Assembly: GCA_964035545.1 (NCBI GenBank)
Contig: CAXIUT010000056.1
Location: 1 to 51,021 of the forward strand
Reading direction: 5' to 3'
DNA length: 51,021 nt
DNA from: Bugula neritina
Taxonomy: Eukaryota > Animalia > Bryozoa
Shown: in pieces, positions 1 to 51,021 of the stretch
Position numbering within the stretch: position 1 is the stretch's first letter
How the letters are laid out: every line of letters begins with the position of its first letter
The notes under the pieces: generated by a model
Seen by the model: the letters and a program-made list of their open reading frames with translations, nothing else
What the model was told of the DNA's origin: nothing
The model's database searches: none
Made by a program: the position numbers and the translations under genes

Positions 1-185
1 GTGCAATAGGCTTGTGTTTGGGCAGATGTGATTTCCGTTTGCAACGCGAGCAGCAAACCCTTGCTTTCTGAAATGGACAGGCCAACCTCACCAGAGGTGC
101 TAAATTCCTTGTCCAGAACCGCGACCTGATGGTCGTGAACAACGCCGTCTGGATCGGTTAGCTGGAGGGTGATGTGCATCTTCAT
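1..185 (-). CDS. ISKra4-family transposase, N-terminal part (cut by window edge)
   Basis: Matches 38716..38900, the 5' end of the 461-aa transposase. Confidence 0.9.
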   Translation of the reverse strand, partial: MKMHITLQLTDPDGVVHDHQVAVLDKEFSTSGEVGLSISESKGLLLALQTEITSAQTQAYC

Positions 186-760
186 TGTACCTGATCCCTT
201 ACACGCATAATTGTTTGGCGGCTGGTTTTCATATCACGGGCAATGCCTGAGATCGTTTCGCCAGCTGCAAGTTTTTCCTTCACCTCATCTTGCTGATCCA
301 GTGACAGTTTAGGGCGGCGACCAAGAGGCTTACCCTCTGCTTTTGCGCGAGCCAAGCCGGATTGAGTGCGCTCGATCAGCAAGTCGCGTTCAAACTGGGC
401 CACGGAATTGATGACCCCCATTGTCAGCTTTCCCGCTGAGCTGGTCAGATCAACACCCCCCAGGGCAAGGCAATGAACTCGAATGCCGTTTTCTTCCAAT
501 TTGGTTACGGTGCTGGAGACATCGATTGCATTGCGACCCAACCGATCCAGTTTGGTGACAATCAGCACGTCACCCTGTTCCATTTTCTCCATCAGGCGGG
601 CAAAGCCTGGGCGTTGCGCGATGGCACGTGATCCGGAGATCGTTTCAGTAATGATCCGGTGTGGCGCTACTTTGAACCCAGCCGCTTCGATTTCGAGAAC
701 CTGGTTTTCTGTCTCCTGTTCAAAGGTCGAGACGCGGGCATAAGCAAATATTCTGGACAT
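182..760 (-). CDS. Serine resolvase/invertase
   Basis: YARVST catalytic motif, VTKLDRLGR, ERT-SGL-A-G-GR-P, C-terminal HTH. Confidence 0.95.
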   Translation of the reverse strand: MSRIFAYARVSTFEQETENQVLEIEAAGFKVAPHRIITETISGSRAIAQRPGFARLMEKMEQGDVLIVTKLDRLGRNAIDVSSTVTKLEENGIRVHCLALGGVDLTSSAGKLTMGVINSVAQFERDLLIERTQSGLARAKAEGKPLGRRPKLSLDQQDEVKEKLAAGETISGIARDMKTSRQTIMRVRDQVQ

Positions 761-877
761 CGGTGGTTTCTGTTAAAAAATAGATGTCCGTAATTATATG
801 CCTGTCCTGAACTGCGTCAAGATAATATAAGGACACGTTTTTACGCCCCGTCCGAAACCGGTCCTTTTCGAACACGC

Positions 878-1540
878 CTACCACATCTGCTGACGCATCA
901 ATTCTAGATGGCAGCCGTCCCGGAACCCCTGATTGATCCGCTTGCGTGAAAACTTGCTCGCCTGATACGGCTCCCGCGCAACGACACGCTGCATCGCAGC
1001 CTCAACATCGTCGGTCAGCACATCTCGCACCGTCAGACCAGTCGTGTCCTGTTTGGTAAGGCCATCTAGCCACTCAACCATAACGCCGAAGTCCTGCCAC
1101 GCGTCATACCCTCCCGCTTCATCACGGCGGTAAAGATACCCCTCCACTCCACCGCAATCTTCAGGCGGGCAGGCACCAGAACCGCCCGTGCAAACGGGAT
1201 AGGTCTTCTTTGGGTCAGCAGCACCAAATCCCTCGACGCGAATTTCATGGGACCAATGATCTCCCATGTCATAAATATACGAGAAAGTCTCATTCTGGCG
1301 AAAAACAAACTCTGCCAAAGGCAAATCGGGATTTGCTGCAAACAATTCAAACGACCCATACCGCACGGCACGAATGTCAAATTCGTAAAGATGAATGCCT
1401 TCCCACCCCATCGCCACCTGAATAATTCCTTGGAGTTCCCGCAAACTGATTGAAACAGGCACCAGAACACGCCGCCAAATCATGGGGCTGAGCCCCAGCA
1501 AGCGGATCTTCAGTTGAATAATGTTGGCCGTTCCAGACAT
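878..1540 (-). CDS. Plasmid pRiA4b ORF-3-like protein (IS passenger)
   Basis: P-IWRR-VP, GWE-HLYEF, YIYDMGDHW-H, GACPPEDCGG motifs. Confidence 0.9.
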   Translation of the reverse strand: MSGTANIIQLKIRLLGLSPMIWRRVLVPVSISLRELQGIIQVAMGWEGIHLYEFDIRAVRYGSFELFAANPDLPLAEFVFRQNETFSYIYDMGDHWSHEIRVEGFGAADPKKTYPVCTGGSGACPPEDCGGVEGYLYRRDEAGGYDAWQDFGVMVEWLDGLTKQDTTGLTVRDVLTDDVEAAMQRVVAREPYQASKFSRKRINQGFRDGCHLELMRQQMW

Positions 1541-1850
1541 CCAAAATAGATGCCAGCCTCAAAACAAAAACACAATTGCCCCACGCTTTGAGATACTCTC
1601 CAAAGAGTGTGGCAGCAAAAGGGGCTAAACCGCCTGATGAAATCCTACAAAAGCGCGCCACCCAAACTGTGTTCCATGGGTGGCCGTCTGCTCAATACTC
1701 AGGATAAGATCGGTGACACCATCAGCCTGTAAAATAGCTGCGCAACACCCGTTAACCCAACCACTTGCATCCCAGTTGCGGTATGGTTTCTGGGTGGTTT
1801 GCTTTTTCTATTTTCGGGCAAACCTTACCGCAGCGTACGCTTACAAACGG

Positions 1851-2528
1851 TTAACGTTTCAGCTGTTCGATAAAGGCGTGTTCGGCCACAGGACCAATCC
1901 ATTGACGCGATTGCCAGACCTGATTTGACCGCGCATCCAGCGCATAGGTGTTGGTGAACGACATCTCTGCACCTTGGCAAGTTTCCACCACGTCGCGCAC
2001 CTTATACTGGCGCTCCAACTGGGTCAGCGTCTTGGTTCCTGTCACCTGCATTGAACAGTTGGCCGACAGTTTCACGGTTCTATTCTCGCTGTCCAAATAG
2101 CGATGCACACGGGTATAACTGCCACCCTTCAGGGCCGCGGCCACACTGCGGTATGGCATATCAAGCGACATCAGATCGTATCCCAGCCCGCGCGTGCCCG
2201 TCATCAGGCCACCACGCAGATAAACCGCCTGCCCTGTGCCCATGAAATACGTCGCCGTATCGCCGTTGCGCGCCAGCTCGGCCGCCGTGGCTTGGCTGCC
2301 CGTGGCCCCCACAGTCAGACGTATCAGTGGCACTGTGGACTGCTCCACCTGCGTCCGTGTCACAGCCGCCGCCGCTTGGGGGGCATTCTTATTTTTGCGC
2401 TGCTCAAACGTGCCTTTAGCAGTGGCAAACAATTGTTCCGCCAGATCAGGCGCATTGCCCTCTGATCCGCAACTGGCCAGCGCCAAAGCGGCAGCAAACA
2501 AGGCCGAAGTTTTGAACACAGATCTCAT
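1851..2528 (-). CDS. yjbF: YjbF/GfcB-family lipoprotein (group 4 capsule/EPS locus)
   Basis: Lipobox LASC; GTRGLGYDL and VWQSRQWIGP motifs; ATGA overlap with the yjbH stop supports a start at 2528. Confidence 0.75.
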   Translation of the reverse strand: MRSVFKTSALFAAALALASCGSEGNAPDLAEQLFATAKGTFEQRKNKNAPQAAAAVTRTQVEQSTVPLIRLTVGATGSQATAAELARNGDTATYFMGTGQAVYLRGGLMTGTRGLGYDLMSLDMPYRSVAAALKGGSYTRVHRYLDSENRTVKLSANCSMQVTGTKTLTQLERQYKVRDVVETCQGAEMSFTNTYALDARSNQVWQSRQWIGPVAEHAFIEQLKR

Positions 2529-4600
2529 CTCCACACCTTCCCAAAGCTCGCGTTGAGCGTTGGCCTGTCATAGGGCTTTAAGGTTTCATACAGGCGGTTT
2601 TCGATCTTCAAACGTGCGCCCCCATCGCGGGTCAAAGGCCGCAAAACGATGTCCGCAGTGTTACGGCTTGGCTGGCCAAACAAGGACGCCAATGGGATGG
2701 ATGCTGTGATGCCTTTGTCAAAGCTGCCTTCGCCAAAATCTTCAAACGGCACGTCAGTCAGCGTAAAGAACCCGCCCACTTTCCAACCGTTGTTAAACGT
2801 GCGGCTGACAGCAACCGTGCCCCCCACATCGCCCGCCAAATATCGCCCCGCATCGACCTGCGCTTCAAAGCCGCGGCCCAGATCAAAATAGGCAGACGCA
2901 TGGCCCGTCACAACGTCATAATCGCGAAAGCCCAAGCGCTGGTCAAAGTCGCGCTGCTTCACATAGTTCAGCTCGGCCCCAAGCGCAAAGCGGCGCCCCA
3001 CAGGTTTCCACAGAACCTCAGCAGACAGACCGCCAAACATGGTTTCGAAATACCCAGCCGACACACGGCCATACACTTCGGGGGCCACCTTAAAGATGTA
3101 ATCCGCAGTCAAGCGCTCTAGCGCAGGATCGCCGCCTGCGTAATACTCAGGCGCATCGGACCTAACGCGCGGCAGAACAGAATTGTTCGCTCTGGTGCGC
3201 ACGTCAATATTGCCCACGATGGGTTTGATAATCGAGCCTGACACGGAAAACCCTGGCGCCAGATCAAAGCGCCCGCGCAAGCGCAGCCCCACATCAGCGC
3301 GCAAGGGGGAATCCGGGTCGAAAAAGCTCGCACGGATATACGGTTTCAGGCTCCAATTGAACGTTGGATACAAATCAGGTGCATAAACCGCATCTGGATC
3401 CACACGGCGCACTGCGGCCACTTTGGTGCGTGCCTGCAATTGCTCAGCCCCATCGGCCGCATGTTCAAACCGTTCCAGAGCAGAGCGTTGGAAGGTGGTG
3501 CTCAGTGTGGGTAAACCATTTTCCATCGAAATAATCTCGATGGTTTCCACGGAATGCGGCAGCACACGGGTCAGGCCACGGGCCGCCCTCCCCACAGCCT
3601 GCGCGGTGGTGTAATAGGTGGTGTTGCGCACATAAACCTTGGCGTGGGTCGCCTCGACCTTCAGCGCCTCAACCTGCAACTTGCTGGCCTCCAGGACCAG
3701 TTTGGCTGGAGCTTGCAACGCAGTGGACCCCGCTCCTTGCACGGCCCAGGCGGTGTCATACCCCGCCGCACCCCGATCAGGACGCGTGAGCACAGGCAGC
3801 CCCGCCTCTTCTACACCAGAGGGGAAGGAACGACGTTTGGGGTTCAAGGCAAAGCTCAGTTGTACGCCCACTTCGGAACCATAAAGGTAATAGGCACTTA
3901 GATGGGTGTCGTTGTTGATGGCATAGTCCAGACCAAAGTTGATCTGACTGTCCCGTTTAAAAATACTGCGCGACACGGTTTCACGTAAGTATTTGTCGGA
4001 TGAATATTCCAGTTTTGCGTTGAGCCCTTTAATGGGCGTAATCCATTCGATCCCACCAAAGGCACTGACATCCCCGCTGAACCAATCGCCCGCTTGAATG
4101 CTACCTCCTTGGCCAAAATTCACAGTGCGGCGCTCATCACTGAACCGCCCCCAGCCCAAACCCGCTGTCACCTTGAATTTGGGGTGTAGACGCTTGGTGG
4201 CCACGATGTATTCGCCCGAATAGAGCCCTGTGCCAATGAAATCTTGCAAGCCGATAGTAACCGCCGGGCGATACTTGCCCTCGGTCAGAACCTGATAGCG
4301 CAGATCAAAGCTGCGGTCGTATTGTTTACCGTTCCCCACGTTGTTGAACTCTGGGATGATCGAATAGCGAAAGCTGCCTGACAGGCGCGGCAAAATCTGA
4401 AAGCTCACCGTATAGCGTTGTGCGCCCTTGAAATGAGAGGCGGTTGTGGTCAGCTCCCCATCGGGTTGCTGTTCCGCCGAGGGCATTTCAATCAGCCCAG
4501 TTGTGCCATAGGTGTTGAGCGTCGGCTTGGCTGGTTCTGCCATGCTTTGGGCAGGGATCAGGGCCAAAAAACCAAACGTCGAAAGAAGTTTGCACCGCAT
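2525..4600 (-). CDS. yjbH: YjbH/GfcD-family outer-membrane beta-barrel protein
   Basis: GTTGLIEMPSA, DRSFD, GLQDFIGTG, GRYLAGDVG, FGEGSFDKG motifs; signal peptide from ATG 4600. Confidence 0.9.
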   Translation of the reverse strand: MRCKLLSTFGFLALIPAQSMAEPAKPTLNTYGTTGLIEMPSAEQQPDGELTTTASHFKGAQRYTVSFQILPRLSGSFRYSIIPEFNNVGNGKQYDRSFDLRYQVLTEGKYRPAVTIGLQDFIGTGLYSGEYIVATKRLHPKFKVTAGLGWGRFSDERRTVNFGQGGSIQAGDWFSGDVSAFGGIEWITPIKGLNAKLEYSSDKYLRETVSRSIFKRDSQINFGLDYAINNDTHLSAYYLYGSEVGVQLSFALNPKRRSFPSGVEEAGLPVLTRPDRGAAGYDTAWAVQGAGSTALQAPAKLVLEASKLQVEALKVEATHAKVYVRNTTYYTTAQAVGRAARGLTRVLPHSVETIEIISMENGLPTLSTTFQRSALERFEHAADGAEQLQARTKVAAVRRVDPDAVYAPDLYPTFNWSLKPYIRASFFDPDSPLRADVGLRLRGRFDLAPGFSVSGSIIKPIVGNIDVRTRANNSVLPRVRSDAPEYYAGGDPALERLTADYIFKVAPEVYGRVSAGYFETMFGGLSAEVLWKPVGRRFALGAELNYVKQRDFDQRLGFRDYDVVTGHASAYFDLGRGFEAQVDAGRYLAGDVGGTVAVSRTFNNGWKVGGFFTLTDVPFEDFGEGSFDKGITASIPLASLFGQPSRNTADIVLRPLTRDGGARLKIENRLYETLKPYDRPTLNASFGKVWR

Positions 4601-4724
4601 TAAATCAACCGCCCCAAGTAAATCGTCTTTCCCCAGAATATGCCACATCTTATGCCCGATAACTATGCTTAAATTGCAGTGATAAGGCCGTGAAACAACA
4701 AGGACAATAACAGTCTTCAGATAC

Positions 4725-4753
4725 AAAAATGGCGCATGAAATCATGCGCCATT
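4725..4753 (-). terminator. Intrinsic terminator after the yjbE-like gene
   Basis: AATGGCGCATGA-AA-TCATGCGCCATT hairpin with a T-tract on the minus strand. Confidence 0.7.
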
Positions 4754-4777
4754 CTTATGTGTTCCCAAGTAGAAAAC

Positions 4778-5029
4778 TTAGGGTGCTGGTGTCGAAGATG
4801 TCGCGGAGTCATCTGTAACTGTTGCAACAACCGCGGCTGCGATAACGCCACCAATCACTGCTGTGCCAACGGTCACGCCGCCAACCAGAGTAGTTGTTGC
4901 AACGGTTGCTGCTGTCGTTGTTGCTGTCGTTGTTGTTGCTGCCACAACAGCTGTTTCAGTTTGTGCAAACGCAGATGTTGAAGTCAAAGCGACGACAGAT
5001 GCTGCAACGAGTGTGTGTGTGAGTTTCAT
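4778..5029 (-). CDS. Small secreted Thr/Ala-rich protein, YjbE/GfcA-like
   Basis: Signal peptide ending AFA, Thr-rich body, hydrophobic segment; lies directly upstream of yjbH-yjbF. Confidence 0.65.
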   Translation of the reverse strand: MKLTHTLVAASVVALTSTSAFAQTETAVVAATTTTATTTAATVATTTLVGGVTVGTAVIGGVIAAAVVATVTDDSATSSTPAP

Positions 5030-5168
5030 GGAAATTGCCCTATCTAAAAACTATTACGCAACCACTCATCGCAGAGTTGCACCAGAAAAGTCAATAAACG
5101 GTGGTTAAAAAACTGCTATACTGTGGTTATTGAGTGGGAAACTGCTCATAAGCCCATCATCTTGTGGC

Positions 5169-5942
5169 TTAACGGTTCAAAATAATGCGGTAATAGAGCG
5201 CTAGGAACCCAATTCCGAACGCCATCATCACCAAGACCAATCCCAGCACAAACCAATACGATACAAACACTGCGTCATAGGTCGGGTAAAAACCGCGGCG
5301 CATTTCCCCGATGATATGCACCAAAGGATTATACCACAGCCATCCTTGATAAGCCTTTGGTAATGTTTCAAAAGTGAAGAAGATTGTCGAAATAATGAAC
5401 ATGGGCCGATTAACGATTTTCCAGATTTGCCGCCAGACGGGGAACATGGAAAACAGGAAACAGTTCATACACCCCACCGCCAATCCCAATCCCGCCGCCA
5501 TCAACAAAGCGCGCACAATGGATGGAATGTGAATAATAGTGTGGGTTTCAAACAACATCAAAATCCCGATGATCACCACATAAAACACCATCAGATGCAC
5601 CAGCGTGTTCAGCAAAAATCGCGCAAAAATAGCATCCACAAAGGTCACAGAGGGATATTTCAGCAAAGGTTTAGAGAATTTGATCGAATCAGCCGTGCGT
5701 TGCGACACCTGCATATACAGCATGAACGGCAGGTATCCCGTGGCATAAAAAATTGGGAAATTTGTGCCCAAAGACGGCGACCGCAACACCAATCCAAAGG
5801 CCACGGACATCATCGCAATGCCCCCTGCAGGTTCTAAAATGGCCCAGATGTACCCCCCCGGAGATTTGCCGTAAGTGGTGCTCATCTCTCGCAGGACCAA
5901 TGCAAGTATGGTGCGTATCGTTCTGAATCTATTGTGAGGCAT
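5169..5942 (-). CDS. kpsM: Capsular polysaccharide ABC transporter permease (KpsM-like)
   Basis: ALVLREM-T-YG-GYIWAILEP and WYNPLVHII-R-GFY motifs; multiple TM segments; start at 5942 or 5948. Confidence 0.9.
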   Translation of the reverse strand: MPHNRFRTIRTILALVLREMSTTYGKSPGGYIWAILEPAGGIAMMSVAFGLVLRSPSLGTNFPIFYATGYLPFMLYMQVSQRTADSIKFSKPLLKYPSVTFVDAIFARFLLNTLVHLMVFYVVIIGILMLFETHTIIHIPSIVRALLMAAGLGLAVGCMNCFLFSMFPVWRQIWKIVNRPMFIISTIFFTFETLPKAYQGWLWYNPLVHIIGEMRRGFYPTYDAVFVSYWFVLGLVLVMMAFGIGFLALYYRIILNR

Positions 5943-6061
5943 CCACAATCCTACGGCACCAGTTTTTATGAATTGAAATTGGAAAACTGGATTTATCCAC
6001 GGATTGTATGTAGGAACACCCTTGGATATTCAATTATAATCTAGCGCGATAAGGCCCATTC

Positions 6062-7675
6062 TTGACCGATGATGCACCCAAGGGTTCCAAAAGCGAACCC
6101 GCCTCACAGACATCCCCTGCCCCCGCAAAACCTGCCTCTGCCTCCACAGAGCCAAAGGTCGTGGTAGCTGTGACACCAGAGACTACCAAGCCCAAACCAG
6201 ACGCAGCCACCACAGCGCCTGAAACCAACAAAGCAGCACCAAAGCCAGAGGCAAAGCCCAATCCTAAGCCAGAGGCCAAAGCAGCACCAAAGCCAGAGGC
6301 AAAGCCCGCTCCTAAGCCAAAGGTCAAAGCAGCACCAAAGCCAGAGGCAAAGCCCACTATCAAAGCCGCAAAGACAGCGGCCTCGAACGTGGTAAAATCT
6401 CCCGAAAAGCCAGAGGCTGCAAAACCTGTGCCAAAAGCTGCCGCAAAATCAACGACACCAAAGACAGCCACTAAACCGGCAAAGAAATCTGTTACAAAAT
6501 CTGCCCCCAAACCAAAGCCCATGCCTACCCCCGTTGCTCTGCCTGAAACGGGCATAAGCGGGCAATTCCGCACGCGGTTCCGTCATTTCATGATCTTTGT
6601 CACCTTTTTGATCTTCGTGGTGGCACCCTCTTTTGTGGTCTACAGCTATTTGACCCAACGGGCGGCGGATCAATACGCCTCTACCGTTGGCTTTGTCGTG
6701 CGCCAAGCCGACAGCCCTGGTCCCACAGGGGGCGGCCTTTTGGGCAGTCTTGCGTCTTTGGGTGGGGCGAATAATTCGGATTCGGACATCTTGTACGAGT
6801 TTATAAAAAGCCAACAAATGGTTGAGTCTGTTGATAAAACTCTTGATCTTCGAACCATTTACAATCTGCCAGACAATGATCCCGTCTTCACCCTTGGCGA
6901 AGACGCTTCGATCGAGGATCTGATGTGGTATTGGTCTTGGGCGGTGAATGTCTTTTATGATCCGGGCACGGGTCTGATTGAATTGCGCGTGCTGGCCTTT
7001 ACGGCAGATGATGCGCGCAACATCGCGCTTGAGATTTCCAAACAAAGCGACTCGCTGATCAACGAACTCAGCGCCATTTCGCGCGAAGACACCACGCGCT
7101 ATGCCCGCGAAGAATTGGACAAAGCGGTGGATCGGCTGCGCGAAACCCGCCAGACCCTGACCGCATTCCGAAACTCCTCCCAGATAGTGGATCCAACGGC
7201 AGATGTGCAGGGGCGCATGGGGCTGTTGAACTATCTGCAACAGCAACTGGCGGACACGATGATCGAACAGGACCTGCTGCGTGATCAAGCCCGCGAGGAT
7301 GACCCCCGTTTGCAACAATCCCAACGCCGCATTGCGGTCATTCAGGAACGCATCGACGAAGAGCGCCAGAAAATCGGCCTAGGCGACACAGGAACAGGCG
7401 AAGCCGCAGCCGAACTGGTGGGCAAATACGAAGGCCTGATTGTGGATCGCGAATTCGCCGAACAAGCTTATGTCAAAGCCCTGTCGAACTATGACGGCGC
7501 CGTCGCCGAGGCCAACCGCACCAGCCGCTATTTGGCGGAATACATCAAACCGACCACATCCCAAGAACCGCAATACCCGCAACGTTATTTGATTGTCGCC
7601 ATCCTTGCGCTCTTCTTGTTGTTGGTCTGGTTTATTCTGGTGCTGATCTATTACAGCATCAAAGACCGCCGCTAA
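6062..7675 (+). CDS. kpsE: Capsule export polysaccharide co-polymerase (KpsE-like) with a ~160-aa Pro/Ala/Lys-rich N-terminal extension
   Basis: TM, AADQYAS-F-VR, periplasmic coiled coil, P-YP-R, TM, YYSIKDRR; lies between kpsM and kpsT; start codon (TTG) uncertain. Confidence 0.88.
   Translation: MTDDAPKGSKSEPASQTSPAPAKPASASTEPKVVVAVTPETTKPKPDAATTAPETNKAAPKPEAKPNPKPEAKAAPKPEAKPAPKPKVKAAPKPEAKPTIKAAKTAASNVVKSPEKPEAAKPVPKAAAKSTTPKTATKPAKKSVTKSAPKPKPMPTPVALPETGISGQFRTRFRHFMIFVTFLIFVVAPSFVVYSYLTQRAADQYASTVGFVVRQADSPGPTGGGLLGSLASLGGANNSDSDILYEFIKSQQMVESVDKTLDLRTIYNLPDNDPVFTLGEDASIEDLMWYWSWAVNVFYDPGTGLIELRVLAFTADDARNIALEISKQSDSLINELSAISREDTTRYAREELDKAVDRLRETRQTLTAFRNSSQIVDPTADVQGRMGLLNYLQQQLADTMIEQDLLRDQAREDDPRLQQSQRRIAVIQERIDEERQKIGLGDTGTGEAAAELVGKYEGLIVDREFAEQAYVKALSNYDGAVAEANRTSRYLAEYIKPTTSQEPQYPQRYLIVAILALFLLLVWFILVLIYYSIKDRR
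6230..6355 (+). repeat. 48-bp coding tandem repeat (KAAPKPEAKP...) x~2.6
   Basis: AAAGCAGCACCAAAGCCAGAGGCAAAGCCC at 6230, 6278 and 6326. Confidence 0.9.
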
Positions 7676-7679
7676 GCAT

Positions 7680-8333
7680 ATGGTTGAACTGGTCAATTTG
7701 CGCAAATCATATGCTGTTGGCGCCACGGAAAAAGTGGTGGCCGACAATCTGTCTTTTGTGTTTCCCAAAGGAGTCAGCGTGGCGCTTTTGGGGCGCAATG
7801 GGGCGGGCAAATCCACCCTATTGCAGATGATCGCTGGCACCATGAACCCTGACAGCGGAGAGGTCATTCACAACGGCAACGTGTCTTGGCCCGTCGGGTT
7901 TTCAGGCAGCTTTCACGCCGATATGACGGGCGCGCAAAACATCCGCTTTATCGCGCGAATTTACGGCGTCGATACCTCTGAATTGATGGCCTATGTCGAA
8001 GACTTTGCCGAATTGGGCGGGCATTTCCACCAACCCGTGCGCACTTATTCGTCGGGCATGAAATCACGCCTTGCGTTTGGGGCCTCCATGGGGATCAAGT
8101 TTGACACCTATCTGGTGGACGAGGTCACATCCGTGGGCGATGCGCGCTTTAAACGCAAATGCAACATAGTGTTTCGCGACCGCATGCAAACAAGCGGTGC
8201 AATTGTGGTATCCCATTCTATGCCCACACTGAAGCGGCTGTGCGACACAGGCGTTGTGCTGGAAAACGGCCGCCTCACCGCTTTTGACACCCTGCCCGAA
8301 GCCATTGCTTTCCATAAAGAAACCATGGCATAA
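7680..8333 (+). CDS. kpsT: Capsule ABC transporter ATPase (KpsT-like)
   Basis: Walker A GRNGAGKST, signature YSSGM, Walker B YLVDE, SH switch. Confidence 0.93.
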   Translation: MVELVNLRKSYAVGATEKVVADNLSFVFPKGVSVALLGRNGAGKSTLLQMIAGTMNPDSGEVIHNGNVSWPVGFSGSFHADMTGAQNIRFIARIYGVDTSELMAYVEDFAELGGHFHQPVRTYSSGMKSRLAFGASMGIKFDTYLVDEVTSVGDARFKRKCNIVFRDRMQTSGAIVVSHSMPTLKRLCDTGVVLENGRLTAFDTLPEAIAFHKETMA

Positions 8334-8578
8334 AGCATCCTGCCCAAAACCTGAAACACTGTGTGCCCCTAAGGTACAATGAAAACAGATAATTGGTCGG
8401 GTCATTTGTTTCAGAAAACAAAGCCGACGTTCCAGCACAGCGTTGCGCCCTGCCCTATGCGGCGCACGCGCCATTTATCATTTTTAAGAACAATCTTGGG
8501 AAACAGCCCGTCATTCTTATTGGCACTGGCTGCCCTCTTCTCGGATCAGCTGCGCGTCGTTTTTGACAGGAGCTTTCT

Positions 8579-9859
8579 ATGACAACTGCCCGCCTAAAAA
8601 TCCCTTATGTTCTGCCAAGTCAGGCACAAAAACATGTAACGGTAAACGAAGCCTTTGCCGCCTTTGATGGCGTGGTGCAGCTTTCGGCCATTAGCGCGAC
8701 AACCGTCACCCCCCCAGCCTCCCCTGCAGATGGCGACACCTATGTTGTGCCCACAGGGGCCACAGAAGATTGGACAGGCCAAGATGATGCCATCGCCATT
8801 TATGACAAGACTCTTTGGAGCTTTACGCCCCCCTCCGATGGGTTTTTATGTTATGTCATCGATGACGATCGGCTCTATCGCTATCTGGCGGGGTGGGACG
8901 CTCTTCCTGGCACAGAGACGCTGGCGCAACTTGGTATCAACGGCACGGCAGACAGCACCAATCGGTTGCTCGTTCAATCCGAAGGTATCGTTTTCAATCA
9001 TGCTGGCAGCCATCAACGCACCACAGTGAACAAACAAGCCCCGACCGATGACGCCGCTTTCAGTTTTCAAACAGATTTCTCGCCGCGAGCGCTGTTTGGG
9101 CTGTTGGGCTCGGATGATTTCACCTTAAAGACTTCGCCTGATGGCAACACCTATGCCACGGGGTTTTCCGTTGAAGCCGCCACGGGCAATGTTTCTTTGG
9201 GCAACATCACGGATTATTCCAGCGCGGTCACTCTTCACAGCAGCAGCACCCCAGAATTCAGCCTAATCACTGACGTCGAAGATTCCGCAGCCATTAAATA
9301 TTTGGATGCACAGGCTGGATCCTCGCAGAATTGCCGCCTCGCATGGTCCGCTGCCAGCAATGCTTTCACCATTGAAACCAACAACACACTTGCCCTCTCG
9401 ATTTCCGCGAATGGCACCGTGTCACACCCTCAAACACCGACCCTGTCCTACAGTCGAAATACGGATTTGTCCTGGGGTGGAAACACATCCGAAAAGATCG
9501 CGTTTGAAACCCAGCGGGTTTTACAGGGCAATATCAGCATGAACAGCGCCATGGACGAAGTCACAATCCTCCAAGCGGGTACTTATTTGGCAGCCATACG
9601 CATTGTTACCGCCAATGGCACAACGAATTCAGGGGACGCATGGTTTCTGGAGCTTCGCCAAAATGGCAGCAACATAATCGCTGCAGGCACAAACTTGTTT
9701 TGCCCCAACCAAACCAGCGGCACCGGAGTCGAAGCAACGCATTCCTTCACCCTACCAATCATTGCAGCGACAGATGACACAGTCGAAGTCTGGATCGCAT
9801 CTATCGATAGCTCTGCCACACTAAAAGGCGCCGCGCTTGAACTGGTGAAAATCGCTTAA
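8579..9859 (+). CDS. DUF2793-domain protein (GTA/phage tail-fibre-like)
   Basis: N-terminal PY-PSQAQKHVT-NEA and LGIN-TAD-TNRL...KTSPDG segments typical of DUF2793 proteins; beta-rich C-terminus; AGGAG RBS. Confidence 0.8.
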   Translation: MTTARLKIPYVLPSQAQKHVTVNEAFAAFDGVVQLSAISATTVTPPASPADGDTYVVPTGATEDWTGQDDAIAIYDKTLWSFTPPSDGFLCYVIDDDRLYRYLAGWDALPGTETLAQLGINGTADSTNRLLVQSEGIVFNHAGSHQRTTVNKQAPTDDAAFSFQTDFSPRALFGLLGSDDFTLKTSPDGNTYATGFSVEAATGNVSLGNITDYSSAVTLHSSSTPEFSLITDVEDSAAIKYLDAQAGSSQNCRLAWSAASNAFTIETNNTLALSISANGTVSHPQTPTLSYSRNTDLSWGGNTSEKIAFETQRVLQGNISMNSAMDEVTILQAGTYLAAIRIVTANGTTNSGDAWFLELRQNGSNIIAAGTNLFCPNQTSGTGVEATHSFTLPIIAATDDTVEVWIASIDSSATLKGAALELVKIA

Positions 9860-10845
9860 CCGTCTTTGAGTGCGACCAGCACCTTTTGGAACACCGCATC
9901 TGACACGGGTTTACCACTGATGACGATCTTTTGGCCCTGCAAGGCCAACTTCAGCCCATTTGGCAAATGTTCCGCGCGCGGAACATTTTGCGCGGGCTTG
10001 GCTGGTTTTGCTGGGCGCAACAGCGTTGCAATCGCTGTCATCTCTGCGCTTGCATCCACAAAGGACGTCTTACTCAGCACTTTGCGCAAGGATGCACCCT
10101 GATCATCAGACACCTTCAAATACTCTGCCAATGCCAAACCCAACCGTTCGGGCAGGGCGGTTGGGAACTGCAGCGCGCCATCCAGGGCATGGTATATCCC
10201 AATGAAGGATCGAATGCGGGACCGCTTGGCGCGGCTGACATTGGCAAACAGGGTCAACAGAGCCTGTTTTTCGCTGTCATAGACACCACGTTTCGCCGCC
10301 TCTGCCGCCACGCGGGCCCGTTCGTAATAAGACAGGCCAACGCGGATCTCGTTTTCCTCGACCATGGACACATAGGCATCTGACGCATCCTTTGGCTGGC
10401 GCAACAGGGCTTGCACCGTATCAAACTCAGACCCTTCACCCTCCGCCGCCAACGCCTCTAGGGCGGCCAGACGCCGCCAGCCAGAGATCAGCCCATAGCG
10501 CGGACCATTGGGGGCAGGGGTGGGCAGCTCTGTCACCTCAATCGGGGTGCGTTGGCCATGGGCGCGAATACTCTCGATCAGGGCGCGCATGTCCTCGTCG
10601 TCTTGCACCACGCGGTCCCGCGCCAAATGATCGGGCTGGATGTCATCGCGGCTGATCCGCAGCACCATGCGCCCTTCGGCCTTGGCACTGGTCAGCTCAT
10701 CCGATAGTTCGCGCACCGCATGTTCCGCTGCGGTTTGTGCCGCCACCTGCGCAATGGGCGGGCCTGTCGCGGACTTCACCTCTGGGGTGGGTTGATCCCC
10801 AGACAAAAACGCCTCTCGCGGGCCAGATAACCGTTTGCGTGCCAT
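9856..10845 (-). CDS. parB: ParB-family partition protein
   Basis: SIRAHGQRTPI, YGLISGWRRL, EENEIR-LSYYE; downstream of parA; start at 10845 or 10851. Confidence 0.9.
   Translation of the reverse strand: MARKRLSGPREAFLSGDQPTPEVKSATGPPIAQVAAQTAAEHAVRELSDELTSAKAEGRMVLRISRDDIQPDHLARDRVVQDDEDMRALIESIRAHGQRTPIEVTELPTPAPNGPRYGLISGWRRLAALEALAAEGEGSEFDTVQALLRQPKDASDAYVSMVEENEIRVGLSYYERARVAAEAAKRGVYDSEKQALLTLFANVSRAKRSRIRSFIGIYHALDGALQFPTALPERLGLALAEYLKVSDDQGASLRKVLSKTSFVDASAEMTAIATLLRPAKPAKPAQNVPRAEHLPNGLKLALQGQKIVISGKPVSDAVFQKVLVALKDG
9965..9988. promoter_or_regulatory. Candidate parS palindrome inside parB
   Basis: Perfect 24-bp palindrome AAATGTTCCGCGCGCGGAACATTT, resembling GTTtCac-gtGaAAC parS sites. 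Confidence 0.5.
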
Positions 10846-10873
10846 TTTCACATTCCCCTTATTTACAAGGCAT

Positions 10874-10930
10874 TAAAGACTCTTGCTCAAGTGATTAAGA
10901 CTCTAGCTCAAGTGATTAAGACTCTAGCTC
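10874..10930. repeat. 21-bp tandem repeat x~2.7 spanning the parA stop and the parA-parB gap
   Basis: TAAAGACTCTTGCTCAAGTGA / TTAAGACTCTAGCTCAAGTGA / TTAAGACTCTAGCTC. Confidence 0.85.
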
Positions 10931-12295
10931 CAGCTCATCACGCCGCCAGCTGCCGATCAACAGCTTTTTGAACATCGCATAGGTTTGATCAAAGGTCTCT
11001 CGACCTCGCGCATAGGTCTCTCGGTTAAAGTCGCGATAGTCAGCCTCGTAGATGCCGTTCACTTGCTCGCCCGCTTGCCCGACCAGCGCGGTGTAATCCT
11101 GTCGGAACGGCGACATGAACCGGCCAAGATAGGCCTGCATCAGCGCAGACAGCTCCATCTGTTGCGCCCCGTCAAAGCGGGTGATTACCGTGCGCACCGC
11201 ATCCCATTCAAACCGAATTTCTTGCCGCCCCAACGCACGGGCCGCCATGTTCTCTCCGTCCTCGATGGACTGAAAGGTGGCGTGCAGCATGTCAAAGAAC
11301 CGACCCGTGGAATCAAACTCCAGAAACGACGCGCCAAGGGGCACCATCAGGATATCCGCCGCCGTCAGCCCGTTGATCGTCAGATAGCCAAGGGCAGGGG
11401 GCGTATCGAGCAGGACAAGGTCATAGTCATCAAGCACCCCATCCGCCTCTAGCCGTGCGCTCAGCGCGTCCCACAGCTTCCAGCCAGGCACACCCATACG
11501 CCAGACCGGGATCTGAAACTCAGCCCAGTACAGGTTCAACTGCGCCCCAATCAAATCAATGTTGGGCCAATGGGTGGTTTGGATCACATCTTGGCAAGAC
11601 ACATCGAGTGCATCGCTCAGCGTTTCATCCAAAGGCAGGGGCGCCGAACCACGATCCGCGCGGCGTCGGTTTTCATCCTGCAACGCGATCGCGTAATCCT
11701 TGGCGATCAGCGGGAACACCGTCATCCATTCGTCTTCCACAGGCCGCCCAAAGATCGACGTCATTGACCCCTGACTATCCAGATCAATCACCAGCACCTT
11801 ATACCCATCCAACGCCGCGGACATGGCCAGATGCGCCGCCGTGGATGTTTTACCAACCCCGCCCTTAAAGTTCGCCACAGCCGCAATCTTTGCCTTCGCA
11901 CCCTTTGGACGGTAGGGCAGATATTCTTTGGTCTTCGATCCCTCAGACGCGAAATGGTGGCGCAGTTGCAGAACCTCATCCAGCGTGAACCACTTGGCCC
12001 CGCCATCGGTTTCTGACAGGCCTTGGGGCAGGTTTGGATTTGCCTTTAGCACACGGCGGAAATGGGGGGTCGCCACAGGGATCAAATACTTGGTGATTTC
12101 CCATGTGGAAAACAAACGCAGCTCTTTGCCACTGTCGTCTTCAACACCGCGCGACATCAAATCATCACGGCCCTTACCACAGGCCTGCGCGATGCGTTCA
12201 AAATCATCCGTAACAACGGGATCGCCAAGCTCGGCTAAGGCCGCATCAGCGGAAATATTGAAATAAGGAGGAAGGATTTGATCCTTGGGTGCCAT
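10916..12295 (-). CDS. parA: ParA-family partition ATPase with N-terminal HTH extension
   Basis: Deviant Walker A NFKGGVGKTS, VIDLDSQGS, LLDTPPALG. Confidence 0.93.
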   Translation of the reverse strand: MAPKDQILPPYFNISADAALAELGDPVVTDDFERIAQACGKGRDDLMSRGVEDDSGKELRLFSTWEITKYLIPVATPHFRRVLKANPNLPQGLSETDGGAKWFTLDEVLQLRHHFASEGSKTKEYLPYRPKGAKAKIAAVANFKGGVGKTSTAAHLAMSAALDGYKVLVIDLDSQGSMTSIFGRPVEDEWMTVFPLIAKDYAIALQDENRRRADRGSAPLPLDETLSDALDVSCQDVIQTTHWPNIDLIGAQLNLYWAEFQIPVWRMGVPGWKLWDALSARLEADGVLDDYDLVLLDTPPALGYLTINGLTAADILMVPLGASFLEFDSTGRFFDMLHATFQSIEDGENMAARALGRQEIRFEWDAVRTVITRFDGAQQMELSALMQAYLGRFMSPFRQDYTALVGQAGEQVNGIYEADYRDFNRETYARGRETFDQTYAMFKKLLIGSWRRDELELES

Positions 12296-12464
12296 GCCTG
12301 TGCGCCTTGTATCTGCTTAGAAATAGGCGATCGTGTGCCGCCTTTTTACCTAGGTACCACAAAACGTAGCATATGAAAGAATTATCAGCACAAAAACCAT
12401 TTTTTCTAAGGAAAATCAGATCTTTCCACCTGTATAAGGCAGCAGCTGAAGCGGATTTTCAATC

Positions 12465-12649
12465 CAAGAGCTGTTATATTTATAGTTATTTATCAGTTAA
12501 AGAACCAAGTCATTTTGCCAAGGCATTGTTTTTTTTACATTTATCGGGCCTAATTTCATCTTACCCGACTCTGATCCCACGATAAGGCGATTCCAATCCC
12601 ACGTTCAGGTGACTCTGATCCCACGTTGGCGCGCTTGATTTTATCCACA
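12465..12649. promoter_or_regulatory. Putative replication origin: AT-rich tract, three iterons and a DnaA box
   Basis: GACTCTGATCCCACG (12567), GATTCCAATCCCACG (12589), GACTCTGATCCCACG (12611) with a 22-bp period; perfect TTATCCACA at 12641..12649. Confidence 0.8.
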
Positions 12650-12779
12650 GGGCTTTCTAGCGTGGTGTCACTAAAACCACGAAGAGATTCGTGTATAACA
12701 ATCGGGGCAAATCCCGAACAGAGCAGAACAGACCAAAGGCAAAAGATCTTTGACATACGGCAGGTAAAGGGCCCATAGC

Positions 12780-13787
12780 ATGACAACAGCAACGCTGTTG
12801 CCAGACCGGTATCCAAACCGGGATTTCTTTGTGTGCGATGTGTTTGACGCATTGCCCAAAGACGATTTGGCATCCATGGAACACCCGATTTTTTCGCTTT
12901 CAACAAAGCCAGACCGCCGGATTCTGCGCTATGAACACGGGGGCACGCAGATTGAAATTACGCCCTCGGTGCGCGGCCTTGCGACGCTCCATGACAAAGA
13001 CATTCTGATCTTTTGTATCAGCCAGTTGATGGCAGGGATCAATGCGGGCAGGGCGGTTAGCCAGACTTTGCATTTGACGGCGCATGATCTGATGGTGGCC
13101 ACCAACCGTGAAACCTCGGGCGATGGATACAAGCGGTTGCGCGAAGCCTTCGAGCGCCTTGCAGGAACCCGCATCACCACCAATATTGTGACAGGCGATG
13201 TAGAGGCCACCAGCGGCTTTGGCCTGATTGAAAGCTGGCAGGTGGTGCGCAAGACGGGCAGGGGCCGCATGACCCATGTTGTGGTGAAACTGTCCGATTG
13301 GTTGTTTCGTGCGGTCACGTCGAAATCCGTGCTGACGCTCAGCCGTGATTATTTCCGTCTGCGCAAACCATTGGAACGGCGCGTCTATGAAATCGCGCGC
13401 AAACATTGCGGGCGACAACGCGAATGGCGCGTGTCTTTGGAAACGCTGTTGCACAAGTCAGGCTCGAACAGCCCGCGCCGTGTGTTTCGAAAAATGATCC
13501 GCGATATGATCGCGGCTGATCACCTGCCCGATTACCAATTGTTCGAAGAACCCGATGACATTATCCGCGTCACACAACGCGATGTGGTGCTTGATGCGAT
13601 CAGCCGGCCGGTGATCAAACCAGACACGATGGATCGCGCGCGCCAACTGGCCCCTGAATGGGATGTCTATGCCCTGCAAGCGGAATGGATGGCCTGGTGG
13701 GCAGGCAGCGGACGACAGCCGTTGCGCAGTGCAGACGCCGCATTCTTGGGCTGGCTCAAAGGGCGCATCAAACGAGACCGCGATTAG
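12780..13787 (+). CDS. repA: Plasmid replication initiator protein A (RPA-type, Rhodobacterales RepA)
   Basis: PKDDLASMEHPIFSLS, GLAT-HDKDIL, YFRLRKPLERR-YE-ARKHCG; divergent from parAB with iterons between. Confidence 0.9.
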   Translation: MTTATLLPDRYPNRDFFVCDVFDALPKDDLASMEHPIFSLSTKPDRRILRYEHGGTQIEITPSVRGLATLHDKDILIFCISQLMAGINAGRAVSQTLHLTAHDLMVATNRETSGDGYKRLREAFERLAGTRITTNIVTGDVEATSGFGLIESWQVVRKTGRGRMTHVVVKLSDWLFRAVTSKSVLTLSRDYFRLRKPLERRVYEIARKHCGRQREWRVSLETLLHKSGSNSPRRVFRKMIRDMIAADHLPDYQLFEEPDDIIRVTQRDVVLDAISRPVIKPDTMDRARQLAPEWDVYALQAEWMAWWAGSGRQPLRSADAAFLGWLKGRIKRDRD

Positions 13788-15775
13788 ACGATTTCCAGAT
13801 CGTTGAGCAGCGCCGCCCTTGAGGTGTTTTCCACGGTCAGTATATCGCCGCCGCCAAAGTCAAAGATCACATCGCCCCCACTTTCTGTGGCATAGGTCAG
13901 CGCCTCGGCCGCATCTGCATAGCCAAAGTTATCAAGCTGGATCGTGTCGATGTTGTTCTCAAAATCTTTGATGATGTCCGCATCCTCGGTGTGGTCAAAA
14001 TGAAAGATGTCAGCGCCATCCCCGCCATAAAGCGTGTCATCCCCGTGCCCCCCGTCAAAACGGTCAACGCCGTGGCCGCCAAACAACGTGTCATCGCCCG
14101 AGCGTCCATAAAGACTGTCATCGCCATGATAGCTGCGCAATCGGTTGCCCCCAGAGGTGCCGTACATTTTATCATCCCCCGTGTTGGATCCTGTGGCCCC
14201 TTCAAAGCCAGACATCACATCATTGACGGCCCACCCCCCTGATACGCTATCCGCTTCAAGGTCGATGATGATGCCGCCCGAACTGTCGTAGTAGCTGATA
14301 TAGTCAAATCCTGATCCGCCATAGAAGCTTTCGACTCCGCCGCCAACGCGGATGTAATCATCTCCATCCCCGCCATAGATTTTGTCACTGCCTGATCCGC
14401 CATAGAAATCGTCATCGCCCCCATAGCCGCGCAGGGTATTCGCACCTGATGTGCCTGTAATGTTGTCGTTCCCTACCTTTGATCCTGACACGCTCTCAAA
14501 GCTGTCGATCACATCGTTGACCGCCCAAGACCCTGAAACGCTGTTTGCAGCGAGGTCGATGGTGATGCCCCTCGTGCTGTCGTAATAGCTGATGTAATCG
14601 GTGCCAGAGCCACCGTAAAAGCTCTCTACTCCGCCACCGACACGCACATAATCATCGCCGCTGCCCCCGTAGATGGTGTCAGCCCCAACGCCTCCGTAGA
14701 ACCGATCATCCCCGCCATTGCCGTGTAGCGTGTTGCCTTCTGATGTGCCCGTGATGGTATCATTCCCCGTGTTCGATCCAGAGAAGCTTTCAAAGCTGCC
14801 GATCACATCGTTGTTGGCCCAAGACCCCGTGATAAAATCTATGGACAGGTCAACCGTGATGCCGCCCGAAGAAGAGTAATAGTCGAGGTGATCTGTGCCA
14901 TCCCCGCCATAGAAGCTTTCGACACCGCCGCCAACGCGGATATAATCATCTCCATCCCCGCCATAGATTTTGTCCTTTCCAGGGCCGCCATAGAAACTGT
15001 CATCGCCACCATATCCGCGCAAGATGTTGGCCTCTGATGTGCCCGTGATCGTATCACCCCCCGTGTCCGATCCAGACACGCCCTCAAAGCTGTCGATGGT
15101 GTCGTTGTTGGCCCAAGACCCTGAAACGCTGTTCGCAGCGAGGTCGATGGTGATGCCCCCCGTGCTGTCGTAATAGCTGATGTAATCGGTGCCAGAGCCA
15201 CCGTAAAAGTTCTCTACTCCGCCACCGACACGCACATAATCATCGCCGCTGTTGCCATAGATTTTGTCATTGCCCGCGCCGCCATAAAACCGATCATCAC
15301 CCCCATAGCCCTTAAAGATGTTGGCCCCTGATGTGCCATACATCGTGTCATCCCCAGTTTTGGAGCCCCCAACACTTTCAAAGCCGTCAATCAGATCATT
15401 ACTGGCCCAAGACCCCGTGACCGTGTTGGCCGCTAGATTTATGGTGATCCCCTCTGGGCTGTCATAATAGCTGATGTAGTCTTTGCCATCGCCGCCATAA
15501 AAGCTTTGCGTGCCAGCGCTGGCGCGGGCGTAATCATTGCCTGCGCCCAAATGCAGCGTGTCATTGCCACCCCCGCCATAGACACTGTCGACCCCGTCAA
15601 AACCGCAAAGGTAATCGTCCCCCGCACCCCCATAAAGCCGATCGTTTCCATCCCCGCCATAGATCGTGTCATTCCCGTCATACCCAGACAACAGGTCGTC
15701 CCCGTCAAAGCCATAGATCGTGTCAGATGCGGCAGTGCCGTTTAATGTGTCATCCCCATTGCTGCCCACAACCAT
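13784..15775 (-). CDS. RTX/hemolysin-type Ca-binding repeat surface protein
   Basis: Many GGxGxDxxx nonapeptides; five ~98-aa modules; C-terminal D-I-DFE-D-I-L T1SS-type tail; AGGAG RBS supports ATG 15775. Confidence 0.88.
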   Translation of the reverse strand: MVVGSNGDDTLNGTAASDTIYGFDGDDLLSGYDGNDTIYGGDGNDRLYGGAGDDYLCGFDGVDSVYGGGGNDTLHLGAGNDYARASAGTQSFYGGDGKDYISYYDSPEGITINLAANTVTGSWASNDLIDGFESVGGSKTGDDTMYGTSGANIFKGYGGDDRFYGGAGNDKIYGNSGDDYVRVGGGVENFYGGSGTDYISYYDSTGGITIDLAANSVSGSWANNDTIDSFEGVSGSDTGGDTITGTSEANILRGYGGDDSFYGGPGKDKIYGGDGDDYIRVGGGVESFYGGDGTDHLDYYSSSGGITVDLSIDFITGSWANNDVIGSFESFSGSNTGNDTITGTSEGNTLHGNGGDDRFYGGVGADTIYGGSGDDYVRVGGGVESFYGGSGTDYISYYDSTRGITIDLAANSVSGSWAVNDVIDSFESVSGSKVGNDNITGTSGANTLRGYGGDDDFYGGSGSDKIYGGDGDDYIRVGGGVESFYGGSGFDYISYYDSSGGIIIDLEADSVSGGWAVNDVMSGFEGATGSNTGDDKMYGTSGGNRLRSYHGDDSLYGRSGDDTLFGGHGVDRFDGGHGDDTLYGGDGADIFHFDHTEDADIIKDFENNIDTIQLDNFGYADAAEALTYATESGGDVIFDFGGGDILTVENTSRAALLNDLEIV

Positions 15776-15921
15776 GCGGTTTGCTCCTGTGCTGTGCCCC
15801 AAAAGATTGGCAACAGGCTAGGGGTGGGAGTTTGGGGAAAGATGAAAAAGTCCCTGTAATCACGCAAGCGTGCGCCGCTTTTTTGGCATCTTTTTAGGGG
15901 TTTTTTCCTAAACCTTGCGGC

Positions 15922-17043
15922 TTATTGCACAAAGCCGCTGATGGAGCCGATCAACCCAAAGATCGTGGTGGCCACATTCAACGGGCTTTCGGTGACCAGA
16001 ACCGTGTCTTTGGGGTGGATTTTAAATTGGCTGGCACTGAACAGCCCATCTGTGGTGGTCAGATCGATGGTAAAGATTACCCGCGGCTGGGCGGGGCCGC
16101 GCCCTGTGCCCACTTGGCTGGCGCTGTAGTTGCGCAGGATCAGAATGCCCTGCGGGTTGGCGCGACTGTCAAGCAAGCCGCCCATCTGGGACAGCGCATC
16201 TGATGCGGTCAGATGATCGCTTTCGAAATACACAAGGCTTTCGGTCAGAGCAGCGCCAAAGGCGCGGAAATAGCGATTGTCTTGTTCCACGATGATTTTG
16301 TCACGGCCCTTGAGGATCGTATCAAATTTCGGCTGGGTATATAATTTACGCGCTGAAATTCCATAGGTGCGGCCTGCGCGTTGCAGGCGAATTTGCGGAT
16401 TACGCAGATCAGGGCTGATGCCCCCACCCGAACTGATCATATCCAGAACCGTGGAATGGCGCGTCGTCAATGGATAGAGCCCAGGTTTGGCCACACCACT
16501 GACCAAACCCACAGAACTGGCTTGGCCTTGTTCGATACTCAGCTGGACTTGGGCCGAGGAGACGATGCTTTCCAAGCGGTCTTGGATGTTGCTCCGTGCG
16601 TTTTCTGCCGTCATGCCCGACACTTTGATGCGATCAAGGTAGGGAATGAAAATTTTGCCATCGGATTGCACTTGGATCTGTTTCAATTCCACCAGCTTAG
16701 AGGATTCGTTGGTCAACAGAGAGTTTTGCTGACTGTCCCAGATGATCAGGCTGATCAGGTCGCCACGTTGGATCATAGGGTCACCGCCGATGTGGGCGTG
16801 GTTGATCCAGCTGGTAATTTGGCGCGGACCAGTGCGCGGCCATTTTGCCACTTGGGGCAGTAATTCTTTGCTAATTTTGTAAACAACAAAATCTTTAGGG
16901 ATGTCACTGTCCGAGTTTCTTTGCGCGCTCAGAACCTCTGATTGCAAGGGCCCGCCACGGGGCAGGCTACATGCCGCCAAAGCACCCAAACAGAGCGTCA
17001 GCACAAGGCAAGTTTTCAGCGTAGATCTCAGCAGCAACATCAT
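15922..17043 (-). CDS. wza: Polysaccharide export outer-membrane lipoprotein (Wza/OPX)
   Basis: Lipobox LAAC-SLPRGGP; GD-I-IWD, DG-IFIPY-I-VSG-T motif; SLBB repeats. Confidence 0.88.
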   Translation of the reverse strand: MMLLLRSTLKTCLVLTLCLGALAACSLPRGGPLQSEVLSAQRNSDSDIPKDFVVYKISKELLPQVAKWPRTGPRQITSWINHAHIGGDPMIQRGDLISLIIWDSQQNSLLTNESSKLVELKQIQVQSDGKIFIPYLDRIKVSGMTAENARSNIQDRLESIVSSAQVQLSIEQGQASSVGLVSGVAKPGLYPLTTRHSTVLDMISSGGGISPDLRNPQIRLQRAGRTYGISARKLYTQPKFDTILKGRDKIIVEQDNRYFRAFGAALTESLVYFESDHLTASDALSQMGGLLDSRANPQGILILRNYSASQVGTGRGPAQPRVIFTIDLTTTDGLFSASQFKIHPKDTVLVTESPLNVATTIFGLIGSISGFVQ

Positions 17044-17290
17044 TCGCACATCCCCAATGTGAATTCTTGTTCGCATGCCATTATGGTGGACGCAACCCAG
17101 AGCTGCCTGCCAGCCCGACTCTGGCTGAAAAAATTTCTAAAACCCAATTAAGCCTCATTAAACCATGTTGAGCGGCGTTTGATTCTGGCCTCGTGCTCTC
17201 TAGGAACTGCCTAAAAAAGCGGCACATTGAGTTGAATCTTAGGCAGAACTCCTGCATAGCGGCGGAAATCCACGCGTATTATAGAATCAA

Positions 17291-18109
17291 ATGGGGACAT
17301 CTTGCGAGCGAGGCCCCAAATTGTTAAACACCAGTGCTATTGAGACTAAAACTTTTATGAAGGCAATTAGATTGGGTCAACCACTGGCACATAAACTGGA
17401 AGAACGCGGTCAGGCCGTCCTTGGGGCCGACCGAATGGAAGAGCACATCAATTCCATTCCAAGAAGCTTCTGGGTCTATAAAAAAGTCACCGATCTGTTC
17501 TTCGTCACGCTGCTGTTGCCGGGGCTGGTTTTCTGCATAGTAATTCTTGCGGTGCTGAATCCTATTTATAACCCAGGGCCGATCTTCTTTCGCCAGAAAC
17601 GCGTTGGGTTGAATGGCAAAGTCTTTACTATCTTTAAATTCCGCACCGTGGTGAATCCGGGTACTGAAATCCAACTGAGCAATGATCAGCGCAGTAAGCT
17701 GACAGGGCTTGGGGCCTTTATGCGCAACACTCGGGTGGATGAGGTGCCCCAAATCCTGAATGTGTTGCTCGGCCATATGTCGATGATCGGGCCGCGTCCT
17801 GAACAGGTGCAGCTCTATAAGATTTACGCCAGCGCCATGCCGAACTTTTATCTGCGCCAGAAAACCAAACCGGGCATCACGGGGCTGGCGCAATTGCGCT
17901 TTGGCTATACGTCTGATGCCGAAGGGGCGGGCAAAAAGCTGCGCTGGGATCTGGTCTATTTGCAATCCCTTGGGTTTCGCACAGAAACCCATTTGGTAGC
18001 GCGCACCTTTACCTTTGTGATAAAAGGTTTGGCGCGTGTTTTCTTGCGCAATCCGTTTAAACGGACTACCAAAACAACACCGCGCGGACTTCCTTCCAAA
18101 CAGGACTAA
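17291..18109 (+). CDS. Priming polyprenyl-phosphate sugar-phosphotransferase (Bac_transf)
   Basis: F-QKRVG-NG-F-I-KFRT, R-TRVDEVPQ-LNVL-G-MS-IGPRPE, KPGITGLAQ; start uncertain. Confidence 0.88.
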   Translation: MGTSCERGPKLLNTSAIETKTFMKAIRLGQPLAHKLEERGQAVLGADRMEEHINSIPRSFWVYKKVTDLFFVTLLLPGLVFCIVILAVLNPIYNPGPIFFRQKRVGLNGKVFTIFKFRTVVNPGTEIQLSNDQRSKLTGLGAFMRNTRVDEVPQILNVLLGHMSMIGPRPEQVQLYKIYASAMPNFYLRQKTKPGITGLAQLRFGYTSDAEGAGKKLRWDLVYLQSLGFRTETHLVARTFTFVIKGLARVFLRNPFKRTTKTTPRGLPSKQD

Positions 18110-18111
18110 TA

Positions 18112-19119
18112 ATGAGCAAACATATCCTTTTGACAGGCGGTGCTGGTTACATCGGCTCGCATGTCTATGTGGCATTGGTGGCCGCAGGCTACACCCCTGT
18201 GATTGTCGATAACTTTTCCAACGCGGATGCAGGCACGCCCCAATCGCTTGAAATGATCACCCAAGGGTCTGTTCTGGTGCATGAGTTGGATATCTTGGAT
18301 GCCGATGCCCTGCGCGCGGTGTTCGACCAATATGATTTCGCTGCCGTCATCCACTTTGCCGCCAAAAAGGCCGTGGGCGAAAGCGTGCGCGATCCGCTTT
18401 TGTATTTCGAAGTGAACGGGGCGGGCTTTCTCAACCTGCTGCGCGCCATGTCGAATGCGGATGTGAAAACTTTGGTATTTTCCTCCTCGGCCACCGTTTA
18501 TGGTACGCCTGATATCCTGCCGATCACCGAAGACGCGCCAACAGGCTACACCAACCCTTACGGCTACACCAAGTTGGCAGGGGAACAGATGCTAGAGCAG
18601 ATTTGCGCAGCAGACCCTGATTGGACCGTGGGTGTGCTGCGCTATTTCAATCCAGTGGGGGCGCATTCCTCGGGTTATTTGCGCGAAAGTCCACGGGGTG
18701 CGAAATTCCCCCCTGAAAACCTAATGCCGCGCCTGTTGGATGTGGCTATTGGCAAGGTGGACAGCCTGACCGTGTTTGGGGATGACTATGACACGCCAGA
18801 CGGCACGGGCGTGCGCGACTACATCCATGTGTCGGATCTGGCGCGCGGTCATGTTCTCTCGCTCGATAAGCTGCTGGAAACGGGGCAGGGGCATTTGCTG
18901 AACCTTGGCACGGGGCAGGGGTATTCCGTGTTGGAGTTGATCCAAAACTTCTCTGCCGCTTGCGAGGTAGAGCTGCCCTATAAAATCATGGAGCGTCGCC
19001 CGGGTGATATTGGGGCCTGTTACGCAGACCCCAGCAAAGCCGAAGAGGTGATCGGGTTCAAAGCAGAACACGGTATTTATGAGATGTGCCGCTCCAGCTG
19101 GAATTCTACCCAGACTTAA
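18112..19119 (+). CDS. galE: UDP-glucose 4-epimerase
   Basis: TGGAGYIGSH, HFAAKKAVGES, FSSSATVYG, YGYTK, LRYFNPVGAH, DGTGVRDYIHV. Confidence 0.95.
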   Translation: MSKHILLTGGAGYIGSHVYVALVAAGYTPVIVDNFSNADAGTPQSLEMITQGSVLVHELDILDADALRAVFDQYDFAAVIHFAAKKAVGESVRDPLLYFEVNGAGFLNLLRAMSNADVKTLVFSSSATVYGTPDILPITEDAPTGYTNPYGYTKLAGEQMLEQICAADPDWTVGVLRYFNPVGAHSSGYLRESPRGAKFPPENLMPRLLDVAIGKVDSLTVFGDDYDTPDGTGVRDYIHVSDLARGHVLSLDKLLETGQGHLLNLGTGQGYSVLELIQNFSAACEVELPYKIMERRPGDIGACYADPSKAEEVIGFKAEHGIYEMCRSSWNSTQT

Positions 19120-20045
19120 TCGATGTCCATATCCGCATGAGGGGCCGTCCCATCTTGTGCAAACATACTTTGATAGGCGGCCACGCGGGTTTCAATCAGG
19201 CCTTTGGTGACAATCAGATAGATAAAGATCGACTCTTTCAAAATCACCGCCAGACAGGCCAGCACCCAAATGCCACTGACAAAGCCCTGGGGCAGGCCGA
19301 TCAGTTCAAACACCAAAAGAACCGTCATCCCAAACAGATAGGTCACATGGCGAAAGCTGTGTTTGGCAATTTTGAAAATTCCAGAATTGCGCAACCCCCC
19401 TGCCTTATTGCCGATCAGCTTTTCCGCATCTTCGATCAACGCCTCTTTGCGCGACGCCATAGGGACAGGGTTTTCCGCAGGGGCAGGTGGCCCGCCAACA
19501 GGGGGTGTTTTTGCATAATGTTCCATGCGGTATTGTTCGTGCTGATTGCGGCGCAGCATGGCATCCGCCACGGTTTGGATCAGCCGATTGGCAGGGTTAA
19601 ACGTGGCAAAGCTGGCGGCCCAAGACAGGCATAATATCCACGCGCCCACCCCATCGGACAGGCCCACAGCTACGTGAACACCCGTGGCCACAAAGATCGC
19701 CTGCATGGTGATCGCATGGGCGTATTTATCAAGGAACACACCCGGAATGCTTTGCTGTTGCGTGGCGCGGGCCAGTTCCCCATCCACACAATCCAGCACA
19801 TAGGCGAAATGCAGCAAGAACACGCCGATCAGAAAACCAATGTTTCCCGACCAAAGGAAAATCACCAAACACCCCAACAAACCAATGGCAATCTGCGCAA
19901 AACTCACCTGGTTTGGCGTGATGCGTCTTTGAAATAAAACCCAAGTAATGGGCAAGGAAAATAGGCGATAAACACGACTAAGGTAAGGATCGAGTTCGAG
20001 TTTATGGGCAGGAAACGCTTTGTGTTTGAATTCTGCATAAGTCAT
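19116..20045 (-). CDS. CDP-alcohol phosphotransferase family membrane protein
   Basis: ITPNQVS and D-x2-DG-x2-AR-x8-G-x3-D motif (DCVDGELARATQQQSIPGVFLD); final Asp replaced by His. Confidence 0.85.
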   Translation of the reverse strand: MTYAEFKHKAFPAHKLELDPYLSRVYRLFSLPITWVLFQRRITPNQVSFAQIAIGLLGCLVIFLWSGNIGFLIGVFLLHFAYVLDCVDGELARATQQQSIPGVFLDKYAHAITMQAIFVATGVHVAVGLSDGVGAWILCLSWAASFATFNPANRLIQTVADAMLRRNQHEQYRMEHYAKTPPVGGPPAPAENPVPMASRKEALIEDAEKLIGNKAGGLRNSGIFKIAKHSFRHVTYLFGMTVLLVFELIGLPQGFVSGIWVLACLAVILKESIFIYLIVTKGLIETRVAAYQSMFAQDGTAPHADMDID

Positions 20046-20275
20046 AAAAATCGCGCCTTCTTTACGCGTTTAGCCGCGAATTGCTATTTCGGATATTTCT
20101 CTGTTTGCCAGGCTCTGGCTTAAGAACGGTTCCCGTCAGTATGGTATGTTATCGCCACCACGATTGCGCTTTTATTTCAAAAAATAAGCCATTAAAAGAT
20201 GGCACGTTCAAAAATAGCACTGTAAATGGTCAAGATTATTAAACATTTACACGATATAAAAAATGGAGAAACGTT

Positions 20276-21583
20276 TTGAAAAAAGTATACGTCGGCATGA
20301 GTGCGGACCTTCTGCACCCAGGTCATATCAACATCCTGAAAGAAGCGGCTAAATTGGGTCAAGTTACCGTTGGCTTGCTGACAGATCGCGCCATCGCATC
20401 CTATAAACGTCTTCCTTACCTCGATTACAAACAGCGCAAGATCGTTGTCGAAAGCATGGGCGATGTGTTCGAAGTGGTTCCACAGGAAACGCTCGACTAT
20501 CGCCCGAACCTGAAAGAACACAAACCAGACATCGTGGTGCATGGCGACGACTGGCGCACAGGCGTTCAGTCCAAAGTCCGCCAGCAAGTGATCGACACTC
20601 TGTCCGAATGGGGCGGGGAACTTGTTGAAGTGGGCTACACCGATGGTATTTCCTCCACACAGTTGAACCGCTTTCAGCGCGAAGTGGGCACAACGCCTGA
20701 CCGTCGCCGTTCGCAACTGCGCCGCCTTCTCGAAGCCAAAGACATGGTGCGCATTCTGGAAACACACTCTGGTCTGTCTTCTTTGATTGCAGAGAATTTG
20801 GAAGTGAAAGACGAAAACGGCCGCAACCGCAGCTTTGACGGCTTCTGGTCTTCGTCCCTGACGGACTCCACTAACAAAGGCATGCCAGACATCGAAGCCG
20901 TGGACACCACCAGCCGCGCGGCATCCGTGACACAAATCTTTGAAGTCACAACCAAGCCGATGATCTATGACGGCGACACTGGCGGCAAGCCAGAGCACTT
21001 TGCCTTTACGGTGAAAACGCTGGAGCGTCTGGGCGTGTCTGCGATCATCATCGAAGACAAAATCGGTCTGAAAAAGAACTCGCTCTTTGGCAACGAAGTG
21101 GCGCAGAACCAAGACAGTATCGAAGACTTCTGTCACAAAATCCAAGTGGGTAAGGAAGCCCGTGTCTCTGAGGACTTTATGGTGATCGCACGTTGCGAAA
21201 GCCTGATCCTTGATAAAGGTATGGATGATGCGATCGAACGCTCTAAGGCCTATTTGGCTGCGGGTGCTGACGGCATCATGATCCACTCGCGCAAAGCAGA
21301 TGGCGCGGAAATCATGGAATTCGCCAAACACTACCAGACGTTTGACACCACATGCCCACTGATCGTTGTGCCGTCCTCGTTTGATAAAATCACCGAAGAC
21401 GAATTCCAAGCGGCAGGTATCAACGTTGTGATCTATGCCAACCACATGCTGCGTGCAGCCTATCCTGGCATGTACAAAACAGCCGAGACGATCTTGAAAA
21501 ACCAACGCGGCTTTGAGGCGCGTGAACATTGCATGTCGATCAAGGACATCTTGGAAATGATCCCGGGGACCAAAGATGCTTAA
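20276..21583 (+). CDS. pepM: Cytidylyltransferase-phosphoenolpyruvate mutase fusion (Fom1-like architecture)
   Basis: N-terminal HxGH CyTase ([22 protein letters not shown]); PepM signature EDK-x5-NS ([10 protein letters not shown]), DGDTGG, IYANH. Confidence 0.93.
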
Positions 21584-22703
21584 GCCAGAAACCTTTCTGG
21601 GCAGCCTCACAGATGCGGGCGTTTCGTTTTTTGCAGGGGTCCCTGACTCCCTGCTCAAACAAATCTGCGCCTGCATCACCGATACGCTGCCAGCCCAAGA
21701 CCACATCATCGCCGCCAATGAAGGCGCGGCCGTGGGCTTGGCCATCGGTCATCACATCGCCACAGGTAGTGTGCCGCTGATCTATATGCAGAACTCGGGT
21801 CTGGGGAACATCGTCAATCCGATCATGTCCTTGGCCAGCAACGAAGTCTACGCGATCCCAATGCTTGTCATGATTGGCTGGCGCGGGGAACCGGGCGTCA
21901 AAGACGAACCCCAGCACGTGCACCAAGGTCGTGTGACACCGGCCACGCTCGATGCAATGGAAATGCCCTATGTTGTGTTGTCCGATGATGATGCAACAGC
22001 GCGCACCCAAGTGGCCGAGGCTGCGCAAAAAGCCCGTGCAGGCAATATGCCTGTGGGGATCTTGGTGCGCAAAGGCACGTTTGATAGCTACACTGCAACC
22101 AAGGCACCTAAGCCTGATCTGACACTAGAACGCGAAGACGCGATCATTCAGGCGGCAGATGCCACGCAGGACAATGCTGCCATCGTCTGCACCACAGGCA
22201 TGCCAAGCCGCGAGCTGTTTGAATACCGCGCGCGGGCAGGGGGCAAACATGAAACTGACTTCCTTACAGTTGGGGGCATGGGTCACGCCAGCCAGATCGC
22301 GATGGGTATTGCGCTCAAAAAGCCGAACCGCCCGATCTATTGCTTTGATGGGGACGGCGCATCTTTGATGCACATGGGCTCTATGGCGATTGTGGGCAAC
22401 AGCGGTTTGTCAAACTTTGTGCACATCGTCTTTAACAACGGCGCGCATGAATCTGTGGGCGGGCAACCGACCGTGGGCTTTGACATCAACCTTACCCAAA
22501 TCGCAGATGCCTGTGGTTATGTGTCTGCCGTGTCCGTGGACACAGCCGATGCGGTTGGTCCTGCCATTGCAGCGGCCCAAGCCGCAGATGGCCCCGCGTT
22601 CATCGAAATCCGCGTATTGCCGGGGCACCGCGCAGACATCGGACGCCCAACCACAACACCACAACAAAACAAGACAGCCCTAATGGGTTTTTTGAAGGAC
22701 TAA
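21576..22703 (+). CDS. aepY: Phosphonopyruvate decarboxylase
   Basis: [39 protein letters not shown] motif DGDGA...NN; overlaps the pepM stop. Confidence 0.93.
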
Positions 22704-22705
22704 TC

Positions 22706-23842
22706 ATGACGGACAGCCCCATTTACATCTCTGGCCTTGGCGCCTGCACCACAGGTCTGGCAGAGCTGAAAGCACGCTATGCGCCAAAGAAGACACTGCT
22801 TGTCACGGGACGCGGCTCTTATGCTGCTTCGGGTGCACAAGCGGCGGTTGAGGCTGTCTTTGATCCTTCGGAAACCGTTCGGTTTTTTGATTTTGAAGTG
22901 AACCCAAAAATGACCGACGCCCAACGGGGCGTCGAGATTGCCCGCGAAGCTGGGGTCGATTTGATCCTAACCATCGGCGGCGGCAGCCCGATGGATATGG
23001 GTAAAATCATCAAAGCGTTTTACACCGACCCGTCCAAGGCCGAGGCCCTTGTGCGCGGTGAAGTGCAAGCCGAAGATCCAGGCATTCCCCTGATCGCCAT
23101 TCCAACCACAGCGGGTTCTGGCAGCGAAGCCACCCATTTCGCGGTGGCCTATATCGGCAAAGATAAATTCTCGCTCGCCTCACAACTGTTGTTGCCAGAT
23201 GCGGTTGTGCTGGATGGCAAATTGCTGGCCACCAATTCCCCCTATCAGCGTGCGGTCAACGGCCTCGATGCCATGGCCCAAGCGATCGAGAGCTACTGGG
23301 CCGCAGGCTCCACCGAGGAATCCCGCGGCTATTCCCGCGAGGCGATTGAAAAGACCGCTAAGCACCTGCCTTTGATCGTGAAAGAGGGCAACGACGAAAC
23401 CCTGCAAAACATGATAGAGGCGGCCAATCTGGCGGGCAAAGCGATCAACATTTCCAAAACCACCGCAGCCCACGCCTATGCGTATGCGTTTACGGGCTTT
23501 CACGATGTGCCCCACGGCCATGCGGTTTGGATGACATTGCCAGACATCTTTCAAATCCACGCCACGGTTGATCCAGAACACGTGACAGACAAACGCGGCG
23601 CAGACCATTTGTCCGCAATCATGAAAGACACCTGCGACATTCTTGGGCTGCAAGGTCCAAACTACGGCGATGAGATGAAGGCATTTTTGCACGGCCTCGA
23701 CCTCAGCTCTGACATGATCGAAATGGGCGCAAAAACCCCAGAGCAGCGTAAATTTGTATCCCAACAAGTGAACATGCAGCGCATGGGCAACAACCCTGTA
23801 GGCCTCAGCGAAGAGCACGTGGCCTCTATCTTTAAACTCTAA
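22706..23842 (+). CDS. Phosphonoacetaldehyde reductase (group III Fe-dependent ADH, PhpC/FomC-like)
   Basis: GGGS-MD-GK, AIPTTAGSGSEAT, AGKAINISKTTAAHA, VPHGHA; follows pepM-aepY. Confidence 0.85.
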   Translation: MTDSPIYISGLGACTTGLAELKARYAPKKTLLVTGRGSYAASGAQAAVEAVFDPSETVRFFDFEVNPKMTDAQRGVEIAREAGVDLILTIGGGSPMDMGKIIKAFYTDPSKAEALVRGEVQAEDPGIPLIAIPTTAGSGSEATHFAVAYIGKDKFSLASQLLLPDAVVLDGKLLATNSPYQRAVNGLDAMAQAIESYWAAGSTEESRGYSREAIEKTAKHLPLIVKEGNDETLQNMIEAANLAGKAINISKTTAAHAYAYAFTGFHDVPHGHAVWMTLPDIFQIHATVDPEHVTDKRGADHLSAIMKDTCDILGLQGPNYGDEMKAFLHGLDLSSDMIEMGAKTPEQRKFVSQQVNMQRMGNNPVGLSEEHVASIFKL

Positions 23843-23869
23843 GGCCCGCCCCACAATTGGGGCCTTAGA
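23838..23869 (+). terminator. Stem-loop after the Fe-ADH gene (terminator or RNA stabiliser)
   Basis: TCTAAGGCCC...GGGCCTTAGA 10-bp stem; T-tract weak and displaced. Confidence 0.45.
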
Positions 23870-23892
23870 CTCTGTTTTGAAATGATTTTATT

Positions 23893-26331
23893 ATGGCGAC
23901 ACCTGCAAAGAAGAAACCTGCTGTAACATCAGCGGCGTCAAAAAAAGCAGCCGCCGCCAAGAAAGCAGCGGCGGCCAAAAAGGCCAAATCTGTAAGTGTG
24001 AAAAGTAAACTTTATACGTTTGGGGGCCGTGTCGAAAAGACATTGGCCAATCGGCTGACACACCGCAGTGAAAAAGCAGGGCGTTACGCCGAATACAAAG
24101 TGCAAAAAGGCGGATTGGCGCGGATCAAACCTTTCCGCATGGGGCGGCTTGCGGATTGGCAATTGTCAAAGAACCGTCTTGAAAAAGCGATGGTTTACAA
24201 TGCCGAAGTGGGCTTGGCCGAAGGCGGCTGGAACCAAGACAGCAAATGGCGCAATCGTGTGCTGCTGACAGGGATTTTGGCTGTCAAACTGGGCAAAGAT
24301 TCAATGGCTGCCAGTTGGTTGGCCGCTGGGGTGAATTTACAAGCCAGCAAATTGATCGCACGCAGCTATACCTATGGCTACACCGATCAATTCCGAGCGT
24401 GGCTTAAAGATCATGAAGAGGCCATAGCCACCTCTGATGGTTGGAAAAACATCCTCAAGACGCAGGACCGCAATCAGGTGCTGGCCTATTTGGTGACCTT
24501 TTTGCACACTTTGGGGTCCAAAGATTTAACGCTCGCTTTGGTGTCCAAATTTGGTCTGAAGGGCCATGATGGGCTAATTAGTATTCTTAAAGACCGTGCC
24601 ACACCCAAAGGTGTTACCAACCAGCTGTTCAATCAAATCGACATTGAACAAAGTACAGGATCAGAGCAAGCGAACCGCGTTTTAACCAACCTGAGCAAAC
24701 GGGTTCTATATGCTGCTAAAGTGACCCAACCCGCCAAAGCCACTGCGCCCAAAATATCGTTCTTTTATGCGCAAGAGCCTGTGACACAGCTTGGCAAACA
24801 TATCAAAGGCCTGAACACGCGCGCAAAATCAATGATGACGGAACGAGGGCGCAGTTTTGAAAAGCGCCATCACACGTTCACATCCGCTCTAAGCGCGCTG
24901 CAAGGGGCTGCGGACGTCGCACAAAAACTGCTGGCGGCCCATGAAAATTCAGCCGATCCAGAAGGCACAAATGGGCATGTGATGTTGGCGGAACATGTTC
25001 TTGCCCTATCTGCGCAGCATCTGGATTTTGATCCGAAAAACGTTGAATACCGCCTTAAACCAGCAAGCAGTGTGGCCGCCCGCGCTCATCAGATGGTCTG
25101 CCTCTACACGCAGGCGCTGCAACTTGTTAAAATGCTCAGCGCAGCGCAAGCAGGCCGCGATTTAACCAAATCAAGCATCGCTCCCTATCACACGGATCAA
25201 AAGCAGCTTTGGTTCTCTGATGACGAACAGGCCATTCTGAACCAAGACCCTTCAACGCAGTTCACCACTAACGCTTATTTCCAAGTGCTGTGCGATGCCT
25301 TCTGGCTGTTTGGAACCGGCAAACCCAATGCGGCCAAGGCTCTTTTGGCTATTGTGGTTAAGGATCAAGAGCCTTTCTATCGCAGTTTGAGCGACCGATC
25401 TGGCCCGACAAAACTGTTTGTGGGGGGCTATGGCTGGACAGGATCCAGCGCTGTGTTTGACAGCTTCTTGGGCTATCCAGAGGCCGAAGAAATGCCCGGC
25501 ATTGGGGATGACGCCTTTATCAATGAGGGCGCAGAATCTGAGCCGATGCTACACCAAGGGCCCGCCAGCCTAATGTCGCTGAATGCCAGCATTCAGAAAT
25601 GGGGCACGTTTTCAAAAACAGCGCTGATCCAGTTCTTTAATCTGTGGGTCCTGCGCGCCAATCACAAAAGCTATTTTGAGTATAAAACCGTTGGCGCCAA
25701 TGCGAACATTGCCTCGATCATTGGCGAAGACAGCTATTACCGCATCGTGATGAAACTGTTTTATGACTATGTCCGTTTGCGCAAAAACCCAAAGCGCAAG
25801 TCGTTGATGCCCCGGGCCCTGACCCAGTTCGAACAAAACATCGTGCACGCCATGTACCCCGATGACAAAAGCATTGTGCTGTTCAACAATTCGGTCAACA
25901 CGGATAAGATCAAGACCTTGAACCTGATCTCTGGGCGCTGTGTTTACATCGCGGTGAACCGCAACATCCTTGATCAATTCGCTGATCAGAAACGCTTTAA
26001 CGTGTTCCTCGACACGACGGCGGAAAAATTTGGCGAAACCAAAGTGGAAAAACTACAGGCGTTTTTGGACACATCTGAACAGTTGAACGCAAAGGGCGCG
26101 GGCTCTTACGAGATGATCAACCTGATGTTCGAAGACTGGATTTTGGACGCAGACTACCGCGAAAAAGTGACGACCCAGATTTTCGGATATTATGATGCCA
26201 CCCTAGAGGCCAAAAATCTTGATCCTTCGGTGTCGCGCAAAAACATCGACATGTTTGGGGATTACCTGAACGAGCAGGAAATTAGCGTTCTCAATAAGAT
26301 CAAAGCCAAGCATCCAAAGCTCGCTGTGTGA
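23893..26331 (+). CDS. Hypothetical 812-aa protein with Lys/Ala-rich N-terminus and C-terminal sulfotransferase/P-loop-like domain
   Basis: LFVGGYGWTGSSAVFD loop, YIAVNRNILDQF and LMFEDWI match the sulfotransferase-fold pattern; co-oriented with the phosphonate operon. Confidence 0.6.
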   Translation: MATPAKKKPAVTSAASKKAAAAKKAAAAKKAKSVSVKSKLYTFGGRVEKTLANRLTHRSEKAGRYAEYKVQKGGLARIKPFRMGRLADWQLSKNRLEKAMVYNAEVGLAEGGWNQDSKWRNRVLLTGILAVKLGKDSMAASWLAAGVNLQASKLIARSYTYGYTDQFRAWLKDHEEAIATSDGWKNILKTQDRNQVLAYLVTFLHTLGSKDLTLALVSKFGLKGHDGLISILKDRATPKGVTNQLFNQIDIEQSTGSEQANRVLTNLSKRVLYAAKVTQPAKATAPKISFFYAQEPVTQLGKHIKGLNTRAKSMMTERGRSFEKRHHTFTSALSALQGAADVAQKLLAAHENSADPEGTNGHVMLAEHVLALSAQHLDFDPKNVEYRLKPASSVAARAHQMVCLYTQALQLVKMLSAAQAGRDLTKSSIAPYHTDQKQLWFSDDEQAILNQDPSTQFTTNAYFQVLCDAFWLFGTGKPNAAKALLAIVVKDQEPFYRSLSDRSGPTKLFVGGYGWTGSSAVFDSFLGYPEAEEMPGIGDDAFINEGAESEPMLHQGPASLMSLNASIQKWGTFSKTALIQFFNLWVLRANHKSYFEYKTVGANANIASIIGEDSYYRIVMKLFYDYVRLRKNPKRKSLMPRALTQFEQNIVHAMYPDDKSIVLFNNSVNTDKIKTLNLISGRCVYIAVNRNILDQFADQKRFNVFLDTTAEKFGETKVEKLQAFLDTSEQLNAKGAGSYEMINLMFEDWILDADYREKVTTQIFGYYDATLEAKNLDPSVSRKNIDMFGDYLNEQEISVLNKIKAKHPKLAV

Positions 26332-26343
26332 AGAGCGGGTTAG

Positions 26344-27581
26344 GTGGTAAAATCAAGGTCGAAACCTAAAGGGAAAGATCGCAAAAACAGTCGCTTGCTG
26401 CGCTTTCTTGAATCAGATCACGGCCTGTTTACGCGTGCTCTTACATCGGGTTTGGCATGGGGAGGCGTTCTGCTGGTCACAGGCAGCACAGCTTTGGCCA
26501 AAGACATCGCGGCAGAGGCAATTAGGCCGCGCAATTTCAAACGCACGTTTCGACGCGGGGCGTGGTACGCAAAATTTGGCTGGCCGCGCTGGACCTACCT
26601 GGCAGACCCGTTTTTCACCGTGACCGAAGGCATGGCACCTGACACGTTGCAGGCGTTGTTGCGGTTTTGGGATCGGCGTTGTGCACATTTGAAAGAGCCA
26701 GGCCGCAGTTTGGAACGGCTGTGCATTCTGGGCGCTTTGATCGACAGCACAACACGAAACACAACACAGGATCGGGGCCAACGGGTACAGTTTCAAACAG
26801 ACCTGACCTCCCAAATCACACAGCTGCGGGCCACGGCAGCACCAGCGCTTAGCACGCCGTCCCCGCGCGATGTGGACCACGATTTTGCCGTTGATGATGC
26901 GATCACGGCTTTGTCTGATTTCACCGCTCTTTTACCCCTGAAACCTATCGCTGGTTTGCGATGGCTGGCACGTTTTTGGGGTTGTACCGTGAACAACGGT
27001 TTCTGCCGTATGAATTGGATGTGGATCTGGGGCTGTATTGGGACCCTGACATCCATGAAAAGGTGCTGAGCTTGTGTAAAGCATCAGATGATTTTGATGT
27101 GCGCCATGTGGAAACCCAACACATCATTCCCCCCTTTGGCGCGCCTGACACACATGTGGTGTTGATAAAGCTGATCCATCGCACGGGGCTGTCGTTTGAT
27201 CTGTTCTACCACCGAGAGGAATCTGGCCAGCTGTGGCACGGATCAGGCCTACACCGCTGGGAAAACACACCCTTTGAGTTGGTTCCCTATGACCTGCATG
27301 GGCTGTCTGTGTTGGGTCCAAAGGATGGGGCTCGATACTTGACCGAGAGCTATGGTGATTGGCAAACGCCTGTTGCGAATTTTGATTACAATACCCAGAT
27401 GCCCAATCTGGTTTGGGCGCCCAATTTTGCAGGGATGGCCCATACGGCAAAGCGGCTGCATCTGTTGCACGACCAGCAAGACACCACGCTTTATGACGCA
27501 CTGTTAAAGCGTATTCTGGCACTGCCTTTTTTGGCCCAATCGCCCCGAACGTGCACAGATGGGGGTTATGAGGAACAATAG
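26344..27581 (+). pseudogene. LicD-family nucleotidyl/phosphotransferase split by a single-base frameshift
   Basis: ORF 26344..27069 overlaps ORF 26961..27581 (AGTFLGLYRE-F-P-ELDVDLG; YLTESYGDWQTP). Adding one base near 26919-26945 joins them into ...LLPPETYRWFAMAGTFLG. Confidence 0.75.
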
Positions 27582-27901
27582 TGGAACAAGAGGGCGCTTG
27601 ACGGTTTTCTCATTTCTGGGACGTAGGGGTCGAGTCCGGTAGGGGGCGGGATCGTATCATAAGCTCTTCTGCCTCGCTATTTTGACCACCTATATTCGCC
27701 AGTGATAAGAATATGAGCCCATCCTAGGGGCGAGATGTGCGCCAAGAGATCTGGGGAACAATCCAACCCTGCGCGTTTTCGCTGCGCAACAGCTTTGCCA
27801 AGTTGATCTGTGTTCCAGTAAATAATAATGGCGGCTAAAAGGAGAGTATCTCAAAGCGTGGGGCAATTGTGTTTTTGTTTTGAGGCTGGCATCTATTTTG
27901 G

Positions 27902-28564
27902 ATGTCTGGAACGGCCAACATTATTCAACTGAAGATCCGCTTGCTGGGGCTCAGCCCCATGATTTGGCGGCGTGTTCTGGTGCCTGTTTCAATCAGTTTG
28001 CGGGAACTCCAAGGAATTATTCAGGTGGCGATGGGGTGGGAAGGCATTCATCTTTACGAATTTGACATTCGTGCCGTGCGGTATGGGTCGTTTGAATTGT
28101 TTGCAGCAAATCCCGATTTGCCTTTGGCAGAGTTTGTTTTTCGCCAGAATGAGACTTTCTCGTATATTTATGACATGGGAGATCATTGGTCCCATGAAAT
28201 TCGCGTCGAGGGATTTGGTGCTGCTGACCCAAAGAAGACCTATCCCGTTTGCACGGGCGGTTCTGGTGCCTGCCCGCCTGAAGATTGCGGTGGAGTGGAG
28301 GGGTATCTTTACCGCCGTGATGAAGCGGGAGGGTATGACGCGTGGCAGGACTTCGGCGTTATGGTTGAGTGGCTAGATGGCCTTACCAAACAGGACACGA
28401 CTGGTCTGACGGTGCGAGATGTGCTGACCGACGATGTTGAGGCTGCGATGCAGCGTGTCGTTGCGCGGGAGCCGTATCAGGCGAGCAAGTTTTCACGCAA
28501 GCGGATCAATCAGGGGTTCCGGGACGGCTGCCATCTAGAATTGATGCGTCAGCAGATGTGGTAG
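27902..28564 (+). CDS. pRiA4b ORF-3-like protein
   Basis: Same protein as 878..1540. Confidence 0.9.
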   Translation: MSGTANIIQLKIRLLGLSPMIWRRVLVPVSISLRELQGIIQVAMGWEGIHLYEFDIRAVRYGSFELFAANPDLPLAEFVFRQNETFSYIYDMGDHWSHEIRVEGFGAADPKKTYPVCTGGSGACPPEDCGGVEGYLYRRDEAGGYDAWQDFGVMVEWLDGLTKQDTTGLTVRDVLTDDVEAAMQRVVAREPYQASKFSRKRINQGFRDGCHLELMRQQMW

Positions 28565-28681
28565 GCGTGTTCGAAAAGGACCGGTTTCGGACGGGGCGTA
28601 AAAACGTGTCCTTATATTATCTTGACGCAGTTCAGGACAGGCATATAATTACGGACATCTATTTTTTAACAGAAACCACCG
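28565..28681 (+). promoter_or_regulatory. Putative res site overlapping a sigma70 promoter for resolvase-transposase
   Basis: TTGACG (28622)-16 bp-TATAAT (28644); repeated TGTCC/GGACA half-sites around AT-rich cores. Confidence 0.6.
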
Positions 28682-29260
28682 ATGTCCAGAATATTTGCTT
28701 ATGCCCGCGTCTCGACCTTTGAACAGGAGACAGAAAACCAGGTTCTCGAAATCGAAGCGGCTGGGTTCAAAGTAGCGCCACACCGGATCATTACTGAAAC
28801 GATCTCCGGATCACGTGCCATCGCGCAACGCCCAGGCTTTGCCCGCCTGATGGAGAAAATGGAACAGGGTGACGTGCTGATTGTCACCAAACTGGATCGG
28901 TTGGGTCGCAATGCAATCGATGTCTCCAGCACCGTAACCAAATTGGAAGAAAACGGCATTCGAGTTCATTGCCTTGCCCTGGGGGGTGTTGATCTGACCA
29001 GCTCAGCGGGAAAGCTGACAATGGGGGTCATCAATTCCGTGGCCCAGTTTGAACGCGACTTGCTGATCGAGCGCACTCAATCCGGCTTGGCTCGCGCAAA
29101 AGCAGAGGGTAAGCCTCTTGGTCGCCGCCCTAAACTGTCACTGGATCAGCAAGATGAGGTGAAGGAAAAACTTGCAGCTGGCGAAACGATCTCAGGCATT
29201 GCCCGTGATATGAAAACCAGCCGCCAAACAATTATGCGTGTAAGGGATCAGGTACAATGA
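28682..29260 (+). CDS. Serine resolvase/invertase
   Basis: YARVST, KLDRLGR; ATGA overlap with the transposase. Confidence 0.95.
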   Translation: MSRIFAYARVSTFEQETENQVLEIEAAGFKVAPHRIITETISGSRAIAQRPGFARLMEKMEQGDVLIVTKLDRLGRNAIDVSSTVTKLEENGIRVHCLALGGVDLTSSAGKLTMGVINSVAQFERDLLIERTQSGLARAKAEGKPLGRRPKLSLDQQDEVKEKLAAGETISGIARDMKTSRQTIMRVRDQVQ

Positions 29261-30642
29261 AGATGCACATCACCCTCCAGCTAACCGATCCAGACGGCGT
29301 TGTTCACGACCATCAGGTCGCGGTTCTGGACAAGGAATTTAGCACCTCTGGTGAGGTTGGCCTGTCCATTTCAGAAAGCAAGGGTTTGCTGCTCGCGTTG
29401 CAAACGGAAATCACATCTGCCCAAACACAAGCCTATTGCACGGCACACTCGTCGTGCCCTTGCTGTGACCGCAAGTTGCGGAGGAAAGGCCATAAAAACA
29501 TCCGCTACCGCACGGTTTTTGGTGACATTCCTATTCACAGTCCACGGTTTTATCATTGCGCATGCCAAGACAAGGCTGCCCAGACCTTTAGCCCCCTGAC
29601 TGCATTATTACCCGATCATGTTTCTCCAGAAATGCTGTGGCTGGAAAGCAAATGGGCGTCTTTGGTTTCGTACGGTGCTAGCGTGAATTTGTTGAAAGAT
29701 GTGCTGCCGATTGACAAACAACTGACTGCGGAGACCGTGCGCCGACATTTGGGATGCGTTGGCAAGCGCTTGGAAAGCGAATTGGCTGACGAACAATATA
29801 GTTTTGTTGAGACCAGTGCCTATGAACGTGAGCGGCTTCCAGTCCCAGACGGCCCGATCACGGTTGGCATTGATGGTGGCTATGTACGTTCGCGCAAGAA
29901 GGGCCAATCCCATTTTGAAGTGACTGTGGGGAAATCAATTCCTACTGATCGTCCAAATCGTTACATTGGCCTTGTGCAAAGTCATGATGAAAAACCCAAA
30001 CGCCGACTGCATGGCATATTGAAAGATCAAGGCTGGCAGGAAAACCAGCATGTGACGTTCATGACCGATGGGGGCGACAGCGTGATCAATATCGCACGGG
30101 ATATGGCTCCTGCATCCACACATATCCTAGACTGGTTTCACATTACGATGCGCATCACGGTGATGGGACAATATATAAAGGGCCTGATCCATCATAATCC
30201 GGACGAGGGCGAAGAAATGGCCCGGATGCTGCGGCAGATCAAAGGATATCTGTGGAATGGCAATCTGCATAACGGGCAACAGGTTATCGAAGATCTAGTC
30301 ATGGATCTTGATGGGGTTGAAACGGAATATGCCAGCATCAAGGCGCTACGAAAGGCAGCAGGTGAATTCCAGACATACATCACAAATAACGCCTGGATGA
30401 TCCCCAACTATGCTGAACGCCGCCGTTATGGCGAACGTGTCTCGACCGGATTTGTCGAAAGCACCGTCAATACCGTCGTCGGAAAACGCTTCTGTAAACG
30501 TCAACAAATGCGCTGGTCAAAAACAGGTGCACATCTCATGCTGCAAACCCGGACTCGAACTTTGGACGGAACGTTGCGGGATAAATTCGAACAATGGTAC
30601 CCGGGAATGAAAGACAGCAATCAAACCAAATGCGCAGCATAA
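29257..30642 (+). CDS. ISKra4-family (Mutator-like DDE) transposase
   Basis: GIDGGYVR, TDGG, HILDWFHI-MR, STGFVES-VN, KRQQMRWS-GAH; N-terminal CxxC...CxC. Confidence 0.9.
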   Translation: MKMHITLQLTDPDGVVHDHQVAVLDKEFSTSGEVGLSISESKGLLLALQTEITSAQTQAYCTAHSSCPCCDRKLRRKGHKNIRYRTVFGDIPIHSPRFYHCACQDKAAQTFSPLTALLPDHVSPEMLWLESKWASLVSYGASVNLLKDVLPIDKQLTAETVRRHLGCVGKRLESELADEQYSFVETSAYERERLPVPDGPITVGIDGGYVRSRKKGQSHFEVTVGKSIPTDRPNRYIGLVQSHDEKPKRRLHGILKDQGWQENQHVTFMTDGGDSVINIARDMAPASTHILDWFHITMRITVMGQYIKGLIHHNPDEGEEMARMLRQIKGYLWNGNLHNGQQVIEDLVMDLDGVETEYASIKALRKAAGEFQTYITNNAWMIPNYAERRRYGERVSTGFVESTVNTVVGKRFCKRQQMRWSKTGAHLMLQTRTRTLDGTLRDKFEQWYPGMKDSNQTKCAA

Positions 30643-30674
30643 ATGCCCCACGCTTTGGGGTGCTCTCCTCTTTC

Positions 30675-30698
30675 AACGCATTCTTGGGTAAATGCGTT
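30675..30698 (-). terminator. Hairpin downstream of the 1,466-aa gene
   Basis: AACGCATT-N8-AATGCGTT. Confidence 0.35.
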
Positions 30699-30782
30699 TG
30701 GTTAATACCTTCGTACGCGGGGCCGATTAATGAATTCCTAATCTTTACATAGATCCTTTTAGGGTCATTGCAGATGCAGCGG

Positions 30783-33700
30783 TCAACGTTTTTTAGAACC
30801 AGTACGCCGGCGCATTAGACCCTTCCGGGACGACTTTGTTGCGTTTGGATTCAGCTGTTCAATGGCAATGTCGGGGCGATCTGTAAAGATTTCACGGTGC
30901 CCTGCTTGAATTGCGGATTGTATGGCTTCAGCCTTGTTTACGACCCAGATACCGACTCTGGAAGGGTCGATGTCCCCAATCCCATTCTGGGCTTTCAGGG
31001 CTTTTAGTAATGCTTGGTTCAAAGTTATTCCACAGCCAGAAATCGATGAGAAGCGTTCGATTGTCTTTTCAAGGCTGCCAAGCGTTTCAATCGACCGAAA
31101 GTTCACGGATGCAAGCAAAGGAACATCTTTGTCCAATTCTCGAATGGTTTCAAGAATTTCAGGTGAAAAGCTGGTTAGCGTTACCCGATCCATCATATTG
31201 CGGCCACGCAGATTGTCCAACGTCAACGCGGCCATTCCATCGTAATGGTTGCCAACCGCATCGTTCTTTAGCTCAACAAAAACATGCAAGCCGGTTGGTT
31301 GCAGAATATCCAGCACTTCATCTAAGGTAGGTATGGGTTCGTCCAAAACGACTGTCTTTTGCGTTTCGGGTGGAGACCATTTCAAGTTCAGTTTGCGCAA
31401 ATCTGATAAGGTCTGTGTTCGAATGAAACCAGTGCCAGTTGTTGTACGTTCCACAAATGCATCATGATGAACGACAAACTGATTATCTGCAGTCAGATGA
31501 ATATCAATCTCTACGGCATCTAATCCTTCCATTTGGGCAACAGCGCGATACCCTTCTAGAGAGTTTTCGCAATATAGGTTTTTGGCCCCACGATGGCCAA
31601 CAACAAAGGGCTTGCTGCGCGGCTCGGTCACTGATGTTGTGGGGGCTTTGGGGTGCCAAGGATGCAGAGGTTGCATTTTTTCTGCCGTTAGATCGTGCAT
31701 CGCTTGCTCGAATTGCCCGCCCAAACTGCGATCGATATCCACAAAATATTGCCGTGCTCTCATTCGTGTTTCGCCAAGGAAATCATCCCCGTCGACGATG
31801 ACGCGTTTGATCAAATCCAAAAGCTCATCTGGAGAATTGAAAAGATAGCAGTATTTTTCCATTGGCATCGAACTGGATGCCATCCTCAAATTGCTTCCGG
31901 CTGGCATGTACAAGAAAATCGGCCGTCCTGTCGCAAGATAATCGCTGACAACGCTTGAAATATCGGCGATCAAGAAAGCCGCATCAGTCATAAGATCAGC
32001 GGCCAGTTTGGAGCGCTCAATCACGTTGATCTCTTTCTTGCCTTTCAACTGGGTCCGTTTCAGACGTGTTTCAATTTCGCCTAGGTGGGGCAAGCGTCGG
32101 CCAACCCAAGGGTGGAATTTTGCCACAGCTTCAGTTCGGGTGAGTTCAACGGCAGCGGGGAGGAAGGCCTCGCACGTTTGCACGGATGAATAGGCCTGTT
32201 CTGACAGATTTCCTTCCCAAGTCGGAAGATATAAAAAGCTGTTAGGTTTGGTTTGCTCCAGTAATGGCAGCATGTTGCGCAATGTAGGGCGCCCGACAAT
32301 GCGAAATTTGATTGAAGAATAATCAAACCCAGAATTCCGGAACCGGTCAATCTGCGCCTGCCCAGCACACCAGACTTCGTCGTACACGCGAAAGAATTTG
32401 TGGCAGCTGGCGACTTTTTCACTGTCTCCATGGCCAAGGAAAATATGGACCAAATGATTGAAACGCAGCACGTGTAAATTGTTACCCACATTGGAAATAT
32501 ACATAACCGATAGAAGGTTGGGCGTATTGGCGACGAGCCACTCAATCTCTAGCGCAGTCTTAATAAAGACCACATCCAATTCTGGGCGGTTTTTCTTGAG
32601 GAAGTTATAGAGCGCAAGTGTGCGTACGACCAAGATAGCGTTTGGATCAGCGTTCTTGCAATATGAATACCATAGATCGACATAAAATGATGCATCCACA
32701 CCATCGCCAATATGAAGCAGATACCGTGCTTCTTTCATCAGCCCGCGCAGGTCCTCTGCCAAATACTTGCCATGCATCCCCGAAGCTGCATACCACAGTT
32801 CCGGTTTGTCCAGCTTGATCATAAGCGCGGTACCTGCTGCAACACGTGCAGGCTGGTCCCATTCTACGCCGTCCATGATCTCAAGGCAGGCCGCAATGAT
32901 AAGGCTGTTTTCGTCTACAACTTTGCACTTTTTGCCAGCGAAGGTTGAAAATGAACCTGAAATATCAGCGTCTTCATGCAGGGTTTGTTCGAGATATTTC
33001 TTCAGGTTTAGTGGCCTCAAGATTGTGACGTCATCATGGGTATGTTTGGTCAATTCAAAGTCGGTGAGCGTGGTGTGTAAGCCTGAAGACTTAACCAAAA
33101 CAGTCGTTTGGCTCTTTTTGAAATAAACACGTAATGTGACGCGGGTACCATTGGTGCTTTTGAAATGGTAGGCCTCTGCGCCTGGTTCAATAACTGGATC
33201 TATAAGCTCAAACATTCCTGAGTTTGCGATCTCGTGCGCCATGTCTTCTGCGCCATCAACCTCCCGAACACCGAATTCTAGGGCCTCAGGGAAATCCCCA
33301 CCTTCTGTAAACCGCATCCAACTGCGCAGAGTTACGCCAGAAACAAATACAGGGATATCCTTGTCGTTGATGAGGTCGGTCATTGCATTAAACGTTGACT
33401 CAACATGCAAAGGATAGTTCCGCGCCAACCTTCTTGGTAGGTTTTCAAATGGGCTATGCCAGAGTGGTACTGGACCGTCGGAACGCCAGCCTGCAATTGG
33501 GTCGCTTTTCTTCCACCGCCAGCGTCCCAACAAAACTTTCGACGCCTGCTCCTGCGCCATGACTGCCGCGCTTTCGGTTTCTCCAGCGCGAATAAATGCA
33601 GTCAAACGTGCGGCATCAACCCCGCCGGCTCCAAAGGCTTTTCGGAAACGAGGTAAATGTATCCGGTTTGACCAAAGGTACTCTCCCAAATCACCACTAT

Positions 33701-35183
33701 TTTGGATCGTATCTGCCGCGGCCATCAGCAATTCCTGAGAAGGATACGCTTTGTTCAGACGCAATAGGATCGAACGTGCCAATGTATTAAGGCCAAAGCG
33801 GCGTAAGATGGCGACAAGGGTTTTATACGCAGCAAGACTGCGCCCACCTTTTTCAAAATAGACACGACATTCTTCCAACGCCTTGGTTAATTCGCCATTG
33901 AGATATGCAAATCGAGCCCGATAAAACTGTGCCACGAGCGGGGCGTCTTTGTCGATATCTTCAACCATTTCTTGTGCGCGGTCTGTTTTGTTGCGCATCA
34001 ACAGTTGTTCGATCTCAAGCCCTAAAAACTCTGCATTGATCTTTGCAGAAACTGAGGCATTTCGCATCATCTGCACGGCGTCGTCTGCCAGGCCACCAGA
34101 TCCAGAAATAACCGCTTGCTGCACAAGCTGGATGCTGGCGCGCGATCGTGCAGGTAAAACGCTTATTGCATTCTTCTTTGGAAGACTTTTGACAGTTTGT
34201 TCTGCTATCTCTTTGATTGGATTTTCTTCGTCCAAAACATCTGAGTCTGCCAACTGCTGCAAGGCCCGAGCAATCATTTTTGAGCTGGTTTCACCCAAAT
34301 AATTTTCTAGATAGTCCATCATGAATTCGCGGACCCGCTGGTTGATTTCGGGCCGGTTCTCAATCATCTCAAGCATGTCGGCAAACGATGATGCATGAAG
34401 ACCAATTTTGCGATCGTACAGATAGCCTTCTACGGCTGCGCCGTAGCGCGAAATGATTGCTTTTCCTACCAACCAATTTGGAAAAATAACGGGTTTGTCC
34501 AATGCCCATGCATCAAACATAACTGAGTCACAATCGGTAATGACAACATCCGCGTTCAACAGCGCTTGGTCCAATTGAGTGCGGTCAAAATCTTCTTCCC
34601 CGATATCTGGGAAATAGTGGAAATCGCATACTTCGGACAAAGCTTCGGCATAGTCAGAAATGACATCTTGTGTTGATGTGAGTTGGTCCAGTTCTGAGTC
34701 TGCATTTAGCGTTGAGGCGAGCCAGAGTACATTAAGTGGTGGAAGTTCAACCTCTTCATCTGAGGTGTTTTCCGTTTGATCAACGACAATGGGCTTTGGT
34801 CGTTTCGCTTGTAGGCGGCGCAACATATCAATCCGTGGAGATCCCACAGGAATTGCGTTATGTGTTGCAAAAGCAAGACCCTTTTTTGACGTAACGCGCC
34901 GCTGCAACCAGCGTCCTGGGACCAAAAGAGTTTCAAAGCTGTTCGCGCGGAATTCACCTTGTGATTTGCGGAATAAGTAGTTTCGATCAGAGACCAGATA
35001 AGGCAGTAAAACTTCGGCATTGCGTGGAACAAAAAAGGCAAGATTGAGACAGTCTTCATGCATTCCAGGTTTGGCTTGAACTGACATTTCAGTGCCGAGT
35101 GCTTTTTTAATTTCTTTGAAAATTACGGTCTGATGTGGTACTAAATCAGCCGTTTTGGTCAGGTTGAAATTTAGAGTTTTCAT
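30783..35183 (-). CDS. Multidomain protein: TagF-like CDP-alditol phosphotransferase + TPR-like + degenerate LicD-like + second TagF-like + glycerophosphodiester phosphodiesterase
   Basis: VGSPRID...ADVVITDCDSVMFDAWALDKPVIF; GHGDSEK...GRP...YLPTWEG...KFHP...LIADISSVVSDYLATGRP; C-terminal VVGHRG...ENS...VEIDIHLTAD-VVHHD...PTLDEVL...VELK...TDRP. Confidence 0.8.
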   Translation of the reverse strand: MKTLNFNLTKTADLVPHQTVIFKEIKKALGTEMSVQAKPGMHEDCLNLAFFVPRNAEVLLPYLVSDRNYLFRKSQGEFRANSFETLLVPGRWLQRRVTSKKGLAFATHNAIPVGSPRIDMLRRLQAKRPKPIVVDQTENTSDEEVELPPLNVLWLASTLNADSELDQLTSTQDVISDYAEALSEVCDFHYFPDIGEEDFDRTQLDQALLNADVVITDCDSVMFDAWALDKPVIFPNWLVGKAIISRYGAAVEGYLYDRKIGLHASSFADMLEMIENRPEINQRVREFMMDYLENYLGETSSKMIARALQQLADSDVLDEENPIKEIAEQTVKSLPKKNAISVLPARSRASIQLVQQAVISGSGGLADDAVQMMRNASVSAKINAEFLGLEIEQLLMRNKTDRAQEMVEDIDKDAPLVAQFYRARFAYLNGELTKALEECRVYFEKGGRSLAAYKTLVAILRRFGLNTLARSILLRLNKAYPSQELLMAAADTIQNSGDLGEYLWSNRIHLPRFRKAFGAGGVDAARLTAFIRAGETESAAVMAQEQASKVLLGRWRWKKSDPIAGWRSDGPVPLWHSPFENLPRRLARNYPLHVESTFNAMTDLINDKDIPVFVSGVTLRSWMRFTEGGDFPEALEFGVREVDGAEDMAHEIANSGMFELIDPVIEPGAEAYHFKSTNGTRVTLRVYFKKSQTTVLVKSSGLHTTLTDFELTKHTHDDVTILRPLNLKKYLEQTLHEDADISGSFSTFAGKKCKVVDENSLIIAACLEIMDGVEWDQPARVAAGTALMIKLDKPELWYAASGMHGKYLAEDLRGLMKEARYLLHIGDGVDASFYVDLWYSYCKNADPNAILVVRTLALYNFLKKNRPELDVVFIKTALEIEWLVANTPNLLSVMYISNVGNNLHVLRFNHLVHIFLGHGDSEKVASCHKFFRVYDEVWCAGQAQIDRFRNSGFDYSSIKFRIVGRPTLRNMLPLLEQTKPNSFLYLPTWEGNLSEQAYSSVQTCEAFLPAAVELTRTEAVAKFHPWVGRRLPHLGEIETRLKRTQLKGKKEINVIERSKLAADLMTDAAFLIADISSVVSDYLATGRPIFLYMPAGSNLRMASSSMPMEKYCYLFNSPDELLDLIKRVIVDGDDFLGETRMRARQYFVDIDRSLGGQFEQAMHDLTAEKMQPLHPWHPKAPTTSVTEPRSKPFVVGHRGAKNLYCENSLEGYRAVAQMEGLDAVEIDIHLTADNQFVVHHDAFVERTTTGTGFIRTQTLSDLRKLNLKWSPPETQKTVVLDEPIPTLDEVLDILQPTGLHVFVELKNDAVGNHYDGMAALTLDNLRGRNMMDRVTLTSFSPEILETIRELDKDVPLLASVNFRSIETLGSLEKTIERFSSISGCGITLNQALLKALKAQNGIGDIDPSRVGIWVVNKAEAIQSAIQAGHREIFTDRPDIAIEQLNPNATKSSRKGLMRRRTGSKKR

Positions 35184-35797
35184 AAAAATATTTCCTTGGT
35201 CTTTAAGATCGTAATCTGCAATTCAGTGGTGTTTTTAATGCCTCACAACCGAATTGAAGCGGTCGTGATGATTTATAATATCCGTTCTGAAATCCAGATC
35301 ACCGATTTTTGTCAGAATTAAAATGGTTCATATATAGTTAGTTTAACGTTGAAAAGGGATAACCCAATAGACATTTTGTATTCGGGCTCTGCGCATTTTA
35401 AAACTGTAAACTGCGGTGTGATGCCCAGTTTGAGGGTGGGGGACTTAGGCACAAATAGTTTTTGTGGTCTTTTCCCGCAAACGTTCAAGTCGCTCTTTTC
35501 CGTTGTATGCTCATCATTGTGTTGAAATATTTGGACCAATGATCAAGAGGTACGCTGTACATCAGGATAAGATGTGTTGCGCATGAAATTGTAAAATTGG
35601 AGGGCGCATTTCGAGCAGAAATATTGGCCCAAACATAAGCATAAGCGGCAACACGCCGCGCCCAAGATTTCTAGGCATTGATCACCGATAATGAAGGATG
35701 CTAACACACAAGAACAAGCAAGAACGAGTTGACTTTTTTGCAGTTGTGCGAAAAGTTAACGGTAATTACGTCTAAAAATTTTGAAAGAAATGTATAC

Positions 35798-36502
35798 ATG
35801 ACCGAGTCTTCGACGAGCGATCCTTTCTCCCTGCTGCTGTTGTCAGGTGGAGTAGGGCAACGCAGTGAACATCACGAGCCAAAACAATTCTATAACCTTT
35901 TGGGTCACCCTATTGTCGCCCACTCTTTAATTGCTGCAATGCAAGTCGACAAAATTGTGGAGATCATTGTAAATGCGCCGGCAGGTTACGAAGCTCGTAC
36001 AGAAGAAATAATGAAATCTTATTGTGGAACCAAGCCGTTTAAGATCATTAGCCCAGGCAAAAACCGTCAAGAAAGCTGCGAGTTGCTTGCAGAGGCTGCG
36101 TCACATCCGAATGTGGTCTTGCACGAAGCAGCTCGGCCCTTTGTGGACAAAGATGTCTTTGAACGTTTGATCGAAGATCCAGAAACGAATGCAGGCTATT
36201 TTTTGCCGCTATCCTTTTCTATTTGCCAAATTTCGCCAGTGACTCAATTGGTTATGCGAGGCGTTCCGCGGGACGAGGTGTCCAATGTCATGCTGCCCCA
36301 AAAATTTGACCGTGCAGCACTGATAAAAGGGCACAAGAAAGCCCGCGAGCACAATAAAGTTTTTACCGAAGATGCTGTGATGTGCGTGGAAATGACTGGA
36401 ATGCGTTTTAAGGCGCTGCCTGGGGAAAGTAGAAACCTTAAGATTACTACGAAAGACGATTTTTCAGTCGCAGAACATATGTTTGGGAAAATTAACAGAT
36501 GA
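35798..36502 (+). CDS. IspD/TarI-family alditol-phosphate cytidylyltransferase
   Basis: LSGGVGQR-PKQF, G-NRQES, VLHEAARPF, PQ-F, TEDA, NLKITT-DD; probable ATG at 35798 (ORF open from 35729). Confidence 0.85.
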   Translation: MTESSTSDPFSLLLLSGGVGQRSEHHEPKQFYNLLGHPIVAHSLIAAMQVDKIVEIIVNAPAGYEARTEEIMKSYCGTKPFKIISPGKNRQESCELLAEAASHPNVVLHEAARPFVDKDVFERLIEDPETNAGYFLPLSFSICQISPVTQLVMRGVPRDEVSNVMLPQKFDRAALIKGHKKAREHNKVFTEDAVMCVEMTGMRFKALPGESRNLKITTKDDFSVAEHMFGKINR

Positions 36503-37203
36503 CAAGAACAATTTTAATTAGCGGGGCATCGCGCGGAATCGGACTAGAAACGTCCCGTTTGCTCGCGGCCAAGGATTCAGCATTTGACCGTGTTGTCATG
36601 ATCGCACGGGAGTCTGACGACTTTTCTGCTGCTGTGAGCGCCTTACAAGCTGACCAAGGCAACAAAGAAATCATTGCCATTCCAGCTGATCTTTCAGACC
36701 CTGGCATGGTTGATGTTATTTATGACGAGCTGGATAAGCGCGACATCCGCGTGTCCACCATCCTAAACAATGCAGGTTTCACAAAACCTGCGTCTGTTAA
36801 TGAAACCAGGCTGGAAGATTTTGAAATGACGATGCGGGTAAATTTGTATTCGCCGTTTAAGTTCATTCAGACGGCTTTGCATCGCAGTCATCCATTGGCG
36901 CAGATCGTTAACATCGCATCCACAGCTGGCATGAACGGTCGATCTGGATGGCTCAGCTATTCGTCATCGAAGGCGGCTATGATTGCCATGTCGGAAGTGC
37001 TGCGCGATGAGTTGAAACCGTACGGAATTGAAGTCATATGCCTATCACCAGGACGTTGCGCCACTGATTTGCGCAAAAAGCTGGCTCCGGATGAAGACCC
37101 GTCAACAATCATGCAGCCTGGTCAGGTCGCTGATATCATTGAGTTGATGACGTCAGAAACGGGCAAGTTGCTTTTGAGTCAAAATCTGGTTGTCAGAACT
37201 TGA
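36499..37203 (+). CDS. SDR oxidoreductase, probable ketose-phosphate (ribulose-5-P) reductase
   Basis: SGASRGIG, NNAG, YSSSK, PGR-AT-LR; ATGA-coupled to the TarI-like gene, as in the two domains of Haemophilus Bcs1/Acs1. Confidence 0.75.
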   Translation: MTRTILISGASRGIGLETSRLLAAKDSAFDRVVMIARESDDFSAAVSALQADQGNKEIIAIPADLSDPGMVDVIYDELDKRDIRVSTILNNAGFTKPASVNETRLEDFEMTMRVNLYSPFKFIQTALHRSHPLAQIVNIASTAGMNGRSGWLSYSSSKAAMIAMSEVLRDELKPYGIEVICLSPGRCATDLRKKLAPDEDPSTIMQPGQVADIIELMTSETGKLLLSQNLVVRT

Positions 37204-37514
37204 TCAACACTGCTGCGTGAACCAGTTGGTTTGATCAAAGTTTCGGCTTTGACGTTTGAAGGACTTTAACATTACGAGTTTTGAAAGTGCTACAATTTGT
37301 TATGATTGTTAGCCTTTCAAAATTTGTAATGTATTGGTTTGTTAAACCGATACGCTAACTTATTAACATAATAAATATTAGGCGTCTTATCCCGAGGCGC
37401 TAAAACTAATGTAATTTTGTTGAAATTTACCTACTCTGCCGGGTGATATTTGGCCGATTTGGCGCCTATTCGTCGGCCCCTCTTAGAAGGAGAGCACCCC
37501 AAAGCGTGGGGCAT

Positions 37515-38900
37515 TTATGCTGCGCATTTGGTTTGATTGCTGTCTTTCATTCCCGGGTACCATTGTTCGAATTTATCCCGCAACGTTCCGTCCAAAGTTC
37601 GAGTCCGGGTTTGCAGCATGAGATGTGCACCTGTTTTTGACCAGCGCATTTGTTGACGTTTACAGAAGCGTTTTCCGACGACGGTATTGACGGTGCTTTC
37701 GACAAATCCGGTCGAGACACGTTCGCCATAACGGCGGCGTTCAGCATAGTTGGGGATCATCCAGGCGTTATTTGTGATGTATGTCTGGAATTCACCTGCT
37801 GCCTTTCGTAGCGCCTTGATGCTGGCATATTCCGTTTCAACCCCATCAAGATCCATGACTAGATCTTCGATAACCTGTTGCCCGTTATGCAGATTGCCAT
37901 TCCACAGATATCCTTTGATCTGCCGCAGCATCCGGGCCATTTCTTCGCCCTCGTCCGGATTATGATGGATCAGGCCCTTTATATATTGTCCCATCACCGT
38001 GATGCGCATCGTAATGTGAAACCAGTCTAGGATATGTGTGGATGCAGGAGCCATATCCCGTGCGATATTGATCACGCTGTCGCCCCCATCGGTCATGAAC
38101 GTCACATGCTGGTTTTCCTGCCAGCCTTGATCTTTCAATATGCCATGCAGTCGGCGTTTGGGTTTTTCATCATGACTTTGCACAAGGCCAATGTAACGAT
38201 TTGGACGATCAGTAGGAATTGATTTCCCCACAGTCACTTCAAAATGGGATTGGCCCTTCTTGCGCGAACGTACATAGCCACCATCAATGCCAACCGTGAT
38301 CGGGCCGTCTGGGACTGGAAGCCGCTCACGTTCATAGGCACTGGTCTCAACAAAACTATATTGTTCGTCAGCCAATTCGCTTTCCAAGCGCTTGCCAACG
38401 CATCCCAAATGTCGGCGCACGGTCTCCGCAGTCAGTTGTTTGTCAATCGGCAGCACATCTTTCAACAAATTCACGCTAGCACCGTACGAAACCAAAGACG
38501 CCCATTTGCTTTCCAGCCACAGCATTTCTGGAGAAACATGATCGGGTAATAATGCAGTCAGGGGGCTAAAGGTCTGGGCAGCCTTGTCTTGGCATGCGCA
38601 ATGATAAAACCGTGGACTGTGAATAGGAATGTCACCAAAAACCGTGCGGTAGCGGATGTTTTTATGGCCTTTCCTCCGCAACTTGCGGTCACAGCAAGGG
38701 CACGACGAGTGTGCCGTGCAATAGGCTTGTGTTTGGGCAGATGTGATTTCCGTTTGCAACGCGAGCAGCAAACCCTTGCTTTCTGAAATGGACAGGCCAA
38801 CCTCACCAGAGGTGCTAAATTCCTTGTCCAGAACCGCGACCTGATGGTCGTGAACAACGCCGTCTGGATCGGTTAGCTGGAGGGTGATGTGCATCTTCAT
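37515..38900 (-). CDS. ISKra4-family transposase
   Basis: Same protein as 29257..30642. Confidence 0.9.
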   Translation of the reverse strand: MKMHITLQLTDPDGVVHDHQVAVLDKEFSTSGEVGLSISESKGLLLALQTEITSAQTQAYCTAHSSCPCCDRKLRRKGHKNIRYRTVFGDIPIHSPRFYHCACQDKAAQTFSPLTALLPDHVSPEMLWLESKWASLVSYGASVNLLKDVLPIDKQLTAETVRRHLGCVGKRLESELADEQYSFVETSAYERERLPVPDGPITVGIDGGYVRSRKKGQSHFEVTVGKSIPTDRPNRYIGLVQSHDEKPKRRLHGILKDQGWQENQHVTFMTDGGDSVINIARDMAPASTHILDWFHITMRITVMGQYIKGLIHHNPDEGEEMARMLRQIKGYLWNGNLHNGQQVIEDLVMDLDGVETEYASIKALRKAAGEFQTYITNNAWMIPNYAERRRYGERVSTGFVESTVNTVVGKRFCKRQQMRWSKTGAHLMLQTRTRTLDGTLRDKFEQWYPGMKDSNQTKCAA

Positions 38901-39475
38901 TGTACCTGATCCCTTACACGCATAATTGTTTGGCGGCTGGTTTTCATATCACGGGCAATGCCTGAGATCGTTTCGCCAGCTGCAAGTTTTTCCTTCACCT
39001 CATCTTGCTGATCCAGTGACAGTTTAGGGCGGCGACCAAGAGGCTTACCCTCTGCTTTTGCGCGAGCCAAGCCGGATTGAGTGCGCTCGATCAGCAAGTC
39101 GCGTTCAAACTGGGCCACGGAATTGATGACCCCCATTGTCAGCTTTCCCGCTGAGCTGGTCAGATCAACACCCCCCAGGGCAAGGCAATGAACTCGAATG
39201 CCGTTTTCTTCCAATTTGGTTACGGTGCTGGAGACATCGATTGCATTGCGACCCAACCGATCCAGTTTGGTGACAATCAGCACGTCACCCTGTTCCATTT
39301 TCTCCATCAGGCGGGCAAAGCCTGGGCGTTGCGCGATGGCACGTGATCCGGAGATCGTTTCAGTAATGATCCGGTGTGGCGCTACTTTGAACCCAGCCGC
39401 TTCGATTTCGAGAACCTGGTTTTCTGTCTCCTGTTCAAAGGTCGAGACGCGGGCATAAGCAAATATTCTGGACAT
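38897..39475 (-). CDS. Serine resolvase (repeat copy)
   Basis: Same as 182..760. Confidence 0.95.
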   Translation of the reverse strand: MSRIFAYARVSTFEQETENQVLEIEAAGFKVAPHRIITETISGSRAIAQRPGFARLMEKMEQGDVLIVTKLDRLGRNAIDVSSTVTKLEENGIRVHCLALGGVDLTSSAGKLTMGVINSVAQFERDLLIERTQSGLARAKAEGKPLGRRPKLSLDQQDEVKEKLAAGETISGIARDMKTSRQTIMRVRDQVQ

Positions 39476-39592
39476 CGGTGGTTTCTGTTAAAAAATAGAT
39501 GTCCGTAATTATATGCCTGTCCTGAACTGCGTCAAGATAATATAAGGACACGTTTTTACGCCCCGTCCGAAACCGGTCCTTTTCGAACACGC

Positions 39593-40255
39593 CTACCACA
39601 TCTGCTGACGCATCAATTCTAGATGGCAGCCGTCCCGGAACCCCTGATTGATCCGCTTGCGTGAAAACTTGCTCGCCTGATACGGCTCCCGCGCAACGAC
39701 ACGCTGCATCGCAGCCTCAACATCGTCGGTCAGCACATCTCGCACCGTCAGACCAGTCGTGTCCTGTTTGGTAAGGCCATCTAGCCACTCAACCATAACG
39801 CCGAAGTCCTGCCACGCGTCATACCCTCCCGCTTCATCACGGCGGTAAAGATACCCCTCCACTCCACCGCAATCTTCAGGCGGGCAGGCACCAGAACCGC
39901 CCGTGCAAACGGGATAGGTCTTCTTTGGGTCAGCAGCACCAAATCCCTCGACGCGAATTTCATGGGACCAATGATCTCCCATGTCATAAATATACGAGAA
40001 AGTCTCATTCTGGCGAAAAACAAACTCTGCCAAAGGCAAATCGGGATTTGCTGCAAACAATTCAAACGACCCATACCGCACGGCACGAATGTCAAATTCG
40101 TAAAGATGAATGCCTTCCCACCCCATCGCCACCTGAATAATTCCTTGGAGTTCCCGCAAACTGATTGAAACAGGCACCAGAACACGCCGCCAAATCATGG
40201 GGCTGAGCCCCAGCAAGCGGATCTTCAGTTGAATAATGTTGGCCGTTCCAGACAT
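39593..40255 (-). CDS. pRiA4b ORF-3-like protein (repeat copy)
   Basis: Same as 878..1540. Confidence 0.9.
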   Translation of the reverse strand: MSGTANIIQLKIRLLGLSPMIWRRVLVPVSISLRELQGIIQVAMGWEGIHLYEFDIRAVRYGSFELFAANPDLPLAEFVFRQNETFSYIYDMGDHWSHEIRVEGFGAADPKKTYPVCTGGSGACPPEDCGGVEGYLYRRDEAGGYDAWQDFGVMVEWLDGLTKQDTTGLTVRDVLTDDVEAAMQRVVAREPYQASKFSRKRINQGFRDGCHLELMRQQMW

Positions 40256-40565
40256 CCAAAATAGATGCCAGCCTCAAAACAAAAACACAATTGCCCCACG
40301 CTTTGAGATACTCTCCAAAGAGTGTGGCAGCAAAAGGGGCTAAACCGCCTGATGAAATCCTACAAAAGCGCGCCACCCAAACTGTGTTCCATGGGTGGCC
40401 GTCTGCTCAATACTCAGGATAAGATCGGTGACACCATCAGCCTGTAAAATAGCTGCGCAACACCCGTTAACCCAACCACTTGCATCCCAGTTGCGGTATG
40501 GTTTCTGGGTGGTTTGCTTTTTCTATTTTCGGGCAAACCTTACCGCAGCGTACGCTTACAAACGG

Positions 40566-41243
40566 TTAACGTTTCAGCTGTTCGATAAAGGCGTGTTCGG
40601 CCACAGGACCAATCCATTGACGCGATTGCCAGACCTGATTTGACCGCGCATCCAGCGCATAGGTGTTGGTGAACGACATCTCTGCACCTTGGCAAGTTTC
40701 CACCACGTCGCGCACCTTATACTGGCGCTCCAACTGGGTCAGCGTCTTGGTTCCTGTCACCTGCATTGAACAGTTGGCCGACAGTTTCACGGTTCTATTC
40801 TCGCTGTCCAAATAGCGATGCACACGGGTATAACTGCCACCCTTCAGGGCCGCGGCCACACTGCGGTATGGCATATCAAGCGACATCAGATCGTATCCCA
40901 GCCCGCGCGTGCCCGTCATCAGGCCACCACGCAGATAAACCGCCTGCCCTGTGCCCATGAAATACGTCGCCGTATCGCCGTTGCGCGCCAGCTCGGCCGC
41001 CGTGGCTTGGCTGCCCGTGGCCCCCACAGTCAGACGTATCAGTGGCACTGTGGACTGCTCCACCTGCGTCCGTGTCACAGCCGCCGCCGCTTGGGGGGCA
41101 TTCTTATTTTTGCGCTGCTCAAACGTGCCTTTAGCAGTGGCAAACAATTGTTCCGCCAGATCAGGCGCATTGCCCTCTGATCCGCAACTGGCCAGCGCCA
41201 AAGCGGCAGCAAACAAGGCCGAAGTTTTGAACACAGATCTCAT
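40566..41243 (-). CDS. yjbF: YjbF-family lipoprotein (repeat copy)
   Basis: Same as 1851..2528. Confidence 0.75.
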   Translation of the reverse strand: MRSVFKTSALFAAALALASCGSEGNAPDLAEQLFATAKGTFEQRKNKNAPQAAAAVTRTQVEQSTVPLIRLTVGATGSQATAAELARNGDTATYFMGTGQAVYLRGGLMTGTRGLGYDLMSLDMPYRSVAAALKGGSYTRVHRYLDSENRTVKLSANCSMQVTGTKTLTQLERQYKVRDVVETCQGAEMSFTNTYALDARSNQVWQSRQWIGPVAEHAFIEQLKR

Positions 41244-43315
41244 CTCCACACCTTCCCAAAGCTCGCGTTGAGCGTTGGCCTGTCATAGGGCTTTAAGGTT
41301 TCATACAGGCGGTTTTCGATCTTCAAACGTGCGCCCCCATCGCGGGTCAAAGGCCGCAAAACGATGTCCGCAGTGTTACGGCTTGGCTGGCCAAACAAGG
41401 ACGCCAATGGGATGGATGCTGTGATGCCTTTGTCAAAGCTGCCTTCGCCAAAATCTTCAAACGGCACGTCAGTCAGCGTAAAGAACCCGCCCACTTTCCA
41501 ACCGTTGTTAAACGTGCGGCTGACAGCAACCGTGCCCCCCACATCGCCCGCCAAATATCGCCCCGCATCGACCTGCGCTTCAAAGCCGCGGCCCAGATCA
41601 AAATAGGCAGACGCATGGCCCGTCACAACGTCATAATCGCGAAAGCCCAAGCGCTGGTCAAAGTCGCGCTGCTTCACATAGTTCAGCTCGGCCCCAAGCG
41701 CAAAGCGGCGCCCCACAGGTTTCCACAGAACCTCAGCAGACAGACCGCCAAACATGGTTTCGAAATACCCAGCCGACACACGGCCATACACTTCGGGGGC
41801 CACCTTAAAGATGTAATCCGCAGTCAAGCGCTCTAGCGCAGGATCGCCGCCTGCGTAATACTCAGGCGCATCGGACCTAACGCGCGGCAGAACAGAATTG
41901 TTCGCTCTGGTGCGCACGTCAATATTGCCCACGATGGGTTTGATAATCGAGCCTGACACGGAAAACCCTGGCGCCAGATCAAAGCGCCCGCGCAAGCGCA
42001 GCCCCACATCAGCGCGCAAGGGGGAATCCGGGTCGAAAAAGCTCGCACGGATATACGGTTTCAGGCTCCAATTGAACGTTGGATACAAATCAGGTGCATA
42101 AACCGCATCTGGATCCACACGGCGCACTGCGGCCACTTTGGTGCGTGCCTGCAATTGCTCAGCCCCATCGGCCGCATGTTCAAACCGTTCCAGAGCAGAG
42201 CGTTGGAAGGTGGTGCTCAGTGTGGGTAAACCATTTTCCATCGAAATAATCTCGATGGTTTCCACGGAATGCGGCAGCACACGGGTCAGGCCACGGGCCG
42301 CCCTCCCCACAGCCTGCGCGGTGGTGTAATAGGTGGTGTTGCGCACATAAACCTTGGCGTGGGTCGCCTCGACCTTCAGCGCCTCAACCTGCAACTTGCT
42401 GGCCTCCAGGACCAGTTTGGCTGGAGCTTGCAACGCAGTGGACCCCGCTCCTTGCACGGCCCAGGCGGTGTCATACCCCGCCGCACCCCGATCAGGACGC
42501 GTGAGCACAGGCAGCCCCGCCTCTTCTACACCAGAGGGGAAGGAACGACGTTTGGGGTTCAAGGCAAAGCTCAGTTGTACGCCCACTTCGGAACCATAAA
42601 GGTAATAGGCACTTAGATGGGTGTCGTTGTTGATGGCATAGTCCAGACCAAAGTTGATCTGACTGTCCCGTTTAAAAATACTGCGCGACACGGTTTCACG
42701 TAAGTATTTGTCGGATGAATATTCCAGTTTTGCGTTGAGCCCTTTAATGGGCGTAATCCATTCGATCCCACCAAAGGCACTGACATCCCCGCTGAACCAA
42801 TCGCCCGCTTGAATGCTACCTCCTTGGCCAAAATTCACAGTGCGGCGCTCATCACTGAACCGCCCCCAGCCCAAACCCGCTGTCACCTTGAATTTGGGGT
42901 GTAGACGCTTGGTGGCCACGATGTATTCGCCCGAATAGAGCCCTGTGCCAATGAAATCTTGCAAGCCGATAGTAACCGCCGGGCGATACTTGCCCTCGGT
43001 CAGAACCTGATAGCGCAGATCAAAGCTGCGGTCGTATTGTTTACCGTTCCCCACGTTGTTGAACTCTGGGATGATCGAATAGCGAAAGCTGCCTGACAGG
43101 CGCGGCAAAATCTGAAAGCTCACCGTATAGCGTTGTGCGCCCTTGAAATGAGAGGCGGTTGTGGTCAGCTCCCCATCGGGTTGCTGTTCCGCCGAGGGCA
43201 TTTCAATCAGCCCAGTTGTGCCATAGGTGTTGAGCGTCGGCTTGGCTGGTTCTGCCATGCTTTGGGCAGGGATCAGGGCCAAAAAACCAAACGTCGAAAG
43301 AAGTTTGCACCGCAT
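41240..43315 (-). CDS. yjbH: YjbH-family protein (repeat copy)
   Basis: Same as 2525..4600. Confidence 0.9.
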   Translation of the reverse strand: MRCKLLSTFGFLALIPAQSMAEPAKPTLNTYGTTGLIEMPSAEQQPDGELTTTASHFKGAQRYTVSFQILPRLSGSFRYSIIPEFNNVGNGKQYDRSFDLRYQVLTEGKYRPAVTIGLQDFIGTGLYSGEYIVATKRLHPKFKVTAGLGWGRFSDERRTVNFGQGGSIQAGDWFSGDVSAFGGIEWITPIKGLNAKLEYSSDKYLRETVSRSIFKRDSQINFGLDYAINNDTHLSAYYLYGSEVGVQLSFALNPKRRSFPSGVEEAGLPVLTRPDRGAAGYDTAWAVQGAGSTALQAPAKLVLEASKLQVEALKVEATHAKVYVRNTTYYTTAQAVGRAARGLTRVLPHSVETIEIISMENGLPTLSTTFQRSALERFEHAADGAEQLQARTKVAAVRRVDPDAVYAPDLYPTFNWSLKPYIRASFFDPDSPLRADVGLRLRGRFDLAPGFSVSGSIIKPIVGNIDVRTRANNSVLPRVRSDAPEYYAGGDPALERLTADYIFKVAPEVYGRVSAGYFETMFGGLSAEVLWKPVGRRFALGAELNYVKQRDFDQRLGFRDYDVVTGHASAYFDLGRGFEAQVDAGRYLAGDVGGTVAVSRTFNNGWKVGGFFTLTDVPFEDFGEGSFDKGITASIPLASLFGQPSRNTADIVLRPLTRDGGARLKIENRLYETLKPYDRPTLNASFGKVWR

Positions 43316-43492
43316 TAAATCAACCGCCCCAAGTAAATCGTCTTTCCCCAGAATATGCCACATCTTATGCCCGATAACTATGCTTAAATTGCAGTGATAA
43401 GGCCGTGAAACAACAAGGACAATAACAGTCTTCAGATACAAAAATGGCGCATGAAATCATGCGCCATTCTTATGTGTTCCCAAGTAGAAAAC

Positions 43493-43744
43493 TTAGGGTG
43501 CTGGTGTCGAAGATGTCGCGGAGTCATCTGTAACTGTTGCAACAACCGCGGCTGCGATAACGCCACCAATCACTGCTGTGCCAACGGTCACGCCGCCAAC
43601 CAGAGTAGTTGTTGCAACGGTTGCTGCTGTCGTTGTTGCTGTCGTTGTTGTTGCTGCCACAACAGCTGTTTCAGTTTGTGCAAACGCAGATGTTGAAGTC
43701 AAAGCGACGACAGATGCTGCAACGAGTGTGTGTGTGAGTTTCAT
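43493..43744 (-). CDS. YjbE-like Thr-rich secreted protein (repeat copy)
   Basis: Same as 4778..5029. Confidence 0.65.
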   Translation of the reverse strand: MKLTHTLVAASVVALTSTSAFAQTETAVVAATTTTATTTAATVATTTLVGGVTVGTAVIGGVIAAAVVATVTDDSATSSTPAP

Positions 43745-43883
43745 GGAAATTGCCCTATCTAAAAACTATTACGCAACCACTCATCGCAGAGTTGCACCAG
43801 AAAAGTCAATAAACGGTGGTTAAAAAACTGCTATACTGTGGTTATTGAGTGGGAAACTGCTCATAAGCCCATCATCTTGTGGC

Positions 43884-44657
43884 TTAACGGTTCAAAATAA
43901 TGCGGTAATAGAGCGCTAGGAACCCAATTCCGAACGCCATCATCACCAAGACCAATCCCAGCACAAACCAATACGATACAAACACTGCGTCATAGGTCGG
44001 GTAAAAACCGCGGCGCATTTCCCCGATGATATGCACCAAAGGATTATACCACAGCCATCCTTGATAAGCCTTTGGTAATGTTTCAAAAGTGAAGAAGATT
44101 GTCGAAATAATGAACATGGGCCGATTAACGATTTTCCAGATTTGCCGCCAGACGGGGAACATGGAAAACAGGAAACAGTTCATACACCCCACCGCCAATC
44201 CCAATCCCGCCGCCATCAACAAAGCGCGCACAATGGATGGAATGTGAATAATAGTGTGGGTTTCAAACAACATCAAAATCCCGATGATCACCACATAAAA
44301 CACCATCAGATGCACCAGCGTGTTCAGCAAAAATCGCGCAAAAATAGCATCCACAAAGGTCACAGAGGGATATTTCAGCAAAGGTTTAGAGAATTTGATC
44401 GAATCAGCCGTGCGTTGCGACACCTGCATATACAGCATGAACGGCAGGTATCCCGTGGCATAAAAAATTGGGAAATTTGTGCCCAAAGACGGCGACCGCA
44501 ACACCAATCCAAAGGCCACGGACATCATCGCAATGCCCCCTGCAGGTTCTAAAATGGCCCAGATGTACCCCCCCGGAGATTTGCCGTAAGTGGTGCTCAT
44601 CTCTCGCAGGACCAATGCAAGTATGGTGCGTATCGTTCTGAATCTATTGTGAGGCAT
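43884..44657 (-). CDS. kpsM: KpsM-like permease (repeat copy)
   Basis: Same as 5169..5942. Confidence 0.9.
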   Translation of the reverse strand: MPHNRFRTIRTILALVLREMSTTYGKSPGGYIWAILEPAGGIAMMSVAFGLVLRSPSLGTNFPIFYATGYLPFMLYMQVSQRTADSIKFSKPLLKYPSVTFVDAIFARFLLNTLVHLMVFYVVIIGILMLFETHTIIHIPSIVRALLMAAGLGLAVGCMNCFLFSMFPVWRQIWKIVNRPMFIISTIFFTFETLPKAYQGWLWYNPLVHIIGEMRRGFYPTYDAVFVSYWFVLGLVLVMMAFGIGFLALYYRIILNR

Positions 44658-44776
44658 CCACAATCCTACGGCACCAGTTTTTATGAATTGAAATTGGAAA
44701 ACTGGATTTATCCACGGATTGTATGTAGGAACACCCTTGGATATTCAATTATAATCTAGCGCGATAAGGCCCATTC

Positions 44777-46390
44777 TTGACCGATGATGCACCCAAGGGT
44801 TCCAAAAGCGAACCCGCCTCACAGACATCCCCTGCCCCCGCAAAACCTGCCTCTGCCTCCACAGAGCCAAAGGTCGTGGTAGCTGTGACACCAGAGACTA
44901 CCAAGCCCAAACCAGACGCAGCCACCACAGCGCCTGAAACCAACAAAGCAGCACCAAAGCCAGAGGCAAAGCCCAATCCTAAGCCAGAGGCCAAAGCAGC
45001 ACCAAAGCCAGAGGCAAAGCCCGCTCCTAAGCCAAAGGTCAAAGCAGCACCAAAGCCAGAGGCAAAGCCCACTATCAAAGCCGCAAAGACAGCGGCCTCG
45101 AACGTGGTAAAATCTCCCGAAAAGCCAGAGGCTGCAAAACCTGTGCCAAAAGCTGCCGCAAAATCAACGACACCAAAGACAGCCACTAAACCGGCAAAGA
45201 AATCTGTTACAAAATCTGCCCCCAAACCAAAGCCCATGCCTACCCCCGTTGCTCTGCCTGAAACGGGCATAAGCGGGCAATTCCGCACGCGGTTCCGTCA
45301 TTTCATGATCTTTGTCACCTTTTTGATCTTCGTGGTGGCACCCTCTTTTGTGGTCTACAGCTATTTGACCCAACGGGCGGCGGATCAATACGCCTCTACC
45401 GTTGGCTTTGTCGTGCGCCAAGCCGACAGCCCTGGTCCCACAGGGGGCGGCCTTTTGGGCAGTCTTGCGTCTTTGGGTGGGGCGAATAATTCGGATTCGG
45501 ACATCTTGTACGAGTTTATAAAAAGCCAACAAATGGTTGAGTCTGTTGATAAAACTCTTGATCTTCGAACCATTTACAATCTGCCAGACAATGATCCCGT
45601 CTTCACCCTTGGCGAAGACGCTTCGATCGAGGATCTGATGTGGTATTGGTCTTGGGCGGTGAATGTCTTTTATGATCCGGGCACGGGTCTGATTGAATTG
45701 CGCGTGCTGGCCTTTACGGCAGATGATGCGCGCAACATCGCGCTTGAGATTTCCAAACAAAGCGACTCGCTGATCAACGAACTCAGCGCCATTTCGCGCG
45801 AAGACACCACGCGCTATGCCCGCGAAGAATTGGACAAAGCGGTGGATCGGCTGCGCGAAACCCGCCAGACCCTGACCGCATTCCGAAACTCCTCCCAGAT
45901 AGTGGATCCAACGGCAGATGTGCAGGGGCGCATGGGGCTGTTGAACTATCTGCAACAGCAACTGGCGGACACGATGATCGAACAGGACCTGCTGCGTGAT
46001 CAAGCCCGCGAGGATGACCCCCGTTTGCAACAATCCCAACGCCGCATTGCGGTCATTCAGGAACGCATCGACGAAGAGCGCCAGAAAATCGGCCTAGGCG
46101 ACACAGGAACAGGCGAAGCCGCAGCCGAACTGGTGGGCAAATACGAAGGCCTGATTGTGGATCGCGAATTCGCCGAACAAGCTTATGTCAAAGCCCTGTC
46201 GAACTATGACGGCGCCGTCGCCGAGGCCAACCGCACCAGCCGCTATTTGGCGGAATACATCAAACCGACCACATCCCAAGAACCGCAATACCCGCAACGT
46301 TATTTGATTGTCGCCATCCTTGCGCTCTTCTTGTTGTTGGTCTGGTTTATTCTGGTGCTGATCTATTACAGCATCAAAGACCGCCGCTAA
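44777..46390 (+). CDS. kpsE: KpsE-like protein (repeat copy)
   Basis: Same as 6062..7675. Confidence 0.88.
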   Translation: MTDDAPKGSKSEPASQTSPAPAKPASASTEPKVVVAVTPETTKPKPDAATTAPETNKAAPKPEAKPNPKPEAKAAPKPEAKPAPKPKVKAAPKPEAKPTIKAAKTAASNVVKSPEKPEAAKPVPKAAAKSTTPKTATKPAKKSVTKSAPKPKPMPTPVALPETGISGQFRTRFRHFMIFVTFLIFVVAPSFVVYSYLTQRAADQYASTVGFVVRQADSPGPTGGGLLGSLASLGGANNSDSDILYEFIKSQQMVESVDKTLDLRTIYNLPDNDPVFTLGEDASIEDLMWYWSWAVNVFYDPGTGLIELRVLAFTADDARNIALEISKQSDSLINELSAISREDTTRYAREELDKAVDRLRETRQTLTAFRNSSQIVDPTADVQGRMGLLNYLQQQLADTMIEQDLLRDQAREDDPRLQQSQRRIAVIQERIDEERQKIGLGDTGTGEAAAELVGKYEGLIVDREFAEQAYVKALSNYDGAVAEANRTSRYLAEYIKPTTSQEPQYPQRYLIVAILALFLLLVWFILVLIYYSIKDRR

Positions 46391-46394
46391 GCAT

Positions 46395-47048
46395 ATGGTT
46401 GAACTGGTCAATTTGCGCAAATCATATGCTGTTGGCGCCACGGAAAAAGTGGTGGCCGACAATCTGTCTTTTGTGTTTCCCAAAGGAGTCAGCGTGGCGC
46501 TTTTGGGGCGCAATGGGGCGGGCAAATCCACCCTATTGCAGATGATCGCTGGCACCATGAACCCTGACAGCGGAGAGGTCATTCACAACGGCAACGTGTC
46601 TTGGCCCGTCGGGTTTTCAGGCAGCTTTCACGCCGATATGACGGGCGCGCAAAACATCCGCTTTATCGCGCGAATTTACGGCGTCGATACCTCTGAATTG
46701 ATGGCCTATGTCGAAGACTTTGCCGAATTGGGCGGGCATTTCCACCAACCCGTGCGCACTTATTCGTCGGGCATGAAATCACGCCTTGCGTTTGGGGCCT
46801 CCATGGGGATCAAGTTTGACACCTATCTGGTGGACGAGGTCACATCCGTGGGCGATGCGCGCTTTAAACGCAAATGCAACATAGTGTTTCGCGACCGCAT
46901 GCAAACAAGCGGTGCAATTGTGGTATCCCATTCTATGCCCACACTGAAGCGGCTGTGCGACACAGGCGTTGTGCTGGAAAACGGCCGCCTCACCGCTTTT
47001 GACACCCTGCCCGAAGCCATTGCTTTCCATAAAGAAACCATGGCATAA
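46395..47048 (+). CDS. kpsT: KpsT-like ATPase (repeat copy)
   Basis: Same as 7680..8333. Confidence 0.93.
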   Translation: MVELVNLRKSYAVGATEKVVADNLSFVFPKGVSVALLGRNGAGKSTLLQMIAGTMNPDSGEVIHNGNVSWPVGFSGSFHADMTGAQNIRFIARIYGVDTSELMAYVEDFAELGGHFHQPVRTYSSGMKSRLAFGASMGIKFDTYLVDEVTSVGDARFKRKCNIVFRDRMQTSGAIVVSHSMPTLKRLCDTGVVLENGRLTAFDTLPEAIAFHKETMA

Positions 47049-47293
47049 AGCATCCTGCCCAAAACCTGAAACACTGTGTGCCCCTAAGGTACAATGAAAA
47101 CAGATAATTGGTCGGGTCATTTGTTTCAGAAAACAAAGCCGACGTTCCAGCACAGCGTTGCGCCCTGCCCTATGCGGCGCACGCGCCATTTATCATTTTT
47201 AAGAACAATCTTGGGAAACAGCCCGTCATTCTTATTGGCACTGGCTGCCCTCTTCTCGGATCAGCTGCGCGTCGTTTTTGACAGGAGCTTTCT

Positions 47294-48574
47294 ATGACAA
47301 CTGCCCGCCTAAAAATCCCTTATGTTCTGCCAAGTCAGGCACAAAAACATGTAACGGTAAACGAAGCCTTTGCCGCCTTTGATGGCGTGGTGCAGCTTTC
47401 GGCCATTAGCGCGACAACCGTCACCCCCCCAGCCTCCCCTGCAGATGGCGACACCTATGTTGTGCCCACAGGGGCCACAGAAGATTGGACAGGCCAAGAT
47501 GATGCCATCGCCATTTATGACAAGACTCTTTGGAGCTTTACGCCCCCCTCCGATGGGTTTTTATGTTATGTCATCGATGACGATCGGCTCTATCGCTATC
47601 TGGCGGGGTGGGACGCTCTTCCTGGCACAGAGACGCTGGCGCAACTTGGTATCAACGGCACGGCAGACAGCACCAATCGGTTGCTCGTTCAATCCGAAGG
47701 TATCGTTTTCAATCATGCTGGCAGCCATCAACGCACCACAGTGAACAAACAAGCCCCGACCGATGACGCCGCTTTCAGTTTTCAAACAGATTTCTCGCCG
47801 CGAGCGCTGTTTGGGCTGTTGGGCTCGGATGATTTCACCTTAAAGACTTCGCCTGATGGCAACACCTATGCCACGGGGTTTTCCGTTGAAGCCGCCACGG
47901 GCAATGTTTCTTTGGGCAACATCACGGATTATTCCAGCGCGGTCACTCTTCACAGCAGCAGCACCCCAGAATTCAGCCTAATCACTGACGTCGAAGATTC
48001 CGCAGCCATTAAATATTTGGATGCACAGGCTGGATCCTCGCAGAATTGCCGCCTCGCATGGTCCGCTGCCAGCAATGCTTTCACCATTGAAACCAACAAC
48101 ACACTTGCCCTCTCGATTTCCGCGAATGGCACCGTGTCACACCCTCAAACACCGACCCTGTCCTACAGTCGAAATACGGATTTGTCCTGGGGTGGAAACA
48201 CATCCGAAAAGATCGCGTTTGAAACCCAGCGGGTTTTACAGGGCAATATCAGCATGAACAGCGCCATGGACGAAGTCACAATCCTCCAAGCGGGTACTTA
48301 TTTGGCAGCCATACGCATTGTTACCGCCAATGGCACAACGAATTCAGGGGACGCATGGATTCTGGAGCTTCGCCAAAATGGCAGCAACATGATCGCTGCA
48401 GGCACAAACTTGTTTTGCCCCAACCAAACCAGCGGCACCGGAGTCGAAGCAACGCATTCCTTCACCCTACCAATCATTGCAGCGACAGATGACACATTCG
48501 AAGTCTGGATCGCATCTATCGATAGCTCTGCCACACTAAAAGGCGCCGCGCTTGAACTGGTGAAAATCGCTTAA
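47294..48574 (+). CDS. DUF2793 protein (repeat copy, 3 aa differences)
   Basis: As 8579..9859 but F->I, I->M and V->F near the C-terminus. Confidence 0.8.
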   Translation: MTTARLKIPYVLPSQAQKHVTVNEAFAAFDGVVQLSAISATTVTPPASPADGDTYVVPTGATEDWTGQDDAIAIYDKTLWSFTPPSDGFLCYVIDDDRLYRYLAGWDALPGTETLAQLGINGTADSTNRLLVQSEGIVFNHAGSHQRTTVNKQAPTDDAAFSFQTDFSPRALFGLLGSDDFTLKTSPDGNTYATGFSVEAATGNVSLGNITDYSSAVTLHSSSTPEFSLITDVEDSAAIKYLDAQAGSSQNCRLAWSAASNAFTIETNNTLALSISANGTVSHPQTPTLSYSRNTDLSWGGNTSEKIAFETQRVLQGNISMNSAMDEVTILQAGTYLAAIRIVTANGTTNSGDAWILELRQNGSNMIAAGTNLFCPNQTSGTGVEATHSFTLPIIAATDDTFEVWIASIDSSATLKGAALELVKIA

Positions 48575-49560
48575 CCGTCTTTGAGTGCGACCAGCACCTT
48601 TTGGAACACCGCATCTGACACGGGTTTACCACTGATGACGATCTTTTGGCCCTGCAAGGCCAACTTCAGCCCATTTGGCAAATGTTCCGCGTGCGGAACA
48701 TTTTGCGCGGGCTTGGCTGGTTTTGCTGGGCGCAACAGCGTTGCAATCGCTGTCATCTCTGCGCTTGCATCCACAAAGGACGTCTTACTCAGCACTTTGC
48801 GCAAGGATGCACCCTGATCATCAGACACCTTCAAATACTCTGCCAATGCCAAACCCAACCGTTCGGGCAGGGCGGTTGGGAACTGCAGCGCGCCATCCAG
48901 GGCATGGTATATCCCAATGAAAGATCGAATGCGGGACCGCTTGGCGCGGCTGACATTGGCAAACAGGGTCAACAGAGCCTGTTTTTCGCTGTCATAGACA
49001 CCACGTTTCGCCGCCTCTGCCGCCACGCGGGCCCGTTCGTAATAAGACAGGCCAACGCGGATCTCGTTTTCCTCGACCATGGACACATAGGCATCTGACG
49101 CATCCTTTGGCTGGCGCAACAGGGCTTGCACCGTATCAAACTCAGACCCTTCACCCTCCGCCGCCAACGCCTCTAGGGCGGCCAGACGCCGCCAGCCAGA
49201 GATCAGCCCATAGCGCGGACCATTGGGGGCAGGGGTGGGCAGCTCTGTCACCTCAATCGGGGTGCGTTGGCCATGGGCGCGAATACTCTCGATCAGGGCG
49301 CGCATGTCCTCGTCGTCTTGCACCACGCGGTCCCGCGCCAAATGATCGGGCTGGATGTCATCGCGGCTGATCCGCAGCACCATGCGCCCTTCGGCCTTGG
49401 CACTGGTCAGCTCATCCGATAGTTCGCGCACCGCATGTTCCGCTGCGGTTTGTGCCGCCACCTGCGCAATGGGCGGGCCTGTCGCGGACTTCACCTCTGG
49501 GGTGGGTTGATCCCCAGACAAAAACGCCTCTCGCGGGCCAGATAACCGTTTGCGTGCCAT
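48571..49560 (-). CDS. parB: ParB (repeat copy, one R->H difference)
   Basis: As 9856..10845. Confidence 0.9.
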   Translation of the reverse strand: MARKRLSGPREAFLSGDQPTPEVKSATGPPIAQVAAQTAAEHAVRELSDELTSAKAEGRMVLRISRDDIQPDHLARDRVVQDDEDMRALIESIRAHGQRTPIEVTELPTPAPNGPRYGLISGWRRLAALEALAAEGEGSEFDTVQALLRQPKDASDAYVSMVEENEIRVGLSYYERARVAAEAAKRGVYDSEKQALLTLFANVSRAKRSRIRSFIGIYHALDGALQFPTALPERLGLALAEYLKVSDDQGASLRKVLSKTSFVDASAEMTAIATLLRPAKPAKPAQNVPHAEHLPNGLKLALQGQKIVISGKPVSDAVFQKVLVALKDG

Positions 49561-49630
49561 TTTCACATTCCCCTTATTTACAAGGCATTAAAGACTCTTG
49601 CTCAAGTGATTAAGACTCTAGCTCAAGTGA

Positions 49631-51010
49631 TTAAGACTCTAGCTCCAGCTCATCACGCCGCCAGCTGCCGATCAACAGCTTTTTGAACATCGCATAGGTT
49701 TGATCAAAGGTCTCTCGACCTCGCGCATAGGTCTCTCGGTTAAAGTCGCGATAGTCAGCCTCGTAGATGCCGTTCACTTGCTCGCCCGCTTGCCCGACCA
49801 GCGCGGTGTAATCCTGTCGGAACGGCGACATGAACCGGCCAAGATAGGCCTGCATCAGCGCAGACAGCTCCATCTGTTGCGCCCCGTCAAAGCGGGTGAT
49901 TACCGTGCGCACCGCATCCCATTCAAACCGAATTTCTTGCCGCCCCAACGCACGGGCCGCCATGTTCTCTCCGTCCTCGATGGACTGAAAGGTGGCGTGC
50001 AGCATGTCAAAGAACCGACCCGTGGAATCAAACTCCAGAAACGACGCGCCAAGGGGCACCATCAGGATATCCGCCGCCGTCAGCCCGTTGATCGTCAGAT
50101 AGCCAAGGGCAGGGGGCGTATCGAGCAGGACAAGGTCATAGTCATCAAGCACCCCATCCGCCTCTAGCCGTGCGCTCAGCGCGTCCCACAGCTTCCAGCC
50201 AGGCACACCCATACGCCAGACCGGGATCTGAAACTCAGCCCAGTACAGGTTCAACTGCGCCCCAATCAAATCAATGTTGGGCCAATGGGTGGTTTGGATC
50301 ACATCTTGGCAAGACACATCGAGTGCATCGCTCAGCGTTTCATCCAAAGGCAGGGGCGCCGAACCACGATCCGCGCGGCGTCGGTTTTCATCCTGCAACG
50401 CGATCGCGTAATCCTTGGCGATCAGCGGGAACACCGTCATCCATTCGTCTTCCACAGGCCGCCCAAAGATCGACGTCATTGACCCCTGACTATCCAGATC
50501 AATCACCAGCACCTTATACCCATCCAACGCCGCGGACATGGCCAGATGCGCCGCCGTGGATGTTTTACCAACCCCGCCCTTAAAGTTCGCCACAGCCGCA
50601 ATCTTTGCCTTCGCACCCTTTGGACGGTAGGGCAGATATTCTTTGGTCTTCGATCCCTCAGACGCGAAATGGTGGCGCAGTTGCAGAACCTCATCCAGCG
50701 TGAACCACTTGGCCCCGCCATCGGTTTCTGACAGGCCTTGGGGCAGGTTTGGATTTGCCTTTAGCACACGGCGGAAATGGGGGGTCGCCACAGGGATCAA
50801 ATACTTGGTGATTTCCCATGTGGAAAACAAACGCAGCTCTTTGCCACTGTCGTCTTCAACACCGCGCGACATCAAATCATCACGGCCCTTACCACAGGCC
50901 TGCGCGATGCGTTCAAAATCATCCGTAACAACGGGATCGCCAAGCTCGGCTAAGGCCGCATCAGCGGAAATATTGAAATAAGGAGGAAGGATTTGATCCT
51001 TGGGTGCCAT
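49631..51010 (-). CDS. parA: ParA (repeat copy)
   Basis: Same as 10916..12295. Confidence 0.93.
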   Translation of the reverse strand: MAPKDQILPPYFNISADAALAELGDPVVTDDFERIAQACGKGRDDLMSRGVEDDSGKELRLFSTWEITKYLIPVATPHFRRVLKANPNLPQGLSETDGGAKWFTLDEVLQLRHHFASEGSKTKEYLPYRPKGAKAKIAAVANFKGGVGKTSTAAHLAMSAALDGYKVLVIDLDSQGSMTSIFGRPVEDEWMTVFPLIAKDYAIALQDENRRRADRGSAPLPLDETLSDALDVSCQDVIQTTHWPNIDLIGAQLNLYWAEFQIPVWRMGVPGWKLWDALSARLEADGVLDDYDLVLLDTPPALGYLTINGLTAADILMVPLGASFLEFDSTGRFFDMLHATFQSIEDGENMAARALGRQEIRFEWDAVRTVITRFDGAQQMELSALMQAYLGRFMSPFRQDYTALVGQAGEQVNGIYEADYRDFNRETYARGRETFDQTYAMFKKLLIGSWRRDELELES

Positions 51011-51021
51011 GCCTGTGCGCC

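Follow-up and report, generated by a model that had tools for sequence, protein, structure and literature searches.

What polymer is made by a plasmid that encodes two cytidine-activated donors and a single ABC exporter, and do both donors serve it? The question is raised by C65, a contig of the genome assembly of the moss animal Bugula neritina that is the source of a marine Roseobacter-type bacterial plasmid. The initial annotation took the whole replicon to be a capsule-chemistry plasmid. Its plasmid nature stands, but the replicon is shorter than the window (the whole stretch analysed, 51,021 nucleotides): the circle is 38,715 bp long, the contig having been assembled past its own start, and the remainder repeats positions 1-12306. 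The best explanation, to which we assign a probability of about 0.5 as a whole, is that C65 represents the full 38.7-kb RepA-I plasmid of a bryozoan-associated member of the Roseobacter group, and that its polymer genes form a two-module mosaic on a biofilm-plasmid scaffold, with module B building the chain and module A providing primer, phosphonate and export.

The replicon and its export scaffold

Every gene element of the initial annotation is present at its position, the proposed exporter (KpsM/E/T plus an OPX protein) among them.

1851-2534, minus: YjbF/GfcB-type lipoprotein (PF11102, E 2.6e-31; homologue on pP78_d)
2525-4726, minus: YjbH/GfcD-type outer-membrane protein (PF06082, E 1e-207; 46% identity to pP78_d YjbH)
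4778-5029, minus: small signal-peptide ORF, Thr/Ala/Val-rich in translation, which we tentatively take to be a possible YjbE/GfcA-like partner
5169-5948, minus: KpsM-type ABC-2 permease (PF01061; NF050053 KpsM, E 1.4e-20, VexB; 52% to pP78_d)
6062-7675, plus: KpsE/VexD-type inner-membrane coupling protein (TIGR01010, E 8e-57, under cut-off)
7680-8333, plus: KpsT-type ABC ATPase (PF00005; closest named models TagH and VexC; 92% to KpsT of locus L010)
8579-9859, plus: DUF2793 protein, a conserved companion of such loci (PF10983, E 5e-24; also on pP78_d and in L017)
9856-10851, minus: ParB (PF02195)
10916-12295, minus: ParA (PF13614; 76% identity to pP78_d)
12780-13787, plus: RepA-I replication initiator (PF10134, E 2e-97; 69-73% identity to Rhodobacteraceae RepA-I)
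13784-15802, minus: RTX calcium-binding repeat protein, repeats only (PF00353, 13 stretches)
15922-17076, minus: Wza/VexA-type OPX outer-membrane polysaccharide export protein (PF02563 and PF22461; PRK15078, VexA)
38716-51021, no strand: assembly overlap, second copy of 1-12306 at an offset of 38,715 (12,301 of 12,306 bases identical, 5 mismatches)

The 484-nt gap 5' of repA (12296-12779) is probably the origin region. The KpsE gene has a 24-nt tandem repeat in its N-terminal part (6229-6372, repeat family D4), and the RTX repeat protein scores far under toxin-model cut-offs.

RepA-I 'biofilm plasmids' occur in Phaeobacter and other roseobacters (Michael et al. 2016, PMC5030684), for example pP78_d of P. 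inhibens (NZ_CP010633). The proposal that C65 is a chemical variant of these plasmids is borne out: RepA is 71.5% and ParA 76% identical to those of pP78_d, and backbone and export scaffold match, with 11 scaffold genes in common. The shared inventory covers RepA-I/ParAB, KpsM/E/T, OPX, a phosphoglycosyl transferase, YjbH/YjbF, DUF2793, the RTX-repeat protein and a LicD-like gene; pP78_d also carries a 1,475-aa TagF-family protein with tagD. Unlike pP78_d, C65 is only 38.7 kb long, lacks the rhamnose operon (rfbABCD), GDP-fucose genes, glycosyltransferases and type I secretion genes, and has a 2-hydroxyethylphosphonate (HEP) pathway, a sulfotransferase-fold protein and a His-variant CDP-alcohol transferase. 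No Roseobacter-group plasmid with a PepM fusion is among the best matches in PLSDB (72,556 plasmids), the best being from Bacteroidota.

As the initial annotation had it, GT2/GT4 enzymes are missing: no scanned ORF has a glycosyltransferase Pfam match. The bacterial host chromosome, where glycosyltransferases could reside, is absent from the assembly.

Module A: primer, phosphonate and a signature partner

Module A, which works with the Kps-type ABC exporter, comprises the following genes.

17291-18109, plus: small polyprenyl-phosphate hexose-1-phosphate transferase, the primer enzyme (PF02397, E 1e-44; TIGR03025, E 4e-54)
18112-19119, plus: UDP-glucose 4-epimerase GalE (TIGR01179, 374 bits; cut-off 262 bits)
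19116-20045, minus: CDP-alcohol-phosphotransferase-like membrane protein, His-variant subfamily (PF01066, CDP-OH_P_transf)
20276-21583, plus: cytidylyltransferase-PEP mutase (Ppm) fusion of Fom1-type architecture (PF01467 and PF13714; TIGR02320, 412 bits, over cut-off)
21576-22703, plus: phosphonopyruvate decarboxylase, Ppd (TIGR03297, 490 bits; cut-off 312 bits)
22706-23842, plus: Fe-dependent alcohol dehydrogenase (PF00465/PF25137; best NCBIfam model Phn_Fe-ADH, under cut-off)
23893-26331, plus: 812-aa protein, N-terminal helical repeats and C-terminal sulfotransferase-fold domain (model pLDDT 74.6; Z 13.1 to TPST2)
26344-27581, plus: CpsC/FKRP-like LicD-family transferase, frameshifted (ORFs 26344-27069 and 26919-27581)

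The first two genes, a Bac_transf phosphoglycosyl transferase and GalE, had been overlooked; since both lie on the plasmid, a sugar primer is encoded. The Ppm fusion, the first of the two cytidylyltransferases claimed, retains its motifs (EDKxxxxxNS and HxGH, here HPGH). The Fe-dependent dehydrogenase is probably the phosphonoacetaldehyde reductase that makes HEP, its Fulvitalea homologue being annotated as such; no aminotransferase is found on the replicon. The CDP-alcohol transferase is without its family's last catalytic Asp, its motif terminating instead in His, as it does in 24/24 close relatives. The 812-aa product, previously unrecognised, has an Atlas score of 0.95; Trp replaces the catalytic Lys/Arg of the sulfotransferase fold, and motif statistics are part of the evidence for this description. 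The LicD family profile matches FKRP (E 1e-10), and the frameshift falls within four consecutive C (26935-26938), a one-base homopolymer difference of a kind that is also a typical sequencing error. Elsewhere the LicD-type gene is unbroken (a single frame in pP78_d, an intact 402-aa gene in L010).

As a unit, module A is conserved. A Pacificibacter MAG has the same genes in one block together with an ABC-2 exporter of its own, and parts recur in seven further loci. All ten genes are contiguous in L018, and large parts are found in L010, L012/L017 and L019. In L018 and L019 the HEP operon adjoins the same phosphoglycosyl transferase/GalE pair and the CDP-alcohol transferase gene overlaps the gene of the ABC ATPase. 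The 812-aa gene adjoins the HEP operon or lies within 7 kb of it in 8/8 loci, and is its signature partner. The expectation that HEP chemistry is tied to teichoic-type transferases in nature is likewise upheld, with small TagF-family genes (L011, L014, L015) or LicD-type genes (L010, L012, L018, Fulvitalea) flanking the operon. Other HEP loci have glycosyltransferases or TagF genes nearby, whereas C65 has no glycosyltransferase; L017, L018 and L019 combine module A with GT2/GT4 genes and do without the giant polymerase of module B.

Module B: a transposed polymerase cassette

27841-30669, plus: ISKra4-family insertion sequence, copy L (100% inverted repeat; terminal inverted repeats; NF033572, 361 bits)
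30783-35183, minus: 1,466-aa polymerase with TagF-like, TPR, degenerate NTase/LicD-like, TagF-like and GDPD domains (full-length relatives at 38-44% identity)
35729-36502, plus: IspD/TarI-type CDP-alditol cytidylyltransferase (PF01128)
36499-37203, plus: short-chain dehydrogenase, SDR (PF00106)
37488-40316, minus: ISKra4-family insertion sequence, copy R, inverted (perfect 2,829-nt inverted copy)

Module B is a mobile cassette, the cargo of a composite transposon; that the TarI/TagF genes sit within a composite-transposon-like structure corrects the first reading. Copy L encodes a pRiA4b-ORF3 protein, a resolvase and a transposase, and relatives of the insertion sequence occur on Roseobacter plasmids. 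The cargo between the copies is lower in GC (46.5% vs 53%), and the cassette looks recently acquired because the copies are 100% identical; it may therefore lack integration with module A.

All five phosphotransferase-type domains of the initial annotation (CDP-OH_P_transf, LicD-like, two TagF-like and one of NTase/LicD-like fold) were located, but the last, residues ~593-736 of the polymerase, has lost its Asp triad. The second cytidylyltransferase is not clearly TarI (PDB matches: IspD 6e-19, TarI 4e-14). The SDR is probably its sugar-phosphate reductase partner in a split Bcs1-like pair; in relatives an IspD-SDR fusion directly follows the polymerase gene (fused in L007 and L009), and capsule loci keep the polymerase together with the IspD-SDR pair, one of them with KpsC/S. 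C65 does encode the claimed pair of cytidine-activated donors and a single ABC exporter, but the donors derive from modules of separate origin, the TagF cassette bringing its own donor synthase. Gene identities, module boundaries and the conservation of the units are established.

One polymer or two

Substrates, the order of steps and the meeting of both donors on one polymer are predictions. Ppm, Ppd and the Fe-dependent dehydrogenase would produce HEP, which the fused cytidylyltransferase would convert to CMP-HEP, while the phosphoglycosyl transferase with GalE would place a hexose primer on polyprenyl phosphate. In module B the IspD-type enzyme and SDR would make a CDP-alditol (ribitol-like), from which the 1,466-aa two-TagF-domain polymerase would build an alditol-phosphate chain. 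As the plasmid lacks a glycosyltransferase, chain-building most likely falls to module B. At the membrane's inner face, teichoic-type phosphotransferases (candidates are the His-variant CDP-alcohol transferase and the CpsC/FKRP-like LicD enzyme, frameshifted here) would add HEP to the growing lipid-linked polymer, and the helical and sulfotransferase-fold protein may modify or end the chain. Export would be by KpsM/T, KpsE and the Wza-like protein, probably with YjbF/H, module A thus contributing the primer, the export and the phosphonate, as ends or as side groups.

A single HEP and alditol-phosphate hybrid polymer is plausible, at somewhat less than even odds, because the plasmid encodes no alternative chain-builder and because CMP-HEP seems to be handled as a CDP-alditol analogue, as the small TagF and LicD genes adjoining the HEP operon elsewhere suggest. 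Against it are the frameshifted LicD-type gene, the CDP-alcohol transferase devoid of its last catalytic Asp, the recent look of the cassette, the failure to find KpsC/KpsS, the doubtful TarI identity of the IspD-type enzyme, the absence from the assembly of a host chromosome that could hold glycosyltransferases, and the possibility that a cassette with its own donor synthase makes a separate polymer. Two independent products, somewhat less probable than the hybrid, would have module A decorating a glycan made by chromosomal glycosyltransferases and the cassette making a separate teichoic-type capsule, sharing or competing for the Kps exporter; the differing GC and separate origins of the modules, the recurrence of module A with GT2/GT4 genes and without the giant polymerase, and the finding of module B relatives in capsule loci that are free of phosphonate and bring donors of their own all agree with this, but the plasmid itself has no glycosyltransferase, and small TagF genes adjoin HEP operons so repeatedly that the two chemistries are not unrelated.

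It is improbable that the CDP-alcohol transferase passes HEP from CMP-HEP to diacylglycerol, yielding a phosphonolipid that has no link with the capsule or does no more than anchor it: CDP-alcohol phosphatidyltransferases work on lipid headgroups (NCBIfam matches) and phosphonate clusters often contain phospholipid-type genes (PMC8942020), but this transferase belongs to a distinct His-variant subfamily, its gene overlaps that of an ABC-2 ATPase beside the phosphoglycosyl transferase and epimerase in L018 and L019, and the HEP operon has just as close a link with LicD/TagF genes and with the sulfotransferase-fold gene. A shade less probable still is a decaying HEP arm, with the frameshift real, HEP unattached and the TagF cassette having replaced the old chemistry; the gene is intact in relatives and the transposon inserted 260 nt 3' of it, but the remaining module A genes are intact (73-94% protein identity to L010), the lesion is typical of sequencing error, and HEP attachment could still come from the CDP-alcohol transferase. 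A chimeric contig, with inverted repeat and end overlap created by the assembler, is very improbable: many replicons were co-assembled in the source eukaryote assembly and the inverted repeats are perfectly identical, but an end overlap such as this one of 12.3 kb is what a circular molecule usually leaves, each arm is a complete insertion sequence that has its own pair of terminal inverted repeats and relatives in its family, and natural relatives match the gene order on either side.

The two-module mosaic has partial counterparts among known systems. With group 2 capsule TagF-like polymerases and transition transferases (Cps3D/Cps7D, CpsA, CpsC; PMC5974469, PMC11666461), C65 shares export by an ABC transporter, a TPR-bearing TagF-like polymerase in the cytoplasm, an adjoining CDP-alditol donor gene and a LicD-family partner with a CpsC-like N-terminal helical domain; it differs in the polymerase (a pair of TagF-like domains, a degenerate NTase-like domain in the interior and GDPD at the C-terminus, in place of a glycosyltransferase domain), in that no KpsC/KpsS was found, and in its marine non-pathogenic host, and its phosphoglycosyl transferase suggests a polyprenyl primer, unlike group 2 capsules. 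In Haemophilus influenzae type b (Bcs1 CDP-ribitol synthase, Bcs3 polymerase; PMC10299916) an IspD-type enzyme and an SDR likewise feed a multi-domain TagF-containing polymerase with Kps-type export, but on C65 the two are separate genes and the polymerase is without ribofuranosyltransferase or phosphatase domains. Gram-positive wall teichoic acid synthesis (TagO, TagB/TagF/TarL, TarI/J, TagGH) shares the phosphoglycosyl primer enzyme, CDP-alditol synthase, TagF-family polymerase and ABC-2 exporter, and TagH is what the exporter ATPase of C65 resembles most; in contrast, C65 has a Gram-negative host and KpsE/OPX/YjbFH as the route across the outer membrane, lacks an LCP ligase and has an extra phosphonate donor.

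The teichoic-type capsule part is not new, since Gram-negative capsules of this class have been described (PMC5974469) and pP78_d has its own TagF and tagD. The HEP pathway enzymes also have precedents (Fom1, PhpC; PMC6697681, PMC8942020): like Fom1/PntC/PhpC systems and the HEP-bearing exopolysaccharide of Stackebrandtia, C65 has a PF01467-Ppm fusion, Ppd and a PhpC-like Fe-dependent dehydrogenase with LicD-like transferases close by. Its partners differ from those of these systems (the W-loop sulfotransferase-fold protein, the His-variant CDP-alcohol transferase and TagF-family genes), and no description of such partners was found in the literature searched. What C65 has in common with these phosphonate systems is a predicted cell-surface phosphonate; unlike theirs, its pathway sits within a capsule system that is plasmid-borne and uses ABC export.

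Replicon, backbone and export genes

The plasmid is one entire contig (C65) of an assembly that comprises 321 contigs and 216 Mb. Bases 1-12306 recur at 38716-51021 with an identity of 12,301/12,306, and the contig is therefore a 38,715-bp circle that was assembled past its own start. Its coding share is ~90%, and a search of the whole replicon with Rfam at the gathering threshold gives no match. The five mismatches between the two copies of the overlap all lie within 564 nt (9644-10207 versus 48359-48922): three change the C-terminal part of the DUF2793 protein (F356I, I366M and V402F), one alters ParB (R292H) and the fifth is silent, a clustering that suggests the presence of two plasmid variants in the sample. 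Neither a host chromosome nor a sibling replicon was found in the assembly, in which the insertion sequence (IS) and ParA are confined to this contig. When 19.7 kb of plasmid DNA is searched against PLSDB, no close relative emerges, the matches being restricted to short IS and recombinase segments.

The replication initiator RepA (PF10134, E 2e-97), encoded next to parAB, has 69-73% identity to RepA-I initiators from plasmids of Rhodobacteraceae (72% to one annotated as repA-I), and its relatives include those of the ~65-70-kb plasmids of Phaeobacter inhibens. The initial annotation had called the plasmid a chemical variant of the RepA-I Roseobacter biofilm plasmids and proposed a synteny comparison with the Phaeobacter representatives. 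When its genes are compared singly with those of P. inhibens pP78_d, 11 have homologues at 29-76% identity; RTX-repeat proteins and a LicD-like gene are also common to the two plasmids.

Identity of plasmid-encoded proteins to their homologues on P. inhibens pP78_d (NZ_CP010633)
ParA: 76%
RepA: 71.5%
KpsT: 61%
KpsM: 52%
ParB: 49%
YjbH: 46%
OPX protein: 46%
KpsE: 39%
DUF2793 protein: 35%
Phosphoglycosyl transferase: 34%
YjbF: 29%

The core of the biofilm plasmids consists of a rhamnose operon and a Kps-type ABC exporter (Michael et al. 2016, PMC5030684). No RfbA-, RfbC- or RfbD-type match exists among the ORFs of the present plasmid, on which the sole epimerase-family gene is a GalE that scores above its curated cut-off. 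With backbone and exporter common to pP78_d and rfbABCD missing, the designation as a chemical variant holds. pP78_d itself already carries a 1,475-aa TagF-family protein adjoining tagD.

KpsM/KpsT, KpsE and an OPX protein are encoded, and the NCBIfam Kps/Vex models match them below their equivalog cut-offs. KpsC/KpsS (PF05159) have no match on the plasmid or in the assembly, which excludes the host chromosome; a phosphoglycosyl transferase is encoded on the plasmid, where KpsC/KpsS are not found. That the plasmid lacks a chain-building glycosyltransferase, as had been supposed, is borne out: no ORF matches any glycosyltransferase family. KpsE is ~140 residues longer than its pP78_d homologue owing to an N-terminal 24-nt tandem repeat (6229-6372, about six copies) that specifies an Ala/Pro/Lys-rich 8-residue unit. 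Upstream of yjbH, an unannotated 83-aa ORF (4778-5029, minus strand) whose product has a signal peptide and a tract rich in Thr, Ala and Val may be a YjbE/GfcA-like partner. The DUF2793 protein (8579-9859 here, 28262-29518 in locus L005 and 15431-16819 in locus L017), whose C-terminus is weakly BclA_C-like, adjoins Kps-type and HEP (2-hydroxyethylphosphonate) loci in three unrelated contexts.

The HEP unit and its candidate transferases

The Ppm domain (TIGR02320, 412 bits) carries its diagnostic ten-residue motif (EDKxxxxxNS pattern, residue 260) and bears an N-terminally fused cytidylyltransferase domain (PF01467, E 9e-13, HPGH at residue 14). Ppd (TIGR03297, 490 bits), like Ppm above the model's cut-off, is followed by an Fe-ADH, for which the best model is Phn_Fe-ADH at 157 bits versus a cut-off of 424 bits. 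An aminotransferase (AEP transaminase) was not found on the replicon. By the precedents of Fom1 and PhpC, the product of this gene set should be CMP-HEP (PMC6697681, PMC8942020). A 517-aa ORF at 20192-21745 (minus strand) matches no family and was set aside as a shadow of the Ppm gene. A minimal four-gene version is found on pFA2, a plasmid of the sponge-associated Bacteroidota Fulvitalea axinellae (locus L004, 11995-16453), where cytidylyltransferase-Ppm (64% identical), Ppd, phosphonoacetaldehyde reductase and LicD directly adjoin the plasmid replication and partition genes.

The CDP-alcohol transferase departs from the pattern DxxDGxxAR-x8-G-xxx-D-xxx-D by having His for the last Asp. The same substitution is present in locus L010, in a Pacificibacter MAG (L018), in locus L019 and in 24 of 24 close relatives (P0016-P0039); more distant relatives have Asp or Ala. 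In L018 and L019 an ABC-2 exporter ATPase gene has its end within this gene, which lies beside the HEP operon and the phosphoglycosyl transferase/epimerase pair that the plasmid also has. Wherever the context of a His-variant gene can be read (the plasmid, L010, L018 and L019), it adjoins an HEP operon (4/4), and in three of the four it is next or close to ABC exporter genes.

The LicD-like gene is read as two overlapping ORFs, with the frame switching at a run of four C (26935-26938) where the intact 402-aa L010 homologue reads Leu-Leu-Pro-Pro; the pP78_d homologue is in one frame. The Asp triad (A3 invariants D227, D229 and D231) is kept in the family, the copy on this plasmid being frameshifted. 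The family profile matches FKRP (E 1e-10), a CDP-ribitol ribitol-phosphate transferase. The gene's architecture resembles that of CpsC, a LicD-family poly(glycerol-phosphate) transition transferase (PMC11666461). To regard this gene as HEP-specific is too simple, its domain being nearer to LicD-type proteins of two phosphonate-free loci, pP78_d (9e-33) and L007 (3e-22), than to the HEP-linked LicD of Fulvitalea (6e-4); LicD genes of its type are nevertheless HEP-linked in L010, L012 and L018.

An 812-aa protein draws a blank in Pfam, NCBIfam and PDB sequence searches and was identified by fold and language-model searches only. Its model combines a helical N-terminal region with a C-terminal sulfotransferase fold: the fold search gives TPST2 at Z 13.1 (rmsd 4.2 over 232 residues), with sulfotransferases filling all of the top 50 rows, and the language-model (Atlas) search arrives at the same fold with a score of 0.95. 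The family is rare (69 cluster representatives among 1.84 billion proteins, 3 loci among ~185,000 species genomes), and in 8/8 loci examined its gene adjoins the HEP operon or, in L012, lies ≤7 kb away from it. Two motifs are characteristic: a loop, G-[FY]-G-W-[ST]-G-S, whose Trp is present in 65 of 68 sequences, and V-x-R-[DN]-P-x-D-Q-x-A-D, whose last residue is Asp in 52 of 69 sequences and Ser in 6. Aligned by motif spacing only, the Trp occupies the site of the essential Lys/Arg of sulfotransferases (5'-PSB loop). The last Asp of the second motif is at what we take to be the position of the 3'-phosphate-binding Ser (3'-PB). By the same spacing, the family lacks the catalytic Lys/Arg of PAPS sulfotransferases and mostly has Asp at the Ser site; in AtSOT18 the K93A substitution is inactive (PMC5482895).

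The whole set is found in one contiguous block in L018, which runs in order through the sulfotransferase-fold gene, the LicD-like gene, ABC-2 permease, ATPase and CDP-alcohol transferase and onward to cytidylyltransferase-Ppm, Ppd and Fe-ADH, followed by convergent phosphoglycosyl transferase and epimerase genes. L010 is close to the present plasmid (Ppm 94% and KpsT 92% identical), and L017 has the set with DUF2793 and a single GT2 gene and without a TagF gene. Two of the enzyme subfamilies in this conserved HEP-polymer export unit, the His-variant CDP-alcohol transferase and the W-loop sulfotransferase-fold protein, have no description in the literature covered.

A transposon-borne TagF cassette

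Two arms of 2,829 nt each (27841-30669 and 37488-40316), 100% complementary to one another, enclose 6,818 nt in the manner of a composite transposon. Each arm is a complete ISKra4-family IS with its own ~25-bp terminal inverted repeats and three genes, for a pRiA4b-ORF3 protein, a resolvase and a transposase (NF033572, 361 bits); relatives at 69-72% identity reside on many Roseobacter-group plasmids. The GC content of the cargo is 46.5% as against ~53% in the remaining plasmid. The outer and inner IS junctions provide no clean direct repeat that would mark a target-site duplication, only a 5-nt cross-match. The cargo encodes a 1,466-aa protein (the giant polymerase), an IspD-type cytidylyltransferase and an SDR.

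Domains of the 1,466-aa giant polymerase
TagF-like domain: ~72-297 (family profile); TarL 8va1 7e-10, Cps3D 8qoy 5e-5
TPR domain: 312-545 (family profile); LapB-like, 3.6e-6
Second TagF-like domain: residues 968-1128 of the window's protein; PF04464
GDPD domain: 1164-1430 (family profile); 1.7e-37

PF04464 matches occur in both halves of the giant polymerase, and no fused GT-A or GT-B glycosyltransferase domain was matched: where TagF-like capsule polymerases fuse a glycosyltransferase, this protein has its second TagF-like, NTase-like and GDPD domains. The internal LicD-like domain proposed earlier holds at the level of the fold only; a profile comparison places residues 593-736 on the LicD core (probability 31%, E 5e-4). 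The best matches of a low-confidence model (pLDDT 56) are NTase-fold proteins, LnuA and eight FKRP chains (5e-4 to 9e-4), and the Asp triad is lost in this domain. The GDPD domain (31000-31650, residues ~1190-1440) retains its His-Arg-Gly, Glu-Asn, Glu/Asp and His positions across the family (near-invariant columns of A1) and also matches the GP-PDE domains of ~840-aa PDB proteins labelled ORF58 (9euf, 9eul).

In full-length relatives of the giant polymerase (38-44% identity), a fused IspD-SDR gene is always next; in L007 the further companions are tagD, G3P dehydrogenase, a TPR-LicD protein, more TagF genes and a KpsC/S-type gene. The plasmid's cytidylyltransferase is only possibly a TarI and scores slightly higher against IspD; the best match of the fused relative is TarI. 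The cassette fits a described class, the teichoic-acid-like group 2 capsules whose polymerases are TagF-like (Litschko et al. 2018; PMC5974469, PMC11666461), and its donor genes follow the Bcs1 logic of Hib (PMC10299916).

One polymer or two

The initial annotation had two cytidine-activated donors feeding one ABC exporter, possibly for a hybrid phosphonate-teichoic-acid capsule. The genes it listed are confirmed, with corrections, and its interpretation is supported in part: the biofilm-plasmid variant stands, the hybrid is plausible only, and we put the probability of a single polymer containing both donors at roughly 0.35-0.4. In its favor, a stand-alone TagF-family gene (~380-394 aa) is the immediate neighbor of the HEP operon and the sulfotransferase-fold gene in L011, Alteromonadaceae Bs31 (L014) and a Halioglobus MAG (L015), and the HEP operon has a LicD-type neighbor in L010, L012, L018 and Fulvitalea. 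Members of the TagF and LicD families normally transfer alditol-phosphate with CDP-alditols as donors, so CMP-HEP is apparently treated as a CDP-alditol analogue. At other HEP loci, chain-builders are present nearby in the form of glycosyltransferases or TagF genes, and the transposon-borne polymerase is the sole such chain-builder of this plasmid. Relatives of that polymerase occur with two types of cytidylyltransferase, tagD-type and IspD-type (L007); the only PF01467-type enzyme on the plasmid is the one fused to Ppm. Against a single polymer, the cassette is separate in origin and apparently recent, it comes with a donor of its own and has phosphonate-free relatives; the chromosomal genes of the host are outside the assembly, and the LicD gene, as assembled, is interrupted. 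That two products instead share the one exporter is rated only slightly less probable.

The small TagF-family (PF04464) genes, at 7475-8611 in L011 (GCA_054043945.1), 8637-9821 in L014 and 17411-18574 in L015, are candidate CMP-HEP transferases. A further proposal, which is rather unlikely, is that CMP-HEP is a teichoic-type monomer, the W-loop family a new enzyme of its pathway and the unit a marine source of HEP esters. HEP has, besides its hydroxyl, an activated phosphonyl group. If CMP-HEP were such a monomer, the LicD-, TagF- and CDP-alcohol-type phosphotransferases would cap or even polymerise HEP, the product would be an ABC-exported carbon-phosphorus analogue of teichoic acid, and the W-loop protein would either modify the HEP hydroxyl and so terminate the chain or act as a transferase whose nucleotide substrate, for example CMP-HEP, has no 3'-phosphate. 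On that reading, the HEP esters reported in marine dissolved polysaccharide would have one genetic source in this unit, as carried by marine Rhodobacterales, Alteromonadaceae and Halioglobus.

The plasmid joins things of known kind: RepA-I biofilm plasmids, teichoic-type ABC-exported capsules and the tailoring of nucleotidyl-activated phosphonates. Less expected, and beyond the framing of the initial annotation, are the HEP-polymer export unit and the repeated adjacency of HEP operons and teichoic-type transferases. No description of either was found in the part of the published literature that was covered, nor of TagF-family or sulfotransferase-fold enzymes acting with CMP-phosphonates. HEP esters are a major reported component of the polysaccharide of marine dissolved organic matter, and the sampling of HEP pathways in marine genomes is considered insufficient (PMC8942020); little is known of how phosphonates become attached to polymers (PMC6697681).

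As this plasmid shows, Roseobacter biofilm plasmids can exchange their variable part when insertion sequences capture a complete teichoic-type polymerase cassette. The gene set of the plasmid and its relatives is compact, conserved and in part mobile, and it links HEP synthesis to specific candidate transferases and an ABC exporter in surface colonisers that are common in the sea. With this set in hand, and with the genome record 'Alteromonadaceae bacterium Bs31' as a possible entry point for genetics, the enzyme that attaches HEP, its acceptor and its exit route are therefore directly testable.

Follow-up and report, generated by a model that had tools for sequence, protein, structure and literature searches.

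A plasmid-borne phosphonate operon predicted to supply CMP-activated 2-hydroxyethylphosphonate to an exported surface glycan

A 7.3-kb operon on a RepA-type plasmid (20276-27581, with a LicD-like gene last) would make 2-hydroxyethylphosphonate (HEP), activate it to CMP-HEP and transfer it to an exported surface glycan, a reading to which a probability slightly better than even (about 0.55) was assigned. The operon was found in a window of 51,021 nt, the whole stretch of DNA that was analysed. More broadly, among interpretations of the locus the best supported is that CMP-activated HEP is handed to a glycan or lipid of the cell surface. The biosynthetic half of this scheme, proposed in an earlier note on the same DNA, is well supported as a prediction from the genes. 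The transfer half, with its putative acceptor, is plausible by context but unproven, because the LicD-like gene is frame-shifted in this assembly and the CDP-alcohol phosphotransferase motif carries a histidine variant. A single 38.7-kb plasmid encodes the predicted HEP-CMP pathway together with two candidate transferases and a capsule export system.

The replicon and its phosphonate genes

Bases 1-12306 of the window recur exactly at 38716-51021, which closes a circle of 38,715 bp. ParB (9856-10851) and ParA (10916-12295), both on the minus strand, were recognised by Pfam matches, and RepA (12780-13787, plus strand) by PF10134 (E 2e-97). Being circular and encoding its own initiator and partition proteins, the replicon is a plasmid, a small one of a marine Roseobacter-type bacterium, and the plasmid location claimed for the pathway was thereby borne out. 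Its RepA/ParA/ParB module resembles that of the ~69-kb RepA-type plasmids of Phaeobacter (about 74% DNA identity), whereas its PepM gene has no counterpart on the Rhodobacteraceae plasmids of PLSDB (72,556 plasmids searched). The full CyTase-PepM fusion occurred on only two PLSDB plasmids, both from other phyla. Megablast of 19000-27700 against PLSDB returned fragments of ~85 nt only, and no near-identical plasmid was present in that database.

Three translationally coupled phosphonate genes were located at 20276-23842, encoding a fusion of a cytidylyltransferase (CyTase) with PEP phosphomutase (PepM), the phosphonopyruvate decarboxylase Ppd and an Fe/Zn alcohol dehydrogenase (ADH). The tight coupling described earlier was confirmed, since ppd begins within pepM, sharing its last 8 nt, and the ADH gene begins 2 nt past the Ppd stop. 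The identities of these genes, their motifs and their conserved neighbourhoods were read directly. The fusion (20276-21583, plus strand; PF01467 and PF13714) has a TTG start after a GGAGA ribosome-binding site, and comprises a Fom1-type cytidylyltransferase in residues 1-137 and the phosphomutase in residues 140-435. PepM scored 412 bits against TIGR02320 (cut-off 319.55), passing this equivalog model, and a match to EDKxxxxxNS, the motif that separates true Ppm enzymes from isocitrate-lyase-like relatives, was found at residue 260 of the fusion. The CyTase domain matched PF01467 (E 8.7e-13), and its HPGH at residue 14 agrees with the HxGH reported in the earlier note. This domain aligned with the solved Fom1 CyTase 5x3d over 134 residues (E 6.8e-55), and the fusion also matched 5unc (E 1e-43). 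Cho 2017, as cited in PMC6697681, showed that CMP-HEP is produced by Fom1. The CyTase domain is accordingly classed, from its sequence, as a predicted Fom1-type HEP cytidylyltransferase, which would catalyse CTP + HEP -> CMP-HEP.

The second gene encodes a Ppd/AepY phosphonopyruvate decarboxylase (21576-22703, plus strand) with the GDG...NN thiamine-diphosphate motif, which passed the TIGR03297 equivalog (490.6 bits, cut-off 312.5). The third encodes a group III (Fe/Zn) ADH, predicted to be a PhpC-like phosphonoacetaldehyde reductase (22706-23842, plus strand; PF00465, E 1.4e-35, and PF25137). Its best NCBIfam match, TIGR03405, reached 156.9 bits, far under the cut-off of 423.7, and it failed this equivalog. 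It shows the features that define the PhpC/FomC type, namely PF00465, an intact metal site and a gene placed immediately behind pepM and ppd. Its metal is predicted to be bound by D/Q/H/H, with Q present in 46 of 65 cluster-linked ADHs. Sulfoacetaldehyde is an isostere of phosphonoacetaldehyde. The top PDB match of the ADH was 6jko/6jkp, a sulfoacetaldehyde reductase with an identical set of metal ligands, and PhpC-type enzymes have been reported to be highly divergent (PMC13576164). Among 82 loci with a CyTase-PepM fusion, Ppd was encoded in 76 and the ADH in 68; in those 68 related loci the ADH was placed after Ppd. With PepM and Ppd passing their equivalog cut-offs, HEP biosynthesis by this set of enzymes, as earlier claimed, was upheld as a prediction. 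Domain searches of the ORFs of the whole replicon found no gene for an AEP aminotransferase, an MpnS/HEPD-type enzyme, Fom3 or Fom4, in agreement with the earlier list of missing genes; the chromosome, outside the analysed replicon, might still supply an AEP transaminase.

Apart from the LicD-like gene, all six remaining frames are uninterrupted and retain their catalytic motifs. A 517-aa ORF antisense to pepM (20192-21745, minus strand) was considered spurious, and nine further overlapping or antisense ORFs were dismissed as genes; none had a family match. A scan of the operon for promoters and terminators gave counts not above the shuffled expectation. Downstream, a perfect 2,829-nt inverted-repeat element begins 260 nt past the operon.

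Candidate transferases and a sulfotransferase-fold partner

The earlier note placed two transferases on the flanks of the phosphonate genes. This held for the CDP-alcohol phosphotransferase, which is divergent from pepM, with 230 nt of intergenic DNA between the two, but not for the LicD, which is split and is separated from the ADH by an 812-aa gene that had been overlooked. The CDP-alcohol phosphotransferase (19116-20045, minus strand) is a multi-pass membrane protein of 309 aa with TM-like segments, and belongs to PF01066 (E 4.4e-11; 43.8 bits, gathering score 22). When the complete signature of this family, D-x2-D-G-x2-A-R-x8-G-x3-D-x3-D, was compared, the protein read DCVDGELARx8GxxxDxxxH, with histidine at the position of the fourth Asp. 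The same variant was found in the homologues of two other Rhodobacteraceae loci, L003 and L004, and is therefore not a recent lesion; in 15 other motif-bearing cluster-linked homologues this position was Asp/Glu in 13 and Ala in two. Among solved structures the protein is closest to AF2299 and IPCT-DIPPS, and among NCBIfam models to those for PgsA, PIP-synthase and AIP-synthase. CDP-OH phosphotransferases were encoded in 17 other CyTase-PepM loci, often directly after the ADH, and the gene is conserved across all three Rhodobacteraceae loci.

The LicD-like gene is divided into an N-terminal part (26344-26938, plus strand, in the frame of a 241-aa ORF at 26344-27069) and a C-terminal nucleotidyl/phosphotransferase domain (26919-27581, plus strand, with the listed ORF at 26961-27581). 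Comparison of the frames located a one-base change in a T4-A-C4 run at 26930-26938. In L003 the homologue is a single intact ORF of 383 aa (L003:5913-7064); the N-terminal part aligns to its residues 53-210 and the C-terminal part is 39% identical to residues 211-375, so the gene in the window lacks the uninterrupted frame of its relative. The listed ORF alone matched PF04991 with E 0.028, under the Pfam threshold, while 15 of the 16 aligned family members carried PF04991, which places the family among the LicD proteins. Moreover, the family profile matched fukutin-related protein in its catalytic domain (6kaj, E 9e-19), and the LicD core (GTxLGxxR...DxDxD) showed no variation in its G/T/L/R/D/D columns across the alignment. 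Logan unitigs of run X1, which has low depth, stop at 26938 and resume at 26935, a break at the C-run that is suggestive of run-length heterogeneity. The frame change may thus be an assembly error or heterogeneity, because it falls in a homopolymer run where this independent contig set differs or breaks. LicD-like genes were also present in 16 other CyTase-PepM loci.

The overlooked gene (23893-26331, plus strand) lies between the ADH and the LicD-like gene and encodes a soluble protein of 812 aa, composed of a Lys/Ala-rich N-terminus, a helical domain of ~440 aa that fits no assignable family and a C-terminal domain at residues ~480-812. The protein had no Pfam or NCBIfam match. An AlphaFold model, for which row L031 was left out of the alignment, reached a pLDDT of 82.5, and Foldseek of this model returned TPST2, Stf1 and the CurM sulfotransferase (probability 1.0, TM about 0.5). 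On the strength of the model, the C-terminal domain is assigned a sulfotransferase fold; additionally, a 319-aa relative in locus L024 matched PF13469 (E 1.5e-8). For the N-terminal domain, the Atlas gave TPR-like leads too weak to be relied on (scores <=0.83). The family is rare: a profile of six members detected 17 proteins in a search of 5.8 billion, while a word-based search with the sulfotransferase-like domain alone gave one match. All seven contexts retrieved using the 812-aa protein as query (7/7) placed family members next to CyTase-PepM/Ppd/ADH genes, and among the genes that accompany the phosphonate trio the 812-aa gene is the most specific. No paper linking this family with phosphonate genes was found in the searchable literature. 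The linkage gives an orphan sulfotransferase-fold family a pathway context and points to an uncharacterised tailoring step.

The canonical PAPS sites of sulfotransferases are a Lys/Arg in the 5'-phosphosulfate loop and an Arg...Ser pair for the 3'-phosphate. The putative 5'-phosphosulfate loop of this family reads GG(Y/F)GW(S/T)GSS, with Trp/Tyr at the expected place of the Lys/Arg, on a tentative assignment of the motif. At the candidate 3'-phosphate site, likewise tentatively assigned, the Arg is kept and an Asp follows eight residues on in six of six alignment rows. The enzyme may sulfate HEP on the surface at its free 2-hydroxyl, which would yield a decoration of sulfo-phosphonate type. 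Alternatively, it may have been re-tooled for a nucleotide that lacks the 3'-phosphate, such as CMP-HEP, with the loop Lys/Arg apparently replaced by Trp and the Ser by Asp. That the family is a dedicated CMP-HEP pathway enzyme of undescribed chemistry, working with a TagF-like or LicD-like partner on a new HEP-containing anionic surface polymer, is a distinctly unlikely proposal.

The proposed pathway and the fate of CMP-HEP

Genes for glycan synthesis and export accompany the operon. A Bac_transf initiating phosphoglycosyl transferase (17291-18109, plus strand; PF02397, E 1.3e-44) and an NAD-dependent sugar epimerase (18112-19119, plus strand; PF01370, E 4.7e-52) form a pair that recurs beside the phosphonate genes of L003, L004 and L086. 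In both L003 and L004, the CDP-OH phosphotransferase gene has an ABC-2 exporter on one side and pepM on the other, and the Bac_transf and epimerase genes stand just past the ADH. The plasmid holds a complete ABC-transporter capsule kit, including an ABC-2 permease (5169-5948, minus strand), a 537-aa KpsE-like two-TM protein (6062-7675, plus strand) and an exporter ATPase (7680-8333, plus strand), identified by Pfam and by TM-like segments in the module. By tblastn, this module (5169-8333) shares identities of 34%, 33% and 58% with the exporter beside the phosphonate genes of L081. A 1,466-aa TagF/GDPD protein and CDP-alditol synthase genes are also encoded on the plasmid. Some related operons are compact: in L082 and L085 (also L081, L083 and L087), only the three phosphonate genes, a sulfotransferase-like gene and a small TagF-like gene are present, with housekeeping genes on both sides.

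From this gene content we infer every enzymatic activity, the acceptor and the structure of the end product. PepM would convert PEP to phosphonopyruvate, Ppd would decarboxylate this to phosphonoacetaldehyde, and the PhpC-like dehydrogenase would reduce the aldehyde to HEP, which the PepM-fused CyTase domain would condense with CTP to give CMP-HEP. Chemically, CMP-HEP is an analogue of a CDP-alcohol. Its phosphonyl group could be moved to a hydroxyl of a cell-surface glycoconjugate by CDP-alcohol-type phosphotransferases, the candidates being the divergent membrane CDP-OH phosphotransferase and, if its gene is intact in the cell, the LicD-like enzyme. The acceptor glycan would be built on a lipid carrier, in keeping with the neighbouring Bac_transf and epimerase, and exported through the ABC-2/KpsE-like/Wza machinery of the plasmid, with the 812-aa protein as a putative dedicated tailoring enzyme. 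HEP esters on exopolysaccharide have a precedent in Stackebrandtia (PMC8942020). Roles in resistance to phage or grazers and in phosphonate cycling are speculation.

Decoration of a glycan was weighed against other fates of CMP-HEP. The CDP-OH phosphotransferase might instead move the HEP phosphonyl to a diacylglycerol-like lipid alcohol, giving a phosphonolipid whose head group is the hydroxyethylphosphonate analogue of phosphatidyl-alcohol lipids, with no glycan decorated. PF01066 consists mainly of phospholipid synthases, its characterised members mostly make lipids and not glycans, and the nearest models noted above point the same way; this protein is also the intact transferase of the locus and the one that all three Rhodobacteraceae loci share. 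Such lipids have already been predicted as products of Ppm clusters that include CDP-OH transferases ('Burkholderiales_CDP-OH', PMC8942020; Nostoc, PMC5987646). We nevertheless consider this outcome rather unlikely: the nearest solved relatives include enzymes that use soluble acceptors, in L003 and L004 the gene belongs to the same operon as a glycan-type ABC-2 exporter and has Bac_transf next to it, and the LicD-like and TagF-like partners suggest glycan or polyol-phosphate acceptors. Those same partners would serve a teichoic-acid-like polymer, either poly-HEP or mixed alditol-phosphate/HEP, in which HEP is linked via its own hydroxyl, CMP-HEP is used as TagF uses CDP-glycerol, and the sulfotransferase-fold protein caps or modifies the chain. 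HEP bears both a phosphonate and a free hydroxyl, the compact operons pair the phosphonate genes with sulfotransferase-like and small TagF-like proteins, and the plasmid has its own TagF/GDPD protein and CDP-alditol synthase genes. The TagF-like gene of the window, however, lies 3 kb off on the opposite strand, beyond the mobile element, and the small TagF-like proteins resemble the window polymerase marginally (24% over 120 aa). We know of no such polymer, and judge it improbable.

Whether surface phosphonate is made at all in this strain was also considered. Since the exporter and polymerase genes are apart from the operon and the inverted-repeat element abuts it, the pieces may not be working together. 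The module could even be decaying cargo, as the frame change in the LicD-like gene, the nearby repeat element and the Asp-to-His replacement in the phosphotransferase might suggest, but the six intact frames, the sharing of the His variant with two other Rhodobacteraceae and the homopolymer context of the frame change leave this reading little probability. Lastly, a diffusible fosfomycin-type antibiotic, made as in Streptomyces by way of a short-lived CMP-HEP intermediate, is highly improbable. The CyTase domain is indeed very similar to that of Fom1, but Fom3 (a B12/radical-SAM methyltransferase), the Fom4 epoxidase, a FomD-type hydrolase and a resistance gene were not found among the ORFs of the replicon, and the neighbouring genes are all for glycan synthesis or export. 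Therefore, CMP-HEP is presumably used by transferases and not methylated, as the reading of a HEP-decorated surface glycan supposes.

Comparison with known phosphonate systems

To our knowledge, few cultured producers of HEP glycans are known. A literature search found no earlier note on pepM in HTCC2083, and a 'pepM' match in an Epibacterium paper was false, the text reading 'PepMap'.

Fom1 of Streptomyces wedmorensis shares with the plasmid protein the order PF01467 then PF13714, the HxGH motif and the Ppd and PhpC/FomC-type reductase that follow, whereas the window is without Fom3, Fom4 and FomD and its surroundings are those of a glycan or capsule locus, not of a secondary metabolite. Also related are the HEP-type phosphonoglycan clusters for exopolysaccharide in Stackebrandtia nassauensis and Glycomyces (the HEP branch of Li and Horsman, 2022; PMC8942020), which likewise combine Ppm, Ppd and PhpC without AEPT beside polysaccharide genes, and for which HEP esterified to an exported glycan is predicted. 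In contrast to these, the present cluster belongs to a Gram-negative Roseobacter-type host, shares a 38.7-kb plasmid with genes for an ABC-transporter capsule system, and adds the CDP-OH phosphotransferase, the LicD-like gene and the sulfotransferase-fold partner, its product being predicted from genes.

Both PntC/LicD-type phosphonyl tailoring (Rice et al., 2019; PMC6697681) and the pneumococcal LicC/LicD phosphocholine system resemble the proposed pathway in using a CMP-activated head group and LicD-family transfer to surface glycans. In the window, however, HEP takes the place of AEP or phosphocholine as the predicted head group, the CyTase belongs to the PF01467 (Fom1) type and not the PF12804 (LicC/PntC) type, and the LicD-like gene is split. 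Fusions of Ppm to nucleotidyltransferases are common, PF01467 being found on 23.6% of Ppm enzymes (PMC6697681). The Ppm clusters of Burkholderiales and Nostoc with predicted phosphonolipid products (PMC8942020; PMC5987646) also combine a Ppm-nucleotidyltransferase fusion, Ppd and a PF01066 membrane transferase, but they possess AEPT together with a 2-oxoglutarate oxygenase, directed at (hydroxy-)AEP, whereas the window has an ADH for HEP and glycan export surroundings. The class of pathway is already catalogued, among HEP-type clusters and PF01467-Ppm fusions, while the plasmid setting is unusual and the sulfotransferase-like partner was previously unremarked.

Phosphonate genes and their recurrent partners

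All of the genes named in the earlier note were found in the window. CyTase-PepM (20276-21583) codes for a 435-aa fusion of a PF01467 cytidylyltransferase domain (CyTase) and a true PEP mutase, which scored 412 bits with TIGR02320, above the cut-off, and contained the motif HPGH and a second motif of ten residues; its start codon is TTG, five bases 3' of GGAGA. Ppd (21576-22703), which passes its equivalog cut-off, starts within the last 8 nt of pepM, and the Fe-ADH gene (22706-23842) begins 2 nt past the Ppd stop. The reported absence of an aminotransferase, MpnS and Fom3/Fom4 was borne out, since no aminotransferase, MpnS/HEPD, Fom3 or Fom4 domain was detected among all ORFs of the circular plasmid, the replicon covered by this search; an AEP transaminase may be encoded on the host chromosome.

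The CyTase domain was matched to the solved CyTase domain of Fom1 (5x3d) with an E value of 6.8e-55 over 134 residues; where PMC6697681 cites Cho 2017, Fom1 is the enzyme shown to cytidylylate 2-hydroxyethylphosphonate (HEP). The metal ligands of the ADH are D/Q/H/H, with Gln at the second ligand position in 46 of 65 cluster-linked ADHs; among solved structures, 6jko/6jkp is the closest to it. Phosphonoacetaldehyde and sulfoacetaldehyde are isosteres. The enzyme in 6jkp is a sulfoacetaldehyde reductase that holds Zn by the same Asp/Gln/His/His set (PMC13576164). The ADH scored below the TIGR03405 equivalog cut-off (157 vs 424 bits), and PhpC-type enzymes are reportedly very divergent (PMC13576164). 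The case for HEP as the putative pathway product, activated as CMP-HEP, is good but purely inferential.

The same fusion was found in 80 loci from many phyla, at 59–76% identity, in a scan of one genome per species; these loci, the exporter-bearing locus L081 and the window formed a comparison set of 82. Iterated profile searches of the ORFs detected Ppd in at least 76 and ADH in at least 68 of the 82, lower bounds because many locus contigs are incomplete and end early. CDP-OH phosphotransferases were present in 17 other CyTase-PepM loci, often immediately 3' of ADH, and LicD-like genes in 16, frequencies that hold for this clade only, as the 80 loci were chosen by similarity to the window PepM. 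Both are genuine recurrent partners of these loci. A quick maximum-likelihood analysis of 81 fusion proteins (SH-aLRT support) placed the window protein in a fully supported clade of six, where it branches first; the other five come from an Alteromonadaceae MAG, two alphaproteobacterial MAGs, HTCC2083 and Pacificibacter. The phyla were intermixed over the tree as a whole, as expected of a mobile module.

The CDP-alcohol phosphotransferase described as flanking the pathway is indeed there (19116-20045, PF01066), divergent from pepM and 230 nt away from it. It is intact and predicted to be a multi-pass membrane protein, with the signature D-x2-DG-x2-AR-x8-G-x3-D-x3-H, in which the final His for Asp is common only to the window and its Rhodobacteraceae relatives L003 (a Pacificibacter MAG) and L004 (HTCC2083). 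Its nearest solved relatives are AF2299 and IPCT-DIPPS.

The LicD of the earlier note holds at the family level, where the assignment is secure, but the ORF listed for it (26961-27581, 206 aa) is only the C-terminal half of a split gene. The intact counterpart in L003 is one 383-aa ORF, of which residues 53-210 align with a 241-aa ORF of the window (26344-27069) and residues 211-375 with the 206-aa ORF, the latter at 39% identity. In the window, the conserved strand before the GTxLG motif can be read only in the second frame, 5' of the ATG given for this ORF; therefore, the frame changes in the T4AC4 run at 26930-26938. PF04991 was matched by 15 of the 16 aligned LicD relatives, and a profile of these 16 matched the catalytic domain of fukutin-related protein (E 9e-19). 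The Logan unitigs of read set X1 stop at 26938 and resume at 26935, the exact borders of the C run, and an X1 contig lacks one base relative to the window at 26334, within the 12 nt that separate the LicD-like gene from the 812-aa gene; the window assembly and X1 thus differ by single-base indels. Breaks at the C run are the pattern expected if reads disagree on its length; the X1 depth is only 2–4, X1 possibly derives from the sample that gave the window, and an intact allele may exist in the cell. At L084:3022-9447, the three phosphonate genes and a gene of the sulfotransferase-fold family adjoin three LicD-like paralogs of 529, 424 and 368 aa, all of them extended N-terminally by ~200 aa in the manner of the window split gene.

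The sulfotransferase-fold gene

An 812-aa ORF (23893-26331) between the ADH and LicD-like genes had been missed in the earlier note. The protein had no match in Pfam or NCBIfam. Its C-terminal 330 residues are predicted to adopt a sulfotransferase fold (mean pLDDT 82.5) that matches TPST2, Stf1 and the CurM/OLS sulfotransferase domains with a probability of 1.0, and a 319-aa stand-alone relative in Marinospirillum (L024) matched PF13469. The family is rare: among 5.8 billion proteins searched, one match was obtained with the single sequence and 17 with a six-member profile.

All seven members looked up (L081-L087), found through the 812-aa protein and not through PepM, adjoin CyTase-PepM, Ppd and Fe-ADH, and the gene was also present in four PepM-seeded loci (L003, L024, L030 and L031). 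At L082:1977-8611 and L085:6411-13062 the island consists of five genes with housekeeping genes on either side: the CyTase-PepM, Ppd and Fe-ADH genes, one for a 622-aa sulfotransferase-fold protein, and one for a small TagF-like protein (378 aa in L082, 387 aa in L085). Lacking LicD and PF01066 genes, these operons resemble a minimal HEP module that is complete in itself. The small TagF-like proteins are homologous among L081, L082 and L083, and in L084 the three LicD-like paralogs take their place.

The family has the sequence GG(Y/F)GW(S/T)GSS in its putative nucleotide-binding loop, and every one of the six rows of the model alignment shows Asp eight residues after a conserved Arg. In canonical PAPS enzymes the corresponding residues are Lys/Arg in the loop and Ser after the Arg; this apparent departure is a lead only. 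Our literature search found no paper tying a sulfotransferase to pepM and HEP.

Additionally, a canonical PF13469 sulfotransferase (E 4.9e-28) was observed in HTCC2083 (L004:3260-4324), a few kb from the phosphonate genes and accompanied by DegT aminotransferase, WbpM-like dehydratase and DUF6044 genes. In this clade, sulfation may thus accompany HEP addition even without the 600–800-aa family.

A circular plasmid with capsule genes

Positions 1-12306 and 38716-51021 form an exact direct repeat; therefore, the window traverses a circular replicon of 38,715 bp 1.3 times, running on beyond the origin, and the features of 1-12306 occur twice. The circle codes for RepA (PF10134, E 2e-97), ParA and ParB, and the proposed plasmid location of the pathway was thereby confirmed. 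This module shares ~74% DNA identity with Phaeobacter RepA plasmids of ~69 kb and 71% with a plasmid from Salipiger, and the host is most likely a Roseobacter-group bacterium. No true PepM was found on the Rhodobacteraceae plasmids in PLSDB; the full fusion was detected on only two of its 72,556 plasmids, replicons of Fulvitalea (437 kb) and Segatella (167 kb).

The remaining genes of the circle make up a capsule kit, which includes the RTX protein and the TagF/GDPD block described below. An ABC-2 permease, an ATPase and a KpsE-like protein with two TM segments are encoded at 5169-8333; YjbF, YjbH, an outer-membrane exporter of the Wza type and a small phosphoglycosyl transferase with an epimerase also belong to the kit. 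A 672-aa RTX calcium-binding repeat protein (13784-15802, reverse strand) adjoins RepA; five tandem 294-nt repeats, 64–86% identical, lie in its gene at 14022-15497. The protein between the permease and the ATPase (537 aa, 6062-7675) has no Pfam match and shows TM-like segments at ~173-198 and 504-535. Its sole relative among the loci is a 444-aa protein (33% identity) in the L081 exporter beside the phosphonate genes; a KpsE-like co-polymerase is the probable identity of the 537-aa protein.

Perfect 2,829-nt inverted repeats (27841-30669 and 37488-40316) enclose a block with a 1,466-aa TagF/GDPD polymerase and CDP-alditol synthase genes (IspD-like and SDR). Each repeat codes for a PRiA4_ORF3-like protein, a serine resolvase and a 461-aa transposase-like protein. 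In X1 the depth of the repeat unitig was 12.3 vs ~3.9 in its flanks, and several differing loose ends converged at 27841; therefore, more copies exist elsewhere in the sample. Moreover, the stretch 27533-27617, 3' of the operon, is 94–98% identical to Leisingera and Phaeobacter plasmids and also occurs in the marine metagenome run X2, where the continuation departs at 27842. This stretch resembles a small module shared between plasmids, or an insertion target.

Proposed product and relation to known clusters

With functions assigned by sequence, fold and gene neighbourhood, the most likely pathway would lead from PEP through phosphonopyruvate and phosphonoacetaldehyde to HEP and CMP-HEP. A CDP-alcohol-type transferase would then move the phosphonyl group to a lipid-carrier-bound glycan, the ABC-2 system would export the phosphonyl-bearing glycan, and the sulfotransferase-fold protein would tailor the product. 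A glycan is favoured because of the gene context in L003, L004 and L081. The order in L003 is sulfotransferase-like, LicD-like, ABC-2 permease, ATPase, CDP-OH phosphotransferase, pepM, ppd and adh, with Bac_transf and an epimerase beyond adh on the opposite strand. HTCC2083 has an exporter, the CDP-OH phosphotransferase, the three phosphonate genes, Bac_transf, an epimerase and the canonical sulfotransferase, and the window exporter proteins are 34–58% identical to those beside the L081 phosphonate genes.

Four other readings are less likely. A phosphonolipid is the product predicted for Ppm clusters with CDP-OH transferases (PMC8942020, PMC5987646), and the glycan genes beside the same transferase in L003 and HTCC2083 point to the exported glycan. 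A polymer with HEP in its backbone is supported by the TagF/GDPD polymerase of the circle. The split LicD-like gene speaks for a decaying module, and the X1 breaks at its C run, which may reflect an assembly error or heterogeneity, speak against it. The likeness to Fom1 speaks for a diffusible antibiotic, and the lack of Fom3 and Fom4 domains on the circle against it.

Ppm-PF01467 fusions represent 23.6% of Ppm enzymes, and LicD-like transferases have been previously described in phosphonate clusters (PMC6697681). HEP-type neighbourhoods account for 8.5% of ppm neighbourhoods and include the Stackebrandtia HEP-exopolysaccharide (PMC8942020). Since the fusion, HEP and CDP-OH/LicD clusters are all in the literature, the pathway core is of a known type. 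What is new is that it lies on a small capsule plasmid of the Roseobacter type and that the HEP genes are tightly linked to a rare sulfotransferase-fold family.

Follow-up and report, generated by a model that had tools for sequence, protein, structure and literature searches.

A predicted TagF-like polymerase joined to a glycerophosphodiester phosphodiesterase domain in an IS-flanked plasmid cassette

Results

Genomic Context

The window (the whole stretch of DNA analyzed, 51,021 nucleotides) comes from a contig of a eukaryote assembly (Bugula neritina, GCA_964035545.1). On its minus strand, positions 30783-35183 hold an uninterrupted reading frame of 1,466 codons, which starts with ATG, is preceded by a ribosome-binding site of the AAGGA type at a distance of about 8 nt, and encodes a product of 1,466 aa. 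A Logan contig of 6,751 nt (run X1), possibly from the same sample, spans the entire frame with 0 differences. The replicon is a Rhodobacteraceae-type plasmid of 38.7 kb, on which the gene lies in a cassette flanked by IS copies. The left copy of the ISKra4-family IS (27841-30669, plus strand, 2,829 bp, delineated by repeat and Pfam analysis) encodes PRiA4_ORF3, a serine recombinase and a transposase; the right copy (37488-40316, minus strand) is its perfect inverted repeat. Compared with ISKra4 clusters of the Atlas, the transposase reaches a score of 0.98, the terminal inverted repeats are identical at 22 of 25 positions, and the Logan contig of the IS arm is covered at double the depth of the cassette. 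A 6,818-bp polymerase and CDP-ribitol cassette lies between the two copies in a composite-transposon-like arrangement.

Two further genes of the cassette make up a split Bcs1-type CDP-ribitol synthase. The first, transcribed divergently from the polymerase frame, encodes an IspD-family cytidylyltransferase (35729-36502, plus strand; Pfam IspD 1e-32), which falls under the NCBIfam cut-off for true IspD, also matches the D-ribitol-5-phosphate cytidylyltransferase subfamily, and is 52% identical to the product of the gene that follows the homologue in locus L005. The second encodes a short-chain dehydrogenase (SDR; 36499-37203, plus strand; Pfam adh_short 6e-42), predicted by analogy to be the ribulose-5-phosphate reductase. 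The same IspD plus SDR organization is found in Bcs1 of H. influenzae, which makes CDP-ribitol (PMC10299916).

Directly outside the left IS copy lies a stand-alone LicD-family transferase gene with intact D-x-D (26961-27581, plus strand), a conserved partner of the family; it was detected by tblastn with the LicD proteins of L002 and L084 (3e-20 and 3e-17, respectively) and contains the motif GTFLGLYRE...ELDVDLG. Farther out, Pfam and NCBIfam models identify a Fom1-type cytidylyltransferase-PEP mutase, a phosphonopyruvate decarboxylase and an Fe-alcohol dehydrogenase (20276-23842, plus strand). With 412 bits for the PEP mutase and 491 bits for Ppd, each exceeds its equivalog cut-off, and the best NCBIfam match of the dehydrogenase is the phosphonate Fe-alcohol dehydrogenase PsrA. 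These genes are predicted to form a CMP-2-hydroxyethylphosphonate (CMP-HEP) pathway with the chemistry described earlier (PMC6697681, PMC8942020), and a matching module, with identities of 62%, 52% and 32%, adjoins the homologue in L084. In addition, the plasmid carries KpsM/KpsE/KpsT-like and Poly_export capsule-export genes.

Domain Architecture

The protein begins with a TagF-like GT-B domain, which is followed by a TPR region, a domain of LicD/nucleotidyltransferase fold, another TagF-like domain (TagF2) and a glycerophosphodiester phosphodiesterase (GDPD) domain. This five-part architecture had been proposed in a first-pass annotation, and profile and structure searches recovered every segment at or near its proposed place. 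A sequence scan of the 1,466-aa protein found no signal peptide or transmembrane segment.

The N-terminal TagF-like domain (residues 1-320; 34224-35183, minus strand) was assigned by PDB profile search (TarL E 5e-11, Cps3D 1.7e-5, TagF 1.2e-3) and by an AF2 model (pLDDT 84), whose top Foldseek matches are TarL and TagF (E 2e-8). In an hhalign comparison with the second TagF-like domain (probability 90%), Tyr62 takes the position of the catalytic His. The family-invariant histidine pair is gone, with Tyr62 in place of the base and F-P in place of H-P; 13 of 15 full-length relatives retain the histidine, which is missing in the window protein and P0001. Since both histidines are absent, this domain probably serves as a scaffold or for binding rather than for catalysis. 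It is followed by a TPR-like helical repeat region (residues ~325-560; 33504-34211, minus strand), where profile positions ~312-575 match LapB (2e-7) and designed PPR/TPR proteins (~1e-9).

The middle domain (residues ~587-760; 32904-33425, minus strand), after which a helical connector reaches residue 815, was recognized from an AF2 model (pLDDT 76), structure search and hhalign, whereas a Pfam search of it gave no match even at E 10. VIA-align relates the model to LnuA (Z 12.2) and FKRP (Z 10.4), Foldseek to FKRP (probability 1.00), and LicD families make up the nearest clusters in the ESM Atlas (TM ~0.6); hhalign pairs the domain with the TPR-LicD protein of the homologous locus L002 (probability 96%). 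The earlier remark that the DxD aspartates are missing here is borne out by this alignment, where the LicD motif D-x-D-x-D is replaced by P-x-A-x-E. Gly701 is the sole invariant residue of the stretch, with no acidic or other candidate catalytic residue invariant across the family; the domain is degenerate in all members carrying it and missing from P0007 and P0008. It is almost certainly not catalytic.

The second TagF-like domain (residues 816-1165; 31689-32738, minus strand; Pfam Glyphos_transf E 5e-13) matches PDB profiles weakly (E 3e-4 to 0.08). Its motifs GHGDSEK, LPTWEG, KFHPW and DISSV show no variation among family members, and His918 (GHGDS) and His1024 (KFHPW), the latter aligned to TarL His433, are invariant in all 18 sequences. 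Two such histidines are essential in TagF, TagB and TarL (PMC10901376). The domain had been called the better conserved of the two, and indeed, besides its intact histidine pair, it has the highest mean identity within the family (0.59, compared with 0.50 for GDPD and 0.26 for the TPR and LicD-like parts). As judged by its motifs, it is the sole intact alditol-phosphate transferase module in the protein.

A Pro-rich linker, delimited by alignment (residues 1166-1190; 31614-31688, minus strand), differs in length by up to ~30 residues among the members and shows no conservation. It leads to the GDPD domain (residues 1191-1440; 30864-31613, minus strand), which matches the full Pfam GDPD model (E 7e-29) and the PDB profiles of 2pz0 (1.5e-37) and B. 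subtilis GlpQ 5t91 (2e-26). Each of the usual catalytic motifs claimed for it (HRG, E-x-D, HD and E-x-K) occurs here and is invariant in every member carrying GDPD, and by this measure the domain is catalytically intact. No hydrophobic segment was seen in it (maximum KD19 1.36), and it is placed in the cytoplasm because a signal peptide is lacking. Translation and alignment show that the Lys/Arg-rich C-terminal tail (residues 1441-1466; 30786-30863, minus strand) exceeds that of every aligned homologue in length. On the level of sequence motifs, only the second TagF-like domain and GDPD keep all their catalytic residues, and the protein does not contain two functional TagF modules together with a LicD module.

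Family Distribution and Gene Neighborhoods

The family is rare, comprising ~8-10 protein clusters and occurring in 4 of 185,579 species genomes, and the fusion is kept across Alpha- and Gammaproteobacteria. The core of the family is TagF2-GDPD. P0027, a complete protein of 695 aa, consists of these two domains alone and is followed by an IspD-SDR gene, and the 878-aa protein of L007 shares the core behind a different N-terminus. The Rhizomicrobium locus L008 has an island of four genes enclosed by housekeeping genes, namely one for a separate GDPD (40% identical), two of the Glyphos_transf type and one for IspD-SDR. L084 has GDPD in fragments but an otherwise intact polymerase gene, so GDPD is dispensable there.

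Among the ten loci with readable flanks, IspD plus SDR adjoins the polymerase gene in nine (the window, L002, L005, L006, L007, L084, L085, L088 and L089), lying in the window and L088 on the side opposite to that in the other loci; the two are fused as one gene in L002, L006, L007, L008, L084, L085 and L089. For the TagF2 subfamily, an IspD gene is adjacent in 44 of 80 genome loci. Other donors are represented by CDP-glycerol genes (L002, L006, L007) and CMP-HEP genes (L084 and the window), and several loci have extra Glyphos_transf or LicD genes.

Discussion

Proposed Mechanism

From the domain identities, the catalytic motifs kept or lost, and the rarity, synteny and mobile context of the gene, we infer a scheme for its polymerase activity, donor, acceptor and the bond cleaved by GDPD. 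The protein would be a cytoplasmic, membrane-peripheral, multi-domain polymerase of the TagF-like capsule or teichoic-acid kind. The divergent IspD and SDR genes would make CDP-ribitol, from which the second TagF-like domain would move ribitol-5-phosphate onto a hydroxyl of the growing surface polymer, with release of CMP, by the two-histidine displacement mechanism of TagF, TarL and CroT. The N-terminal TagF-like, TPR and LicD-like parts probably have scaffold, oligomerization or polymer-binding roles, like the TPR region in Cps1B and Cps3D. The linker would flexibly tether a UgpQ/GlpQ-type metal-dependent phosphodiesterase to the transferase module, and this phosphodiesterase would most likely hydrolyze an alditol-phosphodiester bond at the free or primer end, thereby editing, trimming or releasing the chain. 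The product, which may carry a 2-hydroxyethylphosphonate decoration, would leave the cell through the KpsM/KpsE/KpsT-like and Poly_export machinery encoded on the plasmid.

The two halves of this scheme, outlined in the first-pass annotation as a polymer "writer" and "eraser", differ in their support. The role of the second TagF-like domain as writer is well supported by what can be inferred from its TagF-type histidine pair and the Bcs1-type synthase next to it in nearly all loci, and CDP-ribitol is its likely donor. As for the eraser, GlpQ, a GDPD of B. subtilis, strips Gro3P exolytically, one by one, off the wall teichoic acid made by TagF (PMC7086022); since such enzymes can degrade TagF-made polymers, this role is chemically reasonable and, by analogy, plausible. 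However, characterized enzymes of the GlpQ type accept sn-glycero-3-phosphoryl ends exclusively (PMC7086022), and with a predicted ribitol-phosphate monomer the polymer end may therefore not be the substrate. Moreover, if the hydrolase plainly reversed the transferase, the cycle would be futile unless the hydrolase were selective or regulated. The fragmented and hence dispensable GDPD of L084 is a further point against this role. Phosphate salvage, also proposed earlier, fits poorly with a cytoplasmic domain welded to a synthase. Overall, we hold with about even confidence that this is a TagF-like capsule or teichoic-acid-type polymerase whose attached GDPD edits, trims or releases the chain.

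Another view, unlikely but deserving attention, makes GDPD an obligatory step of each elongation cycle, comparable to CrpP, the phosphatase within Bcs3: it would remove or convert a freshly installed group, or form a cyclic phosphate, and so enable the next addition, and the repeat unit would then not be plain poly(ribitol phosphate). Precedent comes from Bcs3 itself, a solved enzyme with a built-in hydrolase acting between two transfer steps (PMC10299916), and both the fusion of TagF2 with GDPD in every full member, each highly conserved, and the further donors or transferases encoded at most family loci agree with it. At the same time, no known donor leaves a glycerophosphodiester "handle" needing removal, the minimal two-gene module of P0027 and IspD-SDR supplies one donor only, and decay of GDPD beside an otherwise intact gene in L084 is hard to reconcile with an essential step.

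In group 2 capsules, lyso-phosphatidylglycerol serves as the anchor. This anchoring, a sub-threshold NCBIfam match of GDPD to lysophosphatidylglycerol phospholipase D, and the fact that its closest sequences are ordinary cytosolic UgpQ-type diesterases encoded in transporter operons of Rhizobiaceae would all fit a small or lipid glycerophosphodiester, rather than the polymer, as its substrate. Cleavage could then generate an acceptor, detach the chain from an anchor of the (lyso)phosphatidylglycerol type, or supply sn-glycerol-3-phosphate locally. We consider this quite unlikely, as it offers no reason for a scavenging enzyme to stay fused to a polymerase across two classes of Proteobacteria, and the window cassette has no CDP-glycerol synthesis gene that would use the glycerol-3-phosphate.

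The donor assignment bears on GDPD as well: were the second TagF-like domain to use CMP-HEP or CDP-glycerol, GDPD would act on the resulting phosphonate or glycerol-phosphate polymer. A study of CroT found the third residue behind the catalytic His to be Pro in glycerol-phosphate and Gly in ribitol-phosphate enzymes. In our family it is an invariant Ser, neither of the two, so this donor marker is uninformative here and leaves room for another donor; the Fom1-type pathway lies on the same plasmid and also beside the L084 homologue, and CMP-HEP, like CDP-glycerol, would be a CMP-activated donor with a free hydroxyl. Nevertheless, most family loci lack phosphonate genes and have IspD plus SDR nearly always, and the transfer would more usually be expected of the stand-alone LicD and CDP-alcohol phosphatidyltransferase genes beside the phosphonate genes, which makes a different donor improbable. 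Finally, although the contig comes from a eukaryote assembly, perfect repeats occur on both flanks and catalytic degeneration affects two of the five domains, an assembly or annotation artifact (the mis-assembled fusion considered with the first-pass annotation) or a functionless gene in decay is hardly credible, given the 1,466 open codons, the k-mer contig crossing them without any mismatch, the same architecture in independent metagenomes and four species genomes at 33-44% identity, and the invariant catalytic residues of TagF2 and GDPD.

Comparison with Known Systems

The first-pass annotation had not recognized this architecture from characterized enzymes, in agreement with our literature search, which found no paper describing a TagF-GDPD protein. 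A predicted module for building ribitol-phosphate chains, joined in one enzyme to an enzyme type known for cutting such bonds, is a combination unreported in the literature searched. Its parts have well-studied relatives.

The closest parallels are the Gram-negative capsule polymerases Cps1B, Cps3D/Cps7D and Bcs3 (Litschko et al. 2018, PMC5974469; Litschko et al. 2024, PMC11666461; PMC10299916), which share the TagF-like GT-B domain with two catalytic histidines. Like the window protein, TagF-like polymerases of this group are large, soluble, multi-domain enzymes with a long TPR region, an adjoining CDP-alditol synthase gene and an ABC-transporter-type export context. Bcs3 also has a hydrolase domain within the polymerase, but it is a HAD phosphomonoesterase and ours a diesterase. 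In contrast to this group, a sugar-transferring GT-A or GT-B domain is absent here, and the extra modules are a histidine-less TagF-like domain, a degenerate LicD fold and GDPD, none of which those papers mention. Also unlike the Gram-negative TagF-like systems, no KpsC/KpsS genes were found in a search of the entire assembly.

TagF of S. epidermidis (3L7I) and TarL of S. aureus (8VA1) are sequence kin of both TagF-like domains, with the N-terminal fold confirmed by structure search. Counterparts of TagF His444/His584 and TarL His300/His433 are retained in the second domain, and TarL likewise uses CDP-ribitol. The differences are very low identity, other accessory domains, a Gram-negative host and a first domain without both histidines. 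The middle domain has the nucleotidyltransferase fold common to LicD, FKRP and fukutin (PF04991) and shares homology with a true LicD protein encoded at the related locus L002; FKRP transfers ribitol phosphate from CDP-ribitol. It departs from them in having no Pfam match and a replaced metal-binding Asp motif, and in being absent from two family members.

GDPD, finally, belongs with GlpQ/UgpQ (PF03009; B. subtilis teichoicase GlpQ, 5T91), as indicated by the full-length, above-cut-off Pfam match and complete catalytic and metal-binding motifs, although its scores for the NCBIfam UgpQ and GlpQ equivalogs are far under the cut-offs. GlpQ, which degrades TagF-made poly(glycerol phosphate) from the free end, is secreted and active in phosphate starvation, whereas the domain described here is cytoplasmic and covalently bound to a synthase, and its substrate may be a ribitol phosphate instead of a glycerol phosphate.

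Domain Organization of the 1,466-aa Protein

The ORF at 30783-35183 on the minus strand is an uninterrupted reading frame of 1,466 codons, and all five segments proposed for it in the first-pass annotation proved to be real by profile searches, AF2/Foldseek, and hhalign. The second TagF-like domain (TagF2, residues 816-1165) scores 49.1 bits (cut-off 22.1, E 5e-13) with Pfam Glyphos_transf (PF04464) and matches, among the PDB profiles, Cps3D (3e-4) and TarL (0.08). Two histidines are essential in TagF (His444/His584), TagB, and TarL (His300/His433) (PMC10901376); the pair is intact in TagF2 as His918 (GHGDS) and His1024 (KFHPW), the latter aligned to His433 of TarL, and is invariant in 18 of 18 family sequences. 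The GDPD domain (residues 1191-1440) matches PF03009 over model positions 1-243 of 244, with 102.1 bits against a cut-off of 23.6 (E 7e-29). Its motifs His1197-Arg-Gly, Glu1225-x-Asp1227, His1240-Asp1241, and Glu1304-x-Lys1306 are retained by all family members with this domain. Its scores against the UgpQ and GlpQ equivalog models are far under the cut-offs. The protein has no hydrophobic segment pointing to secretion or membrane insertion.

The N-terminal domain (residues 1-320) matches the PDB profiles of TarL (5e-11), Cps3D (1.7e-5), and TagF (1.2e-3). The best Foldseek matches of its AF2 model (pLDDT 84) are TarL and TagF at E 2e-8, above generic GT-B enzymes; together with the Pfam match of TagF2, this places both regions in the TagF/GT-B family, as had been proposed. 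Both catalytic histidines are missing from the N-terminal copy, with Tyr62 in place of the first and Y-F-P-D in place of L-H-P-R; when both TagF-like domains are aligned profile to profile (probability 90%), Tyr62 faces His918 and Y-F-P-D faces the H-P motif. The two residues are kept in 13 of 15 full-length relatives and lost only here and in the nearest relative, P0001. Since other invariant residues of the domain are still present, it is constrained but probably non-catalytic: TagF-like by descent and probably not by activity. The original description of two TagF-like domains thus holds for their relatedness, but one of the two lacks the catalytic pair. Paralogues of the N-terminal domain, either stand-alone (about 300 aa) or otherwise fused, occur within the loci of homologues (L006 15665-16582, L084 18840-20823, and L002 12751-13524); these may be priming transferases.

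The TPR region (residues about 325-560) matches LapB and designed TPR/PPR proteins and corresponds to the large TPR region among the criteria of Litschko et al. 2018 (PMC5974469). The AF2 model of the middle domain (residues about 587-760, pLDDT 76) has a nucleotidyltransferase fold, with LnuA (Z 12.2) and FKRP (Z 10.4; Foldseek probability 1.00) as matches and LicD families as the nearest predicted structures. In addition, hhalign (probability 96%) shows the domain to be a homologue of the LicD portion of a TPR-LicD protein whose gene neighbours the big-gene homologue in L002. No Pfam family, LicD (PF04991) included, matched it in nine members at E up to 10, so that its identity as LicD derives entirely from the structure model and the profile-profile comparison. 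The reported loss of the DxD aspartates was borne out by hhalign, where D-x-D-x-D became P-x-A-x-E: D-N-D-I-D of the L002 protein aligns to P-E-A-L-E here, and the family consensus retains one acidic residue. The single invariant residue of the domain is a glycine, no candidate catalytic residue is invariant, and family members P0007 and P0008 are missing the domain altogether.

Rarity and Conserved Core of the Family

Word-indexed searching of 5.8 billion proteins yielded ten relatives, of which nine contain both Glyphos_transf and GDPD. When the TagF2-GDPD half was run exhaustively with HMMER against 1.84 billion cluster representatives, a single stretch covered both domains in eight clusters. 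The fusion is present in four of 185,579 species genomes, namely Natronohydrobacter, a Rhizobiaceae MAG, Luteimonas, and a Rhodanobacteraceae MAG; the architecture search that the first-pass annotation had suggested therefore gave no sign that the combination is common.

Conservation is highest in the C-terminal half. The mean pairwise identity is 0.59 for TagF2 and 0.50 for GDPD, compared to 0.42 for the N-terminal TagF-like domain and 0.26 each for the TPR and LicD-like regions. Shorter and rearranged forms follow the same division. P0027 is a complete 695-aa gene with TagF2 and GDPD only, and the 878-aa form of locus L007 differs at its N-terminus. In L008, from a Rhizomicrobium sp. MAG, the parts are separate genes: a four-gene island at 8298-13279, between phenylacetate and haem genes, consists of IspD-SDR, two Glyphos_transf genes, and a stand-alone GDPD of 247 aa that is 40% identical to the fused domain, and the roughly 11 kb annotated there include no exporter. 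The 1,179-aa homologue P0010 in L084 was considered as a natural GDPD-less form and rejected, as fragments of GDPD sit directly behind the gene: at 11999-12415 the region consists of two fragments with about 100 residues gone, and the rest of the gene is intact. L084 is thus a case of natural loss of the diesterase part. Taken together, the short forms, the unfused L008, and the decayed L084 indicate that TagF2-GDPD is a conserved unit, that the N-terminal half is accessory, and that GDPD can be lost.

Plasmid and IS-Bracketed Cassette

The window is the full contig in an assembly of 216 Mb and 321 contigs. Positions 1-12306 are identical to 38716-51021 (12.3 kb), and this exact end repeat identifies the contig as a circular replicon, 38,715 bp long, whose ends overlap in the assembly. 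It encodes a RepA initiator, ParA, and ParB; RepA is 69-73% identical to that of RepA-I plasmids of marine Rhodobacteraceae (Pseudooceanicola, Sulfitobacter, and Phaeobacter). By its replication genes the replicon is therefore assigned to the RepA-I type plasmids of Rhodobacteraceae, found here within a eukaryote assembly, and its most likely host is a bacterium that lives with the eukaryote. A search of the whole assembly revealed no KpsC/KpsS (Capsule_synth) and no Glyphos_transf gene besides the big ORF, so that the bacterial chromosome is apparently absent from the assembly. Neither the protein nor 22 kb of DNA, used as queries, found a related plasmid or a full-length homologue in plasmid collections; all matches were to single domains.

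The setting of the gene is mobile. A 6,818-bp segment with the big gene, IspD, and SDR is bracketed by a 2,829-bp ISKra4-family element that is present twice (27841-30669 and 37488-40316), the copies being identical and in inverted orientation. Both copies encode a PRiA4_ORF3 protein and a serine recombinase as passengers, along with a 461-aa transposase-like protein that scores 0.98 against ISKra4-family transposases in Atlas. The 25-bp terminal inverted repeats of the element match at 22 of 25 positions, and no clear target-site duplication was found at the IS ends. Depth and coverage were taken from Logan contigs of the one single run that holds the sequence: the IS arm has twice the depth of the cassette, a contig of 6,751 nt spans the entire big ORF with zero differences, and a short contig represents the other inner junction. 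The IS copies and the segment between them form a composite-transposon-like cassette, and the ORF is not an assembly chimera, hence not the mis-assembled fusion that the first-pass annotation had considered as a possibility. A promoter and terminator scan of 30500-35800 gave counts not above those of shuffled sequence.

Candidate Donor and Surface-Polymer Genes

Genes for IspD and SDR, fused or split, adjoin the gene in the window and in L002, L005, L006, L007, L084, L085, L088, and L089, that is, in nine of the ten family loci with usable flanks, L086 being the exception. For the TagF2 subfamily as a whole, an IspD homologue lies within 10 kb at 44 of 80 genome loci and is adjacent in most proteobacterial ones. 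H. influenzae type b has the same IspD plus SDR organization in its CDP-ribitol synthase, Bcs1 (PMC10299916), and the IspD of the window (35729..36502, plus strand) stays under the true-IspD cut-off and in addition matches the model of ribitol-5-phosphate cytidylyltransferase. Because of this synteny, the Bcs1 organization, and the model scores, CDP-ribitol is the likely donor of TagF2. In the CroT domain of Bcs3, Pro or Gly three residues past the catalytic His marks glycerol- versus ribitol-phosphate specificity (PMC10299916); the position is an invariant Ser in our family, neither Pro nor Gly, and so the marker is uninformative on the donor here.

The plasmid also carries genes for polymer export. 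KpsM-like (259 aa), KpsE/CtrB/BexC-like (537 aa), KpsT-like (217 aa), and Poly_export proteins are encoded at 5169-8333 and 15922-17076, and beyond them are located YjbF and YjbH; a small Bac_transf initiating transferase and an epimerase are encoded as well. Compared to a group 2 capsule locus, the KpsM/E/T-like and Poly_export parts are on the plasmid, and no Capsule_synth gene was found in the assembly. Two further genes were observed in this region: a 426-aa DUF2793 protein is encoded directly after the KpsT-like gene (8579-9859), and a 672-aa RTX calcium-binding repeat protein with five tandem 294-nt units, 64-100% identical, is encoded at 13784-15802, between the replication gene and a polysaccharide export gene.

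At 19116-23842 lie genes for a Fom1-type cytidylyltransferase-PEP mutase, phosphonopyruvate decarboxylase, and Fe-alcohol dehydrogenase, for which a CMP-2-hydroxyethylphosphonate pathway is predicted on the basis of published chemistry (PMC6697681, PMC8942020), together with a gene for a CDP-alcohol phosphatidyltransferase. A LicD gene and the three phosphonate genes (62%, 52%, and 32% identical) also accompany the L084 homologue, thus the association is no accident of the window plasmid. At 26344-27581, two ORFs of 241 and 206 aa in different frames share 109 nt; the second encodes a LicD with an intact D-x-D. In L002 and L084, single proteins of 407-493 aa have LicD as their C-terminal half (as TPR-LicD in L002), and the ORF pair here may be one gene split by a frameshift or sequencing error. 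For an 812-aa ORF directly after the phosphonate genes (23893-26331), neither Pfam nor NCBIfam gave a match, and the related loci lack a counterpart; Atlas gave a weak sulfotransferase-like lead (score 0.86-0.91).

Other family loci contain CDP-glycerol genes, more Glyphos_transf genes, glycosyltransferases, PhoD, and ABC transporters, and the L002 homologue adjoins Capsule_synth. All of them are loci for Gram-negative teichoic-acid-like polymers.

Possible Roles of the Diesterase

What is directly observed are the identities of the domains, the kept and lost catalytic residues, the conserved core, the gene neighbourhoods, the rarity, and the mobile context. In the mechanism we propose, the tethered GDPD would hydrolyse a phosphodiester made or used by the transferase, and the TPR, LicD-like, and N-terminal domains would serve as scaffold or binding parts. 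The TPR mediates oligomerisation in Cps1B and Cps3D and, in Cps3D/Cps7D, is also required for elongation of the poly(Gro3P) primer. When TagF2 and GDPD were docked, one unrelated control outscored the pair, so that the docking weighs in neither direction. A GDPD that undoes the work of TagF is known from B. subtilis, where GlpQ strips Gro3P units off the free end of wall teichoic acid (PMC7086022). However, GlpQ-type enzymes are strictly specific for sn-glycero-3-phosphoryl ends (PMC7086022) and simple reversal would be futile; for these reasons several readings were ranked.

Ranked first is a role in editing, trimming, or primer release, for which we see about an even chance. The second reading, an obligatory in-cycle step like that of CrpP in Bcs3, has this embedded hydrolase as its model and is considered unlikely. 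Ranked third, and slightly less probable again, is action of the GDPD on a lipid or a small diester.

In a further model, which we regard as doubtful, the TagF2-GDPD core would be a self-editing polymerase of phosphodiester surface polymers, comparable to a DNA polymerase with its proofreading exonuclease, or a variant with cleavage in each cycle. In the self-editing variant, an alditol-phosphate unit that was misincorporated or had served as primer, such as glycerol phosphate within a chain of ribitol phosphate, would be cut away by the diesterase. In the per-cycle variant, cleavage would give a linkage beyond TagF chemistry, possibly in a ribitol-phosphate/hydroxyethylphosphonate copolymer.

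Comparison with Known TagF-Like Polymerases

Several pathogens owe their teichoic-acid-like capsules to TagF-like polymerases, which also serve in the enzymatic production of vaccine antigens; the setting of chain length, the choice between CDP-glycerol and CDP-ribitol, and the removal of primer are poorly understood in these enzymes. The conserved covalent pairing of transferase and diesterase points to a built-in control or processing step. This core of writer plus diesterase is the notable part of the protein and is directly testable with few recombinant constructs, the 695-aa minimal form and the unfused four-gene island being simple experimental entry points. Moreover, the link to CMP-hydroxyethylphosphonate offers a handle on a phosphonate route to bacterial surface polymers; how phosphonates get onto such polymers is still enigmatic according to Rice et al. 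2019 (PMC6697681).

The first-pass annotation did not know the architecture from characterised enzymes. Full-text searches returned nothing on a combination of TagF-like and GDPD domains, and papers on TagF-like capsule polymerases make no mention of a phosphodiesterase or LicD domain. The window protein descends from the TagF-like capsule polymerases and is predicted to work like them. The enzymes described by Litschko et al. 2018 combine a TagF-like domain with a sugar-transferring GT-A or GT-B domain; the window protein lacks the latter, no glycosyltransferase domain being detected in it by Pfam or NCBIfam. In turn, it has three added modules (TagF-like, LicD-fold, and GDPD) that are absent from the descriptions of those enzymes. 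For a multi-enzyme capsule polymerase with an embedded hydrolase, Bcs3 is already a precedent.
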